DNA of 64,000 bases from an uncultured delta proteobacterium (GTDB lineage: Bacteria > Desulfobacterota > Desulfobacteria > Desulfobacterales > JAFDCJ01), in assembly GCA_963769935.1 (NCBI GenBank), contig CAVYNY010000035.1, forward strand, positions 64,001 to 128,000. The letters run 5' to 3'. A program made the position numbers and the translations under genes. The notes beneath the pieces are model-generated. The model made no database searches, had not been told where the DNA came from, and worked only from the letters and a program-made list of their open reading frames with translations. Below are positions 1 to 64,000 of the stretch, in pieces; within the stretch, counting starts at the first letter, position 1; every line of letters starts with the position of its first letter.

Positions 1-2
1 TC

Positions 3-428
3 GCTTCGCCGCACCTCTTTTCCATCCAGGGGACCTATATCCATGAAAAACAAAATTGGGACGGAAGTTACAAACTGGGTGACGTAGCCAACCGGAATTC
101 ATCTCTGGATGTCTACAAAGCAAATGCAAACTATTACTACCGCAGTCGCTACGGCGTCTTTGGAGGAAACGTGGCCTACTTTCTGACCGACGGGGACACC
201 GATGATTTGCTGTATTCGCCCGACCCGGTGGACGGCAGCCGTACCGGCTCGCCGGACAGCAGCGGATTCATTTTACAGGGCGACTACGTTTGGCGGGACA
301 AATACAAATTTGTCCTGCAGTACACGATTTATGACAAATTCAACGGCTCGAGTTCAAATTACGATGGGTCGGGTCGGGACGCTTCGGATAACAACACCTT
401 TTATGCGTTGATCTGGCTGATGTTCTGA
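3..428 (+). CDS. C-terminal part (5'-truncated by window edge) of an outer-membrane beta-barrel, resembling Cyc2-like cytochrome c-porin fusion proteins
   Basis: Frame is open from position 3 (ASPHLFSIQGTYIHEKQNW...) to TGA at 428. It has alternating aromatic beta-strands and a terminal Phe (LIWLMF). The tail KFNG..NYDGSGRDASDNNTFY recalls 'cytochrome C' porins. The heme-bearing N-terminus is outside the window. Confidence 0.55.
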   Translation, partial: ASPHLFSIQGTYIHEKQNWDGSYKLGDVANRNSSLDVYKANANYYYRSRYGVFGGNVAYFLTDGDTDDLLYSPDPVDGSRTGSPDSSGFILQGDYVWRDKYKFVLQYTIYDKFNGSSSNYDGSGRDASDNNTFYALIWLMF

Positions 429-458
429 TGAGCCGGTGAGGCTGGATTCGACGGAACC

Positions 459-476
459 GGCCGCCGAAGGGCGGCC
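459..476 (+). other. GC-rich intergenic hairpin without U-tract (possible mRNA-stabilising stem)
   Basis: GGCCGCC-GAAG-GGCGGCC forms a perfect 7-bp stem between the barrel gene and the next CDS. Confidence 0.45.
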
Positions 477-507
477 TCCGCCGCTTCCGGGGTGGAGGAG
501 ATGCATC

Positions 508-1224
508 ATGTTCAATTTTGTCTACGAATTTCTTGCGCGGCTGGGGTACACCCACCCGATCCATCCCACAGAAGTCCACATGCCCATCGGGTTGGTGGTG
601 GCGGCCTTTATATTTGCCTGGATCGCCCTGCTCTTGCGGCGGCCCAACCTGGCGCAAACCGCCCGCACGTGTGTCACCCTTGCCTTTATCTGGATATTTC
701 CGACCATTCTGTTCGGCATTATGGATTGGCAGCACTACTATGCCGGCGCCATGCTGTTTCCGATCAAGATGAAACTGGTTTTCGCTCCGACTCTTTTAGT
801 TCTGCTGGCGGCTGCAGTGATCCTCGGCTATAAAAAAGGCGCCGAATCCAAAGCAGTTTTGGCTATCTACTGCCTCAGTTTCGTGACGGTCATTATTCTG
901 GGCTACTTCGGGGGGCAGCTGGTATACGGTTTAAAAGGCCCGGCGCCGCCCACGGACGTAAAAGCCGGCGCCCAGATATTTTCCGTCAATTGCAAAGGCT
1001 GCCATCCGAACGGCGGCAACATTATCAAACCCAACCTGCCGCTGAGAAGCGCTCCTCAGCTGGCGGATTTAAAAACCTTTGCGAGCTTTATCCGTGCTCC
1101 CAAGATGCCGGACGGCTCGGCGGGAATCATGCCTGCTTTTGCGCCGGCAAAGATCTCCGACAAGCAGGCTAAAGAACTTTATGATTACATCGATCAGGTC
1201 ATCGTACATCCCGTGCGCCAATAA
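508..1224 (+). CDS. DUF2231-like 4-TM membrane domain fused to a C-terminal class I (c6-like) cytochrome c
   Basis: ATG at 508 follows GGAGGAG. HPxxVHxPIGL motif and hydrophobic helices, then CKGCH heme motif, GGNII and a distal Met in IMPAF. Confidence 0.8.
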   Translation: MFNFVYEFLARLGYTHPIHPTEVHMPIGLVVAAFIFAWIALLLRRPNLAQTARTCVTLAFIWIFPTILFGIMDWQHYYAGAMLFPIKMKLVFAPTLLVLLAAAVILGYKKGAESKAVLAIYCLSFVTVIILGYFGGQLVYGLKGPAPPTDVKAGAQIFSVNCKGCHPNGGNIIKPNLPLRSAPQLADLKTFASFIRAPKMPDGSAGIMPAFAPAKISDKQAKELYDYIDQVIVHPVRQ

Positions 1225-1340
1225 CGGATGCAAGCGATACCTTCGGTTGTCGTTGCCGGGCAAACTGCAAGCAATGCGGCCGGTTGACCACATGCGGCGG
1301 TATCGGAAGAACCTCATCACATCCCTGGGAGAAAGCCTCC

Positions 1341-2063
1341 ATGAACATCGACTCGAACGCTCGGGACCCTTTATGGGAGTACAATTTCAGGTCTGATAAG
1401 AGAGCCAGGGTCTATGAGGTCTCGGTTTTTTTGTTTCTGATTGGGCCCTCCATGGCGCTTTCCTTTTTTGCGGTCAAACAGGGTGCGCTGAGCTTTGAGC
1501 TTGTAGCCTGGGCGACCATTCTGCGGGATGCGGCGCTGGTCTGCCTGATTCTTTACTTTCTATGGCAAAACGGTGAGCCGGCAGAACGCATGGGCTGGTA
1601 CTTTAAATATTTTTGGAAAGAACTGGCCATCGGTCTGGGCCTTTTTTTCCCTTTATACTTCGGCGCCGGCCTTCTTGAAGACGTGCTGCAGAAGGCCGGC
1701 TTATCATTGCCGGCGACGCCGGTGCCCTCCTACGTGCTTCCCGGTGACATACCCAAGTTGGTGCTGGGTGTCTTTTTGGTAACCGTCGTTGGGGTGGCGG
1801 AGGAAACGATATTTCGCGGCTACCTCATTATGCGCTTTCAGGATCTGAATACCGGCGCTGCAACGGCGGTTGTGCTTTCGGCCTTTATTTTTTCCATCGG
1901 TCATGGCTACGAAGGGACCGCCGGCGTGATTACGGTCGGTGCGATGGGCCTGGCATTTGCACTGGTCTACCTGTGGCGTCGGAGCCTGATTGCCCCTATG
2001 ATTATGCACTGCCTCGTTGATTTCGTCAGCATCGTTGTGGTGCCCGTGCTTGGGCTGAAGTGA
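1341..2063 (+). CDS. CPBP/CAAX (Abi) family intramembrane glutamic metalloprotease
   Basis: EETIFRG, F-x-x-x-H and H-x-x-x-D motifs in a polytopic membrane protein. Confidence 0.9.
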   Translation: MNIDSNARDPLWEYNFRSDKRARVYEVSVFLFLIGPSMALSFFAVKQGALSFELVAWATILRDAALVCLILYFLWQNGEPAERMGWYFKYFWKELAIGLGLFFPLYFGAGLLEDVLQKAGLSLPATPVPSYVLPGDIPKLVLGVFLVTVVGVAEETIFRGYLIMRFQDLNTGAATAVVLSAFIFSIGHGYEGTAGVITVGAMGLAFALVYLWRRSLIAPMIMHCLVDFVSIVVVPVLGLK

Positions 2064-2318
2064 GTTAAACCTAAAATGATCGGTTCTATGTTCAGGGTTC
2101 TGGGTTCAAAGGTTATAGGACGCCGCTTTCCGCAACTTTATGCTTTTTTTTGAATGATGCGCTTTCACCCATTGGCTGGAATGTCGCATTGGGCCCGATT
2201 GATGTGATCTAAGATGAGTAGAGGCCGGTTCGGACAGCTTTACCAGGAACCGTGAGTTCCGTAGGGGATGGAAACCGCTCAACCTATGTTAAAAAAAAAT
2301 GTGTCGTTTTGCGATCCG

Positions 2319-3017
2319 TCAGGCTCCCTGGTCTTGGCGGGAAAAAACAGCAGCTAAAAGCACAGCCAGAATTCCGGTCATGAAAATTCCATCAAAGGTT
2401 CCGGCCCCGCCGATGGACGCAACCGGCGCACCCAGTCCCTGAAGGTTGCTTATATTCAGCAGATCGGCACCGATCAGCGTTCCCAATGAACCGCTGATGT
2501 AAGCCAGGGCCGGGGCAAACTGACGGGAAATCAAAATTGCTGCGCCGGTGGCCGCCAGGGGGGGAATGAAAATCGGTTCGGCAATGCCCACCCCGTGAAC
2601 AGGGTGAGCGACATGGTGGACGATCAGTGTGACGATGACGATGGCCAACAGCCCTTGGTAAATGAGCCGGTTTTTTACCAGCAGGTAGATGGAGAGAACG
2701 GCAGGTATTACAGCCCCCCCGAAGTTGACGGCGATGACCGTGCCCGGCCAATGGGTCACAAAGGGGATAACGTGCCGAATACCCCAGAAAGTAATCTGTC
2801 CGCCCGCGTAAAGTGTTTCGGGGGGCAGTTGATAAACGGGTATATTTATATAGCTTCCAAGCAAGGATAGAAGCAGCAGCCCAAAGATATAGCGCCGGTT
2901 GATTCCTAATCTTTGGTAGGCATATCCCAGGATTCCGATCTCGATTAGAATCAGCAGCACCGCAAAAATGAAAAAAAGCACAAGCAGAAAAGGAAGCGTG
3001 ATGGGAAAATAATGCAT
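2319..3017 (-). CDS. DUF1614 domain membrane protein
   Basis: GSYINIP, AVNFGGAVIP, GTLIGADLLN and SIGGAGTFDGIF motifs. Confidence 0.85.
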   Translation of the reverse strand: MHYFPITLPFLLVLFFIFAVLLILIEIGILGYAYQRLGINRRYIFGLLLLSLLGSYINIPVYQLPPETLYAGGQITFWGIRHVIPFVTHWPGTVIAVNFGGAVIPAVLSIYLLVKNRLIYQGLLAIVIVTLIVHHVAHPVHGVGIAEPIFIPPLAATGAAILISRQFAPALAYISGSLGTLIGADLLNISNLQGLGAPVASIGGAGTFDGIFMTGILAVLLAAVFSRQDQGA

Positions 3018-3032
3018 GGTTTACTCCGTCCC

Positions 3033-3677
3033 TCAGAAAAATATCAGATTGTTCAGCAGAAAGTCCCTTACCGCAAATAACACCACGCTGAATATGTTCC
3101 ACAAAGCGGGTATATTAATAACTAAAATCAGAATGATGAAACCGGCTCCGGTGCGACCGAGCATCTCATAGCTGCTGCGCAGCTCCCGGGGCAGCAGGTA
3201 TTTGAAAAGATGACTGCCGTCCAGCGGCGGGATGGGAATCAGATTGAACATCGCCAGCACGATGTTCAGGAGCGCAGCGTGTACCAGCACATAGACCGCT
3301 GCTGAACCGGTAAAATTAGCGGAAACGATGTGAACCAGGTTGAGCATTAGGATCATTATCACGGCGATCAGGAAATTTACGGCGACACCGGCAACCGAGA
3401 CACAGATGTCTCCCAGCACCGGTCGCCGGTAGTTGCGGGGATCTACGGGTACCGGTTTTGCCCCGCCGATGATAAACGTCCCACTGGATAGAAAGTAGGC
3501 GATGACGGGTATCGCGATGGTCCACAGCGGATCGATATGGGCAATGGGGTTTAGCGTAATACGACCTTGACGTTGGGCCGTGTGGTCTCCGAACAGCAGC
3601 GCGACATAACCGTGCGCTATTTCATGGAGCACGATACTTTCCACCAGGAGCGCAATTATAAAAATTTTTACTGTCAT
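3033..3677 (-). CDS. Site-2 protease (peptidase M50) family protein
   Basis: HEIAH zinc motif, TLNPIAHID and FNLIPIPPLDG. Start placed at MTVKIF. Confidence 0.92.
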   Translation of the reverse strand: MTVKIFIIALLVESIVLHEIAHGYVALLFGDHTAQRQGRITLNPIAHIDPLWTIAIPVIAYFLSSGTFIIGGAKPVPVDPRNYRRPVLGDICVSVAGVAVNFLIAVIMILMLNLVHIVSANFTGSAAVYVLVHAALLNIVLAMFNLIPIPPLDGSHLFKYLLPRELRSSYEMLGRTGAGFIILILVINIPALWNIFSVVLFAVRDFLLNNLIFF

Positions 3678-3935
3678 CGTATCCTCTTTGCATTGCCGAC
3701 GGCCTTCAACTCGCGCGGGGCCAAGTTGGCGATCCAAGCCGGCATCGGTATCATGGCAACCTGTCCCAGCGGGGATTCAAGCGCCCTGTCCACGCAGACT
3801 GTAAGACCTTGGATGATTAAGAGGTATCGGCGCTGGTCTGATATTCAGGTAAGATTTCAGCCCGATTTGCTGTAGAAGTTTGTCTGACAATAGATAAGGA
3901 TAACGAAGAGCCAGCCGCATTTCAGGCTAAAGGTT

Positions 3936-4568
3936 TTAATCCACAAGCTTATTCTGGACGGCATAATGGATCAATTCGGCGTTGTTTTTCATGTCCATTT
4001 TTTCAAGAATGCGCGAGCGGTAGGTGCTGACGGTTTTGACGCTCAGCGCGAGCTCATCGGCGATTTCCGTGACGGTTTTGCCGGATGCCAGCATACACAA
4101 GACCTGATATTCCCTGTCCGACAGCACCTCATGGGGCAATTCTTCAAAGTCGGCCTCTAATTGGAAGGCCAGCTTTTCGGCAATTGTAGGGCTGATGTAT
4201 TTGCCGCCGCGATTCACTTTGCGGATCGCGTTGATCAATTCTTCCGGGGCGCTCGTTTTGGTGACATAGCCTGAGGCGCCGGCCTTTAATACGCGCAGGG
4301 CATATTGGCTTTCAGGGTGGATGGACAAAATAATCACCGGCACTTTGGGCTTTTCAATCTTCAGCTGTTTGAGCACATCCAGGCCGTCGATATGCGGCAT
4401 CGTGATGTCCAGAATAACGACGTCGAAATTTTCCGTCCTAGTTTTATGCAACAGCTGGCGGCCGTCGCCGGCTTCATCGGCAACGCTCATATCGGCAGCC
4501 TCGGAGATAATCTGTTTCATACCGGCCCGCACGATGGGGTGATCATCGGCAATAATGATTTTAATCAT
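3936..4568 (-). CDS. NarL/LuxR-family response regulator
   Basis: Receiver domain (DDH, LDITMP, K) plus LuxR HTH (LSDREYQV...LSVKTVSTYR). Confidence 0.95.
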   Translation of the reverse strand: MIKIIIADDHPIVRAGMKQIISEAADMSVADEAGDGRQLLHKTRTENFDVVILDITMPHIDGLDVLKQLKIEKPKVPVIILSIHPESQYALRVLKAGASGYVTKTSAPEELINAIRKVNRGGKYISPTIAEKLAFQLEADFEELPHEVLSDREYQVLCMLASGKTVTEIADELALSVKTVSTYRSRILEKMDMKNNAELIHYAVQNKLVD

Positions 4569-6354
4569 GGCGCTGCTTCCTTTCAGAGATGGGCATCTTT
4601 ACCGTCAGGCGCGTCCCCGCATTGCGGGTGCCGGTGATCGTCACCGCGCCTCCCAACGAGCGCGCCCTTTCTTTTACTCCGATCAGGCCGAATGACCTCG
4701 AATCGACAATGGATGCTTCGGTAATCCCTACGCCGTTGTCCTGAATTTCCAGAAGCAATAGGCCGTCTTTTTCGTTGATTCTTATTTCAACCTTGGTCGC
4801 CTCGGCATGGCGGATGACATTTGTCAGAGACTCCTGGACGATACGGAAAAGATTCGTGGATTGTTCCTTGTTTAAAAAGAATTCATCCGGATTAAAGACG
4901 GTTTTGCATTCGATGCCGGTCCGCTTTTGAAATTCTTCCGCCTGCCATTCAATTGCGGCCGGAAGTCCGAAATCGTCCAAAATACCGGGGCGCAAATCCT
5001 CTGAAACTTTGCGCACCGTTTGAACGGTATCGTCAATTAATACGACCATTGTTCTCAGTTTTTCACGGATGATGTCCCGTTCTCCCGTCAACTTGTTGCT
5101 CAGCCAGGCTATATCGATTTTCAGCGCCGTCAATGACTGCCCCAGATCATCGTGAATCCGGCGCGCAATCCGTGTTCTCTCTTCTTCTCTCACTTCCTGC
5201 AGGTGCGTGGAAAGGTTGCGAAAAAGTTCCTGTGACCGCTTGAGTTCGTTTTCCGCCCGCCGGCGCTCCGCCCGGCGCTGTTCAAGCGCCACGGCCATTT
5301 CGTCAAAGGCCTTGGCCAACTGGCTGAGTTCATCCCTCCCATAGGGCAAACCGGTACGGGTGCTCAACTCGCCGGCAGCCAGCCGTCGGCTGGCTTGCAC
5401 GATCGTTTTTATCTGGCGTAAAATAAAAAGCTCACCGCCAAACCAGGCGGCCAGCATTGCCGCCAGCGCAACGATTCCAAGCAGCATCAGGTTGCGCAGA
5501 AGAATTCGGTTGGAATCGGCGAAGGCGTACCTTTCGGGCAGGCCGAGAACCACATAAATCTGCCGGTTCCTGAGAGAACTGTGTACAGGAGCAAACGCAT
5601 AAATGAAAGGCTTGCCGCGAGCACCGGGGGCTCTAATAGTGCCTCTTTTTTGAGACAGGATTTCTTTGATGAGGGAGTTGCCCAGCATCGTTTGCCCGCG
5701 CCCCTGATCCGATTCAGGCTGACGCATCAGGACCACGCCGTTTTCGTCGATCTGTGTGATCGTGAAATCTTCGGGCAATTGATCCTCGATGTCGAATTTG
5801 TGCTGATTAAGCCATTGCAGATCCAGGGCCGCGAAAACCACCGCGCGGGTGCCCGCGGCGGTGTTAATGACGGGATAGGAAAGGACCAATACAGGCTTGC
5901 CGGTAATGCGGCCGACGTGATAATCGCTGACCACGAAATCGCCGGTTTCAACTGCGCGCCGAAACCAGGGCTGATCGCTGGTATCGGGTGCCTGCTGGAA
6001 GGGAACCGCACTGCAATAAACCTTGCCGTCGGGGTTTACGGCCCCCAGGTTGGCATAGCGTCGGAACTGTTTGAGAAGATCGCCGCAAAAAGCATTGCAG
6101 TCGGCTGGATTGGTATTTTCTGTTTGAATAAATCTTGCCAGAGCGATGAGTATTTGACGGGCGCCCTGAAGTATCTGCTCTTCTTCATGGGCGATAAACT
6201 CGGCCAGCTGCAAGACATTTTTCTGAATCCCGGCAACTGCCAGCTCCCTTTGCTCGGAGGCGGTATACACGATCAGTCCCCACGCCGGGATTACGGCAAC
6301 CAGAACGAGAAGCATCAGGCGTACGCGCACAGATTTCAGGGCAAAAAGTTGCAT
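4561..6354 (-). CDS. Sensor histidine kinase (Cache-HAMP-HisKA_3-HATPase)
   Basis: Two TM helices around a periplasmic Cache-like domain, HAMP, EERTRIARRIHDDLGQ, ESLTNVIRHA, DNGVG and FGLIG. Overlaps the regulator start. Confidence 0.93.
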   Translation of the reverse strand: MQLFALKSVRVRLMLLVLVAVIPAWGLIVYTASEQRELAVAGIQKNVLQLAEFIAHEEEQILQGARQILIALARFIQTENTNPADCNAFCGDLLKQFRRYANLGAVNPDGKVYCSAVPFQQAPDTSDQPWFRRAVETGDFVVSDYHVGRITGKPVLVLSYPVINTAAGTRAVVFAALDLQWLNQHKFDIEDQLPEDFTITQIDENGVVLMRQPESDQGRGQTMLGNSLIKEILSQKRGTIRAPGARGKPFIYAFAPVHSSLRNRQIYVVLGLPERYAFADSNRILLRNLMLLGIVALAAMLAAWFGGELFILRQIKTIVQASRRLAAGELSTRTGLPYGRDELSQLAKAFDEMAVALEQRRAERRRAENELKRSQELFRNLSTHLQEVREEERTRIARRIHDDLGQSLTALKIDIAWLSNKLTGERDIIREKLRTMVVLIDDTVQTVRKVSEDLRPGILDDFGLPAAIEWQAEEFQKRTGIECKTVFNPDEFFLNKEQSTNLFRIVQESLTNVIRHAEATKVEIRINEKDGLLLLEIQDNGVGITEASIVDSRSFGLIGVKERARSLGGAVTITGTRNAGTRLTVKMPISERKQRHD

Positions 6355-6376
6355 TGCTTTAAATTATCGCTGGGCC

Positions 6377-6712
6377 TCAGTCTATGAATTCGGCAATTGC
6401 GCTGTGTTTGCGCTTGATCTCAGATATAAGTTTATCCTGTCGATGCAGCCGTATGATTGCTCTGATAATTAAATAGGATCCCAATAAGATCAGTGCGGCG
6501 CATAGAATCAGGAGCGGCACGAGCAGGTGCACCACCTGGATGATATCGTAGTATTTTGAGGTGGCGATCAGGACGCTCATGACTGTGAGCGGCAGGGCAA
6601 AAACGGCGATTCCGGTGCGCAGGGCCGCCAGGGATGTTCTCTTTTCGGCGAGAAGCAGCTGAACTTCATTAATAATTATCGTTTCCGGTATGGGTGTGAC
6701 GTCGCACTCCAA
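6377..6712 (-). CDS. Small membrane protein, DUF202-like
   Basis: LAEKRTSLAALRTG motif followed by two hydrophobic helices. Start is uncertain. Confidence 0.7.
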   Translation of the reverse strand: MECDVTPIPETIIINEVQLLLAEKRTSLAALRTGIAVFALPLTVMSVLIATSKYYDIIQVVHLLVPLLILCAALILLGSYLIIRAIIRLHRQDKLISEIKRKHSAIAEFID

Positions 6713-6816
6713 ACTATTCTCCCCTGTAATTGTCTATCGTTGGCCTTTGTCGGCGGATACAGTCCGTCCACTAAATGGCTTGCCTATCATATTGCGTGAT
6801 AATTTACAATTTTATT

Positions 6817-6835
6817 TGTAGGATAAAAATCTACA
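6817..6835. promoter_or_regulatory. Candidate NarL/LuxR-type operator in the divergent promoter region
   Basis: Imperfect palindrome TGTAG-N9-CTACA. A related 19-mer, TGTAGAAGTTTGTCTGACA, lies at 3871-3889. Confidence 0.4.
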
Positions 6836-6952
6836 GCCGAAAAAGCCGGTGTCCTACATCAATATGGGAAAAATACTGATGTACAATTATCGAGGCACGA
6901 TTTATCCTTCACTATCGAAATGAGTGAACGTTCTAAAAAAAGGAGATGTAGC

Positions 6953-7411
6953 ATGGAAGATTTCAAACGAATTCTGGTAGTTAGCAGATCCACCAAAAAT
7001 TGCAAAAAAGCCGTACATTATGGAATAGCACTTGCCAGACAGTTCAATGCCAAATTATATGTAATGCATGTAATTCATGACCCCTTCAGCGTTGACGGAT
7101 GGAACCTGCCGGTTCCTTCCTTGAAGCAAGAATACGAAAATCTTGCAAAAAAAGCCAGAGAAGAAATAGACCGCATCATAAACTCCGAAAAAGCTGACGG
7201 TCTCGATATTACAGAATGGATTCGGGACGGCAAACCGAGTGAGGAGGTCCAGGCGGCCATTAAAGAAGAGAAAATTGATCTGGTCATTATTTCAGCCCAT
7301 GAAGAAGGAAGGCTCGAACATTTTTTGTTCGGTCGCACCGTCGAAGGACTCACCCGCAAAATGCCCTGTTCCGTTTTACTGGTAAATTACAACCCGTATC
7401 ACAAGGTCTGA
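6953..7411 (+). CDS. Universal stress protein (UspA family)
   Basis: ATG after AGGAGA. ILVV...LYVMHV...GKP..E...DLVII...FLFGRT...PCSVL pattern. Confidence 0.9.
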   Translation: MEDFKRILVVSRSTKNCKKAVHYGIALARQFNAKLYVMHVIHDPFSVDGWNLPVPSLKQEYENLAKKAREEIDRIINSEKADGLDITEWIRDGKPSEEVQAAIKEEKIDLVIISAHEEGRLEHFLFGRTVEGLTRKMPCSVLLVNYNPYHKV

Positions 7412-7543
7412 GAGGTGATTTTACCCGAAAAAATTTAGAGTTAACCTTTTTCCAGTTTGCCAAGTTTGAAAAGAGGGGTTGAATATTCAGGCACGGGCGC
7501 CACGCAAGGGTTTCTACTTTTTTTTATCACCGCAGAAATCTTC

Positions 7544-9478
7544 ATGTGCGCTGCTCAGCCAAAACATAGAACGGAGGGTATAAAAATCGACCCCAATGAA
7601 ACGCCTAAAAACTATAGCGGTCGACAGCTTGTGCGGCTTTCTTTGTCCGCGCTGGGTGTTGTTTTCGGGGACATCGGCACAAGTCCGCTCTACGCCATTC
7701 GTGAGTGCTTTCATGGAGAATACGGCATCGCCGCAACCCGAGAAAACCTGCTCGGTGTTCTCTCGCTTATGCTGTGGTCCCTGCTGACGGTGGTCAGCTT
7801 TAAATATCTTGCCTTCGTTTTCAGAGCAGACAACCATGGTGAAGGCGGCGTCATCGCGCTCACGGCGCTGCTGAAGTCCAAAGATGTCAGCCTAAAAAGA
7901 TCCCGCCGGGCGCTGATGGGTTTGGGTCTTTTTGCGGCCTGCCTGCTCTATGGTGACGGCATGATCACCCCGGCCATATCCGTTCTAAGCGCCATCGAAG
8001 GCGTCCGGATCATTACACCGCTTTTCAAGCCCTTTGTTGTGCCCCTGACAATTATAATCCTGGGCGGACTTTTTCTCCTGCAGCGCCGGGGCAGCGCGCG
8101 GGTGGGAATTCTTTTCGGACCGGTCATTCTCCTCTGGTTTTGTGTGCTTGGCGTTTTAGGATCCATCCAGATCGTGCGTTCTCCCCAGGTTCTTGCGGCC
8201 GTATCACCCTGGTATGCCGTTAATTTTTTTCTAGTGAATAAAGGACACGGTTTTGTCGTTCTGGGTGCCGTCTTTCTGGTGGTTACCGGAGCAGAGGCAC
8301 TTTACGCCGACATGGGTCATTTCGGCAAACAGCCGATTCGGTTGACATGGATCATTCTGGTACTTCCGGCGCTTGTCTTGAACTATTTCGGCCAGGGCGC
8401 CCTGCTGATAGGCCGGCCGGAAGAGGTCCACCATCCTTTCTACGCCTTGGTCCCGGCTTGGGGGCTGATACCAATGGTGCTTTTATCGACCATGGCCACC
8501 ATCATCGCATCCCAGGCCGTGATTACCGGCTCTTTTTCTTTAACCCGTCAGGCCATTCAATTGGGCTATCTTCCCCGCATGAAAATCACTCATACTTCCG
8601 CCGCTCAGGCCGGCCAGATTTATGTCGCTCCGGTAAACTGGCTGCTTATGGTGTGCACCATCGGCCTGGTACTCGGCTTCCAATCTTCCAGCGGCCTCGC
8701 CGCAGCCTACGGCGTAGCGGTAACATCGACCATGCTGATCACCACGATCCTTTTTTACGTGGTTGCACAGCAGAGATTGGGATGGAGCGCGCCGGCGGCG
8801 GGAATAGTATCCGGTTTGTTTCTGCTGGTGGATTTATCCTTTTTCGGTGCCAACATCAGCAAAATTTTTCACGGTGCCTGGTTTCCATTGGCCATCGGCG
8901 CGATGGTCTTTACGCTGATGCTGACCTGGAAACAGGGCCGTGAAATCCTTGCAACCCAGATAAAAAATCTCACCCCGGCATTTGAAAAATTTGTGAAGAG
9001 TCTGGAGAACACCCCCCCGCAAAAGGTCAGCGGTCAGGCTATATTCCTTGCCGGAAATCCGGACCGTGTACCCGCAGCGCTCGTGCACAATCTGACCCAT
9101 AACAAAATCCTGCACTCTGAAATTGCATTTATCCACATTAGAATGGAAGACGTCCCGCGGGTGCCGAATTTGGAAAAGGTCGAGACCGAAAAGCTGGGCG
9201 GTGGTTTTTTTCGCATAATCGCGCATTATGGCTACATGGAAGAGCCGAAAATTGAAAAAATCCTCACCTTGGCATATGAAAAGGGACTGCAATTCAAAAT
9301 GGAAAGTGCGAGCTTTTTTCTGGGCCGGGAGAAATTATCGATCGGGGAAAGCCCCGGAATGAGCCGTCTGCGTAAAAACCTTTTCCTGTTTATGTCGCGC
9401 AATGCCATGGATGCCGCATCCTATTTCGATATCCCGCCGGATAAAGTCATCGAAGTCGGCGTTCAACTGCAACTTTGA
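7544..9478 (+). CDS. kup: KUP/HAK/KT potassium transporter
   Basis: GVVFGDIGTSPLYA, GEGG, YGDGMITPAISVLSA and GAEALYADMGHF motifs. Confidence 0.96.
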   Translation: MCAAQPKHRTEGIKIDPNETPKNYSGRQLVRLSLSALGVVFGDIGTSPLYAIRECFHGEYGIAATRENLLGVLSLMLWSLLTVVSFKYLAFVFRADNHGEGGVIALTALLKSKDVSLKRSRRALMGLGLFAACLLYGDGMITPAISVLSAIEGVRIITPLFKPFVVPLTIIILGGLFLLQRRGSARVGILFGPVILLWFCVLGVLGSIQIVRSPQVLAAVSPWYAVNFFLVNKGHGFVVLGAVFLVVTGAEALYADMGHFGKQPIRLTWIILVLPALVLNYFGQGALLIGRPEEVHHPFYALVPAWGLIPMVLLSTMATIIASQAVITGSFSLTRQAIQLGYLPRMKITHTSAAQAGQIYVAPVNWLLMVCTIGLVLGFQSSSGLAAAYGVAVTSTMLITTILFYVVAQQRLGWSAPAAGIVSGLFLLVDLSFFGANISKIFHGAWFPLAIGAMVFTLMLTWKQGREILATQIKNLTPAFEKFVKSLENTPPQKVSGQAIFLAGNPDRVPAALVHNLTHNKILHSEIAFIHIRMEDVPRVPNLEKVETEKLGGGFFRIIAHYGYMEEPKIEKILTLAYEKGLQFKMESASFFLGREKLSIGESPGMSRLRKNLFLFMSRNAMDAASYFDIPPDKVIEVGVQLQL

Positions 9479-9522
9479 CAGATGTCTCAATCAGCATCTA
9501 TATTTTCGGACTTCCGCCACGA

Positions 9523-10629
9523 TTATTGACTTTTACCCCGCAGGTCGATCGGCCACCGGTCAATTACCTTTTCCCCGCGGGTTATATAAAAAAAATCAAA
9601 CTGGTTTATGGTGGGATCGCAGTGGGAGGTCACAACTTCCAGCAATGTTCCGGGCGGCGGCAGGTTGCCGTCCGCGGCGCGGACAAGTTTGCCGTATTCA
9701 TCGCCGAACCAGTCGTATCTCAGATCGGTAAATCCCGGGGAGACGACAAACGGCACGCCGCCATCCCGGTACAGTGATTTCAGGCCGGCATCCACCGTAA
9801 CAAACTCCGGGCGGTTGACGCTGACGACGGCGGTCAGCAGGGTCAGGGCCGGTTTGAAATCGGAGAAGCGGGCGGGATTATCCTGGGCGGCAATGTTTAA
9901 ATATTCGGCATCCATCACCGCGTAGGACCCAACCTGCAGTTCGGTCAGTTCGGGAATTTGGATGTCGATATCATAGGTGCCCGTTCCGGTCCCGCTGAAG
10001 ATCGTACAGGTTGGCGCCTTTTCCTGCAATTTAAGGAATACATCGGCCGCCTGCTGCATGCATGCCAGGGAGGCCTTTTTGCGTTCGGGGTATGACGGAA
10101 TATGCTGCACGAAACCGGCATAAGCCTGAATTCCCTTCAGCCGCAGATTCCCGGCTTTGGAGATGTCTCCGGCCAGTTCCAGTGCGGATTCCGGCAACAC
10201 CCCCGTGCGACCCAATCCCACATCGATATCGATCAATACATCCAGCGAAAGGCGGCGGGCCTGCATGGCTTCATCGAGCCGGCGGACATTGGCGGGATGA
10301 TCGACTACCACCATGACCGTCGCATCTTTTTCCAGGATGGCTGCCAGGCGCTCGATCTTTTGGGCGGTTACCACCGGTCCGGTAATAAGAATTCCCATTA
10401 CACCGGCATCCGCCAGAACTTCAGCTTCAGAAACCTTCGCCGCACATGCACCGACTGCACCGGCCAGGATTTGTTTTTTGGCCAGCAGGGAGCATTTATG
10501 GGTTTTGGCATGCGGCCTGAGATCTTTGCCGGCAGCGCGGGCGGCGGCCTGCATTTTAGTAATGTTTTGCTCCAGGATATCGATATCTATTGTCAGACAG
10601 GGGGTATCAAGTTTGTATTTGTCGTCCAT
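9523..10629 (-). CDS. DSD1 / D-threonine aldolase / 3-hydroxy-D-aspartate aldolase family PLP enzyme (fold type III)
   Basis: DTP, RPHAKTHK (PLP lysine), GRTGV, ELQVGSY, DAGLKS and HCDPT metal motif. Confidence 0.9.
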   Translation of the reverse strand: MDDKYKLDTPCLTIDIDILEQNITKMQAAARAAGKDLRPHAKTHKCSLLAKKQILAGAVGACAAKVSEAEVLADAGVMGILITGPVVTAQKIERLAAILEKDATVMVVVDHPANVRRLDEAMQARRLSLDVLIDIDVGLGRTGVLPESALELAGDISKAGNLRLKGIQAYAGFVQHIPSYPERKKASLACMQQAADVFLKLQEKAPTCTIFSGTGTGTYDIDIQIPELTELQVGSYAVMDAEYLNIAAQDNPARFSDFKPALTLLTAVVSVNRPEFVTVDAGLKSLYRDGGVPFVVSPGFTDLRYDWFGDEYGKLVRAADGNLPPPGTLLEVVTSHCDPTINQFDFFYITRGEKVIDRWPIDLRGKSQ

Positions 10630-10793
10630 ATTGCTCCTGTTTAATTATAAGATCCTAAGATTCAATCAAGGCTTCGCTCGATAGCCGTTGTACGGGTTTT
10701 CGCTCAATCACTAAATAACGAATTCACCAAAGTTAGGCAAACTTCGGCGGACAGCGGCTAACACCTTTAACAACGAACAACTTGTTTTTTTAT

Positions 10794-11669
10794 TTAGCTG
10801 ATTCTTTGTGCCCAGTCAATGACCTCAATCGGCGAGTTGAGAATTGTTGCATTTGCGGTGCGCAAGGCCTGTATTTTGCTTTCAAATGTTCCCTGGGATC
10901 CCCGGATAATAGCGCCGGCGTGGCCCATGCGCTTGCCTTCGGGTGCAAATTTTCCGGCAATGTAGGCGGCCACCGGCTTGTGCATGCCGGCGGCAATGAA
11001 TTGGGCGGCCTCTTCTTCCTGAATCCCGCCGACCTCGCCCACGATCACGACACCATCGGTGGCGGCGTCCCGGTCAAAGAGCTGCAGGAGAGCGCTGAAT
11101 GACGTCAGGGCGACCGGATCGGCACCTTGGCCGACCACCGTGCTCTGACCATATCCGGCACTGGATAAAATCCCCGCCATTTCATAGGACAGGGTCCCGC
11201 TGCGGGAAATTATTCCGATGCGGCCGGGATTGAATAAGGAGGCCGGCATGATTCCCATTTTGGCTTCACCGGGGGTCAGGATACCGGCCGTGGTGGGGCC
11301 TAAGGCCAACAGCCCCCGGTTTGCATGCCTCCGGACATAAGCCTTCATCTTCATCGCATCATGGACCGGGATATGCTCCGGAACCACCACAATCAGGTTG
11401 ATGCCGGCATCAACGGTTTCGACGAAGGCATCCAGCACAAAGGGTGCGGGCACGAAAAACACGGAAGCTTCGGCACCGGTTTTCTCCACCGCTTCCAGCA
11501 CCGAGTCGAACACCGGCACCCCTTCGACGGAAGTTCCCCCTTTACCCGGGGTTACCCCCGCCACGATACCGGTTCCGTAAGCCAGCATCCAGTGCGTCTG
11601 AACCCGGCCGATGCGACCCGTGATGCCCTGCACCAGAACCCGGGTTCTTTTATTTAAAAGAATGCTCAT
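10794..11669 (-). CDS. SucD-like ADP-forming acyl-CoA ligase alpha subunit (divergent)
   Basis: [28 protein letters not shown] and RMGHAGA phospho-His motif. GPTTAG replaces the usual GPNCPG. Confidence 0.88.
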
Positions 11670-12806
11670 GGTTTGGACAATAACTCAATCAACGTCTCCA
11701 CTGCTTTTTCGGTTGCCGCCTCCGTCACCACATGGACGCCGCCGGACCGCAGAATATCCCATGTCTCCGCCTGTCGATTGCCCAGCGCTTTGGCGACAAT
11801 CGGGATACGGACATCATGCTCCTTGATATAGCGGACAATGCCTTTGGCGCCTTCGTGAATCGGATTGATGCCGCCGTACAGATTGATGAATACCGCCCTC
11901 AGCCCTTTTTTCAGTCAGGATCAGATCCATGGTCCGGTATAGAAGTTCTTCGGTAATGGCACCGCCGGTTTCCAGAAAGTTGGCCGGCCGCAGCTTTTGG
12001 CCGATAATGTCCATGGTCGCCATGCCCAGCCCGGCGCCGGATGACATGATGCCGATGTCGCCTTCCAGTTCAACATAGGTGACGCCGATTTCGCGGCCCC
12101 GTTTCTCCAGGCGGCTTTCATTTCCATCCTGATTTGGCGGAATCAGCTTGCCGGTGCGGAAAAGCGACGCGTCGTCGACTTCCAGCTTGGCATCCAGGGC
12201 CATCAGGCTTCCGTTCGTGCAAATCACCAGGGGGTTGATTTCGGCTGTCAGGGCGTTGTAAGTCTCAAATACTCCATACAGCCGCACCAGGGTGTCGGCG
12301 CAGCCGGAGAGTTGCTGCGTGGGGAAGCCGGCCGATTTGAGCAATTGGCGGGCTTCAAAGGCAAAAAGACCCCGGTCGACAGGGACCCCCAGGAAAGATA
12401 TGCCGGTGGGCTCCTGCCGGGCATCTTTTTCGATGTTCATTCCGCCCTTTGGACTGACCATCGCCAGCGGCCGGCCGTTATACCCGTCGATGGTAACGCC
12501 GAGATAGAGTTCCTGGTAAAAATCGACTTTGCGAACCACCATGACCGAGGGGACTTTCATACCCTTAATCCGGGAGCCCAGCAGGCCGGCCGCAACAGTC
12601 CGGGCTTCGTCAGCCGTTGCAACGATTTTCACCCCGCCGGCGAGTCCCCGGCCGCCGGTCGGGACCTGGGCCTTCACCACGGCCGGCAACCCGATCTTTT
12701 TGGCAGCCAAAAAGGCTTCAGCGGGGGTGGCGGCCAGAATTCTCTCCGGCAGCGGGATGCCGAATCCGGAAAAAATAACTGCCGCTTCATACTCATAGAG
12801 GTTCAT
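11666..12806 (-). CDS. SucC-like ADP-forming acyl-CoA ligase beta subunit, frameshifted near 11906-11911
   Basis: MNLYEYE, VVKAQV..GGRG, EINPL, LDAK, GAGLGMATMD and PANFLE. After a one-base shift at the 6-nt homopolymer the frame continues KGLRAVFINLYGGIN...LLSKP to a TGA overlapping the sucD-like ATG. Confidence 0.85.
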
Positions 12807-13765
12807 AATGCTTCCGGATTGGCCACATACAGCGGTCGGCGACCCTGGAGCACGGCGGCCATGTCCTCGGCCATCATCTTAAAGGATTTAAACATCGCCC
12901 GTTTGGACATGCAGATGGCATGGGGTGCGGTCAGGCAATTGTCGAGTTTGAAAATCGGATGGCTCACATCCGGCGGTTCCGGTTCGAATACATCCAGGGC
13001 GGCACCGGCCAGGGGTCCCTCAGTCAGGGCTTCATAAAGGACATCGAGGCTTTCAATAATGGCTCCCCGCGCCAGGTTGATGAGAAAAGCCCCCGGCTTC
13101 ATCAGGCCGAGGCGCTTGCGGTCGATCAGACCCCGGGTGGTTTCATTCAGCAGGGCATGGATCGAGACAAAGTCGGATTTTTGCAACAGTTCTTCCAGTT
13201 CGACCAGCGCTGCATCCTGCTCGCCGACCGCCTTGGCGGAGGTAAAAGGATCGCAGGCCAGCACGGTCATGCCGAAAGGGCGGATCAGCTGCGCCAGCCT
13301 GCAGCCGATTCGGCCGAAGCCGATGATGCCCAAGGTGGCACCTTCCAGATCGCCGGGGCTCTGCTCAAACCGGCTTTTCCAATTTCCCTGCTTGAGCTGC
13401 CTATCCCAGTGGATCATTTTTTTGCTGAGCGCCAGCATGTAGGTCAGGGCCGCTTCGGCCACGGCCTGCGAATTGGCGCCGGGTGTGATGATGACCGGAA
13501 TTTTGCGCGCAGTGGCGGCTTGAATGTCTACCTTGTCGAAGCCCACGCCGGAACGGCCGATCACCTTCAAATCGGACGCCGTGTCGATGACACGCGCACT
13601 GCCGCTGCCGTCGCCCCTCAGCACCAGCCCGACCGCGCCCGCGAGAATCCGCAAAAGTGCGTTTTCGGAGCTGTCCTCGGCCACAACGATTTCGCCGAAG
13701 GGGTTTAAGATCTCAACCGCAACCTCTCCGATCGGGCCGCTGCAGGCGATAGACGGGGAGATCAT
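12803..13765 (-). CDS. D-isomer-specific 2-hydroxyacid dehydrogenase (SerA-like, no ACT domain)
   Basis: GVGFDKVD, PGANS..VAE, GFGRIG, INLARG, ALDVFEPEP and APH motifs. Confidence 0.92.
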   Translation of the reverse strand: MISPSIACSGPIGEVAVEILNPFGEIVVAEDSSENALLRILAGAVGLVLRGDGSGSARVIDTASDLKVIGRSGVGFDKVDIQAATARKIPVIITPGANSQAVAEAALTYMLALSKKMIHWDRQLKQGNWKSRFEQSPGDLEGATLGIIGFGRIGCRLAQLIRPFGMTVLACDPFTSAKAVGEQDAALVELEELLQKSDFVSIHALLNETTRGLIDRKRLGLMKPGAFLINLARGAIIESLDVLYEALTEGPLAGAALDVFEPEPPDVSHPIFKLDNCLTAPHAICMSKRAMFKSFKMMAEDMAAVLQGRRPLYVANPEAL

Positions 13766-13866
13766 GTCTGGAAACCTCGGTCTTATTTATTCAGGTCAAT
13801 TGCTTCCTTCAACGGTGTCGGCATTAACATGCTGTGCCGCCGACACGCCTTCGATAATTGATTACT

Positions 13867-14036
13867 AAAAATTCCAAATAACAAATCTCAAATAACAGAT
13901 AAATCTCAATGACCTAAATTCAAAATTTCAAATGATTAGATGACAGAGCCGCCTTAGTACAAATCAATCGTTTTGGTCATTGATAATTGGGATTTAAGAT
14001 TTATTTGAAATTTGGTTTTTAGAATTTGGGATTTTT
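13867..14036. repeat. Repeat family B: inverted arms built from degenerate heptamers (AAATTCC/AAATCTC ... GGGATTT/GAAATTT)
   Basis: Left arm ...CAATGACC pairs with right arm GGTCATTG.... A homologous copy lies at about 25059-25404. Confidence 0.75.
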
Positions 14037-14072
14037 AAAGTGCAAATACAAGAGACAGAAAATTTCGGCCTT

Positions 14073-14834
14073 CTATTTGAATTGCTTACAACGCTCCGCG
14101 ATGGATTTCAAGCCTCCCGCCACACATCCGCCGTCGGATCCGACCACCAGGAATGTGTACCCTCTGGCAGTCCAGTCTGCCAGATAATCCAGCTTGGGCA
14201 GCAGAATCCCGGCTGCTTTGCTGTGCTGGCGGCAGGCTGCAGCCACCCTGTCCAGGGCCTGCTCAAATTCCGGGTGTTCAAAGTTTTGGGGAATATGCAT
14301 GTTGACGCTTAGATCCAGCGGGCCGACAAACAAGACATCCACCCCGGCCACCGCTGCAATTTCTTCCGCCCGATCAACCGATTCCTTGGTTTCGATCTGA
14401 ACCACGGTTAAAAGGTTGTCATTGGCCTGTTTAAAATAAGTGTCGAATTCCTGCCCGAAACCGCAGGCCCGATTGAAGCGTGCCACACCGCGGATACCCG
14501 CCGGCGGATACCGCATGGACGCGGCCGCCTGCTCGGCCTCCCGGGCGGAGGTGACATAGGGGACCATAATGCCCGCAGCTCCCAGGTCCAAAACGCGCTT
14601 GAAGCGCGGGGCTTCATTCCAGGCAATCCTCACAATCGCCGGGGCGTTGTGAATGCCGGCCGCCTGAATTTGCGGGATCAGTTCACTGTAGTCGCCGGCC
14701 CCGTGCTCGCAGTCGATCCAGGTCCAGTCGAAGCCGGCCGCGCCGATCATTTCAACGGTCAGGCTGGACCCGAGATTCGCGCCGACGCCCAGCATCATCT
14801 CACCCGCCAACACACGCTTGCGAATAAACTGCAT
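14073..14834 (-). CDS. HpcH/HpaI (GarL-like) class II pyruvate aldolase
   Basis: GFDW..IDCEHG, RVLDLGA.GIMVP, RYPP.G.RG, QIET and FVGPLDLS motifs. Confidence 0.93.
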   Translation of the reverse strand: MQFIRKRVLAGEMMLGVGANLGSSLTVEMIGAAGFDWTWIDCEHGAGDYSELIPQIQAAGIHNAPAIVRIAWNEAPRFKRVLDLGAAGIMVPYVTSAREAEQAAASMRYPPAGIRGVARFNRACGFGQEFDTYFKQANDNLLTVVQIETKESVDRAEEIAAVAGVDVLFVGPLDLSVNMHIPQNFEHPEFEQALDRVAAACRQHSKAAGILLPKLDYLADWTARGYTFLVVGSDGGCVAGGLKSIAERCKQFK

Positions 14835-14922
14835 GTCACCCTCCTTCGCTTTTGGGAAACAATCAGATGGTTGAAAAAAGCCACAAATTGACCCGAATCA
14901 ACACGAATTCATTCCAACGTTG

Positions 14923-15303
14923 AAAACCTGGTCCTCTGGGCCAGGTCAGAGGAGATTGGCTTTGCCGTGCGCCCATGCCGTGGAGTGATGGCCCGCCCTG
15001 GTGCGACGTACTGAGAATTTAAAGCACGTTTGTCCTGGGTAGAAATAAATAGTTAAAAATAGGGTCATGTTAACGACGGTCTGGGCCAGGGAATATTGGA
15101 ATACTGAAAACCCGCGTTTGCCGGAATGAGATCTGTTTTATGTGGATAGCATGCATCAGAAAAAAAAATCAGACCATCATCCGCTTTTGACTCCCAATAT
15201 TCCATTTTTCCACCGTTCCATTATTCCATGGGTTATCTGGCGGCCAAAACGACTCCTCTATGGTGAAGTCAAAGCCTGGCTCTCTGGGGCACGATTCTTT
15301 ACT
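14923..15303. repeat. Repeat family A copy 1 (carries a family C insert)
   Basis: Shares GGTCCTCTGGG, GGCTTTGCCG, GGAATGAGATCTG, CAGACCATCATCCGCTTTTG and GGTGAA.TCAAAGCC with 23712-24137. Confidence 0.8.
14990..15091. mobile_element. Repeat family C copy 1: 102-bp GG-flanked element inserted in family A
   Basis: Ends GGCCCGCCCTGGTG ... CGGTCTGGGCCAGGG match 25276-25377, the length is the same, and it is absent from family A copy 2. Confidence 0.65.
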
Positions 15304-15310
15304 AATGGCT

Positions 15311-15700
15311 CTACTTCCCGCCTCTTGCCTTGAGCGCCTTCTTCAGTTTGGCGACATGATCTTCGCGCGGCGGGCAGAAAATATCGATTCCTTTGAATCC
15401 GACCTTGGTTTGGCCGCCGTGCGGCACATTGGACGGATGCACACACACGTCGCCGGCTTTCATCAAAAAGGTTTCATCGCCGCAGACGTGTTCTTCTTCG
15501 CCTTCCAGCATAATCAGGATTTGCTCGGATTCATGGCTGTGGATGGGAAATACACAACCGGGAGGATTTTCGATGAAGCTGATCAGCATCTTATCACTGA
15601 GCAGCAAATTCGCCATGGAAGGCAACTTCTCGTCTCCGGTCAAATTGACGCGCGGCAAATCCTCGATGCGATAGACATATTTTGAATTCTTTTCGGTCAT
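15311..15700 (-). CDS. Cupin domain protein (Cupin_2)
   Basis: PIHSHESEQ, GD...HPSNVPH and IDIFCPPRED motifs. Confidence 0.9.
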   Translation of the reverse strand: MTEKNSKYVYRIEDLPRVNLTGDEKLPSMANLLLSDKMLISFIENPPGCVFPIHSHESEQILIMLEGEEEHVCGDETFLMKAGDVCVHPSNVPHGGQTKVGFKGIDIFCPPREDHVAKLKKALKARGGK

Positions 15701-16155
15701 TTTCGTTCTCCTTATTACAAATTAAATAAAATTGCCAAATAGATATATGAACCTCCGGAATGTTTCAAGAAATAATTATCCAATCTCCTGTATGTTCAAG
15801 TTCGTGCAAATTCAATTCATCGCTAATTATGGCTTTTAGCGCATCGTCATGCATATTTTTCAAGGCTTATTGATTTTGCCGCTTCCACTGCTCGGGGGTC
15901 TTGCTGGTTGTAGAGGATTATTTTCTCCATAGTTGCCTCCTATAGTCCAAATTGCAGCTCAATCACCAGCATACCTAAAGGCAACTGATATATATATGTC
16001 GGTATTGATTGTCCTGAAACTTATTATTATACTAATATTTAATTTTACGCCGGAATTCCGGCATCAAGCAGTGTTCGGTCGCGGGCGGCAAAAGAATTTT
16101 ACAACATCCGGATTTAAATGCCAAGCAAGGCACTGAAAGTTGAAAAGGAGAGCCA

Positions 16156-16962
16156 ATGCCAATCGATCTCGATCAGTTCAAAATTGCCTACGAGAAATGG
16201 GTGGAAGAAAGCCTGCCGGATTATCGGGCGGGCCGCATGCAGGAAATTGTCAAAAAGTATCCTTTCGTGGTCTCAGACGACATCCCCTGGACCCCCTACC
16301 GGGGCCGGCCGTCGGAACAAACCGTTGCGCTGGTTACCAGCGGCGGCCTTTATATCAAGCAAAGCCAGCCGGCTTTCGACACCGAATCCATTCACGGCGA
16401 TCCGTCTTTCCGGGAAATTCCCAAAACCGTGCGCCAGGAAGATCTCGGTTTTGCGCATGCCCATTATGATCACAGCCTGGCGGAGCAGGACTTCAACATC
16501 GTTTTTCCCGTCCAGCGCCTCATCGAACTGGAAAAGGAGGGTATTATCGGCAGGGTGCCGGATACGCTTTACAGCTTCAGCTATGTCAACGACGTGGTAA
16601 CGCTGGTTGCAAAAACGCTGCCGGCCTTCATTGACCGGATCAAGGCCGCCGGTGTCGACGTTCTCTTGCTGGTGCCGGTCTGACCCAAGTGCCATCAGAC
16701 CGTGGGTCTGATCCAGCGGACAGCAGAGGAGGCCGGTATCGTCACTATCTCCATGGGCAATGACGCCGGGCGCATGGCTCACATCAAACCGCCCCGGGCC
16801 TTGCTCGTCAAGTTCGCAAGGGGCAGCATGTTCGGTGAGCCGGGCAATGTCAAACGGCAGCGGCGCATCGTCATGGATGCCCTCGACGCTTTAAAGACCA
16901 TGACCGAGCCGGGCACCATTCGGGAACTGCCTTACCAATGGAAGCGGCCGGATCCTGATTAA
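16156..16962 (+). CDS. Selenoprotein of the glycine/sarcosine/betaine/D-proline reductase component B (GrdB/PrdB-like) family; UGA at 16681-16683 read as Sec
   Basis: The two tracked ORFs (16156-16683 and 16702-16962) are in frame and join as LLVPV-U-PKCHQTVGLIQR..EEAGIVT. PWTP, ALVTSGG, GDPSFREIP, HYDH and KPPRAL motifs are present. Confidence 0.88.
16694..16712 (+). promoter_or_regulatory. Bacterial SECIS-like hairpin
   Basis: ATCAGACC-GTG-GGTCTGAT perfect stem starts 11 nt after the UGA, with G at the start of the apical loop. Confidence 0.7.
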
Positions 16963-17451
16963 TCCGCATTAATCCGCCACCGAAAAAATTCTAAGTGTGG
17001 TAAATTGCTTTCTGCCAACCGAAAAAAGTTGTTAAATCCGAGCTCCCGGCGGATTAATTGCCAAATGCTGCGCATTTATTTTTAGATATTATATCAGACA
17101 TGTGAATATAAGAAGACGTAACCGATATTAAGAAGCTGAAATCCAGATCAGAAAACCGCCACTTGCAGAAAGTAAACCGGCGAGCCATCATTGACCCGGC
17201 AGCGTGATTCGAAAGCGATGGGGTCTGCCTGCCGTTAGGGGCTAAAAATTGCCGAAATTGCCCAGCCGTGGGTGCCTAAAAAAAAAGGACCGGCATCAAA
17301 TTTCAGTTGCAAAAAAAGCAGTTTGTCCCGATAATGGCGCTGCTCAGCCATCCACGGGCATGGATATTCTCGGGCACGGGTATTCTGAAATCAGGAGCCC
17401 CGTAGTATGTCGGGTTAACCCGGTTTTTTTTGAATAAGAGTGTAAAATAAC

Positions 17452-18605
17452 ATGAACGACAATCCAGAGCGCGCACCCAAACGACACTGGTGGCGGCTGC
17501 TGATCACGGCGTTTGTTCTGCTGGGCGCCACGGCGGCCTTTGTCTTGCAGAATCGCAGCGACGGCCGGCCGCCGGAACGGACAGAGCCTGAGGCCGTTGC
17601 GGTCATGGCTGCCGCCGCCGTCCAAAAGACGGTACCGGTTCAGCTGACGGCCATCGGAACGGTGGAGAGCTATGCCTCGGTTTCGATTAAATCCCGCATT
17701 TCGGGACAGCTGGTGCAGGTTCATTTTAAAGAAGGCCAGGACGTCTCCAAAGGAGATTTGCTGTTTACCATTGATCCCCGTCCCTACGAAGTCGCGCTCA
17801 AAGAAGCCCAGGCCAGACTCGCAAAAGACAAGGTGCTGGCCGAGAAGGCGGAGATAGATGCCCGACGCTATGCCGATCTGGCCGGAAAAGATTTCGTCAG
17901 CAAAGACAAATCCGAACAATTTCGAGCCAATGCAGCGGCCCTCAAGGCAGACGCTGGAGGGCGACAAGGCGGCCGTCGAAAATGCGCGCCTGCAGCTTAG
18001 TTACTGCTACATCAGTGCACCCTTCAGCGGTCGCACCGGCAGCCTGCTGGTGGATGAAGGCGCGCAGATCAAGGCCAACGATGATCACGGCCTGGTGGAC
18101 ATCATGCAAATCGCGCCGATCTACGTAAGTTTTTCCGTTCCGCAACAGGATCTGGGCCGCATCCAACGGCGCATGAAGCAAGCAATGCTGCCGGTGGCGG
18201 CCTTTCTGCCGGACGGTTCAACGGCTCCCGAACAGGGAAATCTGACCTTTCTCGACAACCGGGTCAGCAGCGACACGGGTACGATCGGGCTGAAAGCCAC
18301 ATTTGCCAACCCCGACCGCCGCTTGTGGCCCGGTCAATTCGTCGACGTGGTGCTGACCTTGACCACCCGGCCGGATTCGATCGTCGTGCCTTCCGAGGCG
18401 GTTCAAACCGGTCAGCAAGGGACTGTTCGTCTATGTCATTAAACCGGACATGACCGTCGAGTCCCGGCCGGTGGCGGTGGCCATGACGCTCGGCAGCGAA
18501 ACGGTGATCGACAGCGGGGTATCGCCCGGGGAGCAGGTGGTGACCGACGGGCAGTTTCGGCTTGTTCCGGGCTCACTGGTCCAAATTCGCAAGACGGAGA
18601 GCTGA
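17452..18605 (+). CDS. RND efflux periplasmic adaptor (MdtA-like), frameshifted near 17947 and 18420
   Basis: FKEGQDV.KGDLLF.IDPRPY, then ISAPFSGRTG and LWPGQFV in a second frame, then FVYVIK...GEQVVTDG in a third. TGA overlaps the next ATG. Confidence 0.85.
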
Positions 18606-21600
18606 TGAACATCTGTGCCCCCTTCATCAAAAGGCCGGTCATGACCACCCTGGTTATGGTTTCAGCGCTGCTTTTCGGCATTATGACTTACAACCGTCTG
18701 CCGGTCAGCGACTTGCCCAACGTGGATTTTCCCACCATTCTGGTCAATGCCGCACTGCCCGGGGCCAATCCCGAAACCATCGCCACGGCGGTGGCCACGC
18801 CCCTGGAGCGTGAGTTTTCCACCATTTCCGGTCTGGATTCGATGAGTTCCACCAGCTCCCTGGGAAGCGTCCAGATCACGCTGCAGTTCGATCTGCGCCG
18901 CAATATCGACGCCGCGGCCCAGGATGTCCAGGCGGCCATATCGCGGGCAGCCAATCAATTGCCCGGATGACATGCCCAATCCGCCCTCCTATCGCAAGGT
19001 CAATCCGGCCGACCAGCCCATTTTATACCTGGCCCTGACATCGCCGACCCTGCCGCTATATACCCTCAACGAATACGGCGAGACCGTCATGGCCCAGCGA
19101 ATTTCCATGGTCAACGGCGTGGCCCAGGTTCTCGTTTACGGCTCCCAGAAATATGCCGTGCGGATCCAGTTGGATCCCAAAGCCCTGGCCTTCCGCGGCA
19201 TCGGGATCGACCAGGTGGCCGATGCGGTCCGGCGTGCCAACGTCAACCTGCCGACCGGCGCGCTTTACGGCACGAACCGGGCCTTCACCGTTCAGGCCAG
19301 CGGCCAGCTGACCAGCGCGGCCCCGTATCGCTCCATCATAATAGCCTATCGCGGCGGGAACCCGGTGCGCCTGGCAGACGTCGGAACGGCCATAGACGGT
19401 GTGGAAAGCGACAAAACCGCCGCCTGGTATGTGGACCAAAGATCCGTGATTCTGGCCATCCAACGCCAGCCCGGCACCAACACCGTGGAAGTGGCCGGTG
19501 ACGTCAAACAGCTGCTGCCGGCCTTCCAGTCTCAGCTGCCGGCCTCGGTTTCCCTGCACGTGCTCTATGACCGTTCGGAGTCCATTCGCGATTCCGTGCG
19601 CGACATCAAATTCACCCTGGTGTTTACCCTCGGCCTGGTGGTTATGGTGATCTTTCTGTTTTTGCGGAGGATTTCCGACACGATTATTCCCAGTCTGGCG
19701 ATGCCTATGTCCTTGATCGGAACGTTCATGGTCATGTATCTGCTGGGCTACAGCCTGGACAACCTCTCCCTGATGGCGCTGATTCTGGCCGTGGGCTTTG
19801 TGGTGGATGATGCCATCGTCATGCTGGAAAACACCGTGCGCCACCAGGAGATGGGCGAGGATATTATGACGGCCGCTTTAAACGGCTCCCGGGAAATCGG
19901 CTTTACCATTATTTCCATGACCGTTTCGCTGGTCGCTGTCTTTATACCGGTCCTGTTTATGGGTGGGATTCTCGGCCGGCTCTTTCGCGAGTTTGCCGTC
20001 ACGATCGGCGTCGCGGTTTTGGCCTCCGGTGTGATTTCCCTGACCCTGACCCCGATGTTGTGCAGCCGGTTTCTGAAGGCGGCGGGCAACCGGCGTCCGG
20101 GAAAATTCTACCTGGCCTCGGAGCGCATCTTCCAGGGAATGATCGGCATATACAAGCGCGGATTGACATGGTTCCTGGGGCATCGGCGCAGTACCATGGT
20201 TTTTCTGGCGGTTATCATGGCGCTGACCTTCTGGCTGTTTAAAATTGTTCCCAAGGGATTCATTCCCAGTGAAGACCGCGCCCAGATCTTTACGCTGACC
20301 GAAGCGGCCGAGGATATTTCCTGGGATTCCATGCAGCGCCATCAACAGGCGCTGGCCGAAATCGTCAGCCGGGATCCCAACGTTGAGTCCTTTATGTCGA
20401 GCGCCGGCTCCCGGGCCGGCAGCATTACCGGCAGCAACAGCGGTGTTCTTTTCATCCGGCTCAAGCCGCGCAGCGAGCGGCGTCTGAGCGTGGACCAGAT
20501 TATAGAGGAGCTGCGCCCCAAATTGGCCGCAGTGCCGGGCATCCGGGCGTTCATGCAGAATGTGCCCCTTATTCGGATCGGCGGACGGTTGACCAAAAGC
20601 CAGTACCAGTACACGCTGCAGAGCACCGATATTCAGGAGCTTTACAAATACGCGCCGTTGTTTGCAGACAAACTGCAGAGCCTGCCGGGCTTCCAGGATG
20701 TCACCACCGATCTGCAGCTGAAAAACCCGCAGGTCAATGTGGAAATCGACCGGGACAAGGCCGCGACCCTTGGAATTACGGCGCTGCAGATCGAAGATGC
20801 GCTCTATAGCGCCTATGGCTCGCGCCAGATCTCCACGATATATGCCGCCACCAATCAGTACACGGTCATCATGGAGCTCGAACCCCGGTATCAGCTGGAC
20901 CCGCGGGCGCTTTCCCTGCTTTACGTCCGTTCGGCCGGCGGCGCTTTGGTTCCACTCGACGCCGTATCTAAGATCACGACCGGCTTCGGCCCGCTGACCG
21001 TCAACCACAACGGCCAGCTGCCGGCCGTCACCGTGTCGTTTAACCTAAAGCCCGGTTACGCCCTGGGGGATGCAGTTGAAGCCATCAACCGGGCAGCGGT
21101 CGATGCACTGCCGGCCACGGTTACGGGCAGCTTTCAGGGGGCGGCCCAGGTGTTCGAATCCTCCCTGCACGACCTGGGGGTGCTGCTCATTATCGCCCTT
21201 TTGGTGATCTACATCGTTCTGGGAATTCTATACGAAAGTTTTATTCATCCGCTGACCATTCTTTCGGCACTGCCCTTCGCGGGTTTCGGCGCTCTGGTGA
21301 CGCTGCAGGCCTTCAACGCTCAGCTGGATGTTTATTCCTTCGTGGGGCTGATCATGCTGGTGGGTTTGGTGAAAAAAAACGGCATCATCATGATCGACTT
21401 TGCCCTCGAAGCCCAGCGGCAGGGCGGCAAATCGGCGCGGGATGCCATCTTTATGGCCTGCGTGGTGCGCTTCCGGCCGATCATGATGACCTCGATGGCG
21501 GCGCTCATGGGAAGTCTGCCGATTGCCGTGGGTTGGGGCGCGGGCGGCGAATCCCGCCAGCCATTAGGACTGGCGGTGGTCGGAGGTCTGCTCTTTTCCC

Positions 21601-21722
21601 AGTTTCTAACGCTTTTCGTTACCCCGGTGTTCTATCTGTACATGGACGAACTCCAGGCCAAGTTCAAAAAAAGGAAAATCGCCGCCCCGAAAGGCGAAGC
21701 TGTGCCGGCCGATCAAATTTAG
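18605..21722 (+). CDS. RND efflux permease (MdtB/MdtC-like), frameshifted near 18963
   Basis: PFIKRPVMT and LPVSDLPNVDFPTI join to PSYRKVNPAD, GFVVDDAIVMLEN, VKKNGI and RFRPIMMT. Confidence 0.92.
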
Positions 21723-21734
21723 ATTTCAGATAAA

Positions 21735-21900
21735 AAAGCTCACAGCTGATAGCTCATAGTTCTTAGTCGGGGGACAGACGACAGACGACAGATGAAAGAG
21801 ATTAGAAGCTGGGAGGCCTGGAAGCTGGGAGGCTGGGAAGCAAAACCTCGGGACTTTGTCCCTCACTACCACTCGCATGCAGCCTTTATCCTGTATCCAT
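21735..21900. repeat. Cluster of short degenerate 7-8-mer tandem repeats
   Basis: AGCTCAC/AGCTGAT/AGCTCAT, GACAGACGACAGACGACAG and GAAGCTGGGAGGC repeats between convergent genes. Confidence 0.55.
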
Positions 21901-21911
21901 TGACTTCTATT

Positions 21912-23681
21912 TTATAACCCGGCCTTTTTCAGCATGCTGATAATTTGGTCCGCGTTGCGCGGATCTTTATAGGGTTGGCCGGCGGCATACTTTGCGGCGG
22001 AGAAATCCGGCTTTACGCGGCGGATTGCGCGGCCTGCTGCTTGGGCCTGTTCAAACCGCTGCAGGGCGGCATTGGCGGCGGCTGTCACGAGAAGTGCGTC
22101 CAGATTGTTGGGATTGGAGTCGAGGCTGGTCCCGGCCACGTCGAGGGCTTCGGCATACATGCCGCAGCCGTAGCAGGCGTTGGCAAGGATTGTGGCATAA
22201 AAGGCAGGATAAACCGGGCAAAGACGAATGGCATACCGGGCCAGCTCGACGGCTTCGGCGGAACGCCCCGTGTAGTTGAGAATGTTGGCTTTGACCGCAT
22301 AGGATGCATGGCAGTTGGGACGTACCTTTAGGGCCTCTTCGGAAGCGGCCTGGGACTGGTCGTGCTCCCGGTTGAGCAGATGAATCTGGGCGATGACCAG
22401 ATCCGGCATTCCCGTGGTATCTTTTAAGCGTTTGGAGTGGCAGGCCAGCGCCTTGGCCTGGTTCAGCGCCTGGGCGACATCTTCACTGACGTTTTGCGTC
22501 ACCGCCCACCACCAGGACCAGGCTGCCAAAGCATAGCCGAGCGGAGATTCAGGCTCCAAACGAATCGTTTCGCCGGACAGCTGCCGGGCGAGATAAATAT
22601 CCGTGCGGGAGGAGCGAAACAGAGCGCCCCAGCCGCGATAGTAGCTCTCGATCGCAGCGGGATTTTTGAAGGACTGCCTCACCAGGCGTGCCGCTTCGCC
22701 TAAAACCAGTTGAACGTCCATGGCGGTTATGATTTCCCGGGTGATTTCATCCTGAATGGTGAAGACGTCGTCCAGTCGACGATCAAACCGTTCGGCCCAT
22801 ATTTGCCGCCCGTGCCTGCTTTCCATCAATCTGGCGGTTACGCGCACGCGATCTTTGTCCCGGCGCACACCTCCATCCAGCACGTGACTGACCCCGAGCC
22901 GTTTTCCCAGCGCAGGGATCGAAAGCAGCGGCCGATCGTAATTTCCCAACGATACCCAGCTTACCAGAATGAGTTCCGGTATCTGGACCATACCGGCCAT
23001 AACGTCCAGGGTTAAACCGTCGCTGAAGTGGTCCTGTTCCAGATCGGCACCCAGGTTTACAAACGGCAGGATCGTTAAAGACGGCTTGGCCGGCATCGGC
23101 AGCGAGACCCATCTAGTGGGGTGCGTCTCGGCGGCCTGGGCCGCGGGTTTGGTATCCGCCATAACGATTCTGTAGGCCCTCACCGGTTCGGCAATGTTTT
23201 TAAGGTTCTGATCTCCCAGATCGACGAACTGAATGCTGGATGTGTTCCGGATCTGCTTGTACACCAGATCCGAAATGCAAATCCCGCCCGGTTGAGCAAG
23301 CGCCTCCAGGCGAGCGGAAATGTTGACGCTCTCTCCGAATAGCTGCCGGCCGTCGAACATGACATCGCCCAGATGGATCCCAATGCGAAATTGGATTCGG
23401 CGATGAACGGCGAGATTTCTGTTAAGCTCTGCCAGGCTGCGGTGAATTGCGACCGAACAGTCTACGGCATCCCGTGCGCTGGGAAACTCCGCCAGCATGT
23501 TGTCGCCGACAAAGTCGGACACGCGTCCGCCGAACTTTTTAACTGCCGCCGCGACTCGTTCGCGGCACGCTTTCAAGCTTCGGATGGTGGCGATTTGGTC
23601 GTCGGCCATCAGGCGGCTGTAGTCCACCATATCGGCGCTGATCAGGGCGGACAGGCGACGTTGTAGTCGGTCTTCAGTCAT
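21912..23681 (-). CDS. Class III nucleotide cyclase domain - TolB-like - TPR protein
   Basis: RRLSA..ADMVDYSRLM, GD, FRIGIHLGDV, VNISARLE, KPSL.ILPFVNL and QIWAERFDR, then TPR-like helices. Confidence 0.9.
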   Translation of the reverse strand: MTEDRLQRRLSALISADMVDYSRLMADDQIATIRSLKACRERVAAAVKKFGGRVSDFVGDNMLAEFPSARDAVDCSVAIHRSLAELNRNLAVHRRIQFRIGIHLGDVMFDGRQLFGESVNISARLEALAQPGGICISDLVYKQIRNTSSIQFVDLGDQNLKNIAEPVRAYRIVMADTKPAAQAAETHPTRWVSLPMPAKPSLTILPFVNLGADLEQDHFSDGLTLDVMAGMVQIPELILVSWVSLGNYDRPLLSIPALGKRLGVSHVLDGGVRRDKDRVRVTARLMESRHGRQIWAERFDRRLDDVFTIQDEITREIITAMDVQLVLGEAARLVRQSFKNPAAIESYYRGWGALFRSSRTDIYLARQLSGETIRLEPESPLGYALAAWSWWWAVTQNVSEDVAQALNQAKALACHSKRLKDTTGMPDLVIAQIHLLNREHDQSQAASEEALKVRPNCHASYAVKANILNYTGRSAEAVELARYAIRLCPVYPAFYATILANACYGCGMYAEALDVAGTSLDSNPNNLDALLVTAAANAALQRFEQAQAAGRAIRRVKPDFSAAKYAAGQPYKDPRNADQIISMLKKAGL

Positions 23682-23711
23682 TGGCGAGCTCACTAGTTGA
23701 ACATGACATCG

Positions 23712-24137
23712 AAGACGCGGTCCTCTGGGATAGATCTTAAATAATAGGCTTTGCCGCGGTTTAATGCCATGGGTTATTGGAATAATGGAATTTGGAATAA
23801 TGGATTTGCGGAATGAGATCTGGTTTCATACGGATGGCGCTAATTAGTGGTTGAACGAAAACTCGTCCATAGAGCTGTTTTGGGTTTCGCCCTTAGCAAT
23901 CCATATTGTCATAAGAGCTTGATTTTCGTAGGTTGGGTTGATCCGCCTAGGCGGACAACGTTACCGGTCAGGCTCAACCCAACCTACCCTAAATCAGGAC
24001 TTTTCATCCAAGCACTAATTAGTAAATAAAACCAGACCATCATCCGCTTTTGTTTCCCATTATTCCACTATTCCGTGGGTTACTTGAAAAACAGACAACA
24101 CCGATCTCGGGTGAATTCAAAGCCCGGCCCTTGGGGT
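23712..24137. repeat. Repeat family A copy 2 (carries a family D insert)
   Basis: Collinear with 14923-15303 once the inserts are removed. Confidence 0.8.
23845..24017. mobile_element. Repeat family D copy 1: MITE-like element with terminal inverted repeats and an internal GTAG-type REP doublet
   Basis: TAGTGGTTGAACGAAAA ... TTTTCATCCAAGCACTA ends, with inner GTAGGTTGGGTTGA ... TCAACCCAACCTAC. Confidence 0.8.
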
Positions 24138-24150
24138 TACCCTTCTCTAC

Positions 24151-24648
24151 TCACCCCGAAATCCATCTGAAAATCAAGGGTGCCGTCAGAACAACGAAGA
24201 TTACGCGGAAAAAATGAAAACAGACCACCAGCATGGGCTGGGCCGGACTGTCGAGAGCCAGCACGACCAGCGCGCTCATGGCACCCGGGCTGGTGCCCAG
24301 ATAAGCCGTACCGATGTCCAGCAGTCCAAGTTTGGCAAAAATGACCGCCAGGAGTGCTCCGGTAACAACCAGCACGATGCAGGAAATCACCACCGGCAGA
24401 GCGATTTTTTTCATTGCCTGCATCAACTCAGGCTGAAAAGAAGCGCCCACCATAATTCCCAGAAAAATCTGCAGCACGAAGGTAAAGCTTTTAGGGGTTT
24501 CCCAATGCAGTTTCGTAAACATTTTGAATAAAATGATGGCCAGCATTGCGCCGATCAAGGCACCGGCAGGTATTTTCAGTTTGGCGCCGATCAACCCCCC
24601 GATCAATCCGAGGGCCAGATAGGACAGCAAACCCAGACTAGGGCTCAT
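24151..24648 (-). CDS. AbrB-family membrane protein (single repeat)
   Basis: KIPAGALIGAM, Q..LG..VG, TAYLGTSPGAMS and H..R motifs. Confidence 0.85.
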   Translation of the reverse strand: MSPSLGLLSYLALGLIGGLIGAKLKIPAGALIGAMLAIILFKMFTKLHWETPKSFTFVLQIFLGIMVGASFQPELMQAMKKIALPVVISCIVLVVTGALLAVIFAKLGLLDIGTAYLGTSPGAMSALVVLALDSPAQPMLVVCFHFFRVIFVVLTAPLIFRWISG

Positions 24649-24976
24649 AATAGTTTTCCTTTCCGCAAGTTTTCCGCATGTTGTCAGATGATCGTCAATT
24701 CCACTTTCCCCAGGCCGGGTACTTCCGACACGTCACGCGGGCTGCCGGTGGGGAAAAGTCTGCCGCAAAGGGAGCCGCAGCGTATCGCCTCTGTGATTCT
24801 TAACAAGTATTGTAACCACGAATTCGGCTATGAAAAGTCCGCAACACACACCGTCCAATCGATATCGGCCGATTGACCGGTTGCGACCGTCGAACAGAAA
24901 TAATTAAAAATTTGGCCCAATTTATGATATAAACCCCAAACCTCAAACCGGCTATATCATATAAAATTCAAAAATA

Positions 24977-25005
24977 TTGACAGGGAGTTGGGATTGCTTT
25001 ACTAG
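24977..25005 (+). promoter_or_regulatory. Candidate sigma-70 promoter upstream of acnA
   Basis: TTGACA-N17-TACTAG. Confidence 0.45.
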
Positions 25006-25058
25006 GGCGGAGTAATCAGGTGCTCAGACCTTGTTTGTATCAGCGAGTTATTAGAAAC

Positions 25059-25404
25059 TAAATTCCAAATTCCAAGCACCAAAAAACAAATAAATCCCAA
25101 ATCACAATACTCAATGACCGAAACAGCTCAAACCAAGAAAACGCAGCTGTCTGATCTTTTTGGGGTTTAATACTTTCATGCTTTCGTGATAAAGCATCGC
25201 TTATATCTAAAGCGATCACCAAAACAGACTGAGTCCCGTTTGGATTTTTGTATTTTGGTTATTGTAATTTGTTTGGGCCCGCCCTGGTGTGACTTGCTTG
25301 GTTTATACCTTTATCCTTTTCCGGCCTGGGCATGGACACAATAAATTCTTCAGGCGTTAAATCGGTCTGGGCCAGGGATTTGTGATTTGGTATTTGTGAT
25401 TTTT
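25059..25404. repeat. Repeat family B copy 2 (right arm interrupted by family C)
   Basis: Left arm AAATTCCAAATTCC...AAATCCCAAATCAC...CAATGACC and a T/G-rich complementary right arm. Confidence 0.7.
25276..25377. mobile_element. Repeat family C copy 2: 102-bp GG-flanked element inserted in family B
   Basis: GGCCCCGCCCTGGTG ... CCTGGG ... CGGTCTGGGCCAGGG. Confidence 0.65.
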
Positions 25405-25472
25405 AACTACGCCATCCCGGATAAAACGGTGCCCGAGCACCATCGCAATGTACTCATCTCCAGGAGGATATC

Positions 25473-28217
25473 ATGAAAAAAGACGACTACATCCGCCGGC
25501 TGAAAGTCGGCCGGAAGCAATTCGATACATTTAACATCCTGCAACTCGAGACTGCGGGCGTGGCCGATATCCGGCGACTTCCTTTTTCGATCCGCATCCT
25601 GGTGGAAAATCTTTTGCGCAAAATGGACGGCCGGATCGTCAAAGCGGAAGACCTGGAAAACATCGCCCGCTGGCAGAAGACCTACGATGATCCGGTGGAA
25701 ATCCCCTACCATCCGGCCCGGGTCCTGATGCAGGATTTCACCGGCGTGCCGGCCGTCGTCGACCTGGCAGCCATGCGCGACGCCATGCAAAAAATGGGGG
25801 GCAATCCCGAGAAAGTCAATCCGCTGGTACCGGTGGATCTCATCGTGGACCATTCCGTGCAGGTGGACTGCTACGGGACTGAAACGGCCGTCGTACAGAA
25901 CGTCAAAAAGGAGTACGAAAGAAACGGCGAGCGGTATGCGCTGCTCAAGTGGGCCCAACAGAGCTTCAACAACTTCAAAGTGGTGCCGCCCCGGTCGGGC
26001 ATCTGCCACCAGGTGAACCTCGAGTATCTGGGCCGCGTCGTGATCACCGACGAAATGGACGGCCGCCGGATCGCCTACCCGGATACGCTGGTGGGATTGG
26101 ATTCGCATACGACCATGATCGACGCCATCGGTGTCATGGGATGGGGTGTCGGGGGGATCGAGGCCGAAGCCGTCATGCTGGGGCAACCCTATTATATGTC
26201 CATTCCCCAGGTGATCGGCGTTAAATTCACCGGCCGGCTCCAACCCGGCGTCACCGCCACCGACCTGGTGCTGACGGTGACCGAAATGCTCAGAAACTAC
26301 GGGGTTGTGGAGAAGTTCGTGGAATTCTTCGGACCGGGTCTCAAATCCCTGACGGTTCCCGACCGGGCCACCATCTCCAACATGTCACCCGAGTACGGGG
26401 CGACCATGGGATTTTTTCCGGTGGATGAAAAAACCATCGAATATCTAACGATGACCAACCGCGAGGAGCAGGCCGCCTTAGTGTCGTCCTACACCCAGGA
26501 AAACGGCCTCTTTTTAACCGGGTCGGAGCAGCCGGAGTACACCGACGTGCTGGAATTCAATCTATCCGATGTCCAACCGTGTGTGGCCGGTCCGGCCAGG
26601 CCCCAGGATCGCATCGTCCTGACGGATTTGAAAAAGAAGTTTGCCGACATCCTGGGCTGCGCGTACCAGCGCGACGCGGAATTAAAGCGCATCTCGCAGT
26701 TCCATGAAGAATCCGGCACCCAGACCAGACGATCCCAAAAATGTATGCCGTTGACCGAATACAGCTGCGATATCGAATTCAACGGTATGCCGGTCCGGAT
26801 CGGAAACGGCAGCGTCGTGATTGCCGCCATCACCTCCTGCACCAACACGTCCAACCCGTTTGTCCTGCTCGGGGCGGGACTGCTGGCCCGCAATGCCGTT
26901 CGGCGCGGCCTGAAAGTACCTCCCTTTGTGAAGACATCACTGGCCCCCGGCTCCAAAGTCGTGATCCGGTATCTGGAAGACGCCGGGTTGATGCCTTATC
27001 TGGAAGCGCTCGGGTTCCACCTGGCCGGATTCGGCTGCACCACCTGCATCGGAAACAGCGGGCCGCTGCACCCGGCGATCGAAAAAGCCATCGTCGACAA
27101 CGATCTGAATGTGGCGGCGGTGCTCTCGGGAAACCGCAACTTCGAGGCCCGGATTCACCAGCGCGTCAAGTCCAACTTCCTGGCCTCTCCCATGCTGGTG
27201 GTGGCCTTTGCCCTGGCCGGGCACATCGATGTGGATCTGACCTATGAACCTGTGGGGCTTGACCCGAACGGGGAGCCGGTTTATCTGGAAAACATCTGGC
27301 CGAAAAATGAAGAGATCGCGGAGTTGATTCCGGCTCATGTGAAGCAGGCGTTCTTCGAGCTGGAATACGGGCGCATCTTCGACGGCGACGAGTTCTGGCG
27401 GGGCTTGCCGGATGTGGCCAGCATCACCTATGCCTGGGACGAAAAGTCCACCTATATCAAAAACCCGCCGTATTTCGAAAAATTCAGCCTGAAGCCCGAT
27501 CCGGTCCGCAATATCGAAAAGGCGCGGGTGCTGGCAGTCGTCGGGGACACCATTACAACGGATCACATCTCACCGGCCGGTGCTATTCCCAAAAATTACC
27601 CCGCCGGAAAGTATCTGATTGCCAAAGGCGTCGAGCCGGCGGATTTCAACTCCTACGGCTCGCGACGCGGAAATCATGAAGTGATGATGCGCGGAACCTT
27701 CGGCAACATCCGGCTGAAAAACCAGCTTGTCCGGGGCAAGGAAGGCAGTTACACCCTGAAGTTTCCTGAAAATGAGGAGCGCTATATCTATGAGGCCGCC
27801 ATGGCCTACCAGGATGCCGGTACACCGCTGGTGGTGCTCGCCGGTAAGGAATACGGTACCGGCTCCTCGCGCGACTGGGCGGCCAAGGGGTCCACCCTGC
27901 TGGGCGTCAAGGCGGTGATCGCCCGGTCTTTCGAACGGATTCACCGCAGCAACCTGGTGGGGATGGGGGTGCTGCCGCTGGTTTTCAAAGGCGATGACAG
28001 CGTGGCAAGTCTCGGACTTGACGGTACGGAAACCTATTCCGTCAGCGGTATCGAAGACATCACCCCCCGCAAGGAGCTTCAGGTAAAAGCCGTTAAGGCG
28101 GACGGCCGCGAGGTTGAATTCACGGTCGGCACCCGGCTGGATTCGGAGATCGAAGTCGACTACTTTAAACACGGCGGCATTCTGCCGTACGTGCTGAGGA
28201 AAATGATGCAAGCATAA
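25473..28217 (+). CDS. acnA: Aconitate hydratase A
   Basis: 914 aa with QDFTGVPAVVDLAAMRDA, DHSVQVD, AITSCTNTSNP, GCTTCIGNSG, TTDHISPAG and GSSRDWAAKG. Confidence 0.98.
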   Translation: MKKDDYIRRLKVGRKQFDTFNILQLETAGVADIRRLPFSIRILVENLLRKMDGRIVKAEDLENIARWQKTYDDPVEIPYHPARVLMQDFTGVPAVVDLAAMRDAMQKMGGNPEKVNPLVPVDLIVDHSVQVDCYGTETAVVQNVKKEYERNGERYALLKWAQQSFNNFKVVPPRSGICHQVNLEYLGRVVITDEMDGRRIAYPDTLVGLDSHTTMIDAIGVMGWGVGGIEAEAVMLGQPYYMSIPQVIGVKFTGRLQPGVTATDLVLTVTEMLRNYGVVEKFVEFFGPGLKSLTVPDRATISNMSPEYGATMGFFPVDEKTIEYLTMTNREEQAALVSSYTQENGLFLTGSEQPEYTDVLEFNLSDVQPCVAGPARPQDRIVLTDLKKKFADILGCAYQRDAELKRISQFHEESGTQTRRSQKCMPLTEYSCDIEFNGMPVRIGNGSVVIAAITSCTNTSNPFVLLGAGLLARNAVRRGLKVPPFVKTSLAPGSKVVIRYLEDAGLMPYLEALGFHLAGFGCTTCIGNSGPLHPAIEKAIVDNDLNVAAVLSGNRNFEARIHQRVKSNFLASPMLVVAFALAGHIDVDLTYEPVGLDPNGEPVYLENIWPKNEEIAELIPAHVKQAFFELEYGRIFDGDEFWRGLPDVASITYAWDEKSTYIKNPPYFEKFSLKPDPVRNIEKARVLAVVGDTITTDHISPAGAIPKNYPAGKYLIAKGVEPADFNSYGSRRGNHEVMMRGTFGNIRLKNQLVRGKEGSYTLKFPENEERYIYEAAMAYQDAGTPLVVLAGKEYGTGSSRDWAAKGSTLLGVKAVIARSFERIHRSNLVGMGVLPLVFKGDDSVASLGLDGTETYSVSGIEDITPRKELQVKAVKADGREVEFTVGTRLDSEIEVDYFKHGGILPYVLRKMMQA

Positions 28218-28255
28218 AAATCGTTTCACGATTTTTATGAAGACAAAAACCACCG

Positions 28256-28639
28256 CTATATGGCCGGCTCGAAATAATGGACGCCGATGCCATAACGTTC
28301 CGTTTTGTCGTTGATTTTTTCACAGCGCTTGACCTGGGCCGTGACAAGCGACTTGAGTTCACGGCAGGGTTCCGGCATCAGCCGGGCAACTCCGCAGTAA
28401 AAGGGGAGGGGTCCTTTTGCGAAACTGCCGGCAGGCGGATCGCCGGCAGCATCGCAGCCTAACGGTCTGACGACAATCGTCGTGCCCGGCGCCAGGGGGG
28501 TATCCGACTCAAAATACATCCCGTACCGGCTGTAGTTGCGAGCCACTGCAGCATGGCGCTCCGCTTTGTTTAGAAAAGAGTAGAAAATCCCCGTATCTTC
28601 ATCACACCTTGGATGTTTTCTGCGTTCTTGTATTTCCAT
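28256..28639 (-). CDS. PilZ domain protein (c-di-GMP receptor-like)
   Basis: ERRKHPR (RxxxR) and NYSRYG (N/DxSxxG) motifs, with C-terminal YGIGVHY. Confidence 0.8.
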   Translation of the reverse strand: MEIQERRKHPRCDEDTGIFYSFLNKAERHAAVARNYSRYGMYFESDTPLAPGTTIVVRPLGCDAAGDPPAGSFAKGPLPFYCGVARLMPEPCRELKSLVTAQVKRCEKINDKTERYGIGVHYFEPAI

Positions 28640-29025
28640 TGATATTTATATTTTTCAGCGAATCGGCACGTCTCGTCATCGCTTTCACCTGAGTTGCCGC
28701 ACCTTGTTGATATTTAATTAAATTTTTGACCGGAATCCAAAACTGCAAATTTAGAAATGTGAAATGAATCGGGATTGTCCTTCCGAATTCAAATCTAAAG
28801 TCCCAAGTATCTTACCTAATACCACTTTGTAATATGTCAAGGATGAAAATGGGAAATCCATAAGTGCGAGCCGCTTGCCCACAGCGAATATATGACCGGT
28901 GCGCCATGCTCAAACCGGTCTGAAATTGCAATACCGGTGTAAATAAATAATCTTGACAACAAAACCGGCTTTGGTTATCCAGTATTGTCTGCGCGAATGG
29001 AATCTTCAAGGCGCAGGGTTGCAGC

Positions 29026-29038
29026 TGAAACCGATACA
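29026..29038. promoter_or_regulatory. Candidate LacI-type operator upstream of the polyol ABC operon
   Basis: TGAAACCGATACA has a central CG and imperfect symmetry. Related AAACCGG motifs occur near 28915, 28962 and 29367. Confidence 0.3.
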
Positions 29039-29410
29039 CCATTTACCTTTTTCGATTTATCAGCTTTGAAAAGGCAGCTTCTTATCCGTCCAGAAATGTT
29101 TACTCAGTCGTATTCAACCCTTTTGCATATCGACGATGGTCGCAAACGCACTCAATGCGTAGCGGTATGCCCGCCGGGCAGGTTTTGCAGCGCCCTCGGC
29201 TTCACGGAATGGATAGTGAGGCGGCGGGAAATTTAAACCATCCCAAAAAAAGGAGGAAAGCGGTTCTGCGCTAATAGAAAATGCGCGGGAGGTGTCGGCA
29301 GTCTTGAATTACGTCACTTTCATCAACACGATTGCCTAATGACAAAGACATGGGGAGGTATAGTCAAAACCGGTTCAGCTAGTTTCTAATGCAAAGAAAG
29401 GAGAATCAGC

Positions 29411-30763
29411 ATGACCAACAAACGGACTTTCATTATTGTCGCGGTGTGTTTCTTTGTAGCGATCATGACAATTTCTTCCGCCGCCGCTTTCGACTGGCAA
29501 AAATACAACGGAACCAGCATAAAGCTTCTGTTGAACAAACATCCATACACCGACGCTTTGCTTGCGCATCTGGATGAATTCACCGCCAAAACCGGGATCA
29601 AGGTCACCTACGATGTCTTTCCGGAAGACGAATACTTTGACAAGGTGACCATTTCTCTATCCAGCAAGTCGCCCGAATACTCGATTTTCATGACCGGCGC
29701 CTATCAGGTCTGGCAGTACGCACCGCCGGGCTACATGGAAGACCTGCGGCCCTATATGCAAAGCATGGAAAAAACCAATCCGGACTGGGACCAGGCGGAT
29801 ATATACGAAAACCTCTTATCCTCGTTGGCTTGGAATCTCAAGCCGGGTGCCCCTCTGGGCACTCCTGACGCAAAGCAATGGGCGCTGCCCTGGGGATTCG
29901 AAACCAACACCTTGATTTACCGCAAGGACATTTTCGATAAACACGGTCTGAAGCCGCCCAAAGACCTCCCGGCCCTGCTCGAGGTTTGTGCGAAGCTCCA
30001 AAAACTTGAACCCGATATGTATCCGATTGCCGTGCGGGGGACCCGTTCATGGGCTACGATTCATCCCGGTTTTCTGTCCTGTTACAACGGGTATGGCGCC
30101 AAGGATTACAATCCATTCCCCAAACCGGCCATGAATTCTCCGCAGGCCGTTAAGATGACCAAGCTCTGGATGGAAATGGTCAAGAAATATGGTCCCAAGG
30201 CGTGGACGTCTTATATCTGGTACGAAGTCGGAAATGACCTGGGCCAAGGGCGCGCCGTCATGATCTATGATGCGGACATTCTCGGCTATTTTCAAGATCA
30301 ACCCGGGGCATCCAAGGCCTCCGGCAAGCTGGCCTGGGCGCCCGGCCCGGGTGCCCCCGGAGCCAAACCTGCTCCGAACATGTGGATTTGGTCCCTCGGA
30401 ATGAATGCCGCCTCGCAAACAAAGGACGCGGCGTGGTATTTTCTGCAATGGGCAACCGGCAAAGACTTCTTGTTGAAGGCGGTCAGGGGCAAATTTTCAC
30501 TGGTGGATCCGATCCGCAAGTCAGTCTGGGCCGATGCCGAGTTCCAGAAAAAGCTTGAAGATTTTACGGATTACTATAAAACTTTCCAGGAGATCATTCC
30601 AACCTGCAAGGTTTACTTTACACCCCAGCCGTTATTCTTTGAGACGACGACGGAATGGGCGGCAACCCTGCAGGAAATCTACAACGGCAAAGATACGAAA
30701 AAAGCTTTGGATGAACTTGTTAACAAGCTGACCAGAACTCTCAAGCGGGCCGGCTATCGTTAA
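29411..30763 (+). CDS. Carbohydrate (CUT1) ABC transporter substrate-binding protein, polyol-type
   Basis: Signal peptide ending AAA-FDW, F...TGIKV, ALPWGFE, YRKDIFDK and AWYFLQWAT. Confidence 0.92.
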   Translation: MTNKRTFIIVAVCFFVAIMTISSAAAFDWQKYNGTSIKLLLNKHPYTDALLAHLDEFTAKTGIKVTYDVFPEDEYFDKVTISLSSKSPEYSIFMTGAYQVWQYAPPGYMEDLRPYMQSMEKTNPDWDQADIYENLLSSLAWNLKPGAPLGTPDAKQWALPWGFETNTLIYRKDIFDKHGLKPPKDLPALLEVCAKLQKLEPDMYPIAVRGTRSWATIHPGFLSCYNGYGAKDYNPFPKPAMNSPQAVKMTKLWMEMVKKYGPKAWTSYIWYEVGNDLGQGRAVMIYDADILGYFQDQPGASKASGKLAWAPGPGAPGAKPAPNMWIWSLGMNAASQTKDAAWYFLQWATGKDFLLKAVRGKFSLVDPIRKSVWADAEFQKKLEDFTDYYKTFQEIIPTCKVYFTPQPLFFETTTEWAATLQEIYNGKDTKKALDELVNKLTRTLKRAGYR

Positions 30764-30881
30764 CAGGCCTGGAGATTCCATGGCCAGGGGTTGTAAGCCG
30801 CGGCGTTTTGGGATGCCGCAGAACGCCGCGGCAACCGTTTTACAAGTGGACGAGACATCCAACCGAATATAAGGATCGCCT

Positions 30882-31841
30882 ATGGAGGCCATCGACAGAA
30901 GTCGCCAACCGCTTACGAGCGATGCGCCGGAAACGAAAAAGACGACGCAAGCGTCTGTCTCGAAAGGTGTCGCCAGCCGCAACAAGTATCTGCCCTATCT
31001 GATCATCATTCCGGCACTGGCCCTGACGCTGCCGGTTCTGGTCCCATTTTTTCAAAGCATCTACTATTCCATGACGACGTACTCCCTGACGAATCCAGTC
31101 AAGAATTTTGTCTGGTTTGAGAACTACGTCTGGCTTTTCACCGATCCTGATTTTTGGAATTCCGTCAGGGTAACCTTCGTATACGCCTTTACGACAGTCG
31201 GCATCGAACTGATTTTGGGGCTGATCATCGCACTGCTGCTCAATGAGGAAACGTTTTTGGCCAAGATTTTTCGGCCCCTGCTGCTGATGCCGTTGATGAT
31301 TGCTCCGATTATCGGTACGCTGATCTGGAAATTGATGATGAGCCCGGAATTCGGCGTTCTCAACTACTTTCTGTCATTCTTCGGCGCTCGTAATTTTCAG
31401 TGGGCCTCCGCCGAGAATACCGCCATGCTTTCCGTCGTATTAATCGATGTGTGGATGTTCACGCCGTTCATTGCACTGCTCCTTTTGGCCGGGCTGCGCT
31501 CCATGCCGCAGCCGCCGTTCGAGGCCGCCATGGTCGACGGTGCGTCGAGGTGGTTTATCTTCAGATACTTGACGATTCCCATGCTCATGCCGTTTATCAT
31601 CGTGGCCGTCGTCTTCCGGCTCATTGATTCATTGCGGCAATTCGACATCATCTTCGGCCTCACCAAAGGCGGGCCGGGGTCGACCCTCATGAACTTCCAG
31701 GTATCCGCGTATACAACGGCGTTCACCTACACGCAGATAGCCGACGGATCGGCTTTGATGATGATCAACTGGGTCATCATTTATGTCTTCAGCATGTTTC
31801 TTGTAAAATTCTGGCGCAAGAGCCAGGATCGTTTGTCCTGA
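30882..31841 (+). CDS. CUT1 ABC transporter permease
   Basis: DVWMFTPF, EAAMVDGA (EAA loop) and TKGGPG. Confidence 0.93.
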   Translation: MEAIDRSRQPLTSDAPETKKTTQASVSKGVASRNKYLPYLIIIPALALTLPVLVPFFQSIYYSMTTYSLTNPVKNFVWFENYVWLFTDPDFWNSVRVTFVYAFTTVGIELILGLIIALLLNEETFLAKIFRPLLLMPLMIAPIIGTLIWKLMMSPEFGVLNYFLSFFGARNFQWASAENTAMLSVVLIDVWMFTPFIALLLLAGLRSMPQPPFEAAMVDGASRWFIFRYLTIPMLMPFIIVAVVFRLIDSLRQFDIIFGLTKGGPGSTLMNFQVSAYTTAFTYTQIADGSALMMINWVIIYVFSMFLVKFWRKSQDRLS

Positions 31842-31858
31842 TGGAGGATTGCCAAGTG

Positions 31859-32734
31859 ATGCAAGCAAAGCCCAAATCTCGGCTCAAGACCGTTTTGCAC
31901 AAGACCATGGTGAATGTGCTGCTGCTGATATGTTTTGCCTTCCTGCTTTTTCCGGTCTTTTGGGTAACAACGATGGCTTTCAAGAGCCATGACGATATAT
32001 TGACCTGGCCGCCGAAATTTGTTTTCAAGCCTACCCTGCAGAACTTTGAAAACATTACCACGGCCGTACGAACCTATAGCCTCGGCGCCGTCAGCAGCGA
32101 TTTTTTGAAAGGATTCGGAAACAGCCTGCTGGTAACCACCCTCGCATTGGTGGTTTCGCTGGTGACCGGGATACCGGCGGCATATGCCTTGGGCAGGTTT
32201 CGCTTCAAGGGCCGGGACGACATTGCCTTTACGTTTCTCTCGTTTCGCTTTGCGCCGGAACTGCTGGTCATCATTCCGATCTATCTGATTTTCCAACGTA
32301 TGGGGCTTTACGATACTTACACCGGACTCGTATGGGTCTACCAATTGATCACCATGCCGATGGTGATTTGGATCTTGATGAGCTACTTCGAAGATGTCTC
32401 CGTTGAGCTGGAACAGGCCAGTTTGGTGGACGGCTTCTCGCTTTTTCATACGTTTCGACGGATCATATTGCCTCTGGCCAAACCGGGGATAGCAGCGGCC
32501 TCCCTGTTGGCGTTCATTTATGCCTGGAACAATTTTATCTTCGCGCTGATCCTGGGCTCCTCCAAGGTTCAGCCGGTGACGGTTTCGGCTTTAAAGTTCA
32601 TAACCGCCGAAAAACTCAGATACGGTGACATTGCCGCCGCCTGTGTGCTGGCGGCGATTCCGATTCTGGTTCTGTCGCTCTATGCCCAGCGTTACATGGT
32701 GCGCGGCCTGAGTTTGGGAGCCGTCAAGAAATAA
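31859..32734 (+). CDS. CUT1 ABC transporter permease
   Basis: PTLQNF, AYALGR, LEQASLVDG and FIYAWNNF. Start after GGAGG (GTG 31856 or ATG 31859). Confidence 0.93.
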   Translation: MQAKPKSRLKTVLHKTMVNVLLLICFAFLLFPVFWVTTMAFKSHDDILTWPPKFVFKPTLQNFENITTAVRTYSLGAVSSDFLKGFGNSLLVTTLALVVSLVTGIPAAYALGRFRFKGRDDIAFTFLSFRFAPELLVIIPIYLIFQRMGLYDTYTGLVWVYQLITMPMVIWILMSYFEDVSVELEQASLVDGFSLFHTFRRIILPLAKPGIAAASLLAFIYAWNNFIFALILGSSKVQPVTVSALKFITAEKLRYGDIAAACVLAAIPILVLSLYAQRYMVRGLSLGAVKK

Positions 32735-32764
32735 TTATATTTACATGCAAGATCGGGGTTGCCC

Positions 32765-33880
32765 ATGACCGTAGTCGCTGTTCGCAATATCGTTAAAAGT
32801 TACAATGGTGCGCCTGCGCTGGATGGTCTCAGCTTCGAGACCCGGGACTCGGAATTTTTCGTTCTGTTGGGGCCTTCCGGGGCAGGCAAGACCACAACCT
32901 TGAAAGTAATTGCCGGACTTGAAGATCCGAATTCCGGCGAAGTCCTCTTTGACGGCCAGGTCATGAACGCAGTCTCCACCAACCTGCGTCCGGTCGGCAT
33001 GACCTTTGAGAGCTATGCCCTTTACCCGCACTTCACGGTTTTTGAGAACCTGGCCAACCCCCTGCGCGCTCCCGGCCGGAAGTTGCCGGAGTCTGAAATC
33101 CGCCGCCGCGTCGACAAAGTTGCCGGGATGCTGCGCATCGATCACCTCTACGACCGTCGGCCGGGCGAACTGTCCGGCGGACAAAAACAGCGTGTTTCCC
33201 TCGGTCGGACCATGATCCGCGAACCCTCCGTTTATCTGCTGGACGAGCCGTTGTCCCACGTGGATGCCAAGATCCGATTCGAGCTGCGGATTCAGTTTCA
33301 CCGGCTGGAATCGCTGCAGAAATGCACCTCGATTTATGTTACCCACGATTATGTGGAGGCGTTGTCGCTGGGAGACCGCATCGCCATCATTGACTCCGGA
33401 AAAATTATCCAGGTGGGCACTCCCAAACAAATTTACCATCAGCCTAAGGATATCTTAGTTGCCCGGATGGTGGGCCAGCCGCATATCAACCTGCTGGACG
33501 CCGCCTTGGAAGTCAACGGCAGCGACGCTTCCCTGAGGGTACCCAGGGGCGGCTTCAGCATCCCGATTTCGCCCAAATTACTGCATTCATTGCAGCAGGT
33601 CGACGCGCCGCGAGAATTAACCGTCGGAATTCGCCCAATGGACATCAGCATCAATCCCCAAGTCGACAAGGCAACGGCCCGGGCGCACAGCGACGTTTTC
33701 GAACCCTTCGGATCACTGGGGCTTCTTTCCGTTAAAACACAGGATATCTTGCTGGCGCTTCTGCTGGATTCTGATTTGACCTTTGAACCCGGCTGTCCGC
33801 TGGGTCTCGATTTCAGAGAAGACCGGCTGATCTTCTTTGACCCTGCTTCCCAAATCAACTTGTTATCGAACGAGGATTGA
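32765..33880 (+). CDS. CUT1 ABC transporter ATP-binding protein
   Basis: GPSGAGKTT, LSGGQKQR, LLDEP and VTHD. Confidence 0.95.
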   Translation: MTVVAVRNIVKSYNGAPALDGLSFETRDSEFFVLLGPSGAGKTTTLKVIAGLEDPNSGEVLFDGQVMNAVSTNLRPVGMTFESYALYPHFTVFENLANPLRAPGRKLPESEIRRRVDKVAGMLRIDHLYDRRPGELSGGQKQRVSLGRTMIREPSVYLLDEPLSHVDAKIRFELRIQFHRLESLQKCTSIYVTHDYVEALSLGDRIAIIDSGKIIQVGTPKQIYHQPKDILVARMVGQPHINLLDAALEVNGSDASLRVPRGGFSIPISPKLLHSLQQVDAPRELTVGIRPMDISINPQVDKATARAHSDVFEPFGSLGLLSVKTQDILLALLLDSDLTFEPGCPLGLDFREDRLIFFDPASQINLLSNED

Positions 33881-33881
33881 G

Positions 33882-35012
33882 ATGGCCCAAGTCGTTTTAC
33901 GCAATGTCAAAAAAATTTATGGATCGCGCAGCAGAAAAAAAGAAGACGTTCTGGCCGTCAATAACCTGAACCTCATCATCGAAGACGGTGAATTTCTGGC
34001 GCTGCTCGGGCCTTCCGGCTGCGGCAAAACCACGACCCTGCGTATGATCGTCGGGTTGGAAAGTATTACCGCCGGAGAAATTCTGATCGATGGACAGGTC
34101 ATCAACGACTGGACGCCGGCGGAAAGAAACGTCGCCATGGCCTTTGAAACTTACGCTCTTTACTCGCATCTGAGTGTCGGCGAGAATTTGGGGCTGTGCC
34201 TCAAAGCCAAAGGCGTCCCCAAGCATGAAATCGAGCAGCAGGTGGATCGGATCGCTGCGGTTCTTCAAATTACAGACATCTTGGATGCCAAGTCATCCAG
34301 TTTATCCGGGGGTCAACAGCAGCGGGTGTCCCTGGGGCGGGCCCTGATCCGCGAGCCCAGCGTCACCCTTCTGGACGAGCCTCTTTCGCATCTGGACGCT
34401 GCCCTGAGAACGGAGACCCGCCTTGAGATCAAGCGCATCCATCAGCAGTTGAAAAGAACCTTTATTTTCGTCACCCACGACCAGATGGAGGCGCTGGCCC
34501 TTTCCGACCGGGTAGCGGTGATGAACTTTGCCGAAATGCAGCAAGTCGGAACGCGCCGGGAGCTGTATGAAACACCGGCCAATCTGTTTGTCGCCGGTTT
34601 TGTCGGTGAACCCCCGATCAATGTTTACCCCAACAGCACCATCAAAGACATCAATGGAGATCGATATGCGGTCACGGAGAAGGGCGAGTTTCATTTCAAG
34701 ATCTCCCCGGAAATGAAAGCGGTGTTTGAGACGCGGCCTCGAAAAAATGTGATCGTCGGCGTTCGTCCGCAGTACTTGAGCATTTTCCCCGACCAGGAAA
34801 AAGAAACCCTTTCAACCAAGGTCTCGGTTTTTGAATTTTTGGGGGAAATTGGAAATTTGACCGTGAGCAGCAACGGTCTGGACTTAAGCGTGCTTGCGCC
34901 CCCCGATTTTGACGCCCGGGAAGGAGAGACGATTCAAGCCTATTATGATCCAAGAAGGATATTGCTGTTCGACTCGGAAACTGAAAAGAATCTTTTCTTC
35001 GAAATCCCCTGA
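33882..35012 (+). CDS. CUT1 ABC transporter ATP-binding protein (second)
   Basis: GPSGCGKTT, LSGGQQQR, LLDEP and VTHDQ. Confidence 0.95.
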   Translation: MAQVVLRNVKKIYGSRSRKKEDVLAVNNLNLIIEDGEFLALLGPSGCGKTTTLRMIVGLESITAGEILIDGQVINDWTPAERNVAMAFETYALYSHLSVGENLGLCLKAKGVPKHEIEQQVDRIAAVLQITDILDAKSSSLSGGQQQRVSLGRALIREPSVTLLDEPLSHLDAALRTETRLEIKRIHQQLKRTFIFVTHDQMEALALSDRVAVMNFAEMQQVGTRRELYETPANLFVAGFVGEPPINVYPNSTIKDINGDRYAVTEKGEFHFKISPEMKAVFETRPRKNVIVGVRPQYLSIFPDQEKETLSTKVSVFEFLGEIGNLTVSSNGLDLSVLAPPDFDAREGETIQAYYDPRRILLFDSETEKNLFFEIP

Positions 35013-35045
35013 CCTTGATAAATCGAAATTTTAAAGGATAAATTA

Positions 35046-35126
35046 ATCACGAAAGCACGAAAGGAGGAAGGCACGAAAATAAGAGAAGATAAATTCCGTG
35101 CCTTCAAGCTTTCGTGTTTTCGTGAT
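35046..35126. repeat. Repeat family F: inverted repeat of CACGAAA units
   Basis: ATCACGAAAGCACGAAAG ... CTTTCGTGTTTTCGTGAT. Related sequence at 38202-38302 and partial copies near 14879 and 25175. Confidence 0.7.
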
Positions 35127-35214
35127 AAAAAAATCTTTTCATAAAAAATACAAAGAATTCAAAGTTAAGACCGTATAAAGATGCACTTACCCAATTGGTA
35201 AAGGAGGGCTTTCC

Positions 35215-36276
35215 ATGCTGACCAAAGGTGTCGTGATTTACGGACAAGAAGATTTTCGCTATGAAGATGTTGAAATACCCGATCCCGGCGAAGGCGAAGT
35301 TCTGGTGGAGATCGAAAGCTGCGGAATTTGCGCTGCAGATCCCAAAATTTATTACGGTACCGCTTACTTTGCCCATGCAGCTTACCGCCATGCGCCCATC
35401 GTGGCGGGACACGAATTTATGGGACGAGTGGTCAAGCTCGGCCCGGGTGCGGCCGAAAAATTCGGCCTCAAGGAAGGGGATCGGGCTATCGCCGAGAACA
35501 TTGTTCCCTGCGGAGACTGCTATTGGTGTAAACGGGGACAGTACAACCTCTGTGACCCCCATGCCGTCTTCGGTATCGTGCGATACAACGGCGGCTGGGC
35601 CAAGCACATGCTCTATCCAAAAGGCAGCCTCGTTCACAAGGTCCCCGAGAATGTTCCCTGGGCAGACGCGGCGGTCATCGAGCCCTGTGCCTGTGCCTTG
35701 CACGGGGTCAATCGGGCCAAAATTGAATTCGGTGACACGGTGGTTGTGTTGGGCTGCGGCCCCATCGGGATGTTCATGCTCCAGGGCGCCAGGTTAAAGA
35801 ATCCGCGACAGGTGATTGCTGTTGATCTGGATGATCACCGCCTGGAGGTCGCCAAAGATCTCGGAGCGGATTTGGTCATCAACCCGGCTAAAGAAGATGC
35901 CGTCGAAAAAGTTAAATCCGTCACCGAGGACGGAATCGGCTGTGATGTGGTCCTGGAAGCCGCCGGGTCGAACAAGAGTGTCAAAGCGGCCGTGGATATG
36001 CTTCGCCGCGGAGGCCGTCTGATGGAATTTTCAGTTTTTGCCGAAGAAGTATCCTTTGACTGGTCCATTATCTCGGATATCAAAGAACTGGAAATTTACG
36101 GCGGCCATCTCGGTTTTCACACGTACAAGCCGACCATCGATTTCATGAACCGAGGGTTGATTACCTCGCGCGGCATCGCATCGGATCCATATCCCCTGCA
36201 GGATTTCAAAAAAGCCATTGATATTTCTAAAGGTCGCAAGCATGGGTCGATCAAGGTGCTCATGAAACCGTCCTGA
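35215..36276 (+). CDS. Zn-dependent MDR alcohol dehydrogenase, erythritol/L-threitol dehydrogenase-like
   Basis: CGIC, GHE, C-x2-C-x2-C-x7-C and GCGPIG. The C-terminal FSVF..DWSIISDIKELEIYGGHLG resembles the EltD subfamily. Confidence 0.85.
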   Translation: MLTKGVVIYGQEDFRYEDVEIPDPGEGEVLVEIESCGICAADPKIYYGTAYFAHAAYRHAPIVAGHEFMGRVVKLGPGAAEKFGLKEGDRAIAENIVPCGDCYWCKRGQYNLCDPHAVFGIVRYNGGWAKHMLYPKGSLVHKVPENVPWADAAVIEPCACALHGVNRAKIEFGDTVVVLGCGPIGMFMLQGARLKNPRQVIAVDLDDHRLEVAKDLGADLVINPAKEDAVEKVKSVTEDGIGCDVVLEAAGSNKSVKAAVDMLRRGGRLMEFSVFAEEVSFDWSIISDIKELEIYGGHLGFHTYKPTIDFMNRGLITSRGIASDPYPLQDFKKAIDISKGRKHGSIKVLMKPS

Positions 36277-36326
36277 CGCATGTCTCACAGCGAAGCATGG
36301 CCCGGTAAAGAATTTCCGGGCCCTTA

Positions 36327-36399
36327 TATGAAACTACATTAAGTTTCTTCTACGATCAGACTGGACGCTGGCGGCCGGAGGCGGTGCTCGTATGAAACT
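36327..36399. repeat. Short element bounded by TATGAAACT direct repeats
   Basis: TATGAAACT at 36327-36335 and 36391-36399 flank a GC-rich core (GATCAGACTGGACGCTGGCGGCCGGAGGCGG). Confidence 0.55.
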
Positions 36400-36774
36400 T
36401 CACGTGGATCAAACAGCGAACCGCAGAATCTCAAACCCCCCCCAGCCTTCTTTAGGATGGGGGGAGTCCCAGGTGGTTTCGCGTCGCTCAGCCATTTTTA
36501 CAAAAATTGATAGAATACCTTCCTGGCGCGCATCCGGCGCGCAATACCAGCGTCTGCTTCTTAGCATACCCACCAGGGCTTCTGAACATTCATGGTTAAT
36601 CGTAAGAATCTATGATAATATACGTGGCGTCATACCATAATACGTATTGAACCTTTGGGTCGTTGTCTTTAAGACAATCTTATAAGGAAAGTTGCGCAGA
36701 ACGCTGTGTATGCATGGACAAGGGATTTACATTTGACATTTAAAGATCATGGGAAGTCTGTCAAGGAGAACCGC

Positions 36775-37020
36775 ATGCCCGGAGTGACCATATTTTCGCA
36801 ATCGTGCAAAGGCGTTGACGACTGCGGCATCTGTGTCTTTGTCTGCCCGGAGCACCTGTTGAAGGCCTGCCGGCAGATGAATGCTGCCGGCTGCTGCCCG
36901 CCGGAGATCTCCGATCCGGCGGCGTGCACCGGCTGCCGGAACTGTATGATCTACTGTCCGGACTTTGCCATTGCGGTTGAAAAATACGACCAGGATGATC
37001 CCTCATCTGGTGATGAATGA
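36775..37020 (+). CDS. 2x[4Fe-4S] ferredoxin (delta subunit of 2-oxoacid:ferredoxin oxidoreductase)
   Basis: CKGVDDCGICVFVCP and CTGCRNCMIYCPDFAI. ATG follows AAGGAG. Confidence 0.9.
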   Translation: MPGVTIFSQSCKGVDDCGICVFVCPEHLLKACRQMNAAGCCPPEISDPAACTGCRNCMIYCPDFAIAVEKYDQDDPSSGDE

Positions 37021-37028
37021 GGACAAGC

Positions 37029-38189
37029 ATGCAAGGAAGCAGGAAAGCATTAACCGGAACCCACTTTGAAATGGGAAACTGGGCCTGCACCGAAGGGGCC
37101 ATTGCGGCGGGGTGCAATTTTGCAGCCGGCTACCCCATCACCCCCGCCAGTGAAGTCGCCAATTTTCTCGCGGCCAGGCTGCCGGCGGTGGGGGGCATTT
37201 TTTTGCAGACCGAAGATGAAATCAGTGCCATTTGTGCGGCCATCGGTGCTTCCTGGGCCGGCTGCAAAGCCATGACCGCTACTTCCGGCCCGGGCATCAG
37301 CCTGATGCAGGAAAGCATCGGATTTGCAGCGGCCACGGAAACGCCTCTGGTGATTGTCGATGTCCAGCGCTTCGGGCCGTCGACCGGCGTGCCGTCGGTG
37401 GGGCTGGGCGGTGATATCGTACAGGTGGCCCGGGGATCCCACGGAGACTACCAGATCATTGCTTTGTGCCCGGAAAACCCCCAGGAAATGTTTGACATGA
37501 CCATACGGGCTTTTAATCTGGCCGAGACCTACCGCGTCCCGGTGTTTGTTATGGCCGATGGCTTTATCGGCCACATGCGGGAGCAGATCGTGGTCCCCGG
37601 GGAAGATCGGATCGAAATCAAGAACCGCAAAATTGCCCGGCCGGCCGCCACCGTTTTGGAACGGCAGGATTTTCAGGATGTCAATGTTGCCCCTATGCCG
37701 GTCTTCGGGCGGGGGCTCAAAGCCCACGTAACCAGCTCCTGCCACGACGAGCACGGCATGCGCAATTTGTCCGATCCTGAGGTCATGCACCGTTATGTCA
37801 TGCGCCCGATTGAGAAAATACTCAAACACCGGGCTGAGATAGTCCGGGTTGAAGAAGATTGCGAAGGGGCAGATATGGTCCTGGTCAGCTGCGGCACGGT
37901 GTCCCGTTGTGCCAGGGCCGCCGCGCAATTGGCCCAAAACGAGGGATTAAAGGTAGGCACCCTGCGCTTGCTGACGGCCTGGCCGTTTGCGGACCAGGAA
38001 GTCCGTGCCGCAGCGGAAAAGGTCGACCACATGCTGGTGCTCGAAAACAACACCGGCCAGCTCTATCCCTACATCAGAGCCGAGGCGGCGCATGCCTGCC
38101 GGGTTTCTTTTCTGGGACCGGAAATCCTGGGCCAGATCCACGATCCCAAGTATATCCTCCATCATATCAAGGAGATGGCGTCACATTAG
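37029..38189 (+). CDS. 2-oxoacid:ferredoxin oxidoreductase alpha subunit (KorA/OorA-like)
   Basis: GYPITPASE, EDEI, TATSGPG.SLMQE and QR.GPSTG. Confidence 0.93.
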   Translation: MQGSRKALTGTHFEMGNWACTEGAIAAGCNFAAGYPITPASEVANFLAARLPAVGGIFLQTEDEISAICAAIGASWAGCKAMTATSGPGISLMQESIGFAAATETPLVIVDVQRFGPSTGVPSVGLGGDIVQVARGSHGDYQIIALCPENPQEMFDMTIRAFNLAETYRVPVFVMADGFIGHMREQIVVPGEDRIEIKNRKIARPAATVLERQDFQDVNVAPMPVFGRGLKAHVTSSCHDEHGMRNLSDPEVMHRYVMRPIEKILKHRAEIVRVEEDCEGADMVLVSCGTVSRCARAAAQLAQNEGLKVGTLRLLTAWPFADQEVRAAAEKVDHMLVLENNTGQLYPYIRAEAAHACRVSFLGPEILGQIHDPKYILHHIKEMASH

Positions 38190-38201
38190 AAGTTCGAAAG
38201 A

Positions 38202-38302
38202 AGCCACGAATTATAAACAGCGTCAAAATTAATTTTTCACTCTAAGTTGCCCCGCGGTTGACCATTGCAATAATTCGTGGTCATTCGTGCTCATTCGTGG
38301 CT
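38202..38302. repeat. Inverted repeat (CCACGAAT/ATTCGTGG units) inside the oxidoreductase operon
   Basis: AGCCACGAATTA ... TAATTCGTGGTCATTCGTGCTCATTCGTGGCT. Confidence 0.6.
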
Positions 38303-38328
38303 AATAAAATCATGAGGGAGCTATTTCA

Positions 38329-39162
38329 ATGACGTTGACAGCTCATCCGTTAAAAGAAAAATACGCCCGCAGCCACATCAATCGCACCACCACCTGCCCC
38401 GGCTGCGGCATCGGCACGGTGTCCCAGGCGATTTTGCGGGCCGTCGATGAATTGGGATTGAGCATGGACGATTTTGTTTTCGTTTCCGGTATCGGTTGTT
38501 CAGCCTGGATCCCCAGCCCCTTTTACAATGCGGATACGCTCCACACGACCCATGGACGGCCGATTGCTTTTGCCACCGGCGTCAAACTGGGTCTGCCGGA
38601 CAAACAGGTGATGGTCGTCAGCGGCGACGGCGATCTGACCGCCATCGGCGGCAACCACCTGATCCATGCGGCGCGCCGCAATATTAATTTAACCGTCGTG
38701 CTGATCAACAACGGCATTTACGGTATGACCGGCGGCCAGACGGCCCCCACCACCCCGCGCGGAATCAAAACCATTACCAGTCCCTATGGCGTCATGGAAC
38801 ATGATTTTGACATTTCGCCGATGGTGGCAGCGGCCGGCGCCGCCTATGTCGCCCGCTGGACAACCTACCATCCCCGGCAGATGACCCGCTCCATAAAAAA
38901 AGGAATCCGGAAAAAAGGATTTGCCCTGATCGAAGCCGTCAGCCAGTGCCCGGTGCAGTACGGCCGCGCCAGCAAACTGGGCGGTGCCGTCGCGATGCTG
39001 ACATATTTTAGGGAAAACAGCATCCGGCTGGCCAAGGCCGGGGAAATGGACCCAGCGCAGCTGGAGGGAAAAATCATCGTGGGCGAGTTCTGCGACCGCG
39101 ACAAGGCCGAGTTGAGCGAACAGTGGGTTCGACTGCGATGTGAGATGACGGAGGACACCTAA
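38329..39162 (+). CDS. 2-oxoacid:ferredoxin oxidoreductase beta (TPP-binding) subunit
   Basis: CPGCG, SGIGCS, HTTHGR, GDGD and NNGIYGMTGGQ. Confidence 0.94.
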   Translation: MTLTAHPLKEKYARSHINRTTTCPGCGIGTVSQAILRAVDELGLSMDDFVFVSGIGCSAWIPSPFYNADTLHTTHGRPIAFATGVKLGLPDKQVMVVSGDGDLTAIGGNHLIHAARRNINLTVVLINNGIYGMTGGQTAPTTPRGIKTITSPYGVMEHDFDISPMVAAAGAAYVARWTTYHPRQMTRSIKKGIRKKGFALIEAVSQCPVQYGRASKLGGAVAMLTYFRENSIRLAKAGEMDPAQLEGKIIVGEFCDRDKAELSEQWVRLRCEMTEDT

Positions 39163-39701
39163 TGGCGCAAACGGATTTAGCCATTGCCGGTGTGGGCGGG
39201 CAGGGATCGATTCTGGCCGGCGTTATCCTGGGAACCGCTGCTGTGACCTTCGACAAAAAGTTTGCCACCCAGACCCAGGCCTATTCATCGGAACTCAGGG
39301 GCGGTTTTGCGGCCACCTGGGTCATTATCTCCGATCAACCCGTCGAATTTCCCCGGGTGACCAACCCGGATATTCTCATTGCCCAGGCCCCGGATTCCAT
39401 TACCCGCTTCGGGCAAGTCCTCAAACCGGAGGGCATCCTGATTTACGACAGCGATATGGTGCATGAGACGCCTGCCAATATCAAGCGTCGGTACCAGGTT
39501 CCGGCCACCTCCATTGCCCGCAGCCGGCTGAATGCCGCCATGACGGCCAACATGGTCATGCTGGGCGCGCTTTGCAAAATTACCGGAGTCGTCAGCCGCA
39601 AAGCGCTGGAGCTGGCAATTGCCCGGTCGGTTCCCGCGGATAAGGAAGCGATTAACCTGGAAGCATTCCGCTTGGGGTTGGAAGAAGTGCAGGCTGTTTA
39701 A
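39162..39701 (+). CDS. 2-oxoacid:ferredoxin oxidoreductase gamma subunit
   Basis: AGVGGQG, Y..ELRGG and ANMVMLGAL. Confidence 0.93.
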   Translation: MAQTDLAIAGVGGQGSILAGVILGTAAVTFDKKFATQTQAYSSELRGGFAATWVIISDQPVEFPRVTNPDILIAQAPDSITRFGQVLKPEGILIYDSDMVHETPANIKRRYQVPATSIARSRLNAAMTANMVMLGALCKITGVVSRKALELAIARSVPADKEAINLEAFRLGLEEVQAV

Positions 39702-39857
39702 GGAACTCGGAATGAGGAACGTGGGATGTGGCATGCGGGTTGGAAGGAGAAGCGTTCAAAGGGCAAAGAAGATAGGGCACGGCGCAAAGCGTAAAACATT
39801 AACTTCTATATTTGCATAAAATGTTGCATCGGACTTAGGCTTTTACGGCGAAAACGA

Positions 39858-40067
39858 TTGGCATTATTTATTGTAAATGAAGACGATACCGTCGAGCACC
39901 TGCAGGTCGAACAATATGAAAGACTTTTACGGCGGGACCCGGGCGAGAAGCTGTCTATATACGCGGGTAAACGACTCCGCTACGCCTCGGTCGTAATTGA
40001 TTCGGCCGTAAATGACCAGATCGACATAATACAAATTCAATATTGCTACCTGATCTTTGACGCCGAA
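39858..40067 (+). pseudogene. Possible truncated remnant of a hypothetical protein
   Basis: About 70 protein-like codons (LFIVNEDD...YERLLRRDPGE..YAGKRLRYA) run without a stop into the convergent gene, and the start is weak. Confidence 0.35.
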
Positions 40068-40673
40068 TCAGGGCTCAAACTCTTCTATAATTTTTCCCCG
40101 CTCAACAAAGTGCGCGATAGCATCCAGCGCGTTGCGGTAAACCGACATTGCCGTTTCCAGTTTGTCGACGATCGGGTCATCCGTCCCTAAATCCTTCGCT
40201 GCTTTCAATAATAAGTTTTCACCTTCGGCGAAATGATCCGCTATTTCCGTCAATAAGACTTTTCGCTTCTGATGCTTGGCACGCTCATTTGCAATAATCG
40301 GCCACAGCCTTCGAACTGAATATTCCACCAGAGCATCCCGTGGGGCATTATGCCGGCGGGAAATCATATCCAAAAAGGTCAATGACCGGCGGCTGACAAC
40401 AAAGGTTTTTTGAATGCGCTCATGGCGATCGAACTTCGTGTTCTCGAGATCGCGGGCCATGTTATTTAAACCCCGGTCATCCTCCATTAAATGGTCAAAG
40501 ACCGATTTTTGTTTAATGCCTAATTGAGCTGAAAGAATGCTGATCGCCTCAATGCAGGCTTCAGAGAGCCGGAATGTCGCTCGAACCGATTGCCGTCCCC
40601 TGAGGTCCAGTGTTGCCGGTTCGGACGCGGACCCCTCATTTTCGGATTGTTTTTCTTTATTTTTATTCACCAA
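40068..40673 (-). CDS. Conserved hypothetical protein divergent from the hsp20 pair; candidate DNA-binding regulator
   Basis: 201 aa with AAGGAG RBS. Two beta-helix-helix-like repeats (RQSVRATFRLS.. and RIQKTFVVSR..) precede a coiled C-terminus. Confidence 0.65.
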   Translation of the reverse strand: MVNKNKEKQSENEGSASEPATLDLRGRQSVRATFRLSEACIEAISILSAQLGIKQKSVFDHLMEDDRGLNNMARDLENTKFDRHERIQKTFVVSRRSLTFLDMISRRHNAPRDALVEYSVRRLWPIIANERAKHQKRKVLLTEIADHFAEGENLLLKAAKDLGTDDPIVDKLETAMSVYRNALDAIAHFVERGKIIEEFEP

Positions 40674-40809
40674 AACGCTCCTTAATTTATAAGCTCACCA
40701 AAATCATTACCAAATTATAATTAATTTTTTTAGTAATGCAATATTTTTTATATTGTGGTTCTTGACATTAACCAATTTGTCTTTAACATATATCTAACTT
40801 TTAGTGTTT

Positions 40810-40847
40810 GTCAACCAACGATATTAAATTTAATACTGTTGAGTGAC
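40810..40847. promoter_or_regulatory. Long imperfect palindrome in the hsp20 leader (operator or RNA hairpin)
   Basis: GTCAACCAACGA-TATTAAATTTAATA-CTGTTGAGTGAC, downstream of TTGACA at 40762. Confidence 0.55.
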
Positions 40848-40877
40848 CGTAGACCACAAAAAAAAGGAGGTTTCAAA

Positions 40878-41336
40878 ATGATTTACCGCAGATTGCTAAA
40901 TGTACCGACTTGGAGATTAAGGAGTCCACTGGATGAGTTGCATCTGATGAGACAACAAATGGAACAGTTGTTCGAAGAAGCCAGAGTCCCTTCTCAACGT
41001 TCAGTAGCCGGTGTGTTCCCGCTGATCAATTTAACTGAGGATAAAGACAACTACTATGTTCGGGCCGAATTGCCCGGCGTGATGGCAGAAGCGCTTGACA
41101 TTCAGGCAACCTCACAAAACATTGCCATTTCCGGCGAACGAAGAATAGCTCCGCAGGGAGAAGGAGCCCGGTATCATCGAAGGGAGCGGGAGGCAGGAAC
41201 ATTTTCCAGAATGATCGCGCTTCCAGGCGAGGTGAACACTGAGAAAGTTGAGGCCAAACTGGAAGACGGAATTCTAACCGTGATGGTTCCGAAAGCCGAG
41301 GTCACAAAACCCAAACAAATTAGCGTGAAGTCTTGA
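40878..41336 (+). CDS. Hsp20/alpha-crystallin small heat shock protein
   Basis: FPLINL.E, AELPGV, ISGER, RRER..G.FSR and A.LEDGILTV..PK. Strong AGGAGG RBS. Confidence 0.95.
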   Translation: MIYRRLLNVPTWRLRSPLDELHLMRQQMEQLFEEARVPSQRSVAGVFPLINLTEDKDNYYVRAELPGVMAEALDIQATSQNIAISGERRIAPQGEGARYHRREREAGTFSRMIALPGEVNTEKVEAKLEDGILTVMVPKAEVTKPKQISVKS

Positions 41337-41491
41337 AAATTTGCACAGCGCCATAATTAATTCTGCATTCGCCCTTTTGGGATGATATTTAAACTGCAGG
41401 ATCTGGTCAGATAGGCATTACGCTGTGTATGTATGTCTACAAAATGGTTTATAACGTATTGTACAGTTCAATACAAAGGAGGAAAATAGCA

Positions 41492-41902
41492 ATGGCTGAC
41501 ACGGAAAGCAAAGAACTTCGAGTTCGAGAAAAACAAGAGGTAGCCGGTCCGGCCGAGCAAACCACGCCGGGATTGGTTTTCACACCAGCGGTCGATATAT
41601 TTGAGACGGAAAGAGAGATTACCCTGCTGGCCGATATGCCGGGGGTCAAGGCCGATGATTTGACTATAGATCTTCGTGACAACACCCTCACCCTGACAGG
41701 GGATGTTCCGTCCGCCCAGGGCGCTGGGGAAGAAGCAATATTGACTGAGTACGATTTCGGAAGATATTACCGCCAGTTTACGATCGGTGAAATAGTCAAC
41801 CAGGAAAAAATTGATGCGCAGCTCAAGGAAGGCGTGCTTCGTCTATCGCTGCCAAAGGTTGAAAAGGCAACCCCCAAAAAGATTTCCGTCAAAGCGGGTT
41901 GA
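41492..41902 (+). CDS. Hsp20/alpha-crystallin small heat shock protein (second)
   Basis: PAVDIFET, ADMPGV, YYRQF and A.LKEGVL.L.LPK. Confidence 0.95.
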   Translation: MADTESKELRVREKQEVAGPAEQTTPGLVFTPAVDIFETEREITLLADMPGVKADDLTIDLRDNTLTLTGDVPSAQGAGEEAILTEYDFGRYYRQFTIGEIVNQEKIDAQLKEGVLRLSLPKVEKATPKKISVKAG

Positions 41903-41966
41903 GAGGATCAGAGAGCCGGAAAACTGCGCAGCGAAGATTTGCGAGAGGCCGGCTCCTGATAGAAAC

Positions 41967-42035
41967 CGGAGTAATGGAGTGCTGGAGTATTGAACTTTTT
42001 CCATCGCTCCAATACTCCATGACTCCACCACTCCA
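41967..42035. repeat. Repeat family E: inverted array of TGGAGTRN octamers
   Basis: GGAGTAATGGAGTGCTGGAGTATTG ... CAATACTCCATGACTCCACCACTCCA. The same family occurs at 52681-52760. Confidence 0.75.
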
Positions 42036-42276
42036 AGCTTCCCAAAATAAGGCAAAGCGATTTTTAAAATGATTCAGCGAATCTTAATCCGGAAAATTTT
42101 TTAAAATCAAGGGATCTATTACGAAGATCTTCGAAATCAGCATCCGTAATTTCTACGGCGTCTTGCGCTAAGATATTACGAAAATGCGCCAGGGCGCTCC
42201 AAAGCCCTTCCTTCTTTACAAATCATAAAAAGAATCTAAACCTGAAAAAATTGCTTGCATTTTAATCCGGTCTAGT

Positions 42277-42294
42277 TGTATATACATCTATAAC
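42277..42294. promoter_or_regulatory. Candidate GntR/HutC-type operator (autoregulatory)
   Basis: TGTATATACATCTATAAC, with a 17/18 identical copy at 43305-43322. Confidence 0.65.
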
Positions 42295-42425
42295 GTCTAA
42301 CCGGAATGGTCGCTGCATCGATTTGACGGATTTTTTGCATTTGCTGAATTCCGGTGGGGCGCAGGACAATCAACCATTCACTGTGAATGACGGCGCCTTT
42401 TGGCAATCAAAAGGGGAGATTACCC

Positions 42426-43250
42426 TTGAAAATTGTTGACGAATCCAATCCGATCCCCAAATATCTTCAAATCAGTGCCTGGCTGAAGGAACTGATCCAG
42501 ACCGGCCGCTATGCCGCCGGTGAAAGATTGCCTTCCGAAATCGAGCTTTCCAAAACGTGCGGCGTCAACCGCAATACCCTGCGCCAGGCCATCACCGAAT
42601 TAACCACGGCTGGGTTGCTGCGCAAAGAGAAGGGAACCGGAACCTTTGTCAGCAGTCCTTCAGCTGCCGGACTAAAACACAAACTGGAGCGGATTTCAAG
42701 CTTCAGGGATATGCTGGGGCAAAGCGGCATTGCCGCCCGAACCGAAGTCATCGGCCGGCGGATTGTAGATGCCGATGATTATGTGGCTAGAAGCCTGTTT
42801 CTGGGCACCAATAAAAAGGTACTGGTCGTCAGACGGGTTCGTGCCGGCAACGGTACGCCTTACATTTACGAGGAGAGCTACCTGCCGGCGGACATGTTTG
42901 AAGGCATTCTTGATTTGGATCTGACCGGCTCCATGTATGATATCATTTCCGAACACTTCGGCATTGTGCTGGCCCGGAGCAAACAGAATATCAGCGCCGT
43001 GAACCTTATTCCGAAGATCGCCAAAATACTCAAGGTCCCGGTCAATTCGGCCGCCATTTTTGCGGAAAGCATCACTTTTGATGCCAAGAGCATCCCCATC
43101 GAATTGTTATACTCGTATTACCGGGGGGACAAATATACGCTTGAGATCGAGCTCGGACGCTATCACGCCAATCCGGGCAGCATGAATATTAGAGCAGAAC
43201 AGACGGGTGGTTCCTCTGCATACGATTTGAAATTCAGCGGCGTCGCCTAA
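42426..43250 (+). CDS. GntR family transcriptional regulator, HutC/UTRA subfamily
   Basis: PKYLQI, LPSE.EL...GVNRNTLRQA..L...G....KG.GTFV, followed by a UTRA domain (SMY.., YRGDKY). TTG start after AAGGGGAG. Confidence 0.93.
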   Translation: MKIVDESNPIPKYLQISAWLKELIQTGRYAAGERLPSEIELSKTCGVNRNTLRQAITELTTAGLLRKEKGTGTFVSSPSAAGLKHKLERISSFRDMLGQSGIAARTEVIGRRIVDADDYVARSLFLGTNKKVLVVRRVRAGNGTPYIYEESYLPADMFEGILDLDLTGSMYDIISEHFGIVLARSKQNISAVNLIPKIAKILKVPVNSAAIFAESITFDAKSIPIELLYSYYRGDKYTLEIELGRYHANPGSMNIRAEQTGGSSAYDLKFSGVA

Positions 43251-43304
43251 CTGAAAATGAACCATTTTTGAATAAAAATGTAATCTTTTCATTTAACAAT
43301 TAAC

Positions 43305-43322
43305 TGTTTATACATCTATAAC
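43305..43322. promoter_or_regulatory. Second copy of the GntR-type operator, upstream of the transaldolase-like gene
   Basis: TGTTTATACATCTATAAC. Confidence 0.65.
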
Positions 43323-43349
43323 CGTTCCCAAAAAAAAGGAGGATTTACA

Positions 43350-44561
43350 ATGGAAGAAAGAAACTTTTTCGAAAGGCTGGTGGATGTTAGCCCGGGCATG
43401 GAGATCTGGTGGGATTCCTCGCCCGTCGTTTTCGAAAATTGGTGCAAGAAATTGCTTGAAAAAGCGGCGCCTGCTGATCGCGGGATATTGCAAAAGCAAT
43501 TCAACCGGATGTACAGCAAAGATAATCCCAAAAGCCAATTGTTTCGCGGCGTGACCACCAATCCGCCTCTATCCCTGCAAGCGATCCAGAATGATCCCCC
43601 TTACTGGCAAAAAGTGGCCAAGGATATTGTGGCAGCGAATCCGGGCCTGGACAAAGAGGGGCTTTTCTGGAAGCTTTACAAGACGGTCGTCAAGCGCGGC
43701 TCGGATATGTACCTGCCGCTTTTTGAAGCCAGCAATTACAAAGAAGGCTTTCTGTCCGGCCAGGTGGATCCGCGCAGCGTGTTTGATAAGGATGCCATGA
43801 TCAGACAGGCCGAGGAGATCGCGACCATCAACCCCAATGTCATGGTAAAGGTTCCCGGAACAAAGCAGGGCTACGAGGTCATCGAGTATCTGACATCCAA
43901 GGGGATTTCAACCAACAATACCCTGACCTTTATTCTGCCCCAGTTGATCGATTGTGCCAACAGCGTCAAGCGCGGCCTTGAAACCGCCCGGAAAAACGGC
44001 GTCAACCTGAGCAAATGGCGGTCGGTTATCACCCATATGGAAGGCCGATTCGGCAACCTGGGCGGCTTAAAGGACTTTGCCGCTGAAAAGGGTGTCGAAC
44101 TTTCCGACGGCGAGATCCGGCTGGCGGAACTGGCGATTTTCAAAAAGGCTTACAAATATCTGATTGAAAACAATTTGCCGAGCAAGATGCTCTCCTGTTC
44201 TTTGATCGCCGGGCCGACCGTTAACGGCCAAAGCCGCATCTGGCATCTGGAAGAAAAAGCGGGCGCCAATGTGGTCGTGACCTGCCCGCCTTCTTTCATA
44301 GAAAAGGTCCTTTTTCTGCCGGGTGTTGAAAAAATTACCTTTGAAAAAGATCGCATCCTGCAGGACATTCCCAAGGATGTGATGGATAAACTCATGCGGG
44401 TTCCTTATTTTGAAAGAGGTTACGCCGTCGACGGCTACACCCGGGATGAATACAACACCCATCCGTCGCTGCAAAAAACTGCCGAACAATTCTCCAAGGC
44501 AACCTGGGAAATGGTGGATTTCGCCGGCCGGTGCCTGGAAGGTGGCGCTTGTTTTACCTGA
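43350..44561 (+). CDS. Transaldolase/FSA-fold protein, divergent
   Basis: WWDS, GVTTNPPL, SGQVDPR, NVMVKVPGT (Schiff-base Lys) and NNTL.F in 403 aa. Confidence 0.85.
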   Translation: MEERNFFERLVDVSPGMEIWWDSSPVVFENWCKKLLEKAAPADRGILQKQFNRMYSKDNPKSQLFRGVTTNPPLSLQAIQNDPPYWQKVAKDIVAANPGLDKEGLFWKLYKTVVKRGSDMYLPLFEASNYKEGFLSGQVDPRSVFDKDAMIRQAEEIATINPNVMVKVPGTKQGYEVIEYLTSKGISTNNTLTFILPQLIDCANSVKRGLETARKNGVNLSKWRSVITHMEGRFGNLGGLKDFAAEKGVELSDGEIRLAELAIFKKAYKYLIENNLPSKMLSCSLIAGPTVNGQSRIWHLEEKAGANVVVTCPPSFIEKVLFLPGVEKITFEKDRILQDIPKDVMDKLMRVPYFERGYAVDGYTRDEYNTHPSLQKTAEQFSKATWEMVDFAGRCLEGGACFT

Positions 44562-44679
44562 AGCCATTAATACACCGGCGGCCAAGGCTGACCAGCGGTT
44601 TTCCTGCCCCGGGCGGTAATGTTCGGAATCTAAATATGACGCTGTATACAATTGGTTATTGATCAGAAAGGGAAAGAAC

Positions 44680-45792
44680 ATGATCGTTGGTATTCCTAAG
44701 GAAATCAAGGCGGACGAGAATCGGGTGGCATTGACTCCGGGCGGTGTTGAAGTCATGTGTCAACACGGCCACACGGTGCTGATGCAAAAAACGGCCGGCC
44801 GGGCCAGCGGATTCGGCAATGCGCTTTACAAACAGGCCGGTGCTGAGATCGTGGACAAATCCGAGGAAATATTCAAACGTTCCGAGATGATTCTGCGCGT
44901 CAAGGAACCGCAGCCCTCCGAGTTTGGATACCTCAGAAAAGGCCAGATCTATTTCGGCTACCTGCACCTGGCGGCATCGCCAACCGTTGCGCAGGCCATG
45001 GTCAAAAGCGGCACGGTCGGCATTGCCTACGAGACGATTCAAAAGGCCGACGGCACCCTGCCGCTGCTCACCCCGATGAGTGAAGTGGCCGGCCCCATGG
45101 CGGTTCAGGAAGGCGCCAAGTATCTTGAAATGGCGCAGGGCGGCCACGGCATCCTGCTCGGCGGCGTGCCCGGCGTGGATCCGGGCACTGTGCTGATTAT
45201 CGGCGGCGGGGCGGTCGGCATCAATGCCGCGAAAATGGCCGGCGGATTGGGAGCCAGGGTGTATATTCTCGACGTCGATCTGGATCGCCTGCGCTATCTG
45301 AGCGATGTCATGCCCGGCAACTGTGTTACCTTGATGTCCAATCCGGCGAACATCCGGGAAATCCTCCCCAAAGCAGATCTTGTCATCGGGGCGGTGCTGG
45401 TTCCCGGCAGCAAAACGCCGACGCTGGTCACCCGGGATATGCTCGGTATGATGAAGAAAGGTTCGGTGCTGGTCGATGTCGCCATTGATCAGGGCGGGTG
45501 CTTTGAGACTTCCCGTGAGACCACCCATGCCAAACCAACTTATGAGGTCGACGGGATTATTCATTATGCCGTCAGCAACATGCCGGGGGCGCTGCCTCGA
45601 ACTTCTACCCTGGCACTGAATAATTCCACGCTGCCGTATGCCGTTGAAATTGCCGACAAGGGTTGGAAGAAAGCCATGCGGGAAAATCTTGAAATTAAGG
45701 CCGGGGCCAACGTGGTGCGCGGCAAGGTAACCTACAAAGGCGTTGCTGACACATTCGGCATCGAACACACGGCTGTTGATAAGCTGTTGTAA
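44680..45792 (+). CDS. ald: Alanine dehydrogenase (paralogue 1)
   Basis: GIPKEIK..ENRV, VKEP, YLHLAA, AYETI, PMSEVAG, DVAIDQGG and NMPG. Confidence 0.93.
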   Translation: MIVGIPKEIKADENRVALTPGGVEVMCQHGHTVLMQKTAGRASGFGNALYKQAGAEIVDKSEEIFKRSEMILRVKEPQPSEFGYLRKGQIYFGYLHLAASPTVAQAMVKSGTVGIAYETIQKADGTLPLLTPMSEVAGPMAVQEGAKYLEMAQGGHGILLGGVPGVDPGTVLIIGGGAVGINAAKMAGGLGARVYILDVDLDRLRYLSDVMPGNCVTLMSNPANIREILPKADLVIGAVLVPGSKTPTLVTRDMLGMMKKGSVLVDVAIDQGGCFETSRETTHAKPTYEVDGIIHYAVSNMPGALPRTSTLALNNSTLPYAVEIADKGWKKAMRENLEIKAGANVVRGKVTYKGVADTFGIEHTAVDKLL

Positions 45793-45850
45793 ACTGTTCT
45801 TTTCAGGCATTTAGCCATTCAACTTAATTCAGGCACATAAGGAGCTTACT

Positions 45851-46963
45851 ATGATTGTTGGGGTATTAAAGGAAATCAAGACGGAAGAAAATCGGGTGAG
45901 CATGACCCCTGCCGGGGTGGAGATCTTAAAACAAAACGGTCATACGGTCCTGGTGGAAAAGAATGCCGGCAAGGGCAGCGGATTTAACAACAAAACATAT
46001 GCGGATGCGGGCGCCGAGATTGTTGACATACCCGCGGAGATCTTCAAGCGTGCCAAGATGGTGATGCACGTCAAGGAACCCCTGCCGGCCGAATATGATC
46101 TCATTCGCAAAGATCAGATTATCTTTACTTATCTGCACCTGGCGGCGGCCGAGGAGTTGACCAGGGTTTTGATCAAGAGCGGCTCCATCAATATCGCCTA
46201 CGAGACGATTCAAAAATTGGATCGGTCTTTACCGCTGCTGACTCCCATGAGTGAAGTGGCCGGACGCATGGCGATTCAGCAGGGCGCCAAATATCTTGAA
46301 ATGGCCCAGGGCGGCCACGGTATATTGCTGGGCGGCGTGCCCGGTGTGGACCCGGGCACGGTCGTCATTATCGGCGGCGGCATTGTCGGCGTCAACGCCG
46401 CTAAAATGGCCTGCGGTCTGGGTGCCAAGGTGTACCTTCTCGACATGAACCTGGAACGGCTGCGCTATCTCAGTGATGTGATGCCCAGCAACTGCTTTTT
46501 GCTGATGTCCAAGCCGACAACCGTCCGCCGCCTCATCAAAGAGGCCGACGTCGTCGTTGGGGCCGTGCTGATCCCGGGCGCCAAGGCACCCAAACTGGTG
46601 ACGCGCGAAATGCTGAAAACCATGAAGAAAGGGGCGGTGCTGGTGGATGTGGCCATTGATCAGGGCGGGTGCTTTGAAACCTCGAAGGCGACCACCCATG
46701 GCGATCCGATATACAAAGTCGAAGGGGTCGTGCACTATTGCGTAGCGAATATGCCCGGCGCGGTTCCCAAGACCTCCACGCTGGCCCTGACCAATGCAAC
46801 GCTGCCCTATGCGGTTGAAATTGCAAATAAAGGCTGGAAAAAAGCCATGCAGGAAAACCCCGAAATCAGGTGCGGTGCCAATGTGATTCAAGGCAAGGTC
46901 ACCTATAAGGGGGTCGCGGAGGCTTTTGGACTGAAACTCACGCCGATTGATAGTTTGCTGTAA
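45851..46963 (+). CDS. ald: Alanine dehydrogenase (paralogue 2)
   Basis: Same motifs as paralogue 1, with canonical FTYLHLAA, MSEVAGRM and HYCVANMPG. Confidence 0.95.
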   Translation: MIVGVLKEIKTEENRVSMTPAGVEILKQNGHTVLVEKNAGKGSGFNNKTYADAGAEIVDIPAEIFKRAKMVMHVKEPLPAEYDLIRKDQIIFTYLHLAAAEELTRVLIKSGSINIAYETIQKLDRSLPLLTPMSEVAGRMAIQQGAKYLEMAQGGHGILLGGVPGVDPGTVVIIGGGIVGVNAAKMACGLGAKVYLLDMNLERLRYLSDVMPSNCFLLMSKPTTVRRLIKEADVVVGAVLIPGAKAPKLVTREMLKTMKKGAVLVDVAIDQGGCFETSKATTHGDPIYKVEGVVHYCVANMPGAVPKTSTLALTNATLPYAVEIANKGWKKAMQENPEIRCGANVIQGKVTYKGVAEAFGLKLTPIDSLL

Positions 46964-47004
46964 TTGGAAAAATTTTTGAATTAATATTTAATAAGGAGAA
47001 AAAC

Positions 47005-48096
47005 ATGAAAAAAGATTTAAAGGATTTGTTTGTTCCTTGGCTTTTTAAGGCCAGAGAGTACAACGTCGGCATTCTGGATAAGGCGATGGTCAACCCCGGT
47101 CATGCCCGCCTGATGCTCAATGAAAATCCCATGCAGCCATCGGAAAAGGTCATTGCAGCGGTGGCGGATTCCCTGAGGCACGGCAACTGGTACCCGGACA
47201 GTTTTCTGCGGTTGAGGACCAAAATCGGAAAAATGTATGGCCTGGGTCCGGATAATGTTGCTCTGGCCAACGGATCTTCGGATACCATCGACGCCATGAT
47301 GCGCGTTTTTCTGCAACCGGGTGATGAGTTTCTGCTGTCCACGCCGACCTTCGAGTTGTTTCCGCCCCGCGCCGAACTTTGCAATGCCAAGGTAGTTCAG
47401 GTTCCGGTCAGGAAAGATACTTTGAATTACGATGTGGATGGCATGCTGAAGGCCATCAATGACCGTACCAAGCTGATCCTGATTATTAATCCCAACAACC
47501 CCACCGGCCTCTATATCGATGATGATGATCTGATTCGATTCTGCGAAACGGGTATTCCCCTATGCGTGGATGAAGCCTATCTGGATTACAACCCCCAAAA
47601 GACATCCAAAGTATCCCTGCTCGAAAAATATCCGCAGGTGTTTCTGTCGGTTACCTTTTCCAAAGCCTATGGATTTGCGGGTATCCGATTCGGATTCGTG
47701 CTGGGCACCGAAGAGATGATTACCGCTTTCAATCGGATGTTTCTGCCCTGGAACGTGAGCCGGATGGCTGGGGCGGCCGCCGAAGCCATCATCGACAATC
47801 CGGACGAGGTCAAGGCGAAGGTCGAACACAACAACAAGTGGATGGCCGTGTTTGCGAAAGAGCTTAAAAATTTGGGGCTTAAACCTTTTCCGGCCAACGG
47901 CAATTACATGCTTATCGATGCCACCATGACCGGCAAAACCACCGAGGAGATTCTCCAAGCCGGCCTCGAGAATCGCATCTACCTGAAAAAGATCGGTGTC
48001 ATCCACGGCAAGACCGGTTATTTCAGGGTAACGCCCGGTTTGGATGAAGAAAACGAACGGTTCCTAAAATTTATCCGATCCTATTTCGGCAAATAG
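47005..48096 (+). CDS. Class I/II PLP aminotransferase, HisC/CobD-like
   Basis: NENP, NGS, NPNNPTG, VDEAY and TFSKAYGFAGIRFG. Not in a his or cob context. Confidence 0.88.
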   Translation: MKKDLKDLFVPWLFKAREYNVGILDKAMVNPGHARLMLNENPMQPSEKVIAAVADSLRHGNWYPDSFLRLRTKIGKMYGLGPDNVALANGSSDTIDAMMRVFLQPGDEFLLSTPTFELFPPRAELCNAKVVQVPVRKDTLNYDVDGMLKAINDRTKLILIINPNNPTGLYIDDDDLIRFCETGIPLCVDEAYLDYNPQKTSKVSLLEKYPQVFLSVTFSKAYGFAGIRFGFVLGTEEMITAFNRMFLPWNVSRMAGAAAEAIIDNPDEVKAKVEHNNKWMAVFAKELKNLGLKPFPANGNYMLIDATMTGKTTEEILQAGLENRIYLKKIGVIHGKTGYFRVTPGLDEENERFLKFIRSYFGK

Positions 48097-48097
48097 A

Positions 48098-48269
48098 TAG
48101 TGGTTGAACGAAAACCCGTCCAGCTCAGGTGTTGGGTTTCGCCCTCGGGCATCCATCTCAGCGTAAAAGCTTGATTTTCGTAGGTTGGGTTGAGGGACGA
48201 AACCCAATCCCGCCTGCGGCGGGACTCAACCCAACCTACCCGCAATCAGGACTTTTCGTTCAGGCACTA
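48098..48269. mobile_element. Repeat family D copy 2 (MITE-like, REP doublet core)
   Basis: TAGTGGTTGAACGAAAA ... TTTTCGTTCAGGCACTA ends, with inner GTAGGTTGGGTTGAG ... CTCAACCCAACCTAC. Confidence 0.8.
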
Positions 48270-48525
48270 GCGATATCTATCGGCGTAATAATATGTATAA
48301 AAACTGAATATTTCCCCCTAGGAGCGATTTTAATTGAATTAAGTCTTGCAGTTAAAACCGCTCCTATAGTATGGGGGCAATGTTTTTTGTTAATTCCGTT
48401 TGGCTCCATTCCAAAAAATTCAAATCGTCTCGTTGTTTTGAGTTATCGCGAGATCTTCAAAGTTAACCATGAACCATTTCTTTCAAACATAAAAAACCTG
48501 GTTACTTTGTTTCAGGAAATTGGAT

Positions 48526-49296
48526 ATGAAGATCTATGTCTGTGTTAAGCATGTCCCCGATACAGCGGCCAAAATTACCGTGGTCGGGGAGACCGGTTTT
48601 GCGGAAACCTGCAAGTTCATTGTCAATCCTTATGACGAATACAGCCTGGAAGAGGCTGTTCAGATAAACGGCCGGGCCGGCCGGGGCGAGGTGGTGGTGG
48701 TGACCGTCGGCAAGGAATCCGCCGTTACGACGCTGCGCTCGGCGCTGGCGCTGGGGGCTGATCGCGGGATTCTGGTCAAAACGGAAGCCCAGTTTCTGGA
48801 CAGTGCTCTCACCGGCCGGGCATTAAAAAAGGCCATTGAGCAGGACGGGGTTCCGGATCTGATTTTTTGCGGCAAGCAGTCCATCGACAGTGAAGGCATG
48901 CAAACCCTGTTTCGGCTGGCAAAAGCTTTTGACATGCCGGCGGTCAGCGAAGTTGTCGCTCTAAGCCTAAATGACGGGGTGGCCAGGGTCGAGCGTGAAA
49001 TCGGCGGCGGTGCCCGCGAGGTGCTGGAAATGCCGCTGCCCTGCGTTATCGGTGCGACCAGAGGATTAAATGAGCCGCATTATCCGAAGCTGCCGGATAT
49101 CATGAAAGCCAAGAAAAAAGAGATCAAACAGATCGACATCGCTGAGCTTGGTTTGGATCTCACGGCGCCTCAAACTGAAATCATCCATCTTGAAGCCGTT
49201 GCCGAAAGAGGGCAGGCCCGGATGATGGCAGGGTCCACCCGCGAGATGGTGGAGGAGTTGGTCAGGATTCTGAAAGAGGAGGAGAAGGTGATCTGA
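48526..49296 (+). CDS. etfB: Electron transfer flavoprotein beta subunit
   Basis: VCVKHVPD, NPYDEY.LEEA, ALALGAD and GKQSID. Confidence 0.95.
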   Translation: MKIYVCVKHVPDTAAKITVVGETGFAETCKFIVNPYDEYSLEEAVQINGRAGRGEVVVVTVGKESAVTTLRSALALGADRGILVKTEAQFLDSALTGRALKKAIEQDGVPDLIFCGKQSIDSEGMQTLFRLAKAFDMPAVSEVVALSLNDGVARVEREIGGGAREVLEMPLPCVIGATRGLNEPHYPKLPDIMKAKKKEIKQIDIAELGLDLTAPQTEIIHLEAVAERGQARMMAGSTREMVEELVRILKEEEKVI

Positions 49297-49410
49297 ACGG
49301 AATGGCGAATGACGAATGACTAATATCGAATGTGACGAAAAGGGTTTCCGGTTTTAATAGCACCGAATCAAGCGTCATTTAAAAGTTTGAAGCATAGGAG
49401 AGAATATAAG

Positions 49411-50370
49411 ATGGCAAACATCGGCGTCTGGATTGAAACCAGTAATGGAGGTGTTAAGGAGGCAAATTTCGGGGTGTTGACCGCCGCCCGGCGCCAGGAG
49501 GGAGCTGCGATTTATGCCTTTATAATAAATGCCAAGGCCGGCGAATGCAAAAGCGTCCTGCAGTCATATGGTGCACAGAAAATCGTAGAGATAGCTGTGG
49601 AAGGTGGTGATCCGGCCGCCGATCCCGAACTGGATGCATACGCATTAGCAGAGGCCATCCATCACTTTGAGATATCGGCATTGCTGGGGCTCGGCAGTGC
49701 CAGAGGGCGTGATCTGCTGGCCAGAACGGCGGCCTTGATGGATGCGCCCCTGATACAGGATTGTATCGGGGTTGATCCGGCGGCCAAGACCGTGGTCAAA
49801 TCTCATTTTTCCGGCAAAACCCTGGCAACGATCCGGTTCAACTCAAATCCATACCTGTGCGGCCTGCGGCCCAACGCCATCGAACCGCAGACCGCGCCCT
49901 GCGAAGCGGAGGTGCTCAATTTTGCTGCGTCCGGGCATTCTGCCGCAAAATTGACGGTTAAAGAAATTAAACAGAGCCCGTCAAAGGCGGTGGATTTGAC
50001 CGAGGCCAATATCATCATTACCGGCGGCCGCCCGATCGCTTCGGCAGACAACTACAAAATCCTGCGGGAATGTGCCGCAGTTCTCGGAGCGGCAGTCGGT
50101 GCATCCCGGGCGGCCGTGGACGCCGGCTATGCCCCGCACAGTATGCAGGTGGGACAAACCGGTAAAACCGTCAGTCCTAAACTCTACATCGGGTGTGGGC
50201 TTTCCGGGTCGGTCCAGCATTTTGCAGGCATGAAAACTTCCAAAGTCATCGTCGCGATCAACACCGACAAAGACGCCCCGATTTTCGGCAAATGCGATTA
50301 CGGCATCGAGGGGGATCTGTTCGAGGTGGTGCCGGTGTTGACGGCGGTGCTTAAGGAGCAAATGGGTTAG
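49411..50370 (+). CDS. etfA: Electron transfer flavoprotein alpha subunit
   Basis: [27 protein letters not shown] and SGSVQH. Confidence 0.95.
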
Positions 50371-50403
50371 GTTGATGCTGGATGCTGGATGATGGATAAT
50401 CAA

Positions 50404-50582
50404 GTGGTTTCAGGTGTCAGCAAGGGCTAAAGGATAAAGGTCAAAGGCGAAAGGTTAAAGGCGAAAGGCTGCCGGCGAGTGGTAAAAGGAATGGACAAAG
50501 ATCCGAGGTTTTGCTTTCCAGCCTCTAAACCTCAAATCTCTTTCTTCTGTCCTCTGGCCTCTGTCTTCTGACACCTGACATC
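50404..50582. repeat. Heptamer-built inverted repeat (TCAGGTGTCAG ... CTGACACCTGA)
   Basis: Outer inverted pair encloses AAAGGC/AAAGGT-type and CCTCTG-type short repeats. Confidence 0.6.
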
Positions 50583-50602
50583 AATATTATAGCGATTAAC
50601 TC

Positions 50603-52609
50603 ATGAGCACATATTTCTGGATAAAATCGGTTTTAGTCGCAATTGCGATTGTGGCGGCGTTCAGTCTGTTTTTCACCAGGGTTCAAAGACTCTTCGCCCT
50701 GATGCGTGGGGTGCAGGGCAATGCTGCCTTTAAGCTGGATCGAATCGGCGAGCGGGTTAAGGCACTGTTTACCGATGTGCTCGGACAGCGCAATGTCAGG
50801 CGCAAACGCTGGCCGGGACTCGCCCACACGGTGATTTTTTTCGGATTTTTGGCGGTACAGCCGCACTCCCTGGAACTGATGATTCGCGGGATCTTTCCCT
50901 CCTTTCATGTGGGGGATGTGATTCCCCGTCTTTACGGCCTCTATTTTTTCACGGCCGATATCCTGGCTTTCCTGGTTCTGTTCGGCCTGGGATATGCGCT
51001 CTATCGGCGCTTGGTTGTCAAGCCCAAGTATCTGACCGACGGCCTCGATGCCCGGCTGATCATTGTATTCACCGCGGTTATAATTCTTACCTTTCACATT
51101 ACAAATGCCTTTCTGCTCATACCCTCGATCGGCGGCACCAGTTTTGATTATGCCCGCTATCTTACGGTTTCCAAGGTGGTGTACAAGGCCTTTCATCTGA
51201 ATGCCCTTTCGGCCGGCGCCGCTCGAACCGGCTTCGAAATTTTTTACTGGATCCATATCCTGACGATTCTCGGATTTTTAGTCTATATCCCCGGCTCCAA
51301 GCACTTGCACCTGCTGGCGGCAGTTCCCAACGTTTTTTTAAAGCCGCTGGACCGGCCCAAAGCCATGTTTAAAACCGATATCGAAAACGAAGAAGCCGAG
51401 AGTTTCGGCCTGGGAAACGTCTCGGCGTTGACCTGGAAAAATGTGCTGGATCTGTATGCCTGCACCGAATGCGGGCGCTGTGAGGAACAGTGCCCGGCGG
51501 ATATGACCGGCAAACCGCTGTCGCCCAAACGGGTGATTCACGATGCAAAAATCGATCTTTTCGATCAGGCAGCGGCTGTTCTGGCCTCAGACAATGCAGC
51601 GGCGGCGCCCCTGCTGCGGGAAAATTCTCCGATCACCGCCGAAGTCCTGTGGTCGTGTACGACCTGCCGGGCCTGTGAGGACATCTGCCCGGTCAATATC
51701 CAACATCTGGATATACTCCTTGAAGCCCGCAAATACCAGGTGCTGATGGAATCCAGCTTTCCGCCCGAAATGCAGGATACCTTCAATAATCTCGAAAACC
51801 AGTCCAATCCCTGGGGTTTCGGCAGCGACACGCGGGCGGATTGGGCCAAAGATCTGGATGTTCCTCTGATGACCGACAATCCGGAAGCGGATATTTTATA
51901 CTTTGTCGGCTGTGCGGGATCCTTTGACGACCGGGGGAAAAAGGTCGCCCGGGCCCTGGCCCGGGTTCTCAATAAGGCCGGCATAAACTTTGCCATTCTG
52001 GGGGAAGAGGAGCGCTGCAACGGCGATGTCGCCCGCCGGGCCGGCAATGAGTACCTGGCCCAGATGATGATGGCCGGGAATGCGGCGATTTTCAATCAGT
52101 ATCAGCCCAAAAAGATTCTGGCCGCCTGTCCCCACTGTTTTAACACCTTAAAAAATGAATACTCCCAGTTCGGCGTCCGCATTCCGGTGGTTCATCATAC
52201 CGAATTCTTACTGGAATTGATCAACCAGGGGCGATTGAAGACCAATGGAACTGAAATCCAAAAGCTGACATATCACGACTCCTGCTACCTGGGACGCTGG
52301 AACGGCATTTTTGAAGCGCCGCGCAACCTTCTGCTTGCAGTCAACAACGGCAAGAGTCTGTTTGAAATGAAGCGCATTGAAGATCAGGGACTTTGCTGCG
52401 GCGCCGGCGGTGCCCGGATGTTCATGGAAGAAACCATCGGCAAACGCATTAATCATGAGCGCGCCGAAGAAGTGATCGCAACGGGGGCGACTCAGGTTGC
52501 AGCGGCCTGCCCGTTTTGCATCACCATGCTGTCCGACGGTATCCGGGACAAGGGCGGCACTGTGCAGGTAAAAGATATTGCTGAAATCGTCGACGAAGCC
52601 ACGGATTAA
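50603..52609 (+). CDS. Membrane-bound Fe-S oxidoreductase (HdrF/FadF-like; probable ETF:quinone oxidoreductase)
   Basis: N-terminal TM domain with His residues (SKHLH), CTECGRC...CP, CTTCRAC...CP and two CCG-type domains (ACPHC, HDSCYLGR, CCGAGG, ACPFC). Adjacent to etfBA. Confidence 0.9.
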   Translation: MSTYFWIKSVLVAIAIVAAFSLFFTRVQRLFALMRGVQGNAAFKLDRIGERVKALFTDVLGQRNVRRKRWPGLAHTVIFFGFLAVQPHSLELMIRGIFPSFHVGDVIPRLYGLYFFTADILAFLVLFGLGYALYRRLVVKPKYLTDGLDARLIIVFTAVIILTFHITNAFLLIPSIGGTSFDYARYLTVSKVVYKAFHLNALSAGAARTGFEIFYWIHILTILGFLVYIPGSKHLHLLAAVPNVFLKPLDRPKAMFKTDIENEEAESFGLGNVSALTWKNVLDLYACTECGRCEEQCPADMTGKPLSPKRVIHDAKIDLFDQAAAVLASDNAAAAPLLRENSPITAEVLWSCTTCRACEDICPVNIQHLDILLEARKYQVLMESSFPPEMQDTFNNLENQSNPWGFGSDTRADWAKDLDVPLMTDNPEADILYFVGCAGSFDDRGKKVARALARVLNKAGINFAILGEEERCNGDVARRAGNEYLAQMMMAGNAAIFNQYQPKKILAACPHCFNTLKNEYSQFGVRIPVVHHTEFLLELINQGRLKTNGTEIQKLTYHDSCYLGRWNGIFEAPRNLLLAVNNGKSLFEMKRIEDQGLCCGAGGARMFMEETIGKRINHERAEEVIATGATQVAAACPFCITMLSDGIRDKGGTVQVKDIAEIVDEATD

Positions 52610-52680
52610 ACGTCGACCAGGGAGCAGCGGGTTGATATGGAAATATTTATTGCTTATAAAGGGCTTGCCATTGAAGTTGC

Positions 52681-52760
52681 GGAGTAGTGGAGTACTGGAG
52701 TGTTGGAATGTTGGAAATGATCCTCACCATTACTCCAATTCTCCATTACTCCATCACTCC
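52681..52760. repeat. Repeat family E copy 2
   Basis: GGAGTAGTGGAGTACTGGAGTGTTGG ... CCATTACTCCATCACTCC. Confidence 0.75.
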
Positions 52761-52826
52761 GGTTTCTTAAGATTCCGGATTTTTTCTGTCACATCCAAAT
52801 TTATACTAAATTAAGGAGATGGTCTC

Positions 52827-55250
52827 ATGCAAGACAGCACCCGGGTCGTAATTATCGGCGGCGGCATTATCGGCTGCAGCACGGCCTATCATCTGACCCA
52901 GATGGGCTGGCAGGATGTCGTCATCCTTGAAAAAGGCGAGTTGACCAGCGGATCGACCTGGCATGCGGCCGGCCTGGTGGGGCAACTGCGATCGGAGCGC
53001 AATATTACCCGCATGCTGCAGTACAGCGTCAGCCTTTATGATAAACTGGAAGCGGAAACCGGTCTGGCAACCGGCTGGAAAATGAGCGGCTGCCTGCATC
53101 TGGCCGGCACGCGGGAGCGAATGTACGAACTGCAAAAAGGCGCCACCACCGCGCGCAGCTTCGGACTTGAGATGAACATGATCACCCCCGAGGAAGCTTA
53201 CGACCTCTGCCCGATTATTTCCCTGGACGGCATTATCGGGGCGGCCTTTATGCCCACCGACGGGCAGGCCGACCCCGCCGGTATCACCCAGGCCCTTGCC
53301 AAAGGCGCCCGCAGCCGCGGGGCGGCAATTTACGAGCATACATTGGTTACCGGTTTTGAATTCAACAAAAAGCGGGTGTCTTCCGTGAAAACCGACAAGG
53401 GCGATATCCGGTGTGAGATCGTGGTCAATTGCACCGGAATGTGGGGCCATCAGCTTGGGCAGATGCTGGGCGTCAATACGCCGGTGGTACCCTTTCAGCA
53501 CCAGTACCTGGTTACGGAGCAGATTGAAGGGCTGTCGCCGAACTTGCCCACCATCCGCGACAAGGACAGCCTGATTTACTACAAGGAGGAAGTCGGCGGT
53601 CTGGTGATGGGCGGCTACGAGCGCAACGGCATTGCCTGGGGGATCGACGGGGTCGCCAATGACTTCAATTCGCAGCTGCTGGAACCGAACTTCGATCATT
53701 TTCAGCAGCTCTCGGATCCGGCCATGCAGCGGACGCCGTGCCTGGCGCAAGCCGGGATTGCCAGACTGGTAAACGGCCCGGAAGGCTTTACCCCGGACGG
53801 CGATGCCATCCTGGGTCCGGCGCCGGAACTGGACAATGTGTTTGTGGCCGTGGGGTTTAATGCCTTCGGAATCGCCGCCGGCGGCGGCGCCGGCCGTATG
53901 ATGGCCGAGTGGATTATCGAGGGCGAGCCGAGCCTGAATATCTGGCCGCTGGATATTCGCCGCTTCGGACCGCACCACCGCAGCCGGGCCTACAATGTTG
54001 CCAGAACCGGAGAGCTTTACGGCAAGCATTACACCATCCACTGGCCCCATGAGGAACATGACGCCGCCCGCGGGGTAAGACGCAGTCCGCTATATTTCCC
54101 CTTGAAAGAAAAGGGTGCGGTATACGGCGCCAAATACGGCTGGGAACGTGCCAACTGGTTTGCTCCGCCGGGTGTGGCACCCCAGGATGATCATACTTTT
54201 GAAATTCCCAACTGGTTTGACCATGTGGCCGCCGAGCATAAAAATGCCCGGGAAAACGTGGTGCTGGTCGATCAATCCTCCTTCAGCAAGTTCGAAGTGG
54301 AAGGCCCCGGTGCATTGGCTTTTTTGAATAGACTATGCGCCAACCAGATCGATAAACCTGTCGGCAAGGTTGTCTACAGCCAGATGTGCAACGCCAGGGG
54401 TACTATCGAGGTCGACTTAACCATCGGGCGGCTGGACCAGGACCGCTTTTTGCTGGTTGTGGGCACCGCCTTTGGATTGCGCGCTTTCGGGTGGCTAAAA
54501 AATCACCTGCCGTCCGACGGTTCGGTGGCAGTCAAGGAGATGACATCGGCCTACGCGGTCATTAATGTCATCGGCCCAAAATCAAGAAAACTGCTGCAGA
54601 AATTGACATCGGCCGACTTAAGCAATGAAGGCTTTGCCTTCGGTACCTGCAAAATATTTGCCGTCGGGTATGCTCCGGTCATGGCGTATCGCGTCACCTA
54701 CGTCGGGGAGCTGGGATATGAGCTTTACATACCGGCCGAATTTGCCGTCCAGGTCTATGAGTCTCTCTGGGAGGCCGGTCAGGATCTCGGCATCAAAAAC
54801 GCGGGTTATCGTACCATCGCCTCCCTGCATCTGGAAAAAGGCTACGCCGACTGGGGGTCGGAGCTAACTCCGGAGTATACCCCCTTCGATGCGGGCCTTG
54901 GGTTCTGTGTGGCGCTTGAAAAAGACGATTTTATCGGCAAACAAGCGCTGGCGAAGATCAAAACCGAAGGACCCAAATTGAGGCTTTGCACGTTTACCCT
55001 GGAGACCGGCCGGCCGTTGATGCTCCATGGCAGTGCGCCGATTATTTATAATGGCAAAGTTCTGGGTGTTGTAACCAGTTCCGGGTACGGCCATACCGTT
55101 AAGAAAAACATTTGCTATGGTTATATTGCTGTGGCAGATATGCGGCGGGATGAAGATTACGCGATTGAAGCTTTTCAGCAGGTGTATAAGGCCAGACTGG
55201 AACCCAGCCGGGTCCTGTATGATCCGGAAAGAAAGAAGATCCTGATGTAA
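52827..55250 (+). CDS. GcvT-family FAD-dependent oxidoreductase (dimethylglycine/sarcosine dehydrogenase-like)
   Basis: IIGGGIIG, SGSTWHAAG, FTPDG, GWERANWF, YVGELGYE, LEKGY and YDP in 807 aa. Confidence 0.93.
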   Translation: MQDSTRVVIIGGGIIGCSTAYHLTQMGWQDVVILEKGELTSGSTWHAAGLVGQLRSERNITRMLQYSVSLYDKLEAETGLATGWKMSGCLHLAGTRERMYELQKGATTARSFGLEMNMITPEEAYDLCPIISLDGIIGAAFMPTDGQADPAGITQALAKGARSRGAAIYEHTLVTGFEFNKKRVSSVKTDKGDIRCEIVVNCTGMWGHQLGQMLGVNTPVVPFQHQYLVTEQIEGLSPNLPTIRDKDSLIYYKEEVGGLVMGGYERNGIAWGIDGVANDFNSQLLEPNFDHFQQLSDPAMQRTPCLAQAGIARLVNGPEGFTPDGDAILGPAPELDNVFVAVGFNAFGIAAGGGAGRMMAEWIIEGEPSLNIWPLDIRRFGPHHRSRAYNVARTGELYGKHYTIHWPHEEHDAARGVRRSPLYFPLKEKGAVYGAKYGWERANWFAPPGVAPQDDHTFEIPNWFDHVAAEHKNARENVVLVDQSSFSKFEVEGPGALAFLNRLCANQIDKPVGKVVYSQMCNARGTIEVDLTIGRLDQDRFLLVVGTAFGLRAFGWLKNHLPSDGSVAVKEMTSAYAVINVIGPKSRKLLQKLTSADLSNEGFAFGTCKIFAVGYAPVMAYRVTYVGELGYELYIPAEFAVQVYESLWEAGQDLGIKNAGYRTIASLHLEKGYADWGSELTPEYTPFDAGLGFCVALEKDDFIGKQALAKIKTEGPKLRLCTFTLETGRPLMLHGSAPIIYNGKVLGVVTSSGYGHTVKKNICYGYIAVADMRRDEDYAIEAFQQVYKARLEPSRVLYDPERKKILM

Positions 55251-55377
55251 TCCGATTGCTTTAAATTGCAGTTGGAAGTTATTTGTTATTTGTAGAATAG
55301 AGATAGGATTTGTTAAGTATATGATCAATATTATCATGACAAAGCCTGAAATGGGTCCTGTGAAAGGAGAATAAAGG

Positions 55378-57404
55378 ATGAAAAAAGGTTCAGCGACAAA
55401 AAAGACCGGCCTCGATGCCCTTTGTATCAACACGATTAGAACCCTGGCAATGGATGCGGTGCAGGCGGCCAACTCCGGCCACCCGGGAGCACCCATGGGG
55501 CTGGCTCCCGCCGCCTATGTGTTGTGGACCCGGGTAATGAAGCACAATCCTGAAAATCCGGCCTGGGTCGATCGTGATCGTTTTGTGCTCTCGGCGGGCC
55601 ACGCCTCCATGCTGCTCTATAGCCTGCTCTTTCTGACCGGCTATGACGTCAGCCTGGATGAGATCAAAAATTTTCGCCAGTGGGGCAGCAAAACACCCGG
55701 CCATCCGGAATACGGTCATACACCGGGCGTTGAGACCACCACCGGTCCCCTGGGACAGGGGTTTTCCAATGCGGTGGGCATGGCCATGGCGGAGAGCCAT
55801 CTGGCGGCGAAATTCAATCGCGGCAGCCAGCAAGATCGTCGACCACTACACCTATATCATTTGCGGTGACGGCGACTTGATGGAAGGCATTAGTTCGGAA
55901 GCGGCATCCCTGGCGGGACATCTCGGACTGGGCAAGCTGATCTGCATCTACGATGACAACAAGATCTCCATCGAGGGCGGGACCGATCTGGCGTTTACCG
56001 AGGATGTCGCGGCTCGTTTCCAGGCCTACAACTGGCATGTCGTGCGGGTCAACGACGGCAACGATATTGCAGCCATCGAGCAGGCGCTCAAAGAGGCCCG
56101 GGCGGAAGCGGCGAAGCCGTCGCTGATCGTAACGCGCACCCACATCGCTTACGGCAGCCCCAACAAGCAGGATTCCCACGATGCCCACGGCGCGCCGCTG
56201 GGCGAGGAAGAAGTGCGCCTGACCAAAGAAAATCTCGGCTGGCCGGCCGATAAGACATTTTACGTTCCGGCAGCAGGCGCTCAAAGCATTTCGCAAATGC
56301 GCTCGACAAAGGCCGCAAGGCCGAGGCCGCCTGGCAAAAAAAGTTTACGGCCTATGCCGCTAAGCATCCCGCGGCAGCCGAAGAATGGCAGGCGGCCATA
56401 GCCAACAAGCTGGTCAAGGGATGGGATGCCGCGAGTGCCGAATTTTGAGGACGGCAAGCCGATTGCCACGCGGGCTGCTTCGGGCAAGGTGCTCAACGCC
56501 CTGGCAGAAAAACTGCCCACCCTGATCGGCGGGTCGGCCGATCTGGCGCCTTCCAACAACACCCTGCTTAAATCGTCATTCGATTTTCAGAAGGGCTCCT
56601 ACGATGGGCGCAATATTCATTTCGGTGTGCGGGAGCATGCCATGGGGGCGATACTTTCCGGCCTGGCGCTTCACAAAGGCGTTCGCCCTTACGGCGGAAC
56701 GTTTCTGGTGTTTTCCGACTACTGCCGGCCGGCCATCCGTCTGGCGTCGCTGATGAAGCTGCCGGTCATCTACGTCTTTACCCATGACAGTGTCGCCTTG
56801 GGCGAAGACGGCCCGACGCATCAACCGGTGGAGCATCTGGCGGCCTTGAGGGCCATTCCCGGGTTGACGGTTATTCGGCCGGCGGATGCCACCGAAACCG
56901 CGGCGGCCTGGCGGGTGGCCCTTAAAACCCCCAATGCGCCGGTGGCCCTGATCCTAACCCGTCAGAACCTGCCGGTGCTTGACCGGAAACTGTATCCCTC
57001 GGCGAGCGCTCTGGCCAAGGGCGGATATGTCCTGGCGGATTCAAAGGGCACGCCGGATGTGATCCTGATCGGCAGCGGTTCGGAGGTGCATCTGTGCCTG
57101 GAAGCCCAGGGGCTTTTGGCCAAACAGGGTGTGGCCGCCAGGGTGGTGAGCCTGCCCAGCTGGGAACTATTTGAAAAGGCGTCCCAAAGCTACCGGGACA
57201 AAGTGCTGCCCCCGTCGGTGACCGTCAGGGTAGCGGTTGAAGCCGGAGCCGGCTTTGGCTGGGAGCGATATGTCGGCCGCAAGGGAGGCGATCATCGGGA
57301 TCAACCGCTTCGGTGCCTCGGCCCCCGGCGGGACCGTCATGGAAAAATACGGCATGAAGGCTTCGGCGGTTGTTTCCAAAGCCATGAGTCTATTGAAGGG
57401 CTGA
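55378..57404 (+). CDS. tkt: Transketolase, with several frameshifts (near 55831, 56268-56305, 56433, 57284)
   Basis: [51 protein letters not shown]...GEDGPTHQP and FGASAP occur across successive frames. Confidence 0.93.
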
Positions 57405-57466
57405 GCAGCCTTCTTTTCACAATGTTTTAAAGCGTAATACTTGCGACGCGTTTCGCAACTTGCTTC

Positions 57467-57498
57467 AAAAGCCGGCGCCTTGTGCGTGCCGGCTTTTT
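57467..57498 (+). terminator. Rho-independent terminator
   Basis: AAAA-GCCGGCGC-loop-GTGCCGGC-TTTTT downstream of tkt. Confidence 0.75.
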
Positions 57499-57773
57499 CT
57501 ATTGATTCCTGCCACTATTATCTTTTTTCAAACGGAGGCGCGACATGAGTCTTCCGGACTACAACAATCCATAATTTCTAATACTTATGATTGAAGAAAA
57601 GACCTCTGCAGATACAGACTGTTTTGTCAGATATGTGGCCAGACACACAGAATATCAGCCGGCCGGTCAAACTGCGATATGTCTGACGTATCTGTATTTT
57701 ATGGATTTTACAAAACTCAATATATCACAACGTGGTTGATTTTTGGTTTTCTGGCATGTTATGAGAACCAATT

Positions 57774-59625
57774 ATGAATCAGCACTCTTTGTCTGAAAAA
57801 AAGATAAGGCAGGCCGTGGAAGAATGGCAGGCCACATTTGATGCCATTCCGGACCTTGTCTCGATCATTGACCGCGATTTCCGGCTCCGAGCAGTGAACA
57901 GAGCCTTCACGAATGCCTTCAAGATGAAGCCTGAGGATCTTCTGGGGAAGAAGTGCCACGAGATCATGCATCACACCGCAGAGCCCTGGCCGGATTGTCC
58001 CCACAGGCAATCGAACGCAAGCAACTGCGTCGTGACAGAGGAATTCCTGGAACCGCGCCTGGGGCTGTTCCTGCAAGTCACCTGCTCGCCGATCCGAAAT
58101 GAACGGGGCGAGCCCGTCGGTACGGTCCACATTGCCAGGGACATCACGGAACGGAAGAAAGCAGAGGATGCCCTGCGGCAAGCACGTGAAGGTATTCAAA
58201 AGCAGGTGGACAGGCAAACGGAAGCGCTTACCCGCGCAAACGAGGATCTGACCGCTTCCATTGAACGAATGCGTAGCGAAATGGAGAAACGCGAAGCAGC
58301 CGAGTCGGCTATGAAAGAGCAGTTGCGATTCGAGAGGCTGCTGGCGGAAATTTCGACATTCTTTATCAATCTCCCTGCCGACCGGATCGACAGCGAAATT
58401 GAAGCCGCCCAGCGCCGCGTCTGCGAGTTCCTCGATCTTGATCGCTCCTCACTTTTCCAGGCCGATGAAGAAGATCCCGAGACGCTGATGATGACCCATT
58501 TTCATCAGCCTCCGGGAAGTCGGATACCTCCGGAGCGGGTGAGTTTGAAGGAATTCTTTCCCTGGTCGCTGCCGAAGGTTTTGGGCGGAGAAACGATCAC
58601 GATTTCGAAAATGACCGATCTCCCGGCGGAAGCCGGCCGCGACCGGGAGACTTTCGGCCTCTACGGCACCCGGTCCGTCGTGGTCGCCCCGTTAGCGGTA
58701 GGAACAAGGGGAGTATTTGGCCTGTTGACCTTTGCGGTCATGCGGGAGGAAAGAGAATGGACGCAAACGGACAGCACGGTCCTCATCCTCGGTGAAACCG
58801 GCACCGGAAAAGAGCTGCTGGCCAGAGCAATCCATCGCATGAGCGACCGCAACGCCAGGCCCCTGGTGACCGTTAACTGCGCATCCCTGCCGCCCGCGCT
58901 CATTGAAAGCGAACTTTTCGGCCGGGAAAAAGGCGCTTACACCGGGGCTTTGACCCAGATGATCGGCCGTTTCGAGATTGCCGATCAGTCCACCCTCTTT
59001 CTCGATGAGATCGGTGAAATCCCCCTGGAATTGCAGAGCAAGCTGCTCAGAGTCCTCGAGGCCGGCAGGTTCGAGCGGCTGGGATCCACCAAGACCCTGC
59101 AGGTGAATGTCCGCATTATTGCCGCCACCAACCGAGACCTTGCCCAGGCGGTTCAGGCAGACGGATTCAGGAAGGATCTGTTTTACCGGCTAAATGTATT
59201 TCCCATTGTGATGCCGCCCCTGCGCGAGCATCCCGACGATACTCCCTCTCATGGTCTGGTCGTTTGTCAAGGAGTTTCAAAAAAAGATGGGAAGGCGGAT
59301 CGAACATATTCCCAAAGATATCATGCAAAAACTGCAATCCCATGGCTGGCCGGGAAACGTCAGGGAACTGCGGAACGTGATCGAACGCGCCATGATCATG
59401 AGCACCGGGGAAACTCTGGTTGTTGACCTGGCCGAATTTTCATCCTCCCAAACAAAGGCGGCCGGTGAACTCGAGAATATGGAGCGCAGTTACATCACGG
59501 CCGTGCTGGCGAAGGCCGGCTGGCGCGTCGGCGGAAAGGGCGGCGCGGCCGAAATCCTGGGTCTGAACCGAACGACCTTGTATTCTAAAATAAAGAAATT
59601 GGGCATCCATCGTCCGAATCCCTGA
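57774..59625 (+). pseudogene. Sigma-54-dependent enhancer-binding protein (PAS-GAF-AAA+-Fis HTH) with an internal deletion near 58762 and a frameshift near 59245
   Basis: The GAF domain stops at ...REEREWT and joins directly to [30 protein letters not shown] and [10 protein letters not shown] follow. [10 protein letters not shown] and the HTH are in another frame. Confidence 0.82.
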
Positions 59626-59661
59626 TGTCGAAATAAAAACATTTTTGTCGGCATATCAACA
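59626..59661. promoter_or_regulatory. Candidate tandem upstream activator sites for a sigma-54 activator
   Basis: TGTCGAAATAAAAACA and TGTCGGCATATCAACA lie about 100-130 bp upstream of the -24/-12 motif. Confidence 0.5.
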
Positions 59662-59758
59662 GTCACCGGCTTCCATTCACTGCGCCCAAGAATCGCCATT
59701 TCAAAAAAATCATATCATTCCAAAATCTTATCTGTAAAATCGCATGTCATTAGCCCTA

Positions 59759-59774
59759 TGGCATGCATTTCGCT
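59759..59774 (+). promoter_or_regulatory. Sigma-54 (-24/-12) promoter
   Basis: TGGCATGCATTTCGCT has GG-N10-GC spacing and lies directly downstream of an EBP gene. Confidence 0.7.
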
Positions 59775-59845
59775 AAAGCAGCCGGCTATCAGGCGCTTGG
59801 CTGATTCTTTTACAATTCCCACTGCCGGAACAGGAGAGGAGATGA

Positions 59846-60193
59846 ATGCTGATGGTTTTCGCAACTGTGAGGATGACATTTTCTAAAAAAAACATTTGTG
59901 AAGCGATGAATTTCCTCCGATCGATCGCAGAGCGGAGCAACGTGCAACCGGGGTGTCTCAGCTGCGGGATCTACCGCAACGGGCAAGACGATAACATTCT
60001 CAAATTCGAGCAACTGTGGAGTGACCAGGGCAATCTGGACAATTATCTGCGGTCGGAGGAATACCGGCAACTGCTCCTGGTTATGGAGATGGCAATCGAA
60101 CAGCCGGAGATTCGGTTCGATACCATAGCGCATTCGACGGGGATCGAGACGATAGAAAAGGCCAGAAGATATACCGAGGGAAACTTATTATGA
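59846..60193 (+). CDS. Antibiotic biosynthesis monooxygenase (ABM)-like protein
   Basis: QPGCLSC.IY, EQLW...NLDNYLRSEEY and PEIRFDTI. GAGGAG RBS. Confidence 0.8.
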   Translation: MLMVFATVRMTFSKKNICEAMNFLRSIAERSNVQPGCLSCGIYRNGQDDNILKFEQLWSDQGNLDNYLRSEEYRQLLLVMEMAIEQPEIRFDTIAHSTGIETIEKARRYTEGNLL

Positions 60194-60402
60194 ATTACAG
60201 ACGAAGCGGTGACCTGGTGCCGGAAGGCGTCGGACCTCAGCCCTCAGGAGCCGAGGTATGCTTATACCCTGGCCTTCTATCTGAACCAGCAGGGCGACAA
60301 GGATGCGGCGGCCAGGACCTTGCAAACGCTCCTCGCCCGGTATCCGCAGCACCAGGATGCCGAGAGGCTGCTGAGGGAAATATCAAGGCAGGGGCACCAT
60401 GA
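60190..60402 (+). pseudogene. C-terminal TPR fragment of a deleted gene
   Basis: An ATG coupled to the ABM stop (MNYR) is followed out of frame by DEAVTWCRKASDLSPQEPRYAYTLAFYLNQQGDKDAA.., a lone TPR-like C-terminus. Confidence 0.6.
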
Positions 60403-60979
60403 AGAAAGGAATCGGGAAGATGAAACAGAACGATAGACCCTTTTGCCGGTTGAAAAGCGCGCTGGGCGTCGTCGCAATGGGGATCGTGCTCGCCGCAGCT
60501 TCCATTGCATCCGCCGCGGAAACACCGCGCCGGCCGAACATCGTCATCATCCTCGGCGACGACCTGGGATTCGCCGACATGGGCGCCTTCGGCAGCGAGA
60601 TGAAGACGCCGAACCTTGATTCGCTGGCCAGCGACGGCGTGCGCTTTACCAACTTCTACACGCACGCGAGCTGCTCGCCCACGCGGTCTGTGCTGCTGAG
60701 CGGCGTCGATACACACCTGAACGGCCTGGGCAACATGGACGAGTGGACTGCGCCCAACCAGTGGGGCGAGGACGGCTACGAGGGCTACCTCAACAACCGG
60801 GTGGCCACGCTGCCGCAGCTGCTCAAGGATGCCGGCTATCACACCTACATGGTCGGCAAGTGGCATCTGGGCAAGACGCCTGCCCAGATCCCGGCCGCCC
60901 GCGGATTCGAGCGCGATTTCTCGCTGCTCGAAGGGGCGGGCAGCTACTGGGACATGACGAATTTTACGGCCGCTTCTCC
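60399..60979 (+). pseudogene. Arylsulfatase N-terminal fragment
   Basis: Signal peptide, RPNIVIILGDDLG, TPNLD.LA, CSPTRS formylglycine motif and GKWHLG. Similarity ends at ..NFTAASP. Confidence 0.85.
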
Positions 60980-61443
60980 CCTGCCGTTTGTCCACCGCGT
61001 CGTCTTCATCTCGACGCCCCACCGCGGCAGTCACTTTACCGGGGGGTATATCAGCGCTCTGCTGAGACGTCTGATTTCGCTGCCCGGCGCGGCTTTTAAG
61101 CCCGCTCGAGGAGGTTTTCCAAAGGCGCCCCGAGGCCCTCACGGCGCGTGCGATGGGGACTGAAATCCCGCGCAGCACCGACAATATGAGCCCCGACAGC
61201 CCATTCGTCAAAACATTTTCGTCGATCCCGATTGCGCCGGGCGTCATCGCCCACTCCATCATTGCCGTGGCCAACCCCGAAGACCCGAAGGCAGACTGGG
61301 ATGACGGGGTGGTGCCTTACAGCAGCGCCCACATCGACGGTGTGGCCTCCGAGCTCGTCGTCCACTCCGGCCACTCCGCGCAGGAATCGGCCTTGGCCAT
61401 CGAGGAGGTGCGCCGGATCCTCGTTGAGAATCTCAAGAACTGA
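60980..61443 (+). pseudogene. C-terminal fragment of an alpha/beta hydrolase, fused to the sulfatase fragment and frameshifted
   Basis: PLPFVHRVVFISTPHRGS, then HSIIA, DGVVPYSSAH, SELVV.SGHS and EEVRRIL. Confidence 0.8.
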
Positions 61444-61454
61444 GGAGGCAGACG

Positions 61455-62459
61455 ATGGTGAAAATTTTTAAGTACGCCGGGGTATTCATTTGCGCCGCAG
61501 CCGTCATCCTCATGACAGCCTGGGGGGCCTTGGCGATCTGGTATTCGGACCTTGCGGGGGGCTATGCGCGTGCCGGCCTGGCCGGCCTGTTTGTGCTGGC
61601 GACCCTGCTGGCGTTTGTCTTTTTTCGCGGACGGCTGCGGACCCTGGCCGGGTTTCTCGTGGTCTTTGGCGGCATCGCGGCCTGGTGGTTGAGCATTCCG
61701 GCCTCGAACGACCGCGCCTGGCAGCCGGACGTGGCCGTTCTGCCCTACGCCACGGTCAAGGGTGAGCAGGTAACGATCCACAACATCCGCAACCTGAACT
61801 ACCGGACCGAGACGGACTTCGACGTGCGCTGCTACGACAAGACCTTCGACCTCAACCGGTTGGACTCGGTTGATCTGATTGCGGTCTACTGGATGGGGGA
61901 TGCAATCGCTCACATCATGGTTAGTTTCGGCTTCGAGGAGAATGACTTCGTAGCCTTTTCCATAGAGACACGCAAGGAGAAAGGCGAGGGGTACTCGACC
62001 CTCAAAGGTTTCTTTAAACAGTATGAGCTTACCTATGTCGTCGCTGATGAACGCGATCTTATCCGGTTGCGCACGGATTACCGCAACCCGCCGGAGGACG
62101 TCTACCTCTACCGGGGCCATATGACGCCGGACAACTCTCGTAAGTTCTTCATGGAGTATGTGCGTCAGATCAACTCCCTGAAGGAAAATCCCGAATGGTA
62201 CAATACGCTCACCACGAACTGCACCACGGACGTGGTTCGGCTCAACCGCGCCTATGGCGGTAAAGCGCGCTACAACTGGAAGGTGCTGTTCTCCGGCTAC
62301 GCCCCGCAATATGCATACGAAAACGGATCACTCGATACGCGCATCCCCTTCGAGGAGCTGCGCAAAAGGAGCTACATCAACCCTAAAGTGCACGCCATCG
62401 GCGACGATCCGCAATTTTCGCGTAAAATCCGCGAGGGACTGCCAAGACAGGAGGACTAA
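61455..62459 (+). CDS. DUF4105 (Lnb-like) domain membrane protein
   Basis: Three TM helices, PASNDRAW.PDV, NIRN, AHIMVSFGF, SIETRKE and YNTLTTNCTT (His/Cys pair). Confidence 0.88.
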   Translation: MVKIFKYAGVFICAAAVILMTAWGALAIWYSDLAGGYARAGLAGLFVLATLLAFVFFRGRLRTLAGFLVVFGGIAAWWLSIPASNDRAWQPDVAVLPYATVKGEQVTIHNIRNLNYRTETDFDVRCYDKTFDLNRLDSVDLIAVYWMGDAIAHIMVSFGFEENDFVAFSIETRKEKGEGYSTLKGFFKQYELTYVVADERDLIRLRTDYRNPPEDVYLYRGHMTPDNSRKFFMEYVRQINSLKENPEWYNTLTTNCTTDVVRLNRAYGGKARYNWKVLFSGYAPQYAYENGSLDTRIPFEELRKRSYINPKVHAIGDDPQFSRKIREGLPRQED

Positions 62460-62558
62460 GTGCACCCAAATAGCGATTGCTTTTTTGCTTAATATCAGCT
62501 AACTAAGGACTTTAAATTTACTTAACTATCAAGGAGTCAAAACAGAAAGGAGAACTTG

Positions 62559-63387
62559 ATGAAAAGGCATTTTTTAATGGCTATTATTTTCAGCGTCATT
62601 TTGGCGGCAGCCCCTGCTTTATCCGGCCAGGCGTGGGCCCAGCAACTCGATCTGGAGGTAGAAAACCCGGCTGAAGCTCATGCTGCGGGCCAGACGGCGG
62701 TGTCTGTCGGTCTGGGGCCGGGGATCGCCCCGGATTACGAAGGATCATCGGACTATAAGGCCGTTCCGATACCCTTTGTGTCGGTCAGATTCAGCAATGA
62801 CATGTCCATTCAGTGGATTGCCAATCTGGCGCGCGCCGATCTTATTCCCGACCGCACCTGGATGGGTGGGCCTATGGTGCAATATATCCAGAAAAGAGAC
62901 AATGTCGACAACAATAAAGTGGACAAGCTGGACAGTGTCGACGCCTCTCTGATGGCCGGCGGCTTTTTCGGCATCCGGTTTGATCAATTCAGCCTCAGCC
63001 TGGAAGCCATGCAGGATATTGCCGACGGCAACGACGGGGCGATTGTAAGGCTCAGAGGGGGCTATCATATAAAGATCAACAATGAGTGGAATACGTCGCT
63101 CAACGCTTTTACGACCTGGGCCAGCGAGGATTACATGGATGCGTATTTCGGGATCAATCAAAGCAATGCCAATAAAAGCGGACTGAAGACCTTATGACGC
63201 CGATGCGGGCATCAAGGATGTGGGGATTTCCCTGCCGGTTACCTACAGCCCGTGGGAGCATTGGAGCATCCTGGGGGCGGTGGCTTATAAACGGCTGGTG
63301 GGGGATGCGGCGGACAGCCCGGTGGTGGACGATGAAGGCGACGCCAACCAGTTTATCGGCGGGATGGTTCTCATCTATCGCTTTTAA
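62559..63387 (+). CDS. MipA/OmpV family outer-membrane protein, frameshifted near 63192
   Basis: Signal peptide, PDYEGSSDY and YMDAYFGI. Continues YDADAGIKDVG...LVGDAADSPVV..G.ANQF to a terminal YRF in another frame. Confidence 0.85.
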
Positions 63388-63397
63388 GCAGTTCGGA

Positions 63398-63571
63398 TAA
63401 GTTGGAGACGGAGCACAACGGAGAACGCCGATGTTGGGTTTCGCCCTGAGGAATCCATATCGGCGTAAAAGCTTGATTGCTGTAGGTTGGGTTGATCAGC
63501 CGCAGGCGGACAACATTATCCGTCGGGCTCAACCCAACCTACCCGCAATCCGGCCTCTTCGTCCGGCACTA
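63398..63571. mobile_element. Repeat family D copy 3 (left end degenerate)
   Basis: TTGGGTTTCGCCCT, GTAGGTTGGGTTGA ... CTCAACCCAACCTAC and right end TTCGTCCGGCACTA. Confidence 0.75.
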
Positions 63572-63691
63572 ATTAAAAACAAAGACCGAAAATCGGACTA
63601 CCCGTCTACACCATGGCCGGGACCGCTTCCCGCCCGGAGGGTTTACGGACCGTCGTCCTGCCTATCAAGTCGATGGAAAATAGACTTACCC

Positions 63692-64000
63692 ATGACGGCA
63701 GCTAAAATATTTTTCTATTTTTCGGGTATCGCGGTCCTTGTGCTGGTGGTTGTTCTGTTTTTTTTTGTCTTCAACCCACTGGGGCTGGGCCCGGAACCGG
63801 CGACCGTATTGTCGCCGGAATTCTTCGCAAATCCAGCACAGGATTTGAGCGAGTTGGAACTCCTGGTAGACGGCAGGGAGGCTTTCAACGAGATCTTGGC
63901 GGCGATCGATTCTGCTGAATCATCCATTTACATCCAGACTTACATTTGGAAGGATGACAGTACCGGGCAGGAAGTGGTAGCGAAGCTCAAAGACGCTGCA
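63692..64000 (+). CDS. Phospholipase D / cardiolipin synthase-like protein, N-terminal part (runs off window)
   Basis: N-terminal TM helix then LELLVDGREAF...AIDSAESSIYIQTYIWKDD.TG. HKD motifs are not reached. Confidence 0.75.
   Translation, partial: MTAAKIFFYFSGIAVLVLVVVLFFFVFNPLGLGPEPATVLSPEFFANPAQDLSELELLVDGREAFNEILAAIDSAESSIYIQTYIWKDDSTGQEVVAKLKDAA

Follow-up and report, generated by a model that had tools for sequence, protein, structure and literature searches.

A conserved gene cluster with a putative role in anaerobic catabolism of ethanolamine and its N-methylated forms in an uncultured delta proteobacterium

The stretch of DNA analysed here (64,000 nucleotides; the window) carries a gene row that combines a GntR/UTRA regulator, a transaldolase-like protein, two alanine dehydrogenases, an aminotransferase, electron transfer flavoprotein (ETF), a membrane Fe-S oxidoreductase, a dimethylglycine dehydrogenase (DMGDH)-type flavoprotein and a transketolase. 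We somewhat favour the reading that this cluster is a core for anaerobic catabolism of ethanolamine and its N-methylated forms via phosphorylated intermediates. The substrates would be ethanolamine, monomethyl- and dimethyl-ethanolamine, and in relatives choline too. If true, this is an undescribed anaerobic route by which the two carbons of membrane-lipid head groups enter sugar-phosphate metabolism; the literature searched contained no description of the route and no enzyme assay for its steps 2-4, from N-demethylation to sugar-phosphate rearrangement. The data comprise the genes present, their conserved linkage and co-occurrence, their protein families and their active-site residues; from these we infer all substrate specificities, the path of the electrons, the operator and the effector.

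All genes named in the initial annotation were recovered on the plus strand, with a terminator-like element at the end of the row (Table 1), and the stretch from gntR to tkt is represented in contigs of two metatranscriptome libraries. The first alanine dehydrogenase probably starts at the ATG at 44680 and etfB at the ATG at 48526. A further reading frame at 48129-48548 (139 codons) matches no family, lacks a counterpart in the related loci and is taken as spurious.

Table 1. Features of the gene row and its candidate control elements (positions within the window)
Feature	Position	Strand	Evidence
GntR+UTRA regulator (HutC subfamily)	42387-43250	+	UTRA 8.7e-34, GntR 1e-17
Atypical TAL_FSA-family protein, 403 aa	43350-44561	+	Pfam E 5.8e-30
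Alanine dehydrogenase 1	44659-45792	+	TIGR00518 516 bits
Alanine dehydrogenase 2	45851-46963	+	TIGR00518 514.5 bits
HisC-like class I/II PLP aminotransferase	47005-48096	+	TIGR01141 270.8 bits
etfB, electron transfer flavoprotein beta subunit	48520-49296	+	profile matches
etfA, electron transfer flavoprotein alpha subunit	49387-50370	+	profile matches
Membrane Fe-S oxidoreductase	50603-52609	+	hydrophobic N-terminus, 4Fe-4S dicluster motifs, two CCG domains
DMGDH-type flavoprotein	52827-55250	+	DAO-FAO_M-GCV_T-GCV_T_C architecture
Transketolase, frame-disrupted	55378-57404	+	comparison with intact syntenic orthologue
Terminator-like hairpin and T-run, 12-pair stem, end of row	57467-57497	+	intrinsic terminator-like
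Candidate operator, gntR promoter region	42277-42294	.	palindrome TGTATATACA and 14-mer
Second candidate operator	43305-43322	.	TGTTTATACA and 14-mer
Small repeat element, 15-base inverted ends	48180-48245	.	aminotransferase-etfB gap
Hairpin and T-run, downstream of small repeat element	48360-48378	.	

The gene arrangement is far from chance. The 80 loci that encode the aldolase-like protein also have the aminotransferase in 58 cases, ald in 46, the regulator (directly 5' of the aldolase-like gene) in 44 and some transketolase in 34. Among the longer loci (15 kb or more), 31 of 42 have the aminotransferase; the 11 exceptions are L082 and 10 loci of Paracoccaceae. The gene row holds across genomes, with synteny in Desulfobacterales, Syntrophales-like, Thermodesulfobacteriota and Actinomycetota loci, which bears out the earlier suggestion of one conserved functional unit to which sugar-carbon rearranging enzymes of the transaldolase and transketolase types belong. 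A survey of 151 genomes of the order found the aldolase-like protein in 22 and a choline/ethanolamine-family kinase in 20, both together in 16, counts in which kin are not independent. The hosts of the cluster are anaerobic sediment bacteria.

The flavoprotein aligns colinearly with DMGDH of rat and human (E 9.3e-164). The Fe-S protein has four hydrophobic N-terminal segments ahead of its cluster-binding motifs, and its gene follows etfBA also in the related loci L014, L028, L058, L079 and L101. A DMGDH-type enzyme beside ETF and a membrane Fe-S protein fits the previously suggested N-demethylation with respiratory electron disposal. In step 2 of the proposed route the flavoprotein would oxidatively N-demethylate mono- and dimethyl-ethanolamine phosphate, with the C1 unit passing to tetrahydrofolate and the electrons through EtfAB and the Fe-S oxidoreductase to the quinone pool. 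The mitochondrial choline-to-glycine route likewise joins DMGDH to ETF and ETF:quinone oxidoreductase, and Pseudomonas DgcAB-EtfAB is a comparable module; both resemble the cluster in a four-domain flavoprotein with folate-binding domains and adjacent EtfBA, and the likely quinone link of the cluster is its membrane Fe-S/CCG protein. A difference is that dimethylglycine has a carboxylate where the proposed substrates have a phosphate ester.

This half of the row could also belong to glycine-betaine catabolism, as an ordinary dimethylglycine/sarcosine dehydrogenase module that is by chance the neighbour of an unrelated amino-compound and sugar module, which we regard as quite improbable. True dimethylglycine dehydrogenases are indeed the best solved relatives of the flavoprotein, six full-length MttB-family genes of the genome could supply dimethylglycine, and the two halves are parted by a 424-base gap with a hairpin and no clear operator before etfB. 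However, the linkage to the aldolase-like and aminotransferase genes is kept through gene-order changes and down to 53% identity: flavoproteins only 53-54% identical in L153, L154, L155, L157 and L158 still have the regulator, aminotransferase and aldolase-like genes as neighbours, joined by an ald at four of these five loci. At least one of the pathway genes tal, at, chk, aphK, mttB, dctP and TKL634 is present in 27 of 33 long loci with a flavoprotein orthologue, and 18 genomes of the order encode such an orthologue (at least 66% identity), 15 of them together with the aldolase-like protein. The row is devoid of glycine-cleavage, serine hydroxymethyltransferase and sarcosine genes, and the genes linked to the flavoprotein group encode kinase, aminotransferase and aldolase instead of enzymes of glycine metabolism. 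Moreover, separate paralogues in this genome and its relatives, only 41-45% identical, could serve dimethylglycine.

The substrate of the preferred ethanolamine route is indicated by neighbouring genes in related genomes, where the core adjoins a TRAP transporter with a binding protein like the solved, ethanolamine-binding Csal_0678 (4UAB), a choline/ethanolamine-family kinase and often an APH-type kinase with a short MttB-family methyltransferase. In 10-11 of 80 loci the TRAP and kinase unit is an immediate neighbour of the cluster. In this genome it is on a separate contig (C2), and the window contains no kinase or transporter gene; the link to ethanolamine comes from synteny elsewhere and from co-occurrence. 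Csal_0678 was reportedly described by Vetting et al. in 2015 as an ethanolamine TRAP transporter. The TRAP binding protein of this genome matches PDB 4UAB/4XF5 over residues 30-349 (E 5.6e-145), and its operon includes a Choline_kinase-family protein (E 4.9e-31; best PDB matches 3DXQ and LicA 4R77). 4UAB is a structure of Csal_0678 with ethanolamine bound (PMC12410723), and its homologue EtoX binds ethanolamine with a Kd of 7.9 uM (PMC10132767). The EtoXVW transporter is described there as part of a gamma-glutamylation pathway (Westermann et al. 2023, PMC10132767), paired with gamma-glutamylase, dehydrogenases and an amidohydrolase, whereas a kinase accompanies the transporter here and the downstream chemistry therefore differs. 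Step 1 would be EtoX-type uptake followed by phosphorylation by the choline/ethanolamine-family kinase.

An APH-fold kinase and a short MttB are part of the cluster or adjoin it in L021, L022, L058, L066, L094, L095, L101, L112 and L134 by Pfam, and in L106, L107, L113, L118 and L127 by tblastn; L112 additionally has corrinoid, pterin-binding and MtmB-like proteins, and L134 an OpuAC-type importer. Such pairs resemble, at the level of protein family, MthK/MthB of the choline:tetrahydrofolate methyltransferase system MthK/MthB/MthC/MthA of Eubacterium limosum (Jiang, Kountz, Zhang, Krzycki, J Biol Chem 2025, PMC12155760). In that system MthK phosphorylates choline and MthB demethylates phosphocholine to dimethylaminoethanol phosphate, so that, as in our proposal, an amino alcohol is phosphorylated first and N-demethylated as the phosphate ester; the authors also note homologues encoded together in delta-proteobacteria and marine sediments. 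Unlike the proposed route, the Mth system takes off a single methyl group and ends at dimethylaminoethanol, an excreted product, and it includes no flavoprotein, aminotransferase or aldolase (PMC12155760). Neither the window nor the rest of this genome has an MthK/MthB-like pair (no APH-kinase or short MttB-type homologue above 80 bits), and the flavoprotein here would need external mono- or dimethyl-ethanolamine.

Because the linked genes encode a 4UAB-like TRAP protein, a choline/ethanolamine-family kinase and APH-kinase/short MttB pairs, we infer a C2 amino alcohol, handled as a phosphate ester. The substrate is thus probably not the N-methylated amino-polyol, amino sugar or sugar-amino acid conjugate first suggested, and the sugar-rearranging enzymes are proposed to act on the deaminated product instead of a sugar backbone of the substrate. 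Ethanolamine is also the substrate of the B12-dependent ammonia-lyase (Eut) and, once phosphorylated by a kinase as in our proposal, of ethanolamine-phosphate phospho-lyase. Both of these release acetaldehyde, whereas the proposed route would retain the carbon as sugar phosphate; no EutB was found in the genome (96.7% complete).

The same logic could serve another 2-amino alcohol, such as serinol, alaninol, 1-amino-2-propanol or a longer amino-polyol, which would be phosphorylated and transaminated to a keto- or aldo-phosphate for the aldolase-like enzyme and transketolase; we hold this to be unlikely. HisC-type enzymes do take C2-substituted 2-amino-alkyl phosphates, and further 2-amino alcohols may be ligands of the binding-protein family; Csal_0678 was reportedly also crystallised with an alaninol (4XF5). 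Two scanned Paracoccaceae loci have sugar- and polyol-type genes with the aldolase-like protein. The CqsR study shows that serinol and L-alaninol, too, can be bound by ethanolamine sites (PMC12410723). On the other hand, the products expected are dihydroxyacetone phosphate from serinol phosphate and acetol phosphate from alaninol phosphate, and neither needs or fits an acceptor role for transaldolase or transketolase. The short MttB with APH kinase and the OpuAC importer point to a choline/ethanolamine skeleton, and the linked kinase is of the choline/ethanolamine family.

For the ethanolamine route, step 3 would be the transfer of the amino group from phosphoethanolamine to pyruvate, giving glycolaldehyde 2-phosphate and alanine; we know of no established standing of glycolaldehyde phosphate as a metabolite. 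The aminotransferase scores slightly below the TIGR01141 cut-off (276.55) and is a paralogue of the genome's own hisC on contig C22 (357.5 bits). When aligned to E. coli HisC it keeps the PLP lysine and Y20, Y55, N157, D184, Y187, S213, R222 and R335, while R322 is replaced by Lys and D85 by Ser in 17 of 17 aligned cluster aminotransferases, positive charge being kept at 322 (Lys) and 335 (Arg). We assume functional roles for residues 322, 335, Tyr20 and Asp85 of HisC. The natural substrate of HisC is a 2-amino-alkyl phosphate, and the sequence of the HisC-like enzyme is compatible with a proposed function as phosphoethanolamine:pyruvate aminotransferase. Both alanine dehydrogenases (68% identical to one another) exceed the TIGR00518 cut-off of 391.85, and the second is 88-93% identical to its syntenic orthologues in the nearest loci. 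They would turn alanine back to pyruvate, releasing ammonium and NADH, and the pairing agrees with the deamination relay suggested before.

Amine:pyruvate aminotransferase and alanine dehydrogenase relays operate in the catabolism of taurine (Tpa/Ald) and 2-aminoethylphosphonate (PhnW), where an aminotransferase lies beside Ald, pyruvate is regenerated and ammonium is released as in the cluster. These relays employ class III or V aminotransferases and not a HisC-type class I/II enzyme, and they differ from the cluster, where Ald is duplicated. That the substrate is itself 2-aminoethylphosphonate or an N-methyl derivative, yielding phosphonoacetaldehyde, seems highly improbable to us. Aminotransferase and Ald are the usual opening of phosphonate breakdown, the nearest NCBIfam models of the regulator include PhnR and PhnF (all far below cut-off), and PotA/PhnT-like ABC importers and HAD hydrolases lie beside some distant clusters (L153, L075). 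Against this, no C-P cleaving enzyme is linked to the cluster, the best-fitting models for the L074 HAD protein are TIGR01548 and phosphoglycolate-phosphatase-like ones, the aminotransferase is HisC-like instead of PhnW-like class V, and the linked kinases would be superfluous for a phosphonate.

In step 4 of the favoured ethanolamine route, the aldolase-like protein would couple glycolaldehyde phosphate with a dihydroxyacetone unit, probably donated by fructose 6-phosphate, to form xylulose 5-phosphate, which transketolase and the non-oxidative pentose-phosphate pathway would convert to triose phosphate. The TAL_FSA match spans only profile positions 17-238 of 285, and the protein is deemed atypical because it scores 102 bits with its best NCBIfam transaldolase model (cut-off 367); it falls far below every curated transaldolase model. 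Its structure model (pLDDT 92.5) nevertheless finds transaldolases as best matches (3r5e, TM 0.69/0.76). Compared with 1onr, 4rz5, 4rz6 and 3cwn (by their titles E. coli TalB, the fructose-6-phosphate aldolase FSA and TalB E96Q/F178Y variants), it shares the fold and keeps the Schiff-base Lys167 (TalB K132), Asn71, Asn189, Thr191 and the phosphate-site Arg233 and Ser284. Gln138 replaces TalB Glu96, as in FSA, whereas Met230 at the Phe178/Tyr131 position and about 80 additional residues set it apart from both. Gln138 and Met230 are invariant in 75 of 75 family sequences, and Met230 is flanked by His229 (74/75) and Glu231 (69/75). Since the canonical Glu and Phe/Tyr are absent, the chemistry may differ from that of TAL and FSA. 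Handling of glycolaldehyde phosphate is a proposed role. A canonical transaldolase is encoded separately on contig C10.

The aldolase-like protein is also present in 10 Paracoccaceae loci (77-85% identical), none of which has the aminotransferase; therefore its substrate is not tied to amines. The two scanned with Pfam, L009 and L024, have xylose-isomerase-like TIM barrels, accompanied in L009 by Zn-ADH, HAD hydrolases and a class II aldolase and in L024 by ABC importer genes. Dedicated transaldolase, transketolase or RpiB copies in catabolic operons are known from other entries to the pentose-phosphate pathway, for instance Brucella erythritol catabolism (to erythrose 4-phosphate) and sulfo-TAL and sulfo-TK for sulfoquinovose, and Pfam places RpiB and a split transketolase at the cluster in L074 and L075. 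Unlike in those routes, the entry compound here would be an amine-derived C2 aldehyde phosphate.

The transketolase gene named in the initial annotation is present, but not as a single open frame: compared with an intact syntenic orthologue, this assembly has at least four breaks (near 55831, 56270, 56440 and 57287). Undisrupted orthologues occupy this position in L022, L066, L101 and L110. In contigs of 3-4 public runs the extra base at 55829 and 56271 is missing, and in X7 contigs spanning 56271 the deletion is not seen.

The regulator has no NCBIfam equivalog at its cut-off in the profile search. In step 5 it would repress its own gene and the aldolase-ald-ald-aminotransferase genes at operators of the TGTATATACA type, until relieved by an effector that is probably phosphorylated. 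The candidate operator TGTATATACA in the gntR promoter is a perfect 10-base palindrome overlapping an exact 14-mer, and may fit the HutC-family operator pattern GT-N-TA-N-AC. The 14-mer occurs exactly twice in the window, in the promoter regions of gntR and the aldolase gene, where the second candidate (TGTTTATACA) lies 28 bases 5' of the coding region. In related loci, k-mers of the motif are the commonest 10-mers in 8-11 of 63 regions upstream of the aldolase-like gene. Within the window candidate operators are sited only before these two genes, with no clear copy at the etf-to-tkt genes. The gap before etfB holds the small repeat element, whose 16-base end is found six times in the genome; in a related strain, one RNA-library contig has a copy of 48130-48266 between gntR and the aldolase-like gene.

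The gene row of the uncultured Desulfobacterales genome (G000; 8.0 Mb in 41 contigs, completeness 96.7%, contamination 5.4%) was recovered with all members listed in the initial annotation, on a single strand and in the positions summarised below. One further ORF, 48129-48548, was discarded as a gene because it has no family match and no conservation in related loci. For the tandem Hsp20 genes, the oxidoreductase and the importer found upstream, no link to the cluster was seen.

Features of the gene row and its surroundings, in window coordinates
Feature	Coordinates	Strand	Size	Remarks
Whole gene row	42387-57497	+		regulator first, terminator last
GntR/UTRA regulator (gntR)		+		first gene of the row
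TAL_FSA-family (aldolase-like) protein		+	403 residues	second in the row
Two alanine dehydrogenases (ald)		+		TIGR00518 516 and 514.5 bits, both above the cut-off of 391.85; mutual identity 68%
HisC-like aminotransferase		+		after the ald pair
etfB, then etfA		+		after the aminotransferase gene
Membrane Fe-S protein		+	668 residues	four hydrophobic N-terminal segments, 4Fe-4S dicluster motifs, two CCG domains
DAO-FAO_M-GCV_T-GCV_T_C flavoprotein		+	807 residues	
Transketolase (tkt)		+		last gene before the terminator; frame-disrupted
Terminator hairpin			12-pair stem	closes the row
Repeat element	48130-48266			core 48180-48245
Sigma-54 activator, first ORF	57774-59426			
Sigma-54 activator, second ORF	59251-59625			AAA lid and HTH_8
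Two tandem Hsp20 genes	40755-41902			directly upstream of the cluster
2-oxoacid:ferredoxin oxidoreductase	37017-39701			further upstream
Sugar-type ABC importer	29411-35012			further upstream

A scan of one genome per species returned 199 relatives of the aldolase-like protein, and the best 80 of these 199 loci (67-87% identity; loci are denoted by L-numbers) were examined. By tblastn, the aminotransferase is found in 58 of the 80, an ald in 46, the regulator in 44, a transketolase of some form in 34, etf in 15 and the flavoprotein in 12, all of which are lower bounds given the many short contigs in the set. When only the 42 loci spanning 15 kb or more are counted, 31 have the aminotransferase, which is missing from 10 Paracoccaceae loci and from L082. 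The order seen in the window (aldolase-like, ald, ald, aminotransferase, etfB, etfA, Fe-S, flavoprotein) is repeated in L028, L058, L079 and L101, and in L014 up to the Fe-S gene, the last one covered by the flank. The gene for the flavoprotein lies directly 3' of the aminotransferase gene in L010, L016, L022 and L066, and an intact transketolase directly 3' of the flavoprotein in L022, L066 and L110, or further downstream in L101.

A reverse scan with the flavoprotein yielded 79 new loci, 33 of them at least 15 kb long. At least one of seven genes, namely those for the aldolase-like protein, the aminotransferase, a choline/ethanolamine-family kinase, an APH-type kinase, MttB, the TRAP binding protein DctP and a 634-residue transketolase-like protein, is held by 27 of these 33, and L093, L123, L150, L159, L162 and L170 are without them. 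Flavoprotein copies at only 53-54% identity, from Syntrophorhabdus, Syntrophaceae and Thermodesulfobacteriota MAGs, still adjoin regulator, aminotransferase and aldolase-like genes, and an ald was detected in all of these loci except L155, so the association of the row's two halves reaches across a long evolutionary distance. Synteny across genomes, which the initial annotation had named as a check on its proposal, thus holds for the gene unit among the 80 aldolase-like and the 33 long flavoprotein loci.

Five layouts (A-E) recur when all ORFs of the 80 loci are clustered and representatives are scanned with Pfam. Layout A reads (dctM-dctQ-dctP, choline/ethanolamine kinase) gntR (APH-type kinase, short MttB) aldolase-like, ald, ald, aminotransferase (etfBA, Fe-S) flavoprotein, tkt. 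Layout B starts with dctMQP, the kinase, the divergent 634-residue transketolase-like protein, gntR, the aldolase-like gene, ald and the aminotransferase, and continues with a class IV aminotransferase, an alanine racemase, PGA_cap, an Asp/Glu-racemase-like and a D-Ala-D-Ala-ligase-like protein, often with etfBA. Layout C, in Actinomycetota, combines the aldolase-like protein, aminotransferase and tkt with a DeoR regulator, and layout D (L074 and L075) a HAD hydrolase, the aldolase-like protein, the aminotransferase, RpiB and a split transketolase. Layout E, in Paracoccaceae, has the aldolase-like protein without the aminotransferase.

The downstream set of layout B is kept in L038, L039, L043, L044, L048, L049, L071, L076, L077, L078, L083 and others; its class IV enzyme is of the D-amino-acid aminotransferase type, and an FGase-like amidohydrolase is often added. 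This set could be another outlet for the amino group of alanine via D-Ala and D-Glu, or a separate D-amino-acid module. The 634-residue protein is encoded immediately 5' of gntR in 23 loci (for instance L043:7114-9018 and L077:6995-8899). It reaches 234 bits with NF004556 against a cut-off of 575 and has weak similarity to DXS, and may represent a specialised thiamine enzyme of the pathway. The layout E loci (L009, L017, L024-L027, L029, L060, L061 and L069, all MAGs) encode aldolase-like proteins that share 77-85% identity with their Desulfobacterales counterparts. Two of these loci were scanned with Pfam: L009 combines a Zn-ADH, a class II aldolase and HAD hydrolases with xylose-isomerase-like TIM barrels and several transposase genes, and L024 has peptide-type ABC importer genes together with two xylose-isomerase-like TIM barrels. 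These copies point to recent horizontal transfer and to a second physiological context of the aldolase-like enzyme.

The aldolase-like protein is predicted to fold as a TIM-type transaldolase barrel with an added helical C-terminus (pLDDT 92.5, pTM 0.91), and the top 37 Foldseek matches in the PDB are nearly all transaldolases (best 3r5e, E = 1.4e-16, TM 0.69/0.76). In curated transaldolase models it stays below the cut-off (best NF002881, 102 bits versus 367), and it is additional to a canonical transaldolase of the same genome on contig C10 (PF00923, 242 bits). We placed its residues by hhalign/profile alignment to TalB and FsaA, and counted columns over 75 family members. The Schiff-base lysine (TalB K132) corresponds to Lys167, the TTNP asparagine to Asn71, TalB N154 to Asn189, TalB T156 to Thr191 and the phosphate-site S226 to Ser284, each invariant in 75 of 75, while a second phosphate-site residue, TalB R181, corresponds to Arg233, invariant in the 24 sequences of alignment A1. 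The third, TalB R228, is variable (Arg in 53, Ile in 21 including the window protein, and Lys in one of the 75). Unlike canonical transaldolases, in which the general acid-base is Glu96, all 75 members have Gln (Gln138), the state found in FsaA. At the catalytic-water position they have neither the Phe178 of transaldolase nor the Tyr131 of FSA, but an invariant methionine (Met230, 75 of 75) flanked by His229 (74 of 75) and Glu231 (69 of 75). From this pattern of Lys167, phosphate site, Gln138 and Met230, the protein is predicted to act through a Schiff base on a phosphorylated partner, with its acid-base residues rebuilt.

The aminotransferase scores 270.8 bits with the HisC model TIGR01141, just below the cut-off of 276.55, and it is not the histidine-pathway copy of this genome, as a true hisC (357.5 bits) is located on contig C22. 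In an alignment of E. coli HisC with 15 cluster orthologues (44-86% identity), the PLP lysine K214 and D184, Y187, N157, S213 and R222 (E. coli numbering) are kept both by the window protein and by the orthologues; Tyr20, Tyr55 and Arg335 are also kept. All cluster aminotransferases have Lys for Arg322 and Ser for Asp85, where the genome's own HisC keeps Arg and Asp; at the position of Y110 both the cluster enzymes and that HisC have Phe. We take R322 and R335 of HisC to hold the substrate phosphate, and D85 and Y110 to contact the imidazole. If these roles hold, the combination of Lys322, Arg335 and Ser85 would mean that the family binds an amine phosphate without imidazole.

Residues 3-804 of the flavoprotein are colinear with residues 22-830 of rat dimethylglycine dehydrogenase (DMGDH; E = 9.3e-164) and the protein is also colinear with human DMGDH, with which it has the four-domain architecture in common. 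The STWHAAGL stretch shared with DMGDH presumably has a role in covalent FAD binding. The membrane Fe-S protein contains CCG in two stretches and Fer4_8, and its four hydrophobic segments fall within residues 7-227. Its gene adjoins etfBA in the window and in L014, L028, L058 and L079, so that it combines the membrane N-terminus, 4Fe-4S dicluster, two CCG domains and etfBA neighbour of an ETF-linked oxidoreductase; we take it to be EtfD/DgcB-like. How deep the linkage goes, and the existence of separate flavoprotein paralogues at only 41-45% identity, contradict the view that flavoprotein, ETF and Fe-S protein form an ordinary dimethylglycine module, adjacent to the other genes by chance. The genomic context argues for a flavoprotein substrate other than dimethylglycine.

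An indication of this substrate comes from the TRAP transporter and kinase unit, which adjoins the cluster in 10-11 of the 80 loci. The single orthologue of the cluster-linked kinase in the genome (67% identity to the L030 copy) is the last gene of a dctP-dctQ-dctM-kinase operon on contig C2. This kinase belongs to the Choline_kinase/APH family and, among solved structures, comes closest to 3DXQ and to LicA, the pneumococcal choline kinase. The TRAP binding protein encoded with it, outside the window, matches PDB 4UAB/4XF5 over nearly its full length (residues 30-349, E = 5.6e-145, 486 bits), the next-best solved protein having only E = 2e-19; judged by sequence it is a close match of the ethanolamine-bound EtoX/Csal_0678 structure. 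According to PMC12410723, 4UAB is Csal_0678 of Chromohalobacter salexigens, crystallised with ethanolamine, and PMC10132767 gives for Phaeobacter EtoX a Kd of 7.9 uM for ethanolamine, with phosphoethanolamine and phosphocholine not bound. Of 151 genomes sampled from the order, 22 encode the aldolase-like protein and 20 the kinase; 16 encode the two together, frequently on separate contigs. A flavoprotein orthologue (at least 66% identity) occurs in 18, of which 15 also carry the aldolase-like protein. These are raw counts, given with no statistic because the sampled genomes are related and not independent. For the Eut ethanolamine ammonia-lyase pathway, a PF06751 search for the large subunit EutB gave no match in this genome at its completeness of 96.7%, whereas an E. 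coli control does match.

Removal of methyl groups is the second theme of these loci. A pair consisting of an APH-fold kinase and a short (~425-residue) MttB-superfamily protein is inserted between gntR and the aldolase-like gene in L021, L022, L058 and L066. Such pairs also stand beside the flavoprotein in L094, L095, L101, L112 and L134 (by Pfam) and in L106, L107, L113, L118 and L127 (by tblastn); L112 has in addition a corrinoid protein, a pterin-binding methyltransferase and an MtmB-like protein, and L134 an OpuAC-type importer. No specific NCBIfam model exists for either member, the best matches being homoserine kinase and TIGR02369, far below cut-off. According to Jiang et al. 2025 (PMC12155760), MthK of Eubacterium limosum phosphorylates choline, and the MttB-family MthB demethylates phosphocholine, not choline, to dimethylaminoethanol phosphate; co-localised MthK/MthB homologue pairs are reported there from delta-proteobacteria and marine sediments. 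Judging from family, pairing and taxon, we infer that the pairs in our loci are Mth-type. The genome itself differs from these relatives in missing such a pair: neither the APH kinase nor the short MttB has a homologue above 80 bits, and its six MttB genes are all of the full-length type. L134 (7536-18096) comprises a class III aminotransferase, a DeoR regulator, the flavoprotein orthologue, the importer and the APH kinase with short MttB, with no aldolase-like or HisC-like gene within 10 kb; its class III aminotransferase might represent a phospho-lyase-type alternative end of the pathway.

The TRAP and kinase unit and the methyl modules together favour an ethanolamine-type C2 amino alcohol as the substrate. 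The pathway logic of the initial annotation, in which amine oxidation is coupled to sugar-carbon rearrangement, is retained, but the substrate class proposed there (an N-methylated amino-polyol, amino sugar or sugar-amino acid conjugate) is replaced. The binding-protein match alone does not decide against a different amino alcohol, but such a compound fits less well with the methyl modules and with the need for transaldolase and transketolase. We also considered 2-aminoethylphosphonate, which comes without any C-P cleaving enzyme and would leave the kinases unexplained.

With an ethanolamine-type substrate, the enzymes can be arranged into a route whose specificities are, for all steps, proposals from gene context and sequence. 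Ethanolamine or its mono- or dimethyl forms, for example dimethylaminoethanol excreted by Mth-type organisms, would be taken up by the TRAP transporter and phosphorylated. The flavoprotein would then demethylate the phosphate esters, compounds similar to dimethylglycine but with phosphate replacing the carboxylate; C1 units would pass to folate, and electrons via EtfAB and the membrane Fe-S protein to menaquinone. Phosphoethanolamine and pyruvate would be converted by the aminotransferase to glycolaldehyde 2-phosphate and alanine, from which Ald would restore pyruvate. The C2 aldehyde phosphate, an acceptor that FSA-type enzymes can use in biocatalysis, would receive through the aldolase-like enzyme a dihydroxyacetone unit, for which fructose 6-phosphate is the simplest donor, and with transaldolase stereochemistry the product would be D-xylulose 5-phosphate. 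Transketolase, in some loci together with RpiB, would finally return the carbon to fructose 6-phosphate and triose phosphate, with a net balance of three C2 phosphates giving two triose phosphates and phosphate. This order of steps would explain why the genes for the kinase, the HisC-type enzyme and the two sugar-phosphate transferases occur together and why serinol-derived dihydroxyacetone phosphate, for example, is an unlikely product. It would also account for the UTRA domain of the regulator, since known members of that family use this fold to sense phosphorylated sugars or amines.

In its broadest form, which we hold with more doubt than confidence, the proposal is that sediment anaerobes fully oxidise ethanolamine and choline as phosphate esters throughout, by kinase, corrinoid and flavin demethylations and transamination, with no ethanolamine ammonia-lyase, microcompartment or trimethylamine release, and that glycolaldehyde 2-phosphate is a true intermediate which a dedicated transaldolase subfamily converts to xylulose 5-phosphate. 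Ethanolamine and choline are among the most abundant nitrogen-containing membrane breakdown products in sediments, soils and guts, and the anaerobic routes known to us proceed by B12-dependent lyases in microcompartments or by a glycyl-radical enzyme that releases trimethylamine. If correct, the proposal would give these compounds a new fate in sulfate-reducing and syntrophic bacteria, phosphorylated, free of trimethylamine and ending in the pentose-phosphate pathway, with the invested phosphate conserved in triose phosphate. It would also explain what becomes of the dimethylaminoethanol (phosphate) left by the Mth system described in 2025, and would assign physiological roles to three large, as yet unassigned subfamilies (transaldolase-like, HisC-like and DMGDH-like). 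Glycolaldehyde phosphate, to our knowledge a compound hitherto encountered mainly in prebiotic chemistry and in synthetic biology, would become a natural metabolite. The system is a variant of amine catabolism assembled from known enzyme families, and its transporter and Mth-type first demethylation are already known; for the core (flavoprotein, aminotransferase and aldolase-like steps) no description was found in the mostly open-access full-text literature searched.

The transketolase expected at the end of this route is present in the window, but not as a single open frame, which corrects the initial annotation. Compared with an intact syntenic orthologue it switches between three frames, near 55831, 56270, 56440 and 57287; in orthologous loci the gene is intact. 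Contigs of the public sequencing runs X1, X2 and X3 are without one base at 55829 and 56271, which puts them in frame at both places; because of their many further differences from the window, they must derive from another strain. Those of run X7 lack the base at 55829 only, and over 56271 they do not show the deletion. Just downstream, a sigma-54 activator (PAS-GAF-AAA+) is likewise split by a frame change. Taken with the breaks in tkt, this suggests poor consensus or decay across 55.8-59.6 kb; tkt itself may contain local assembly errors or be a strain-specific pseudogene. The assembly showed no transketolase gene that is both intact and full-length, and another copy, on C22, is split. The region L091 (G000:C10:598000-608000) has a pentose-phosphate operon of a 6PGD-like protein, a G6PD fused to a HAD domain and the canonical transaldolase, preceded by only a 176-residue N-terminal transketolase fragment.

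A candidate operator, the perfect palindrome TGTATATACA, is situated about 100 bases 5' of gntR, and a one-mismatch copy lies 36 bases 5' of the aldolase-like gene. Both sites fall within an exact 14-mer common to them and found nowhere else in the window, and k-mers of the motif are the commonest 10-mers upstream of the aldolase-like gene in relatives (8-11 of 63 regions). The palindrome fits what we take to be the GT-N-TA-N-AC pattern of HutC-type regulators. Upstream of etfB, tkt and the TRAP operon there is no convincing copy, the one-mismatch sites at 48294, 55423 and L089 12214 being at chance level. An Rfam search of 41000-58500 at the gathering threshold gave no regulatory RNA, and a sigma-54 promoter scan returned 25 matches against 35 expected, none of them within the relevant gaps. 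Contigs of two metatranscriptome libraries span the whole row, and in both libraries word depth is about ten times higher from gntR to the aminotransferase than from etfB to tkt, a contig-level depth that cannot rank genes. Between these two portions, the 424-base gap from the aminotransferase gene to etfB contains a hairpin with a T-run and a small inverted-repeat element. The element has perfect 15-base inverted ends, and a 16-base end occurs six times in the genome; it looks like a mobile repeat of the REP/MITE type. In a related strain, one RNA-library contig carries a copy about 76% similar between gntR and the aldolase-like gene.
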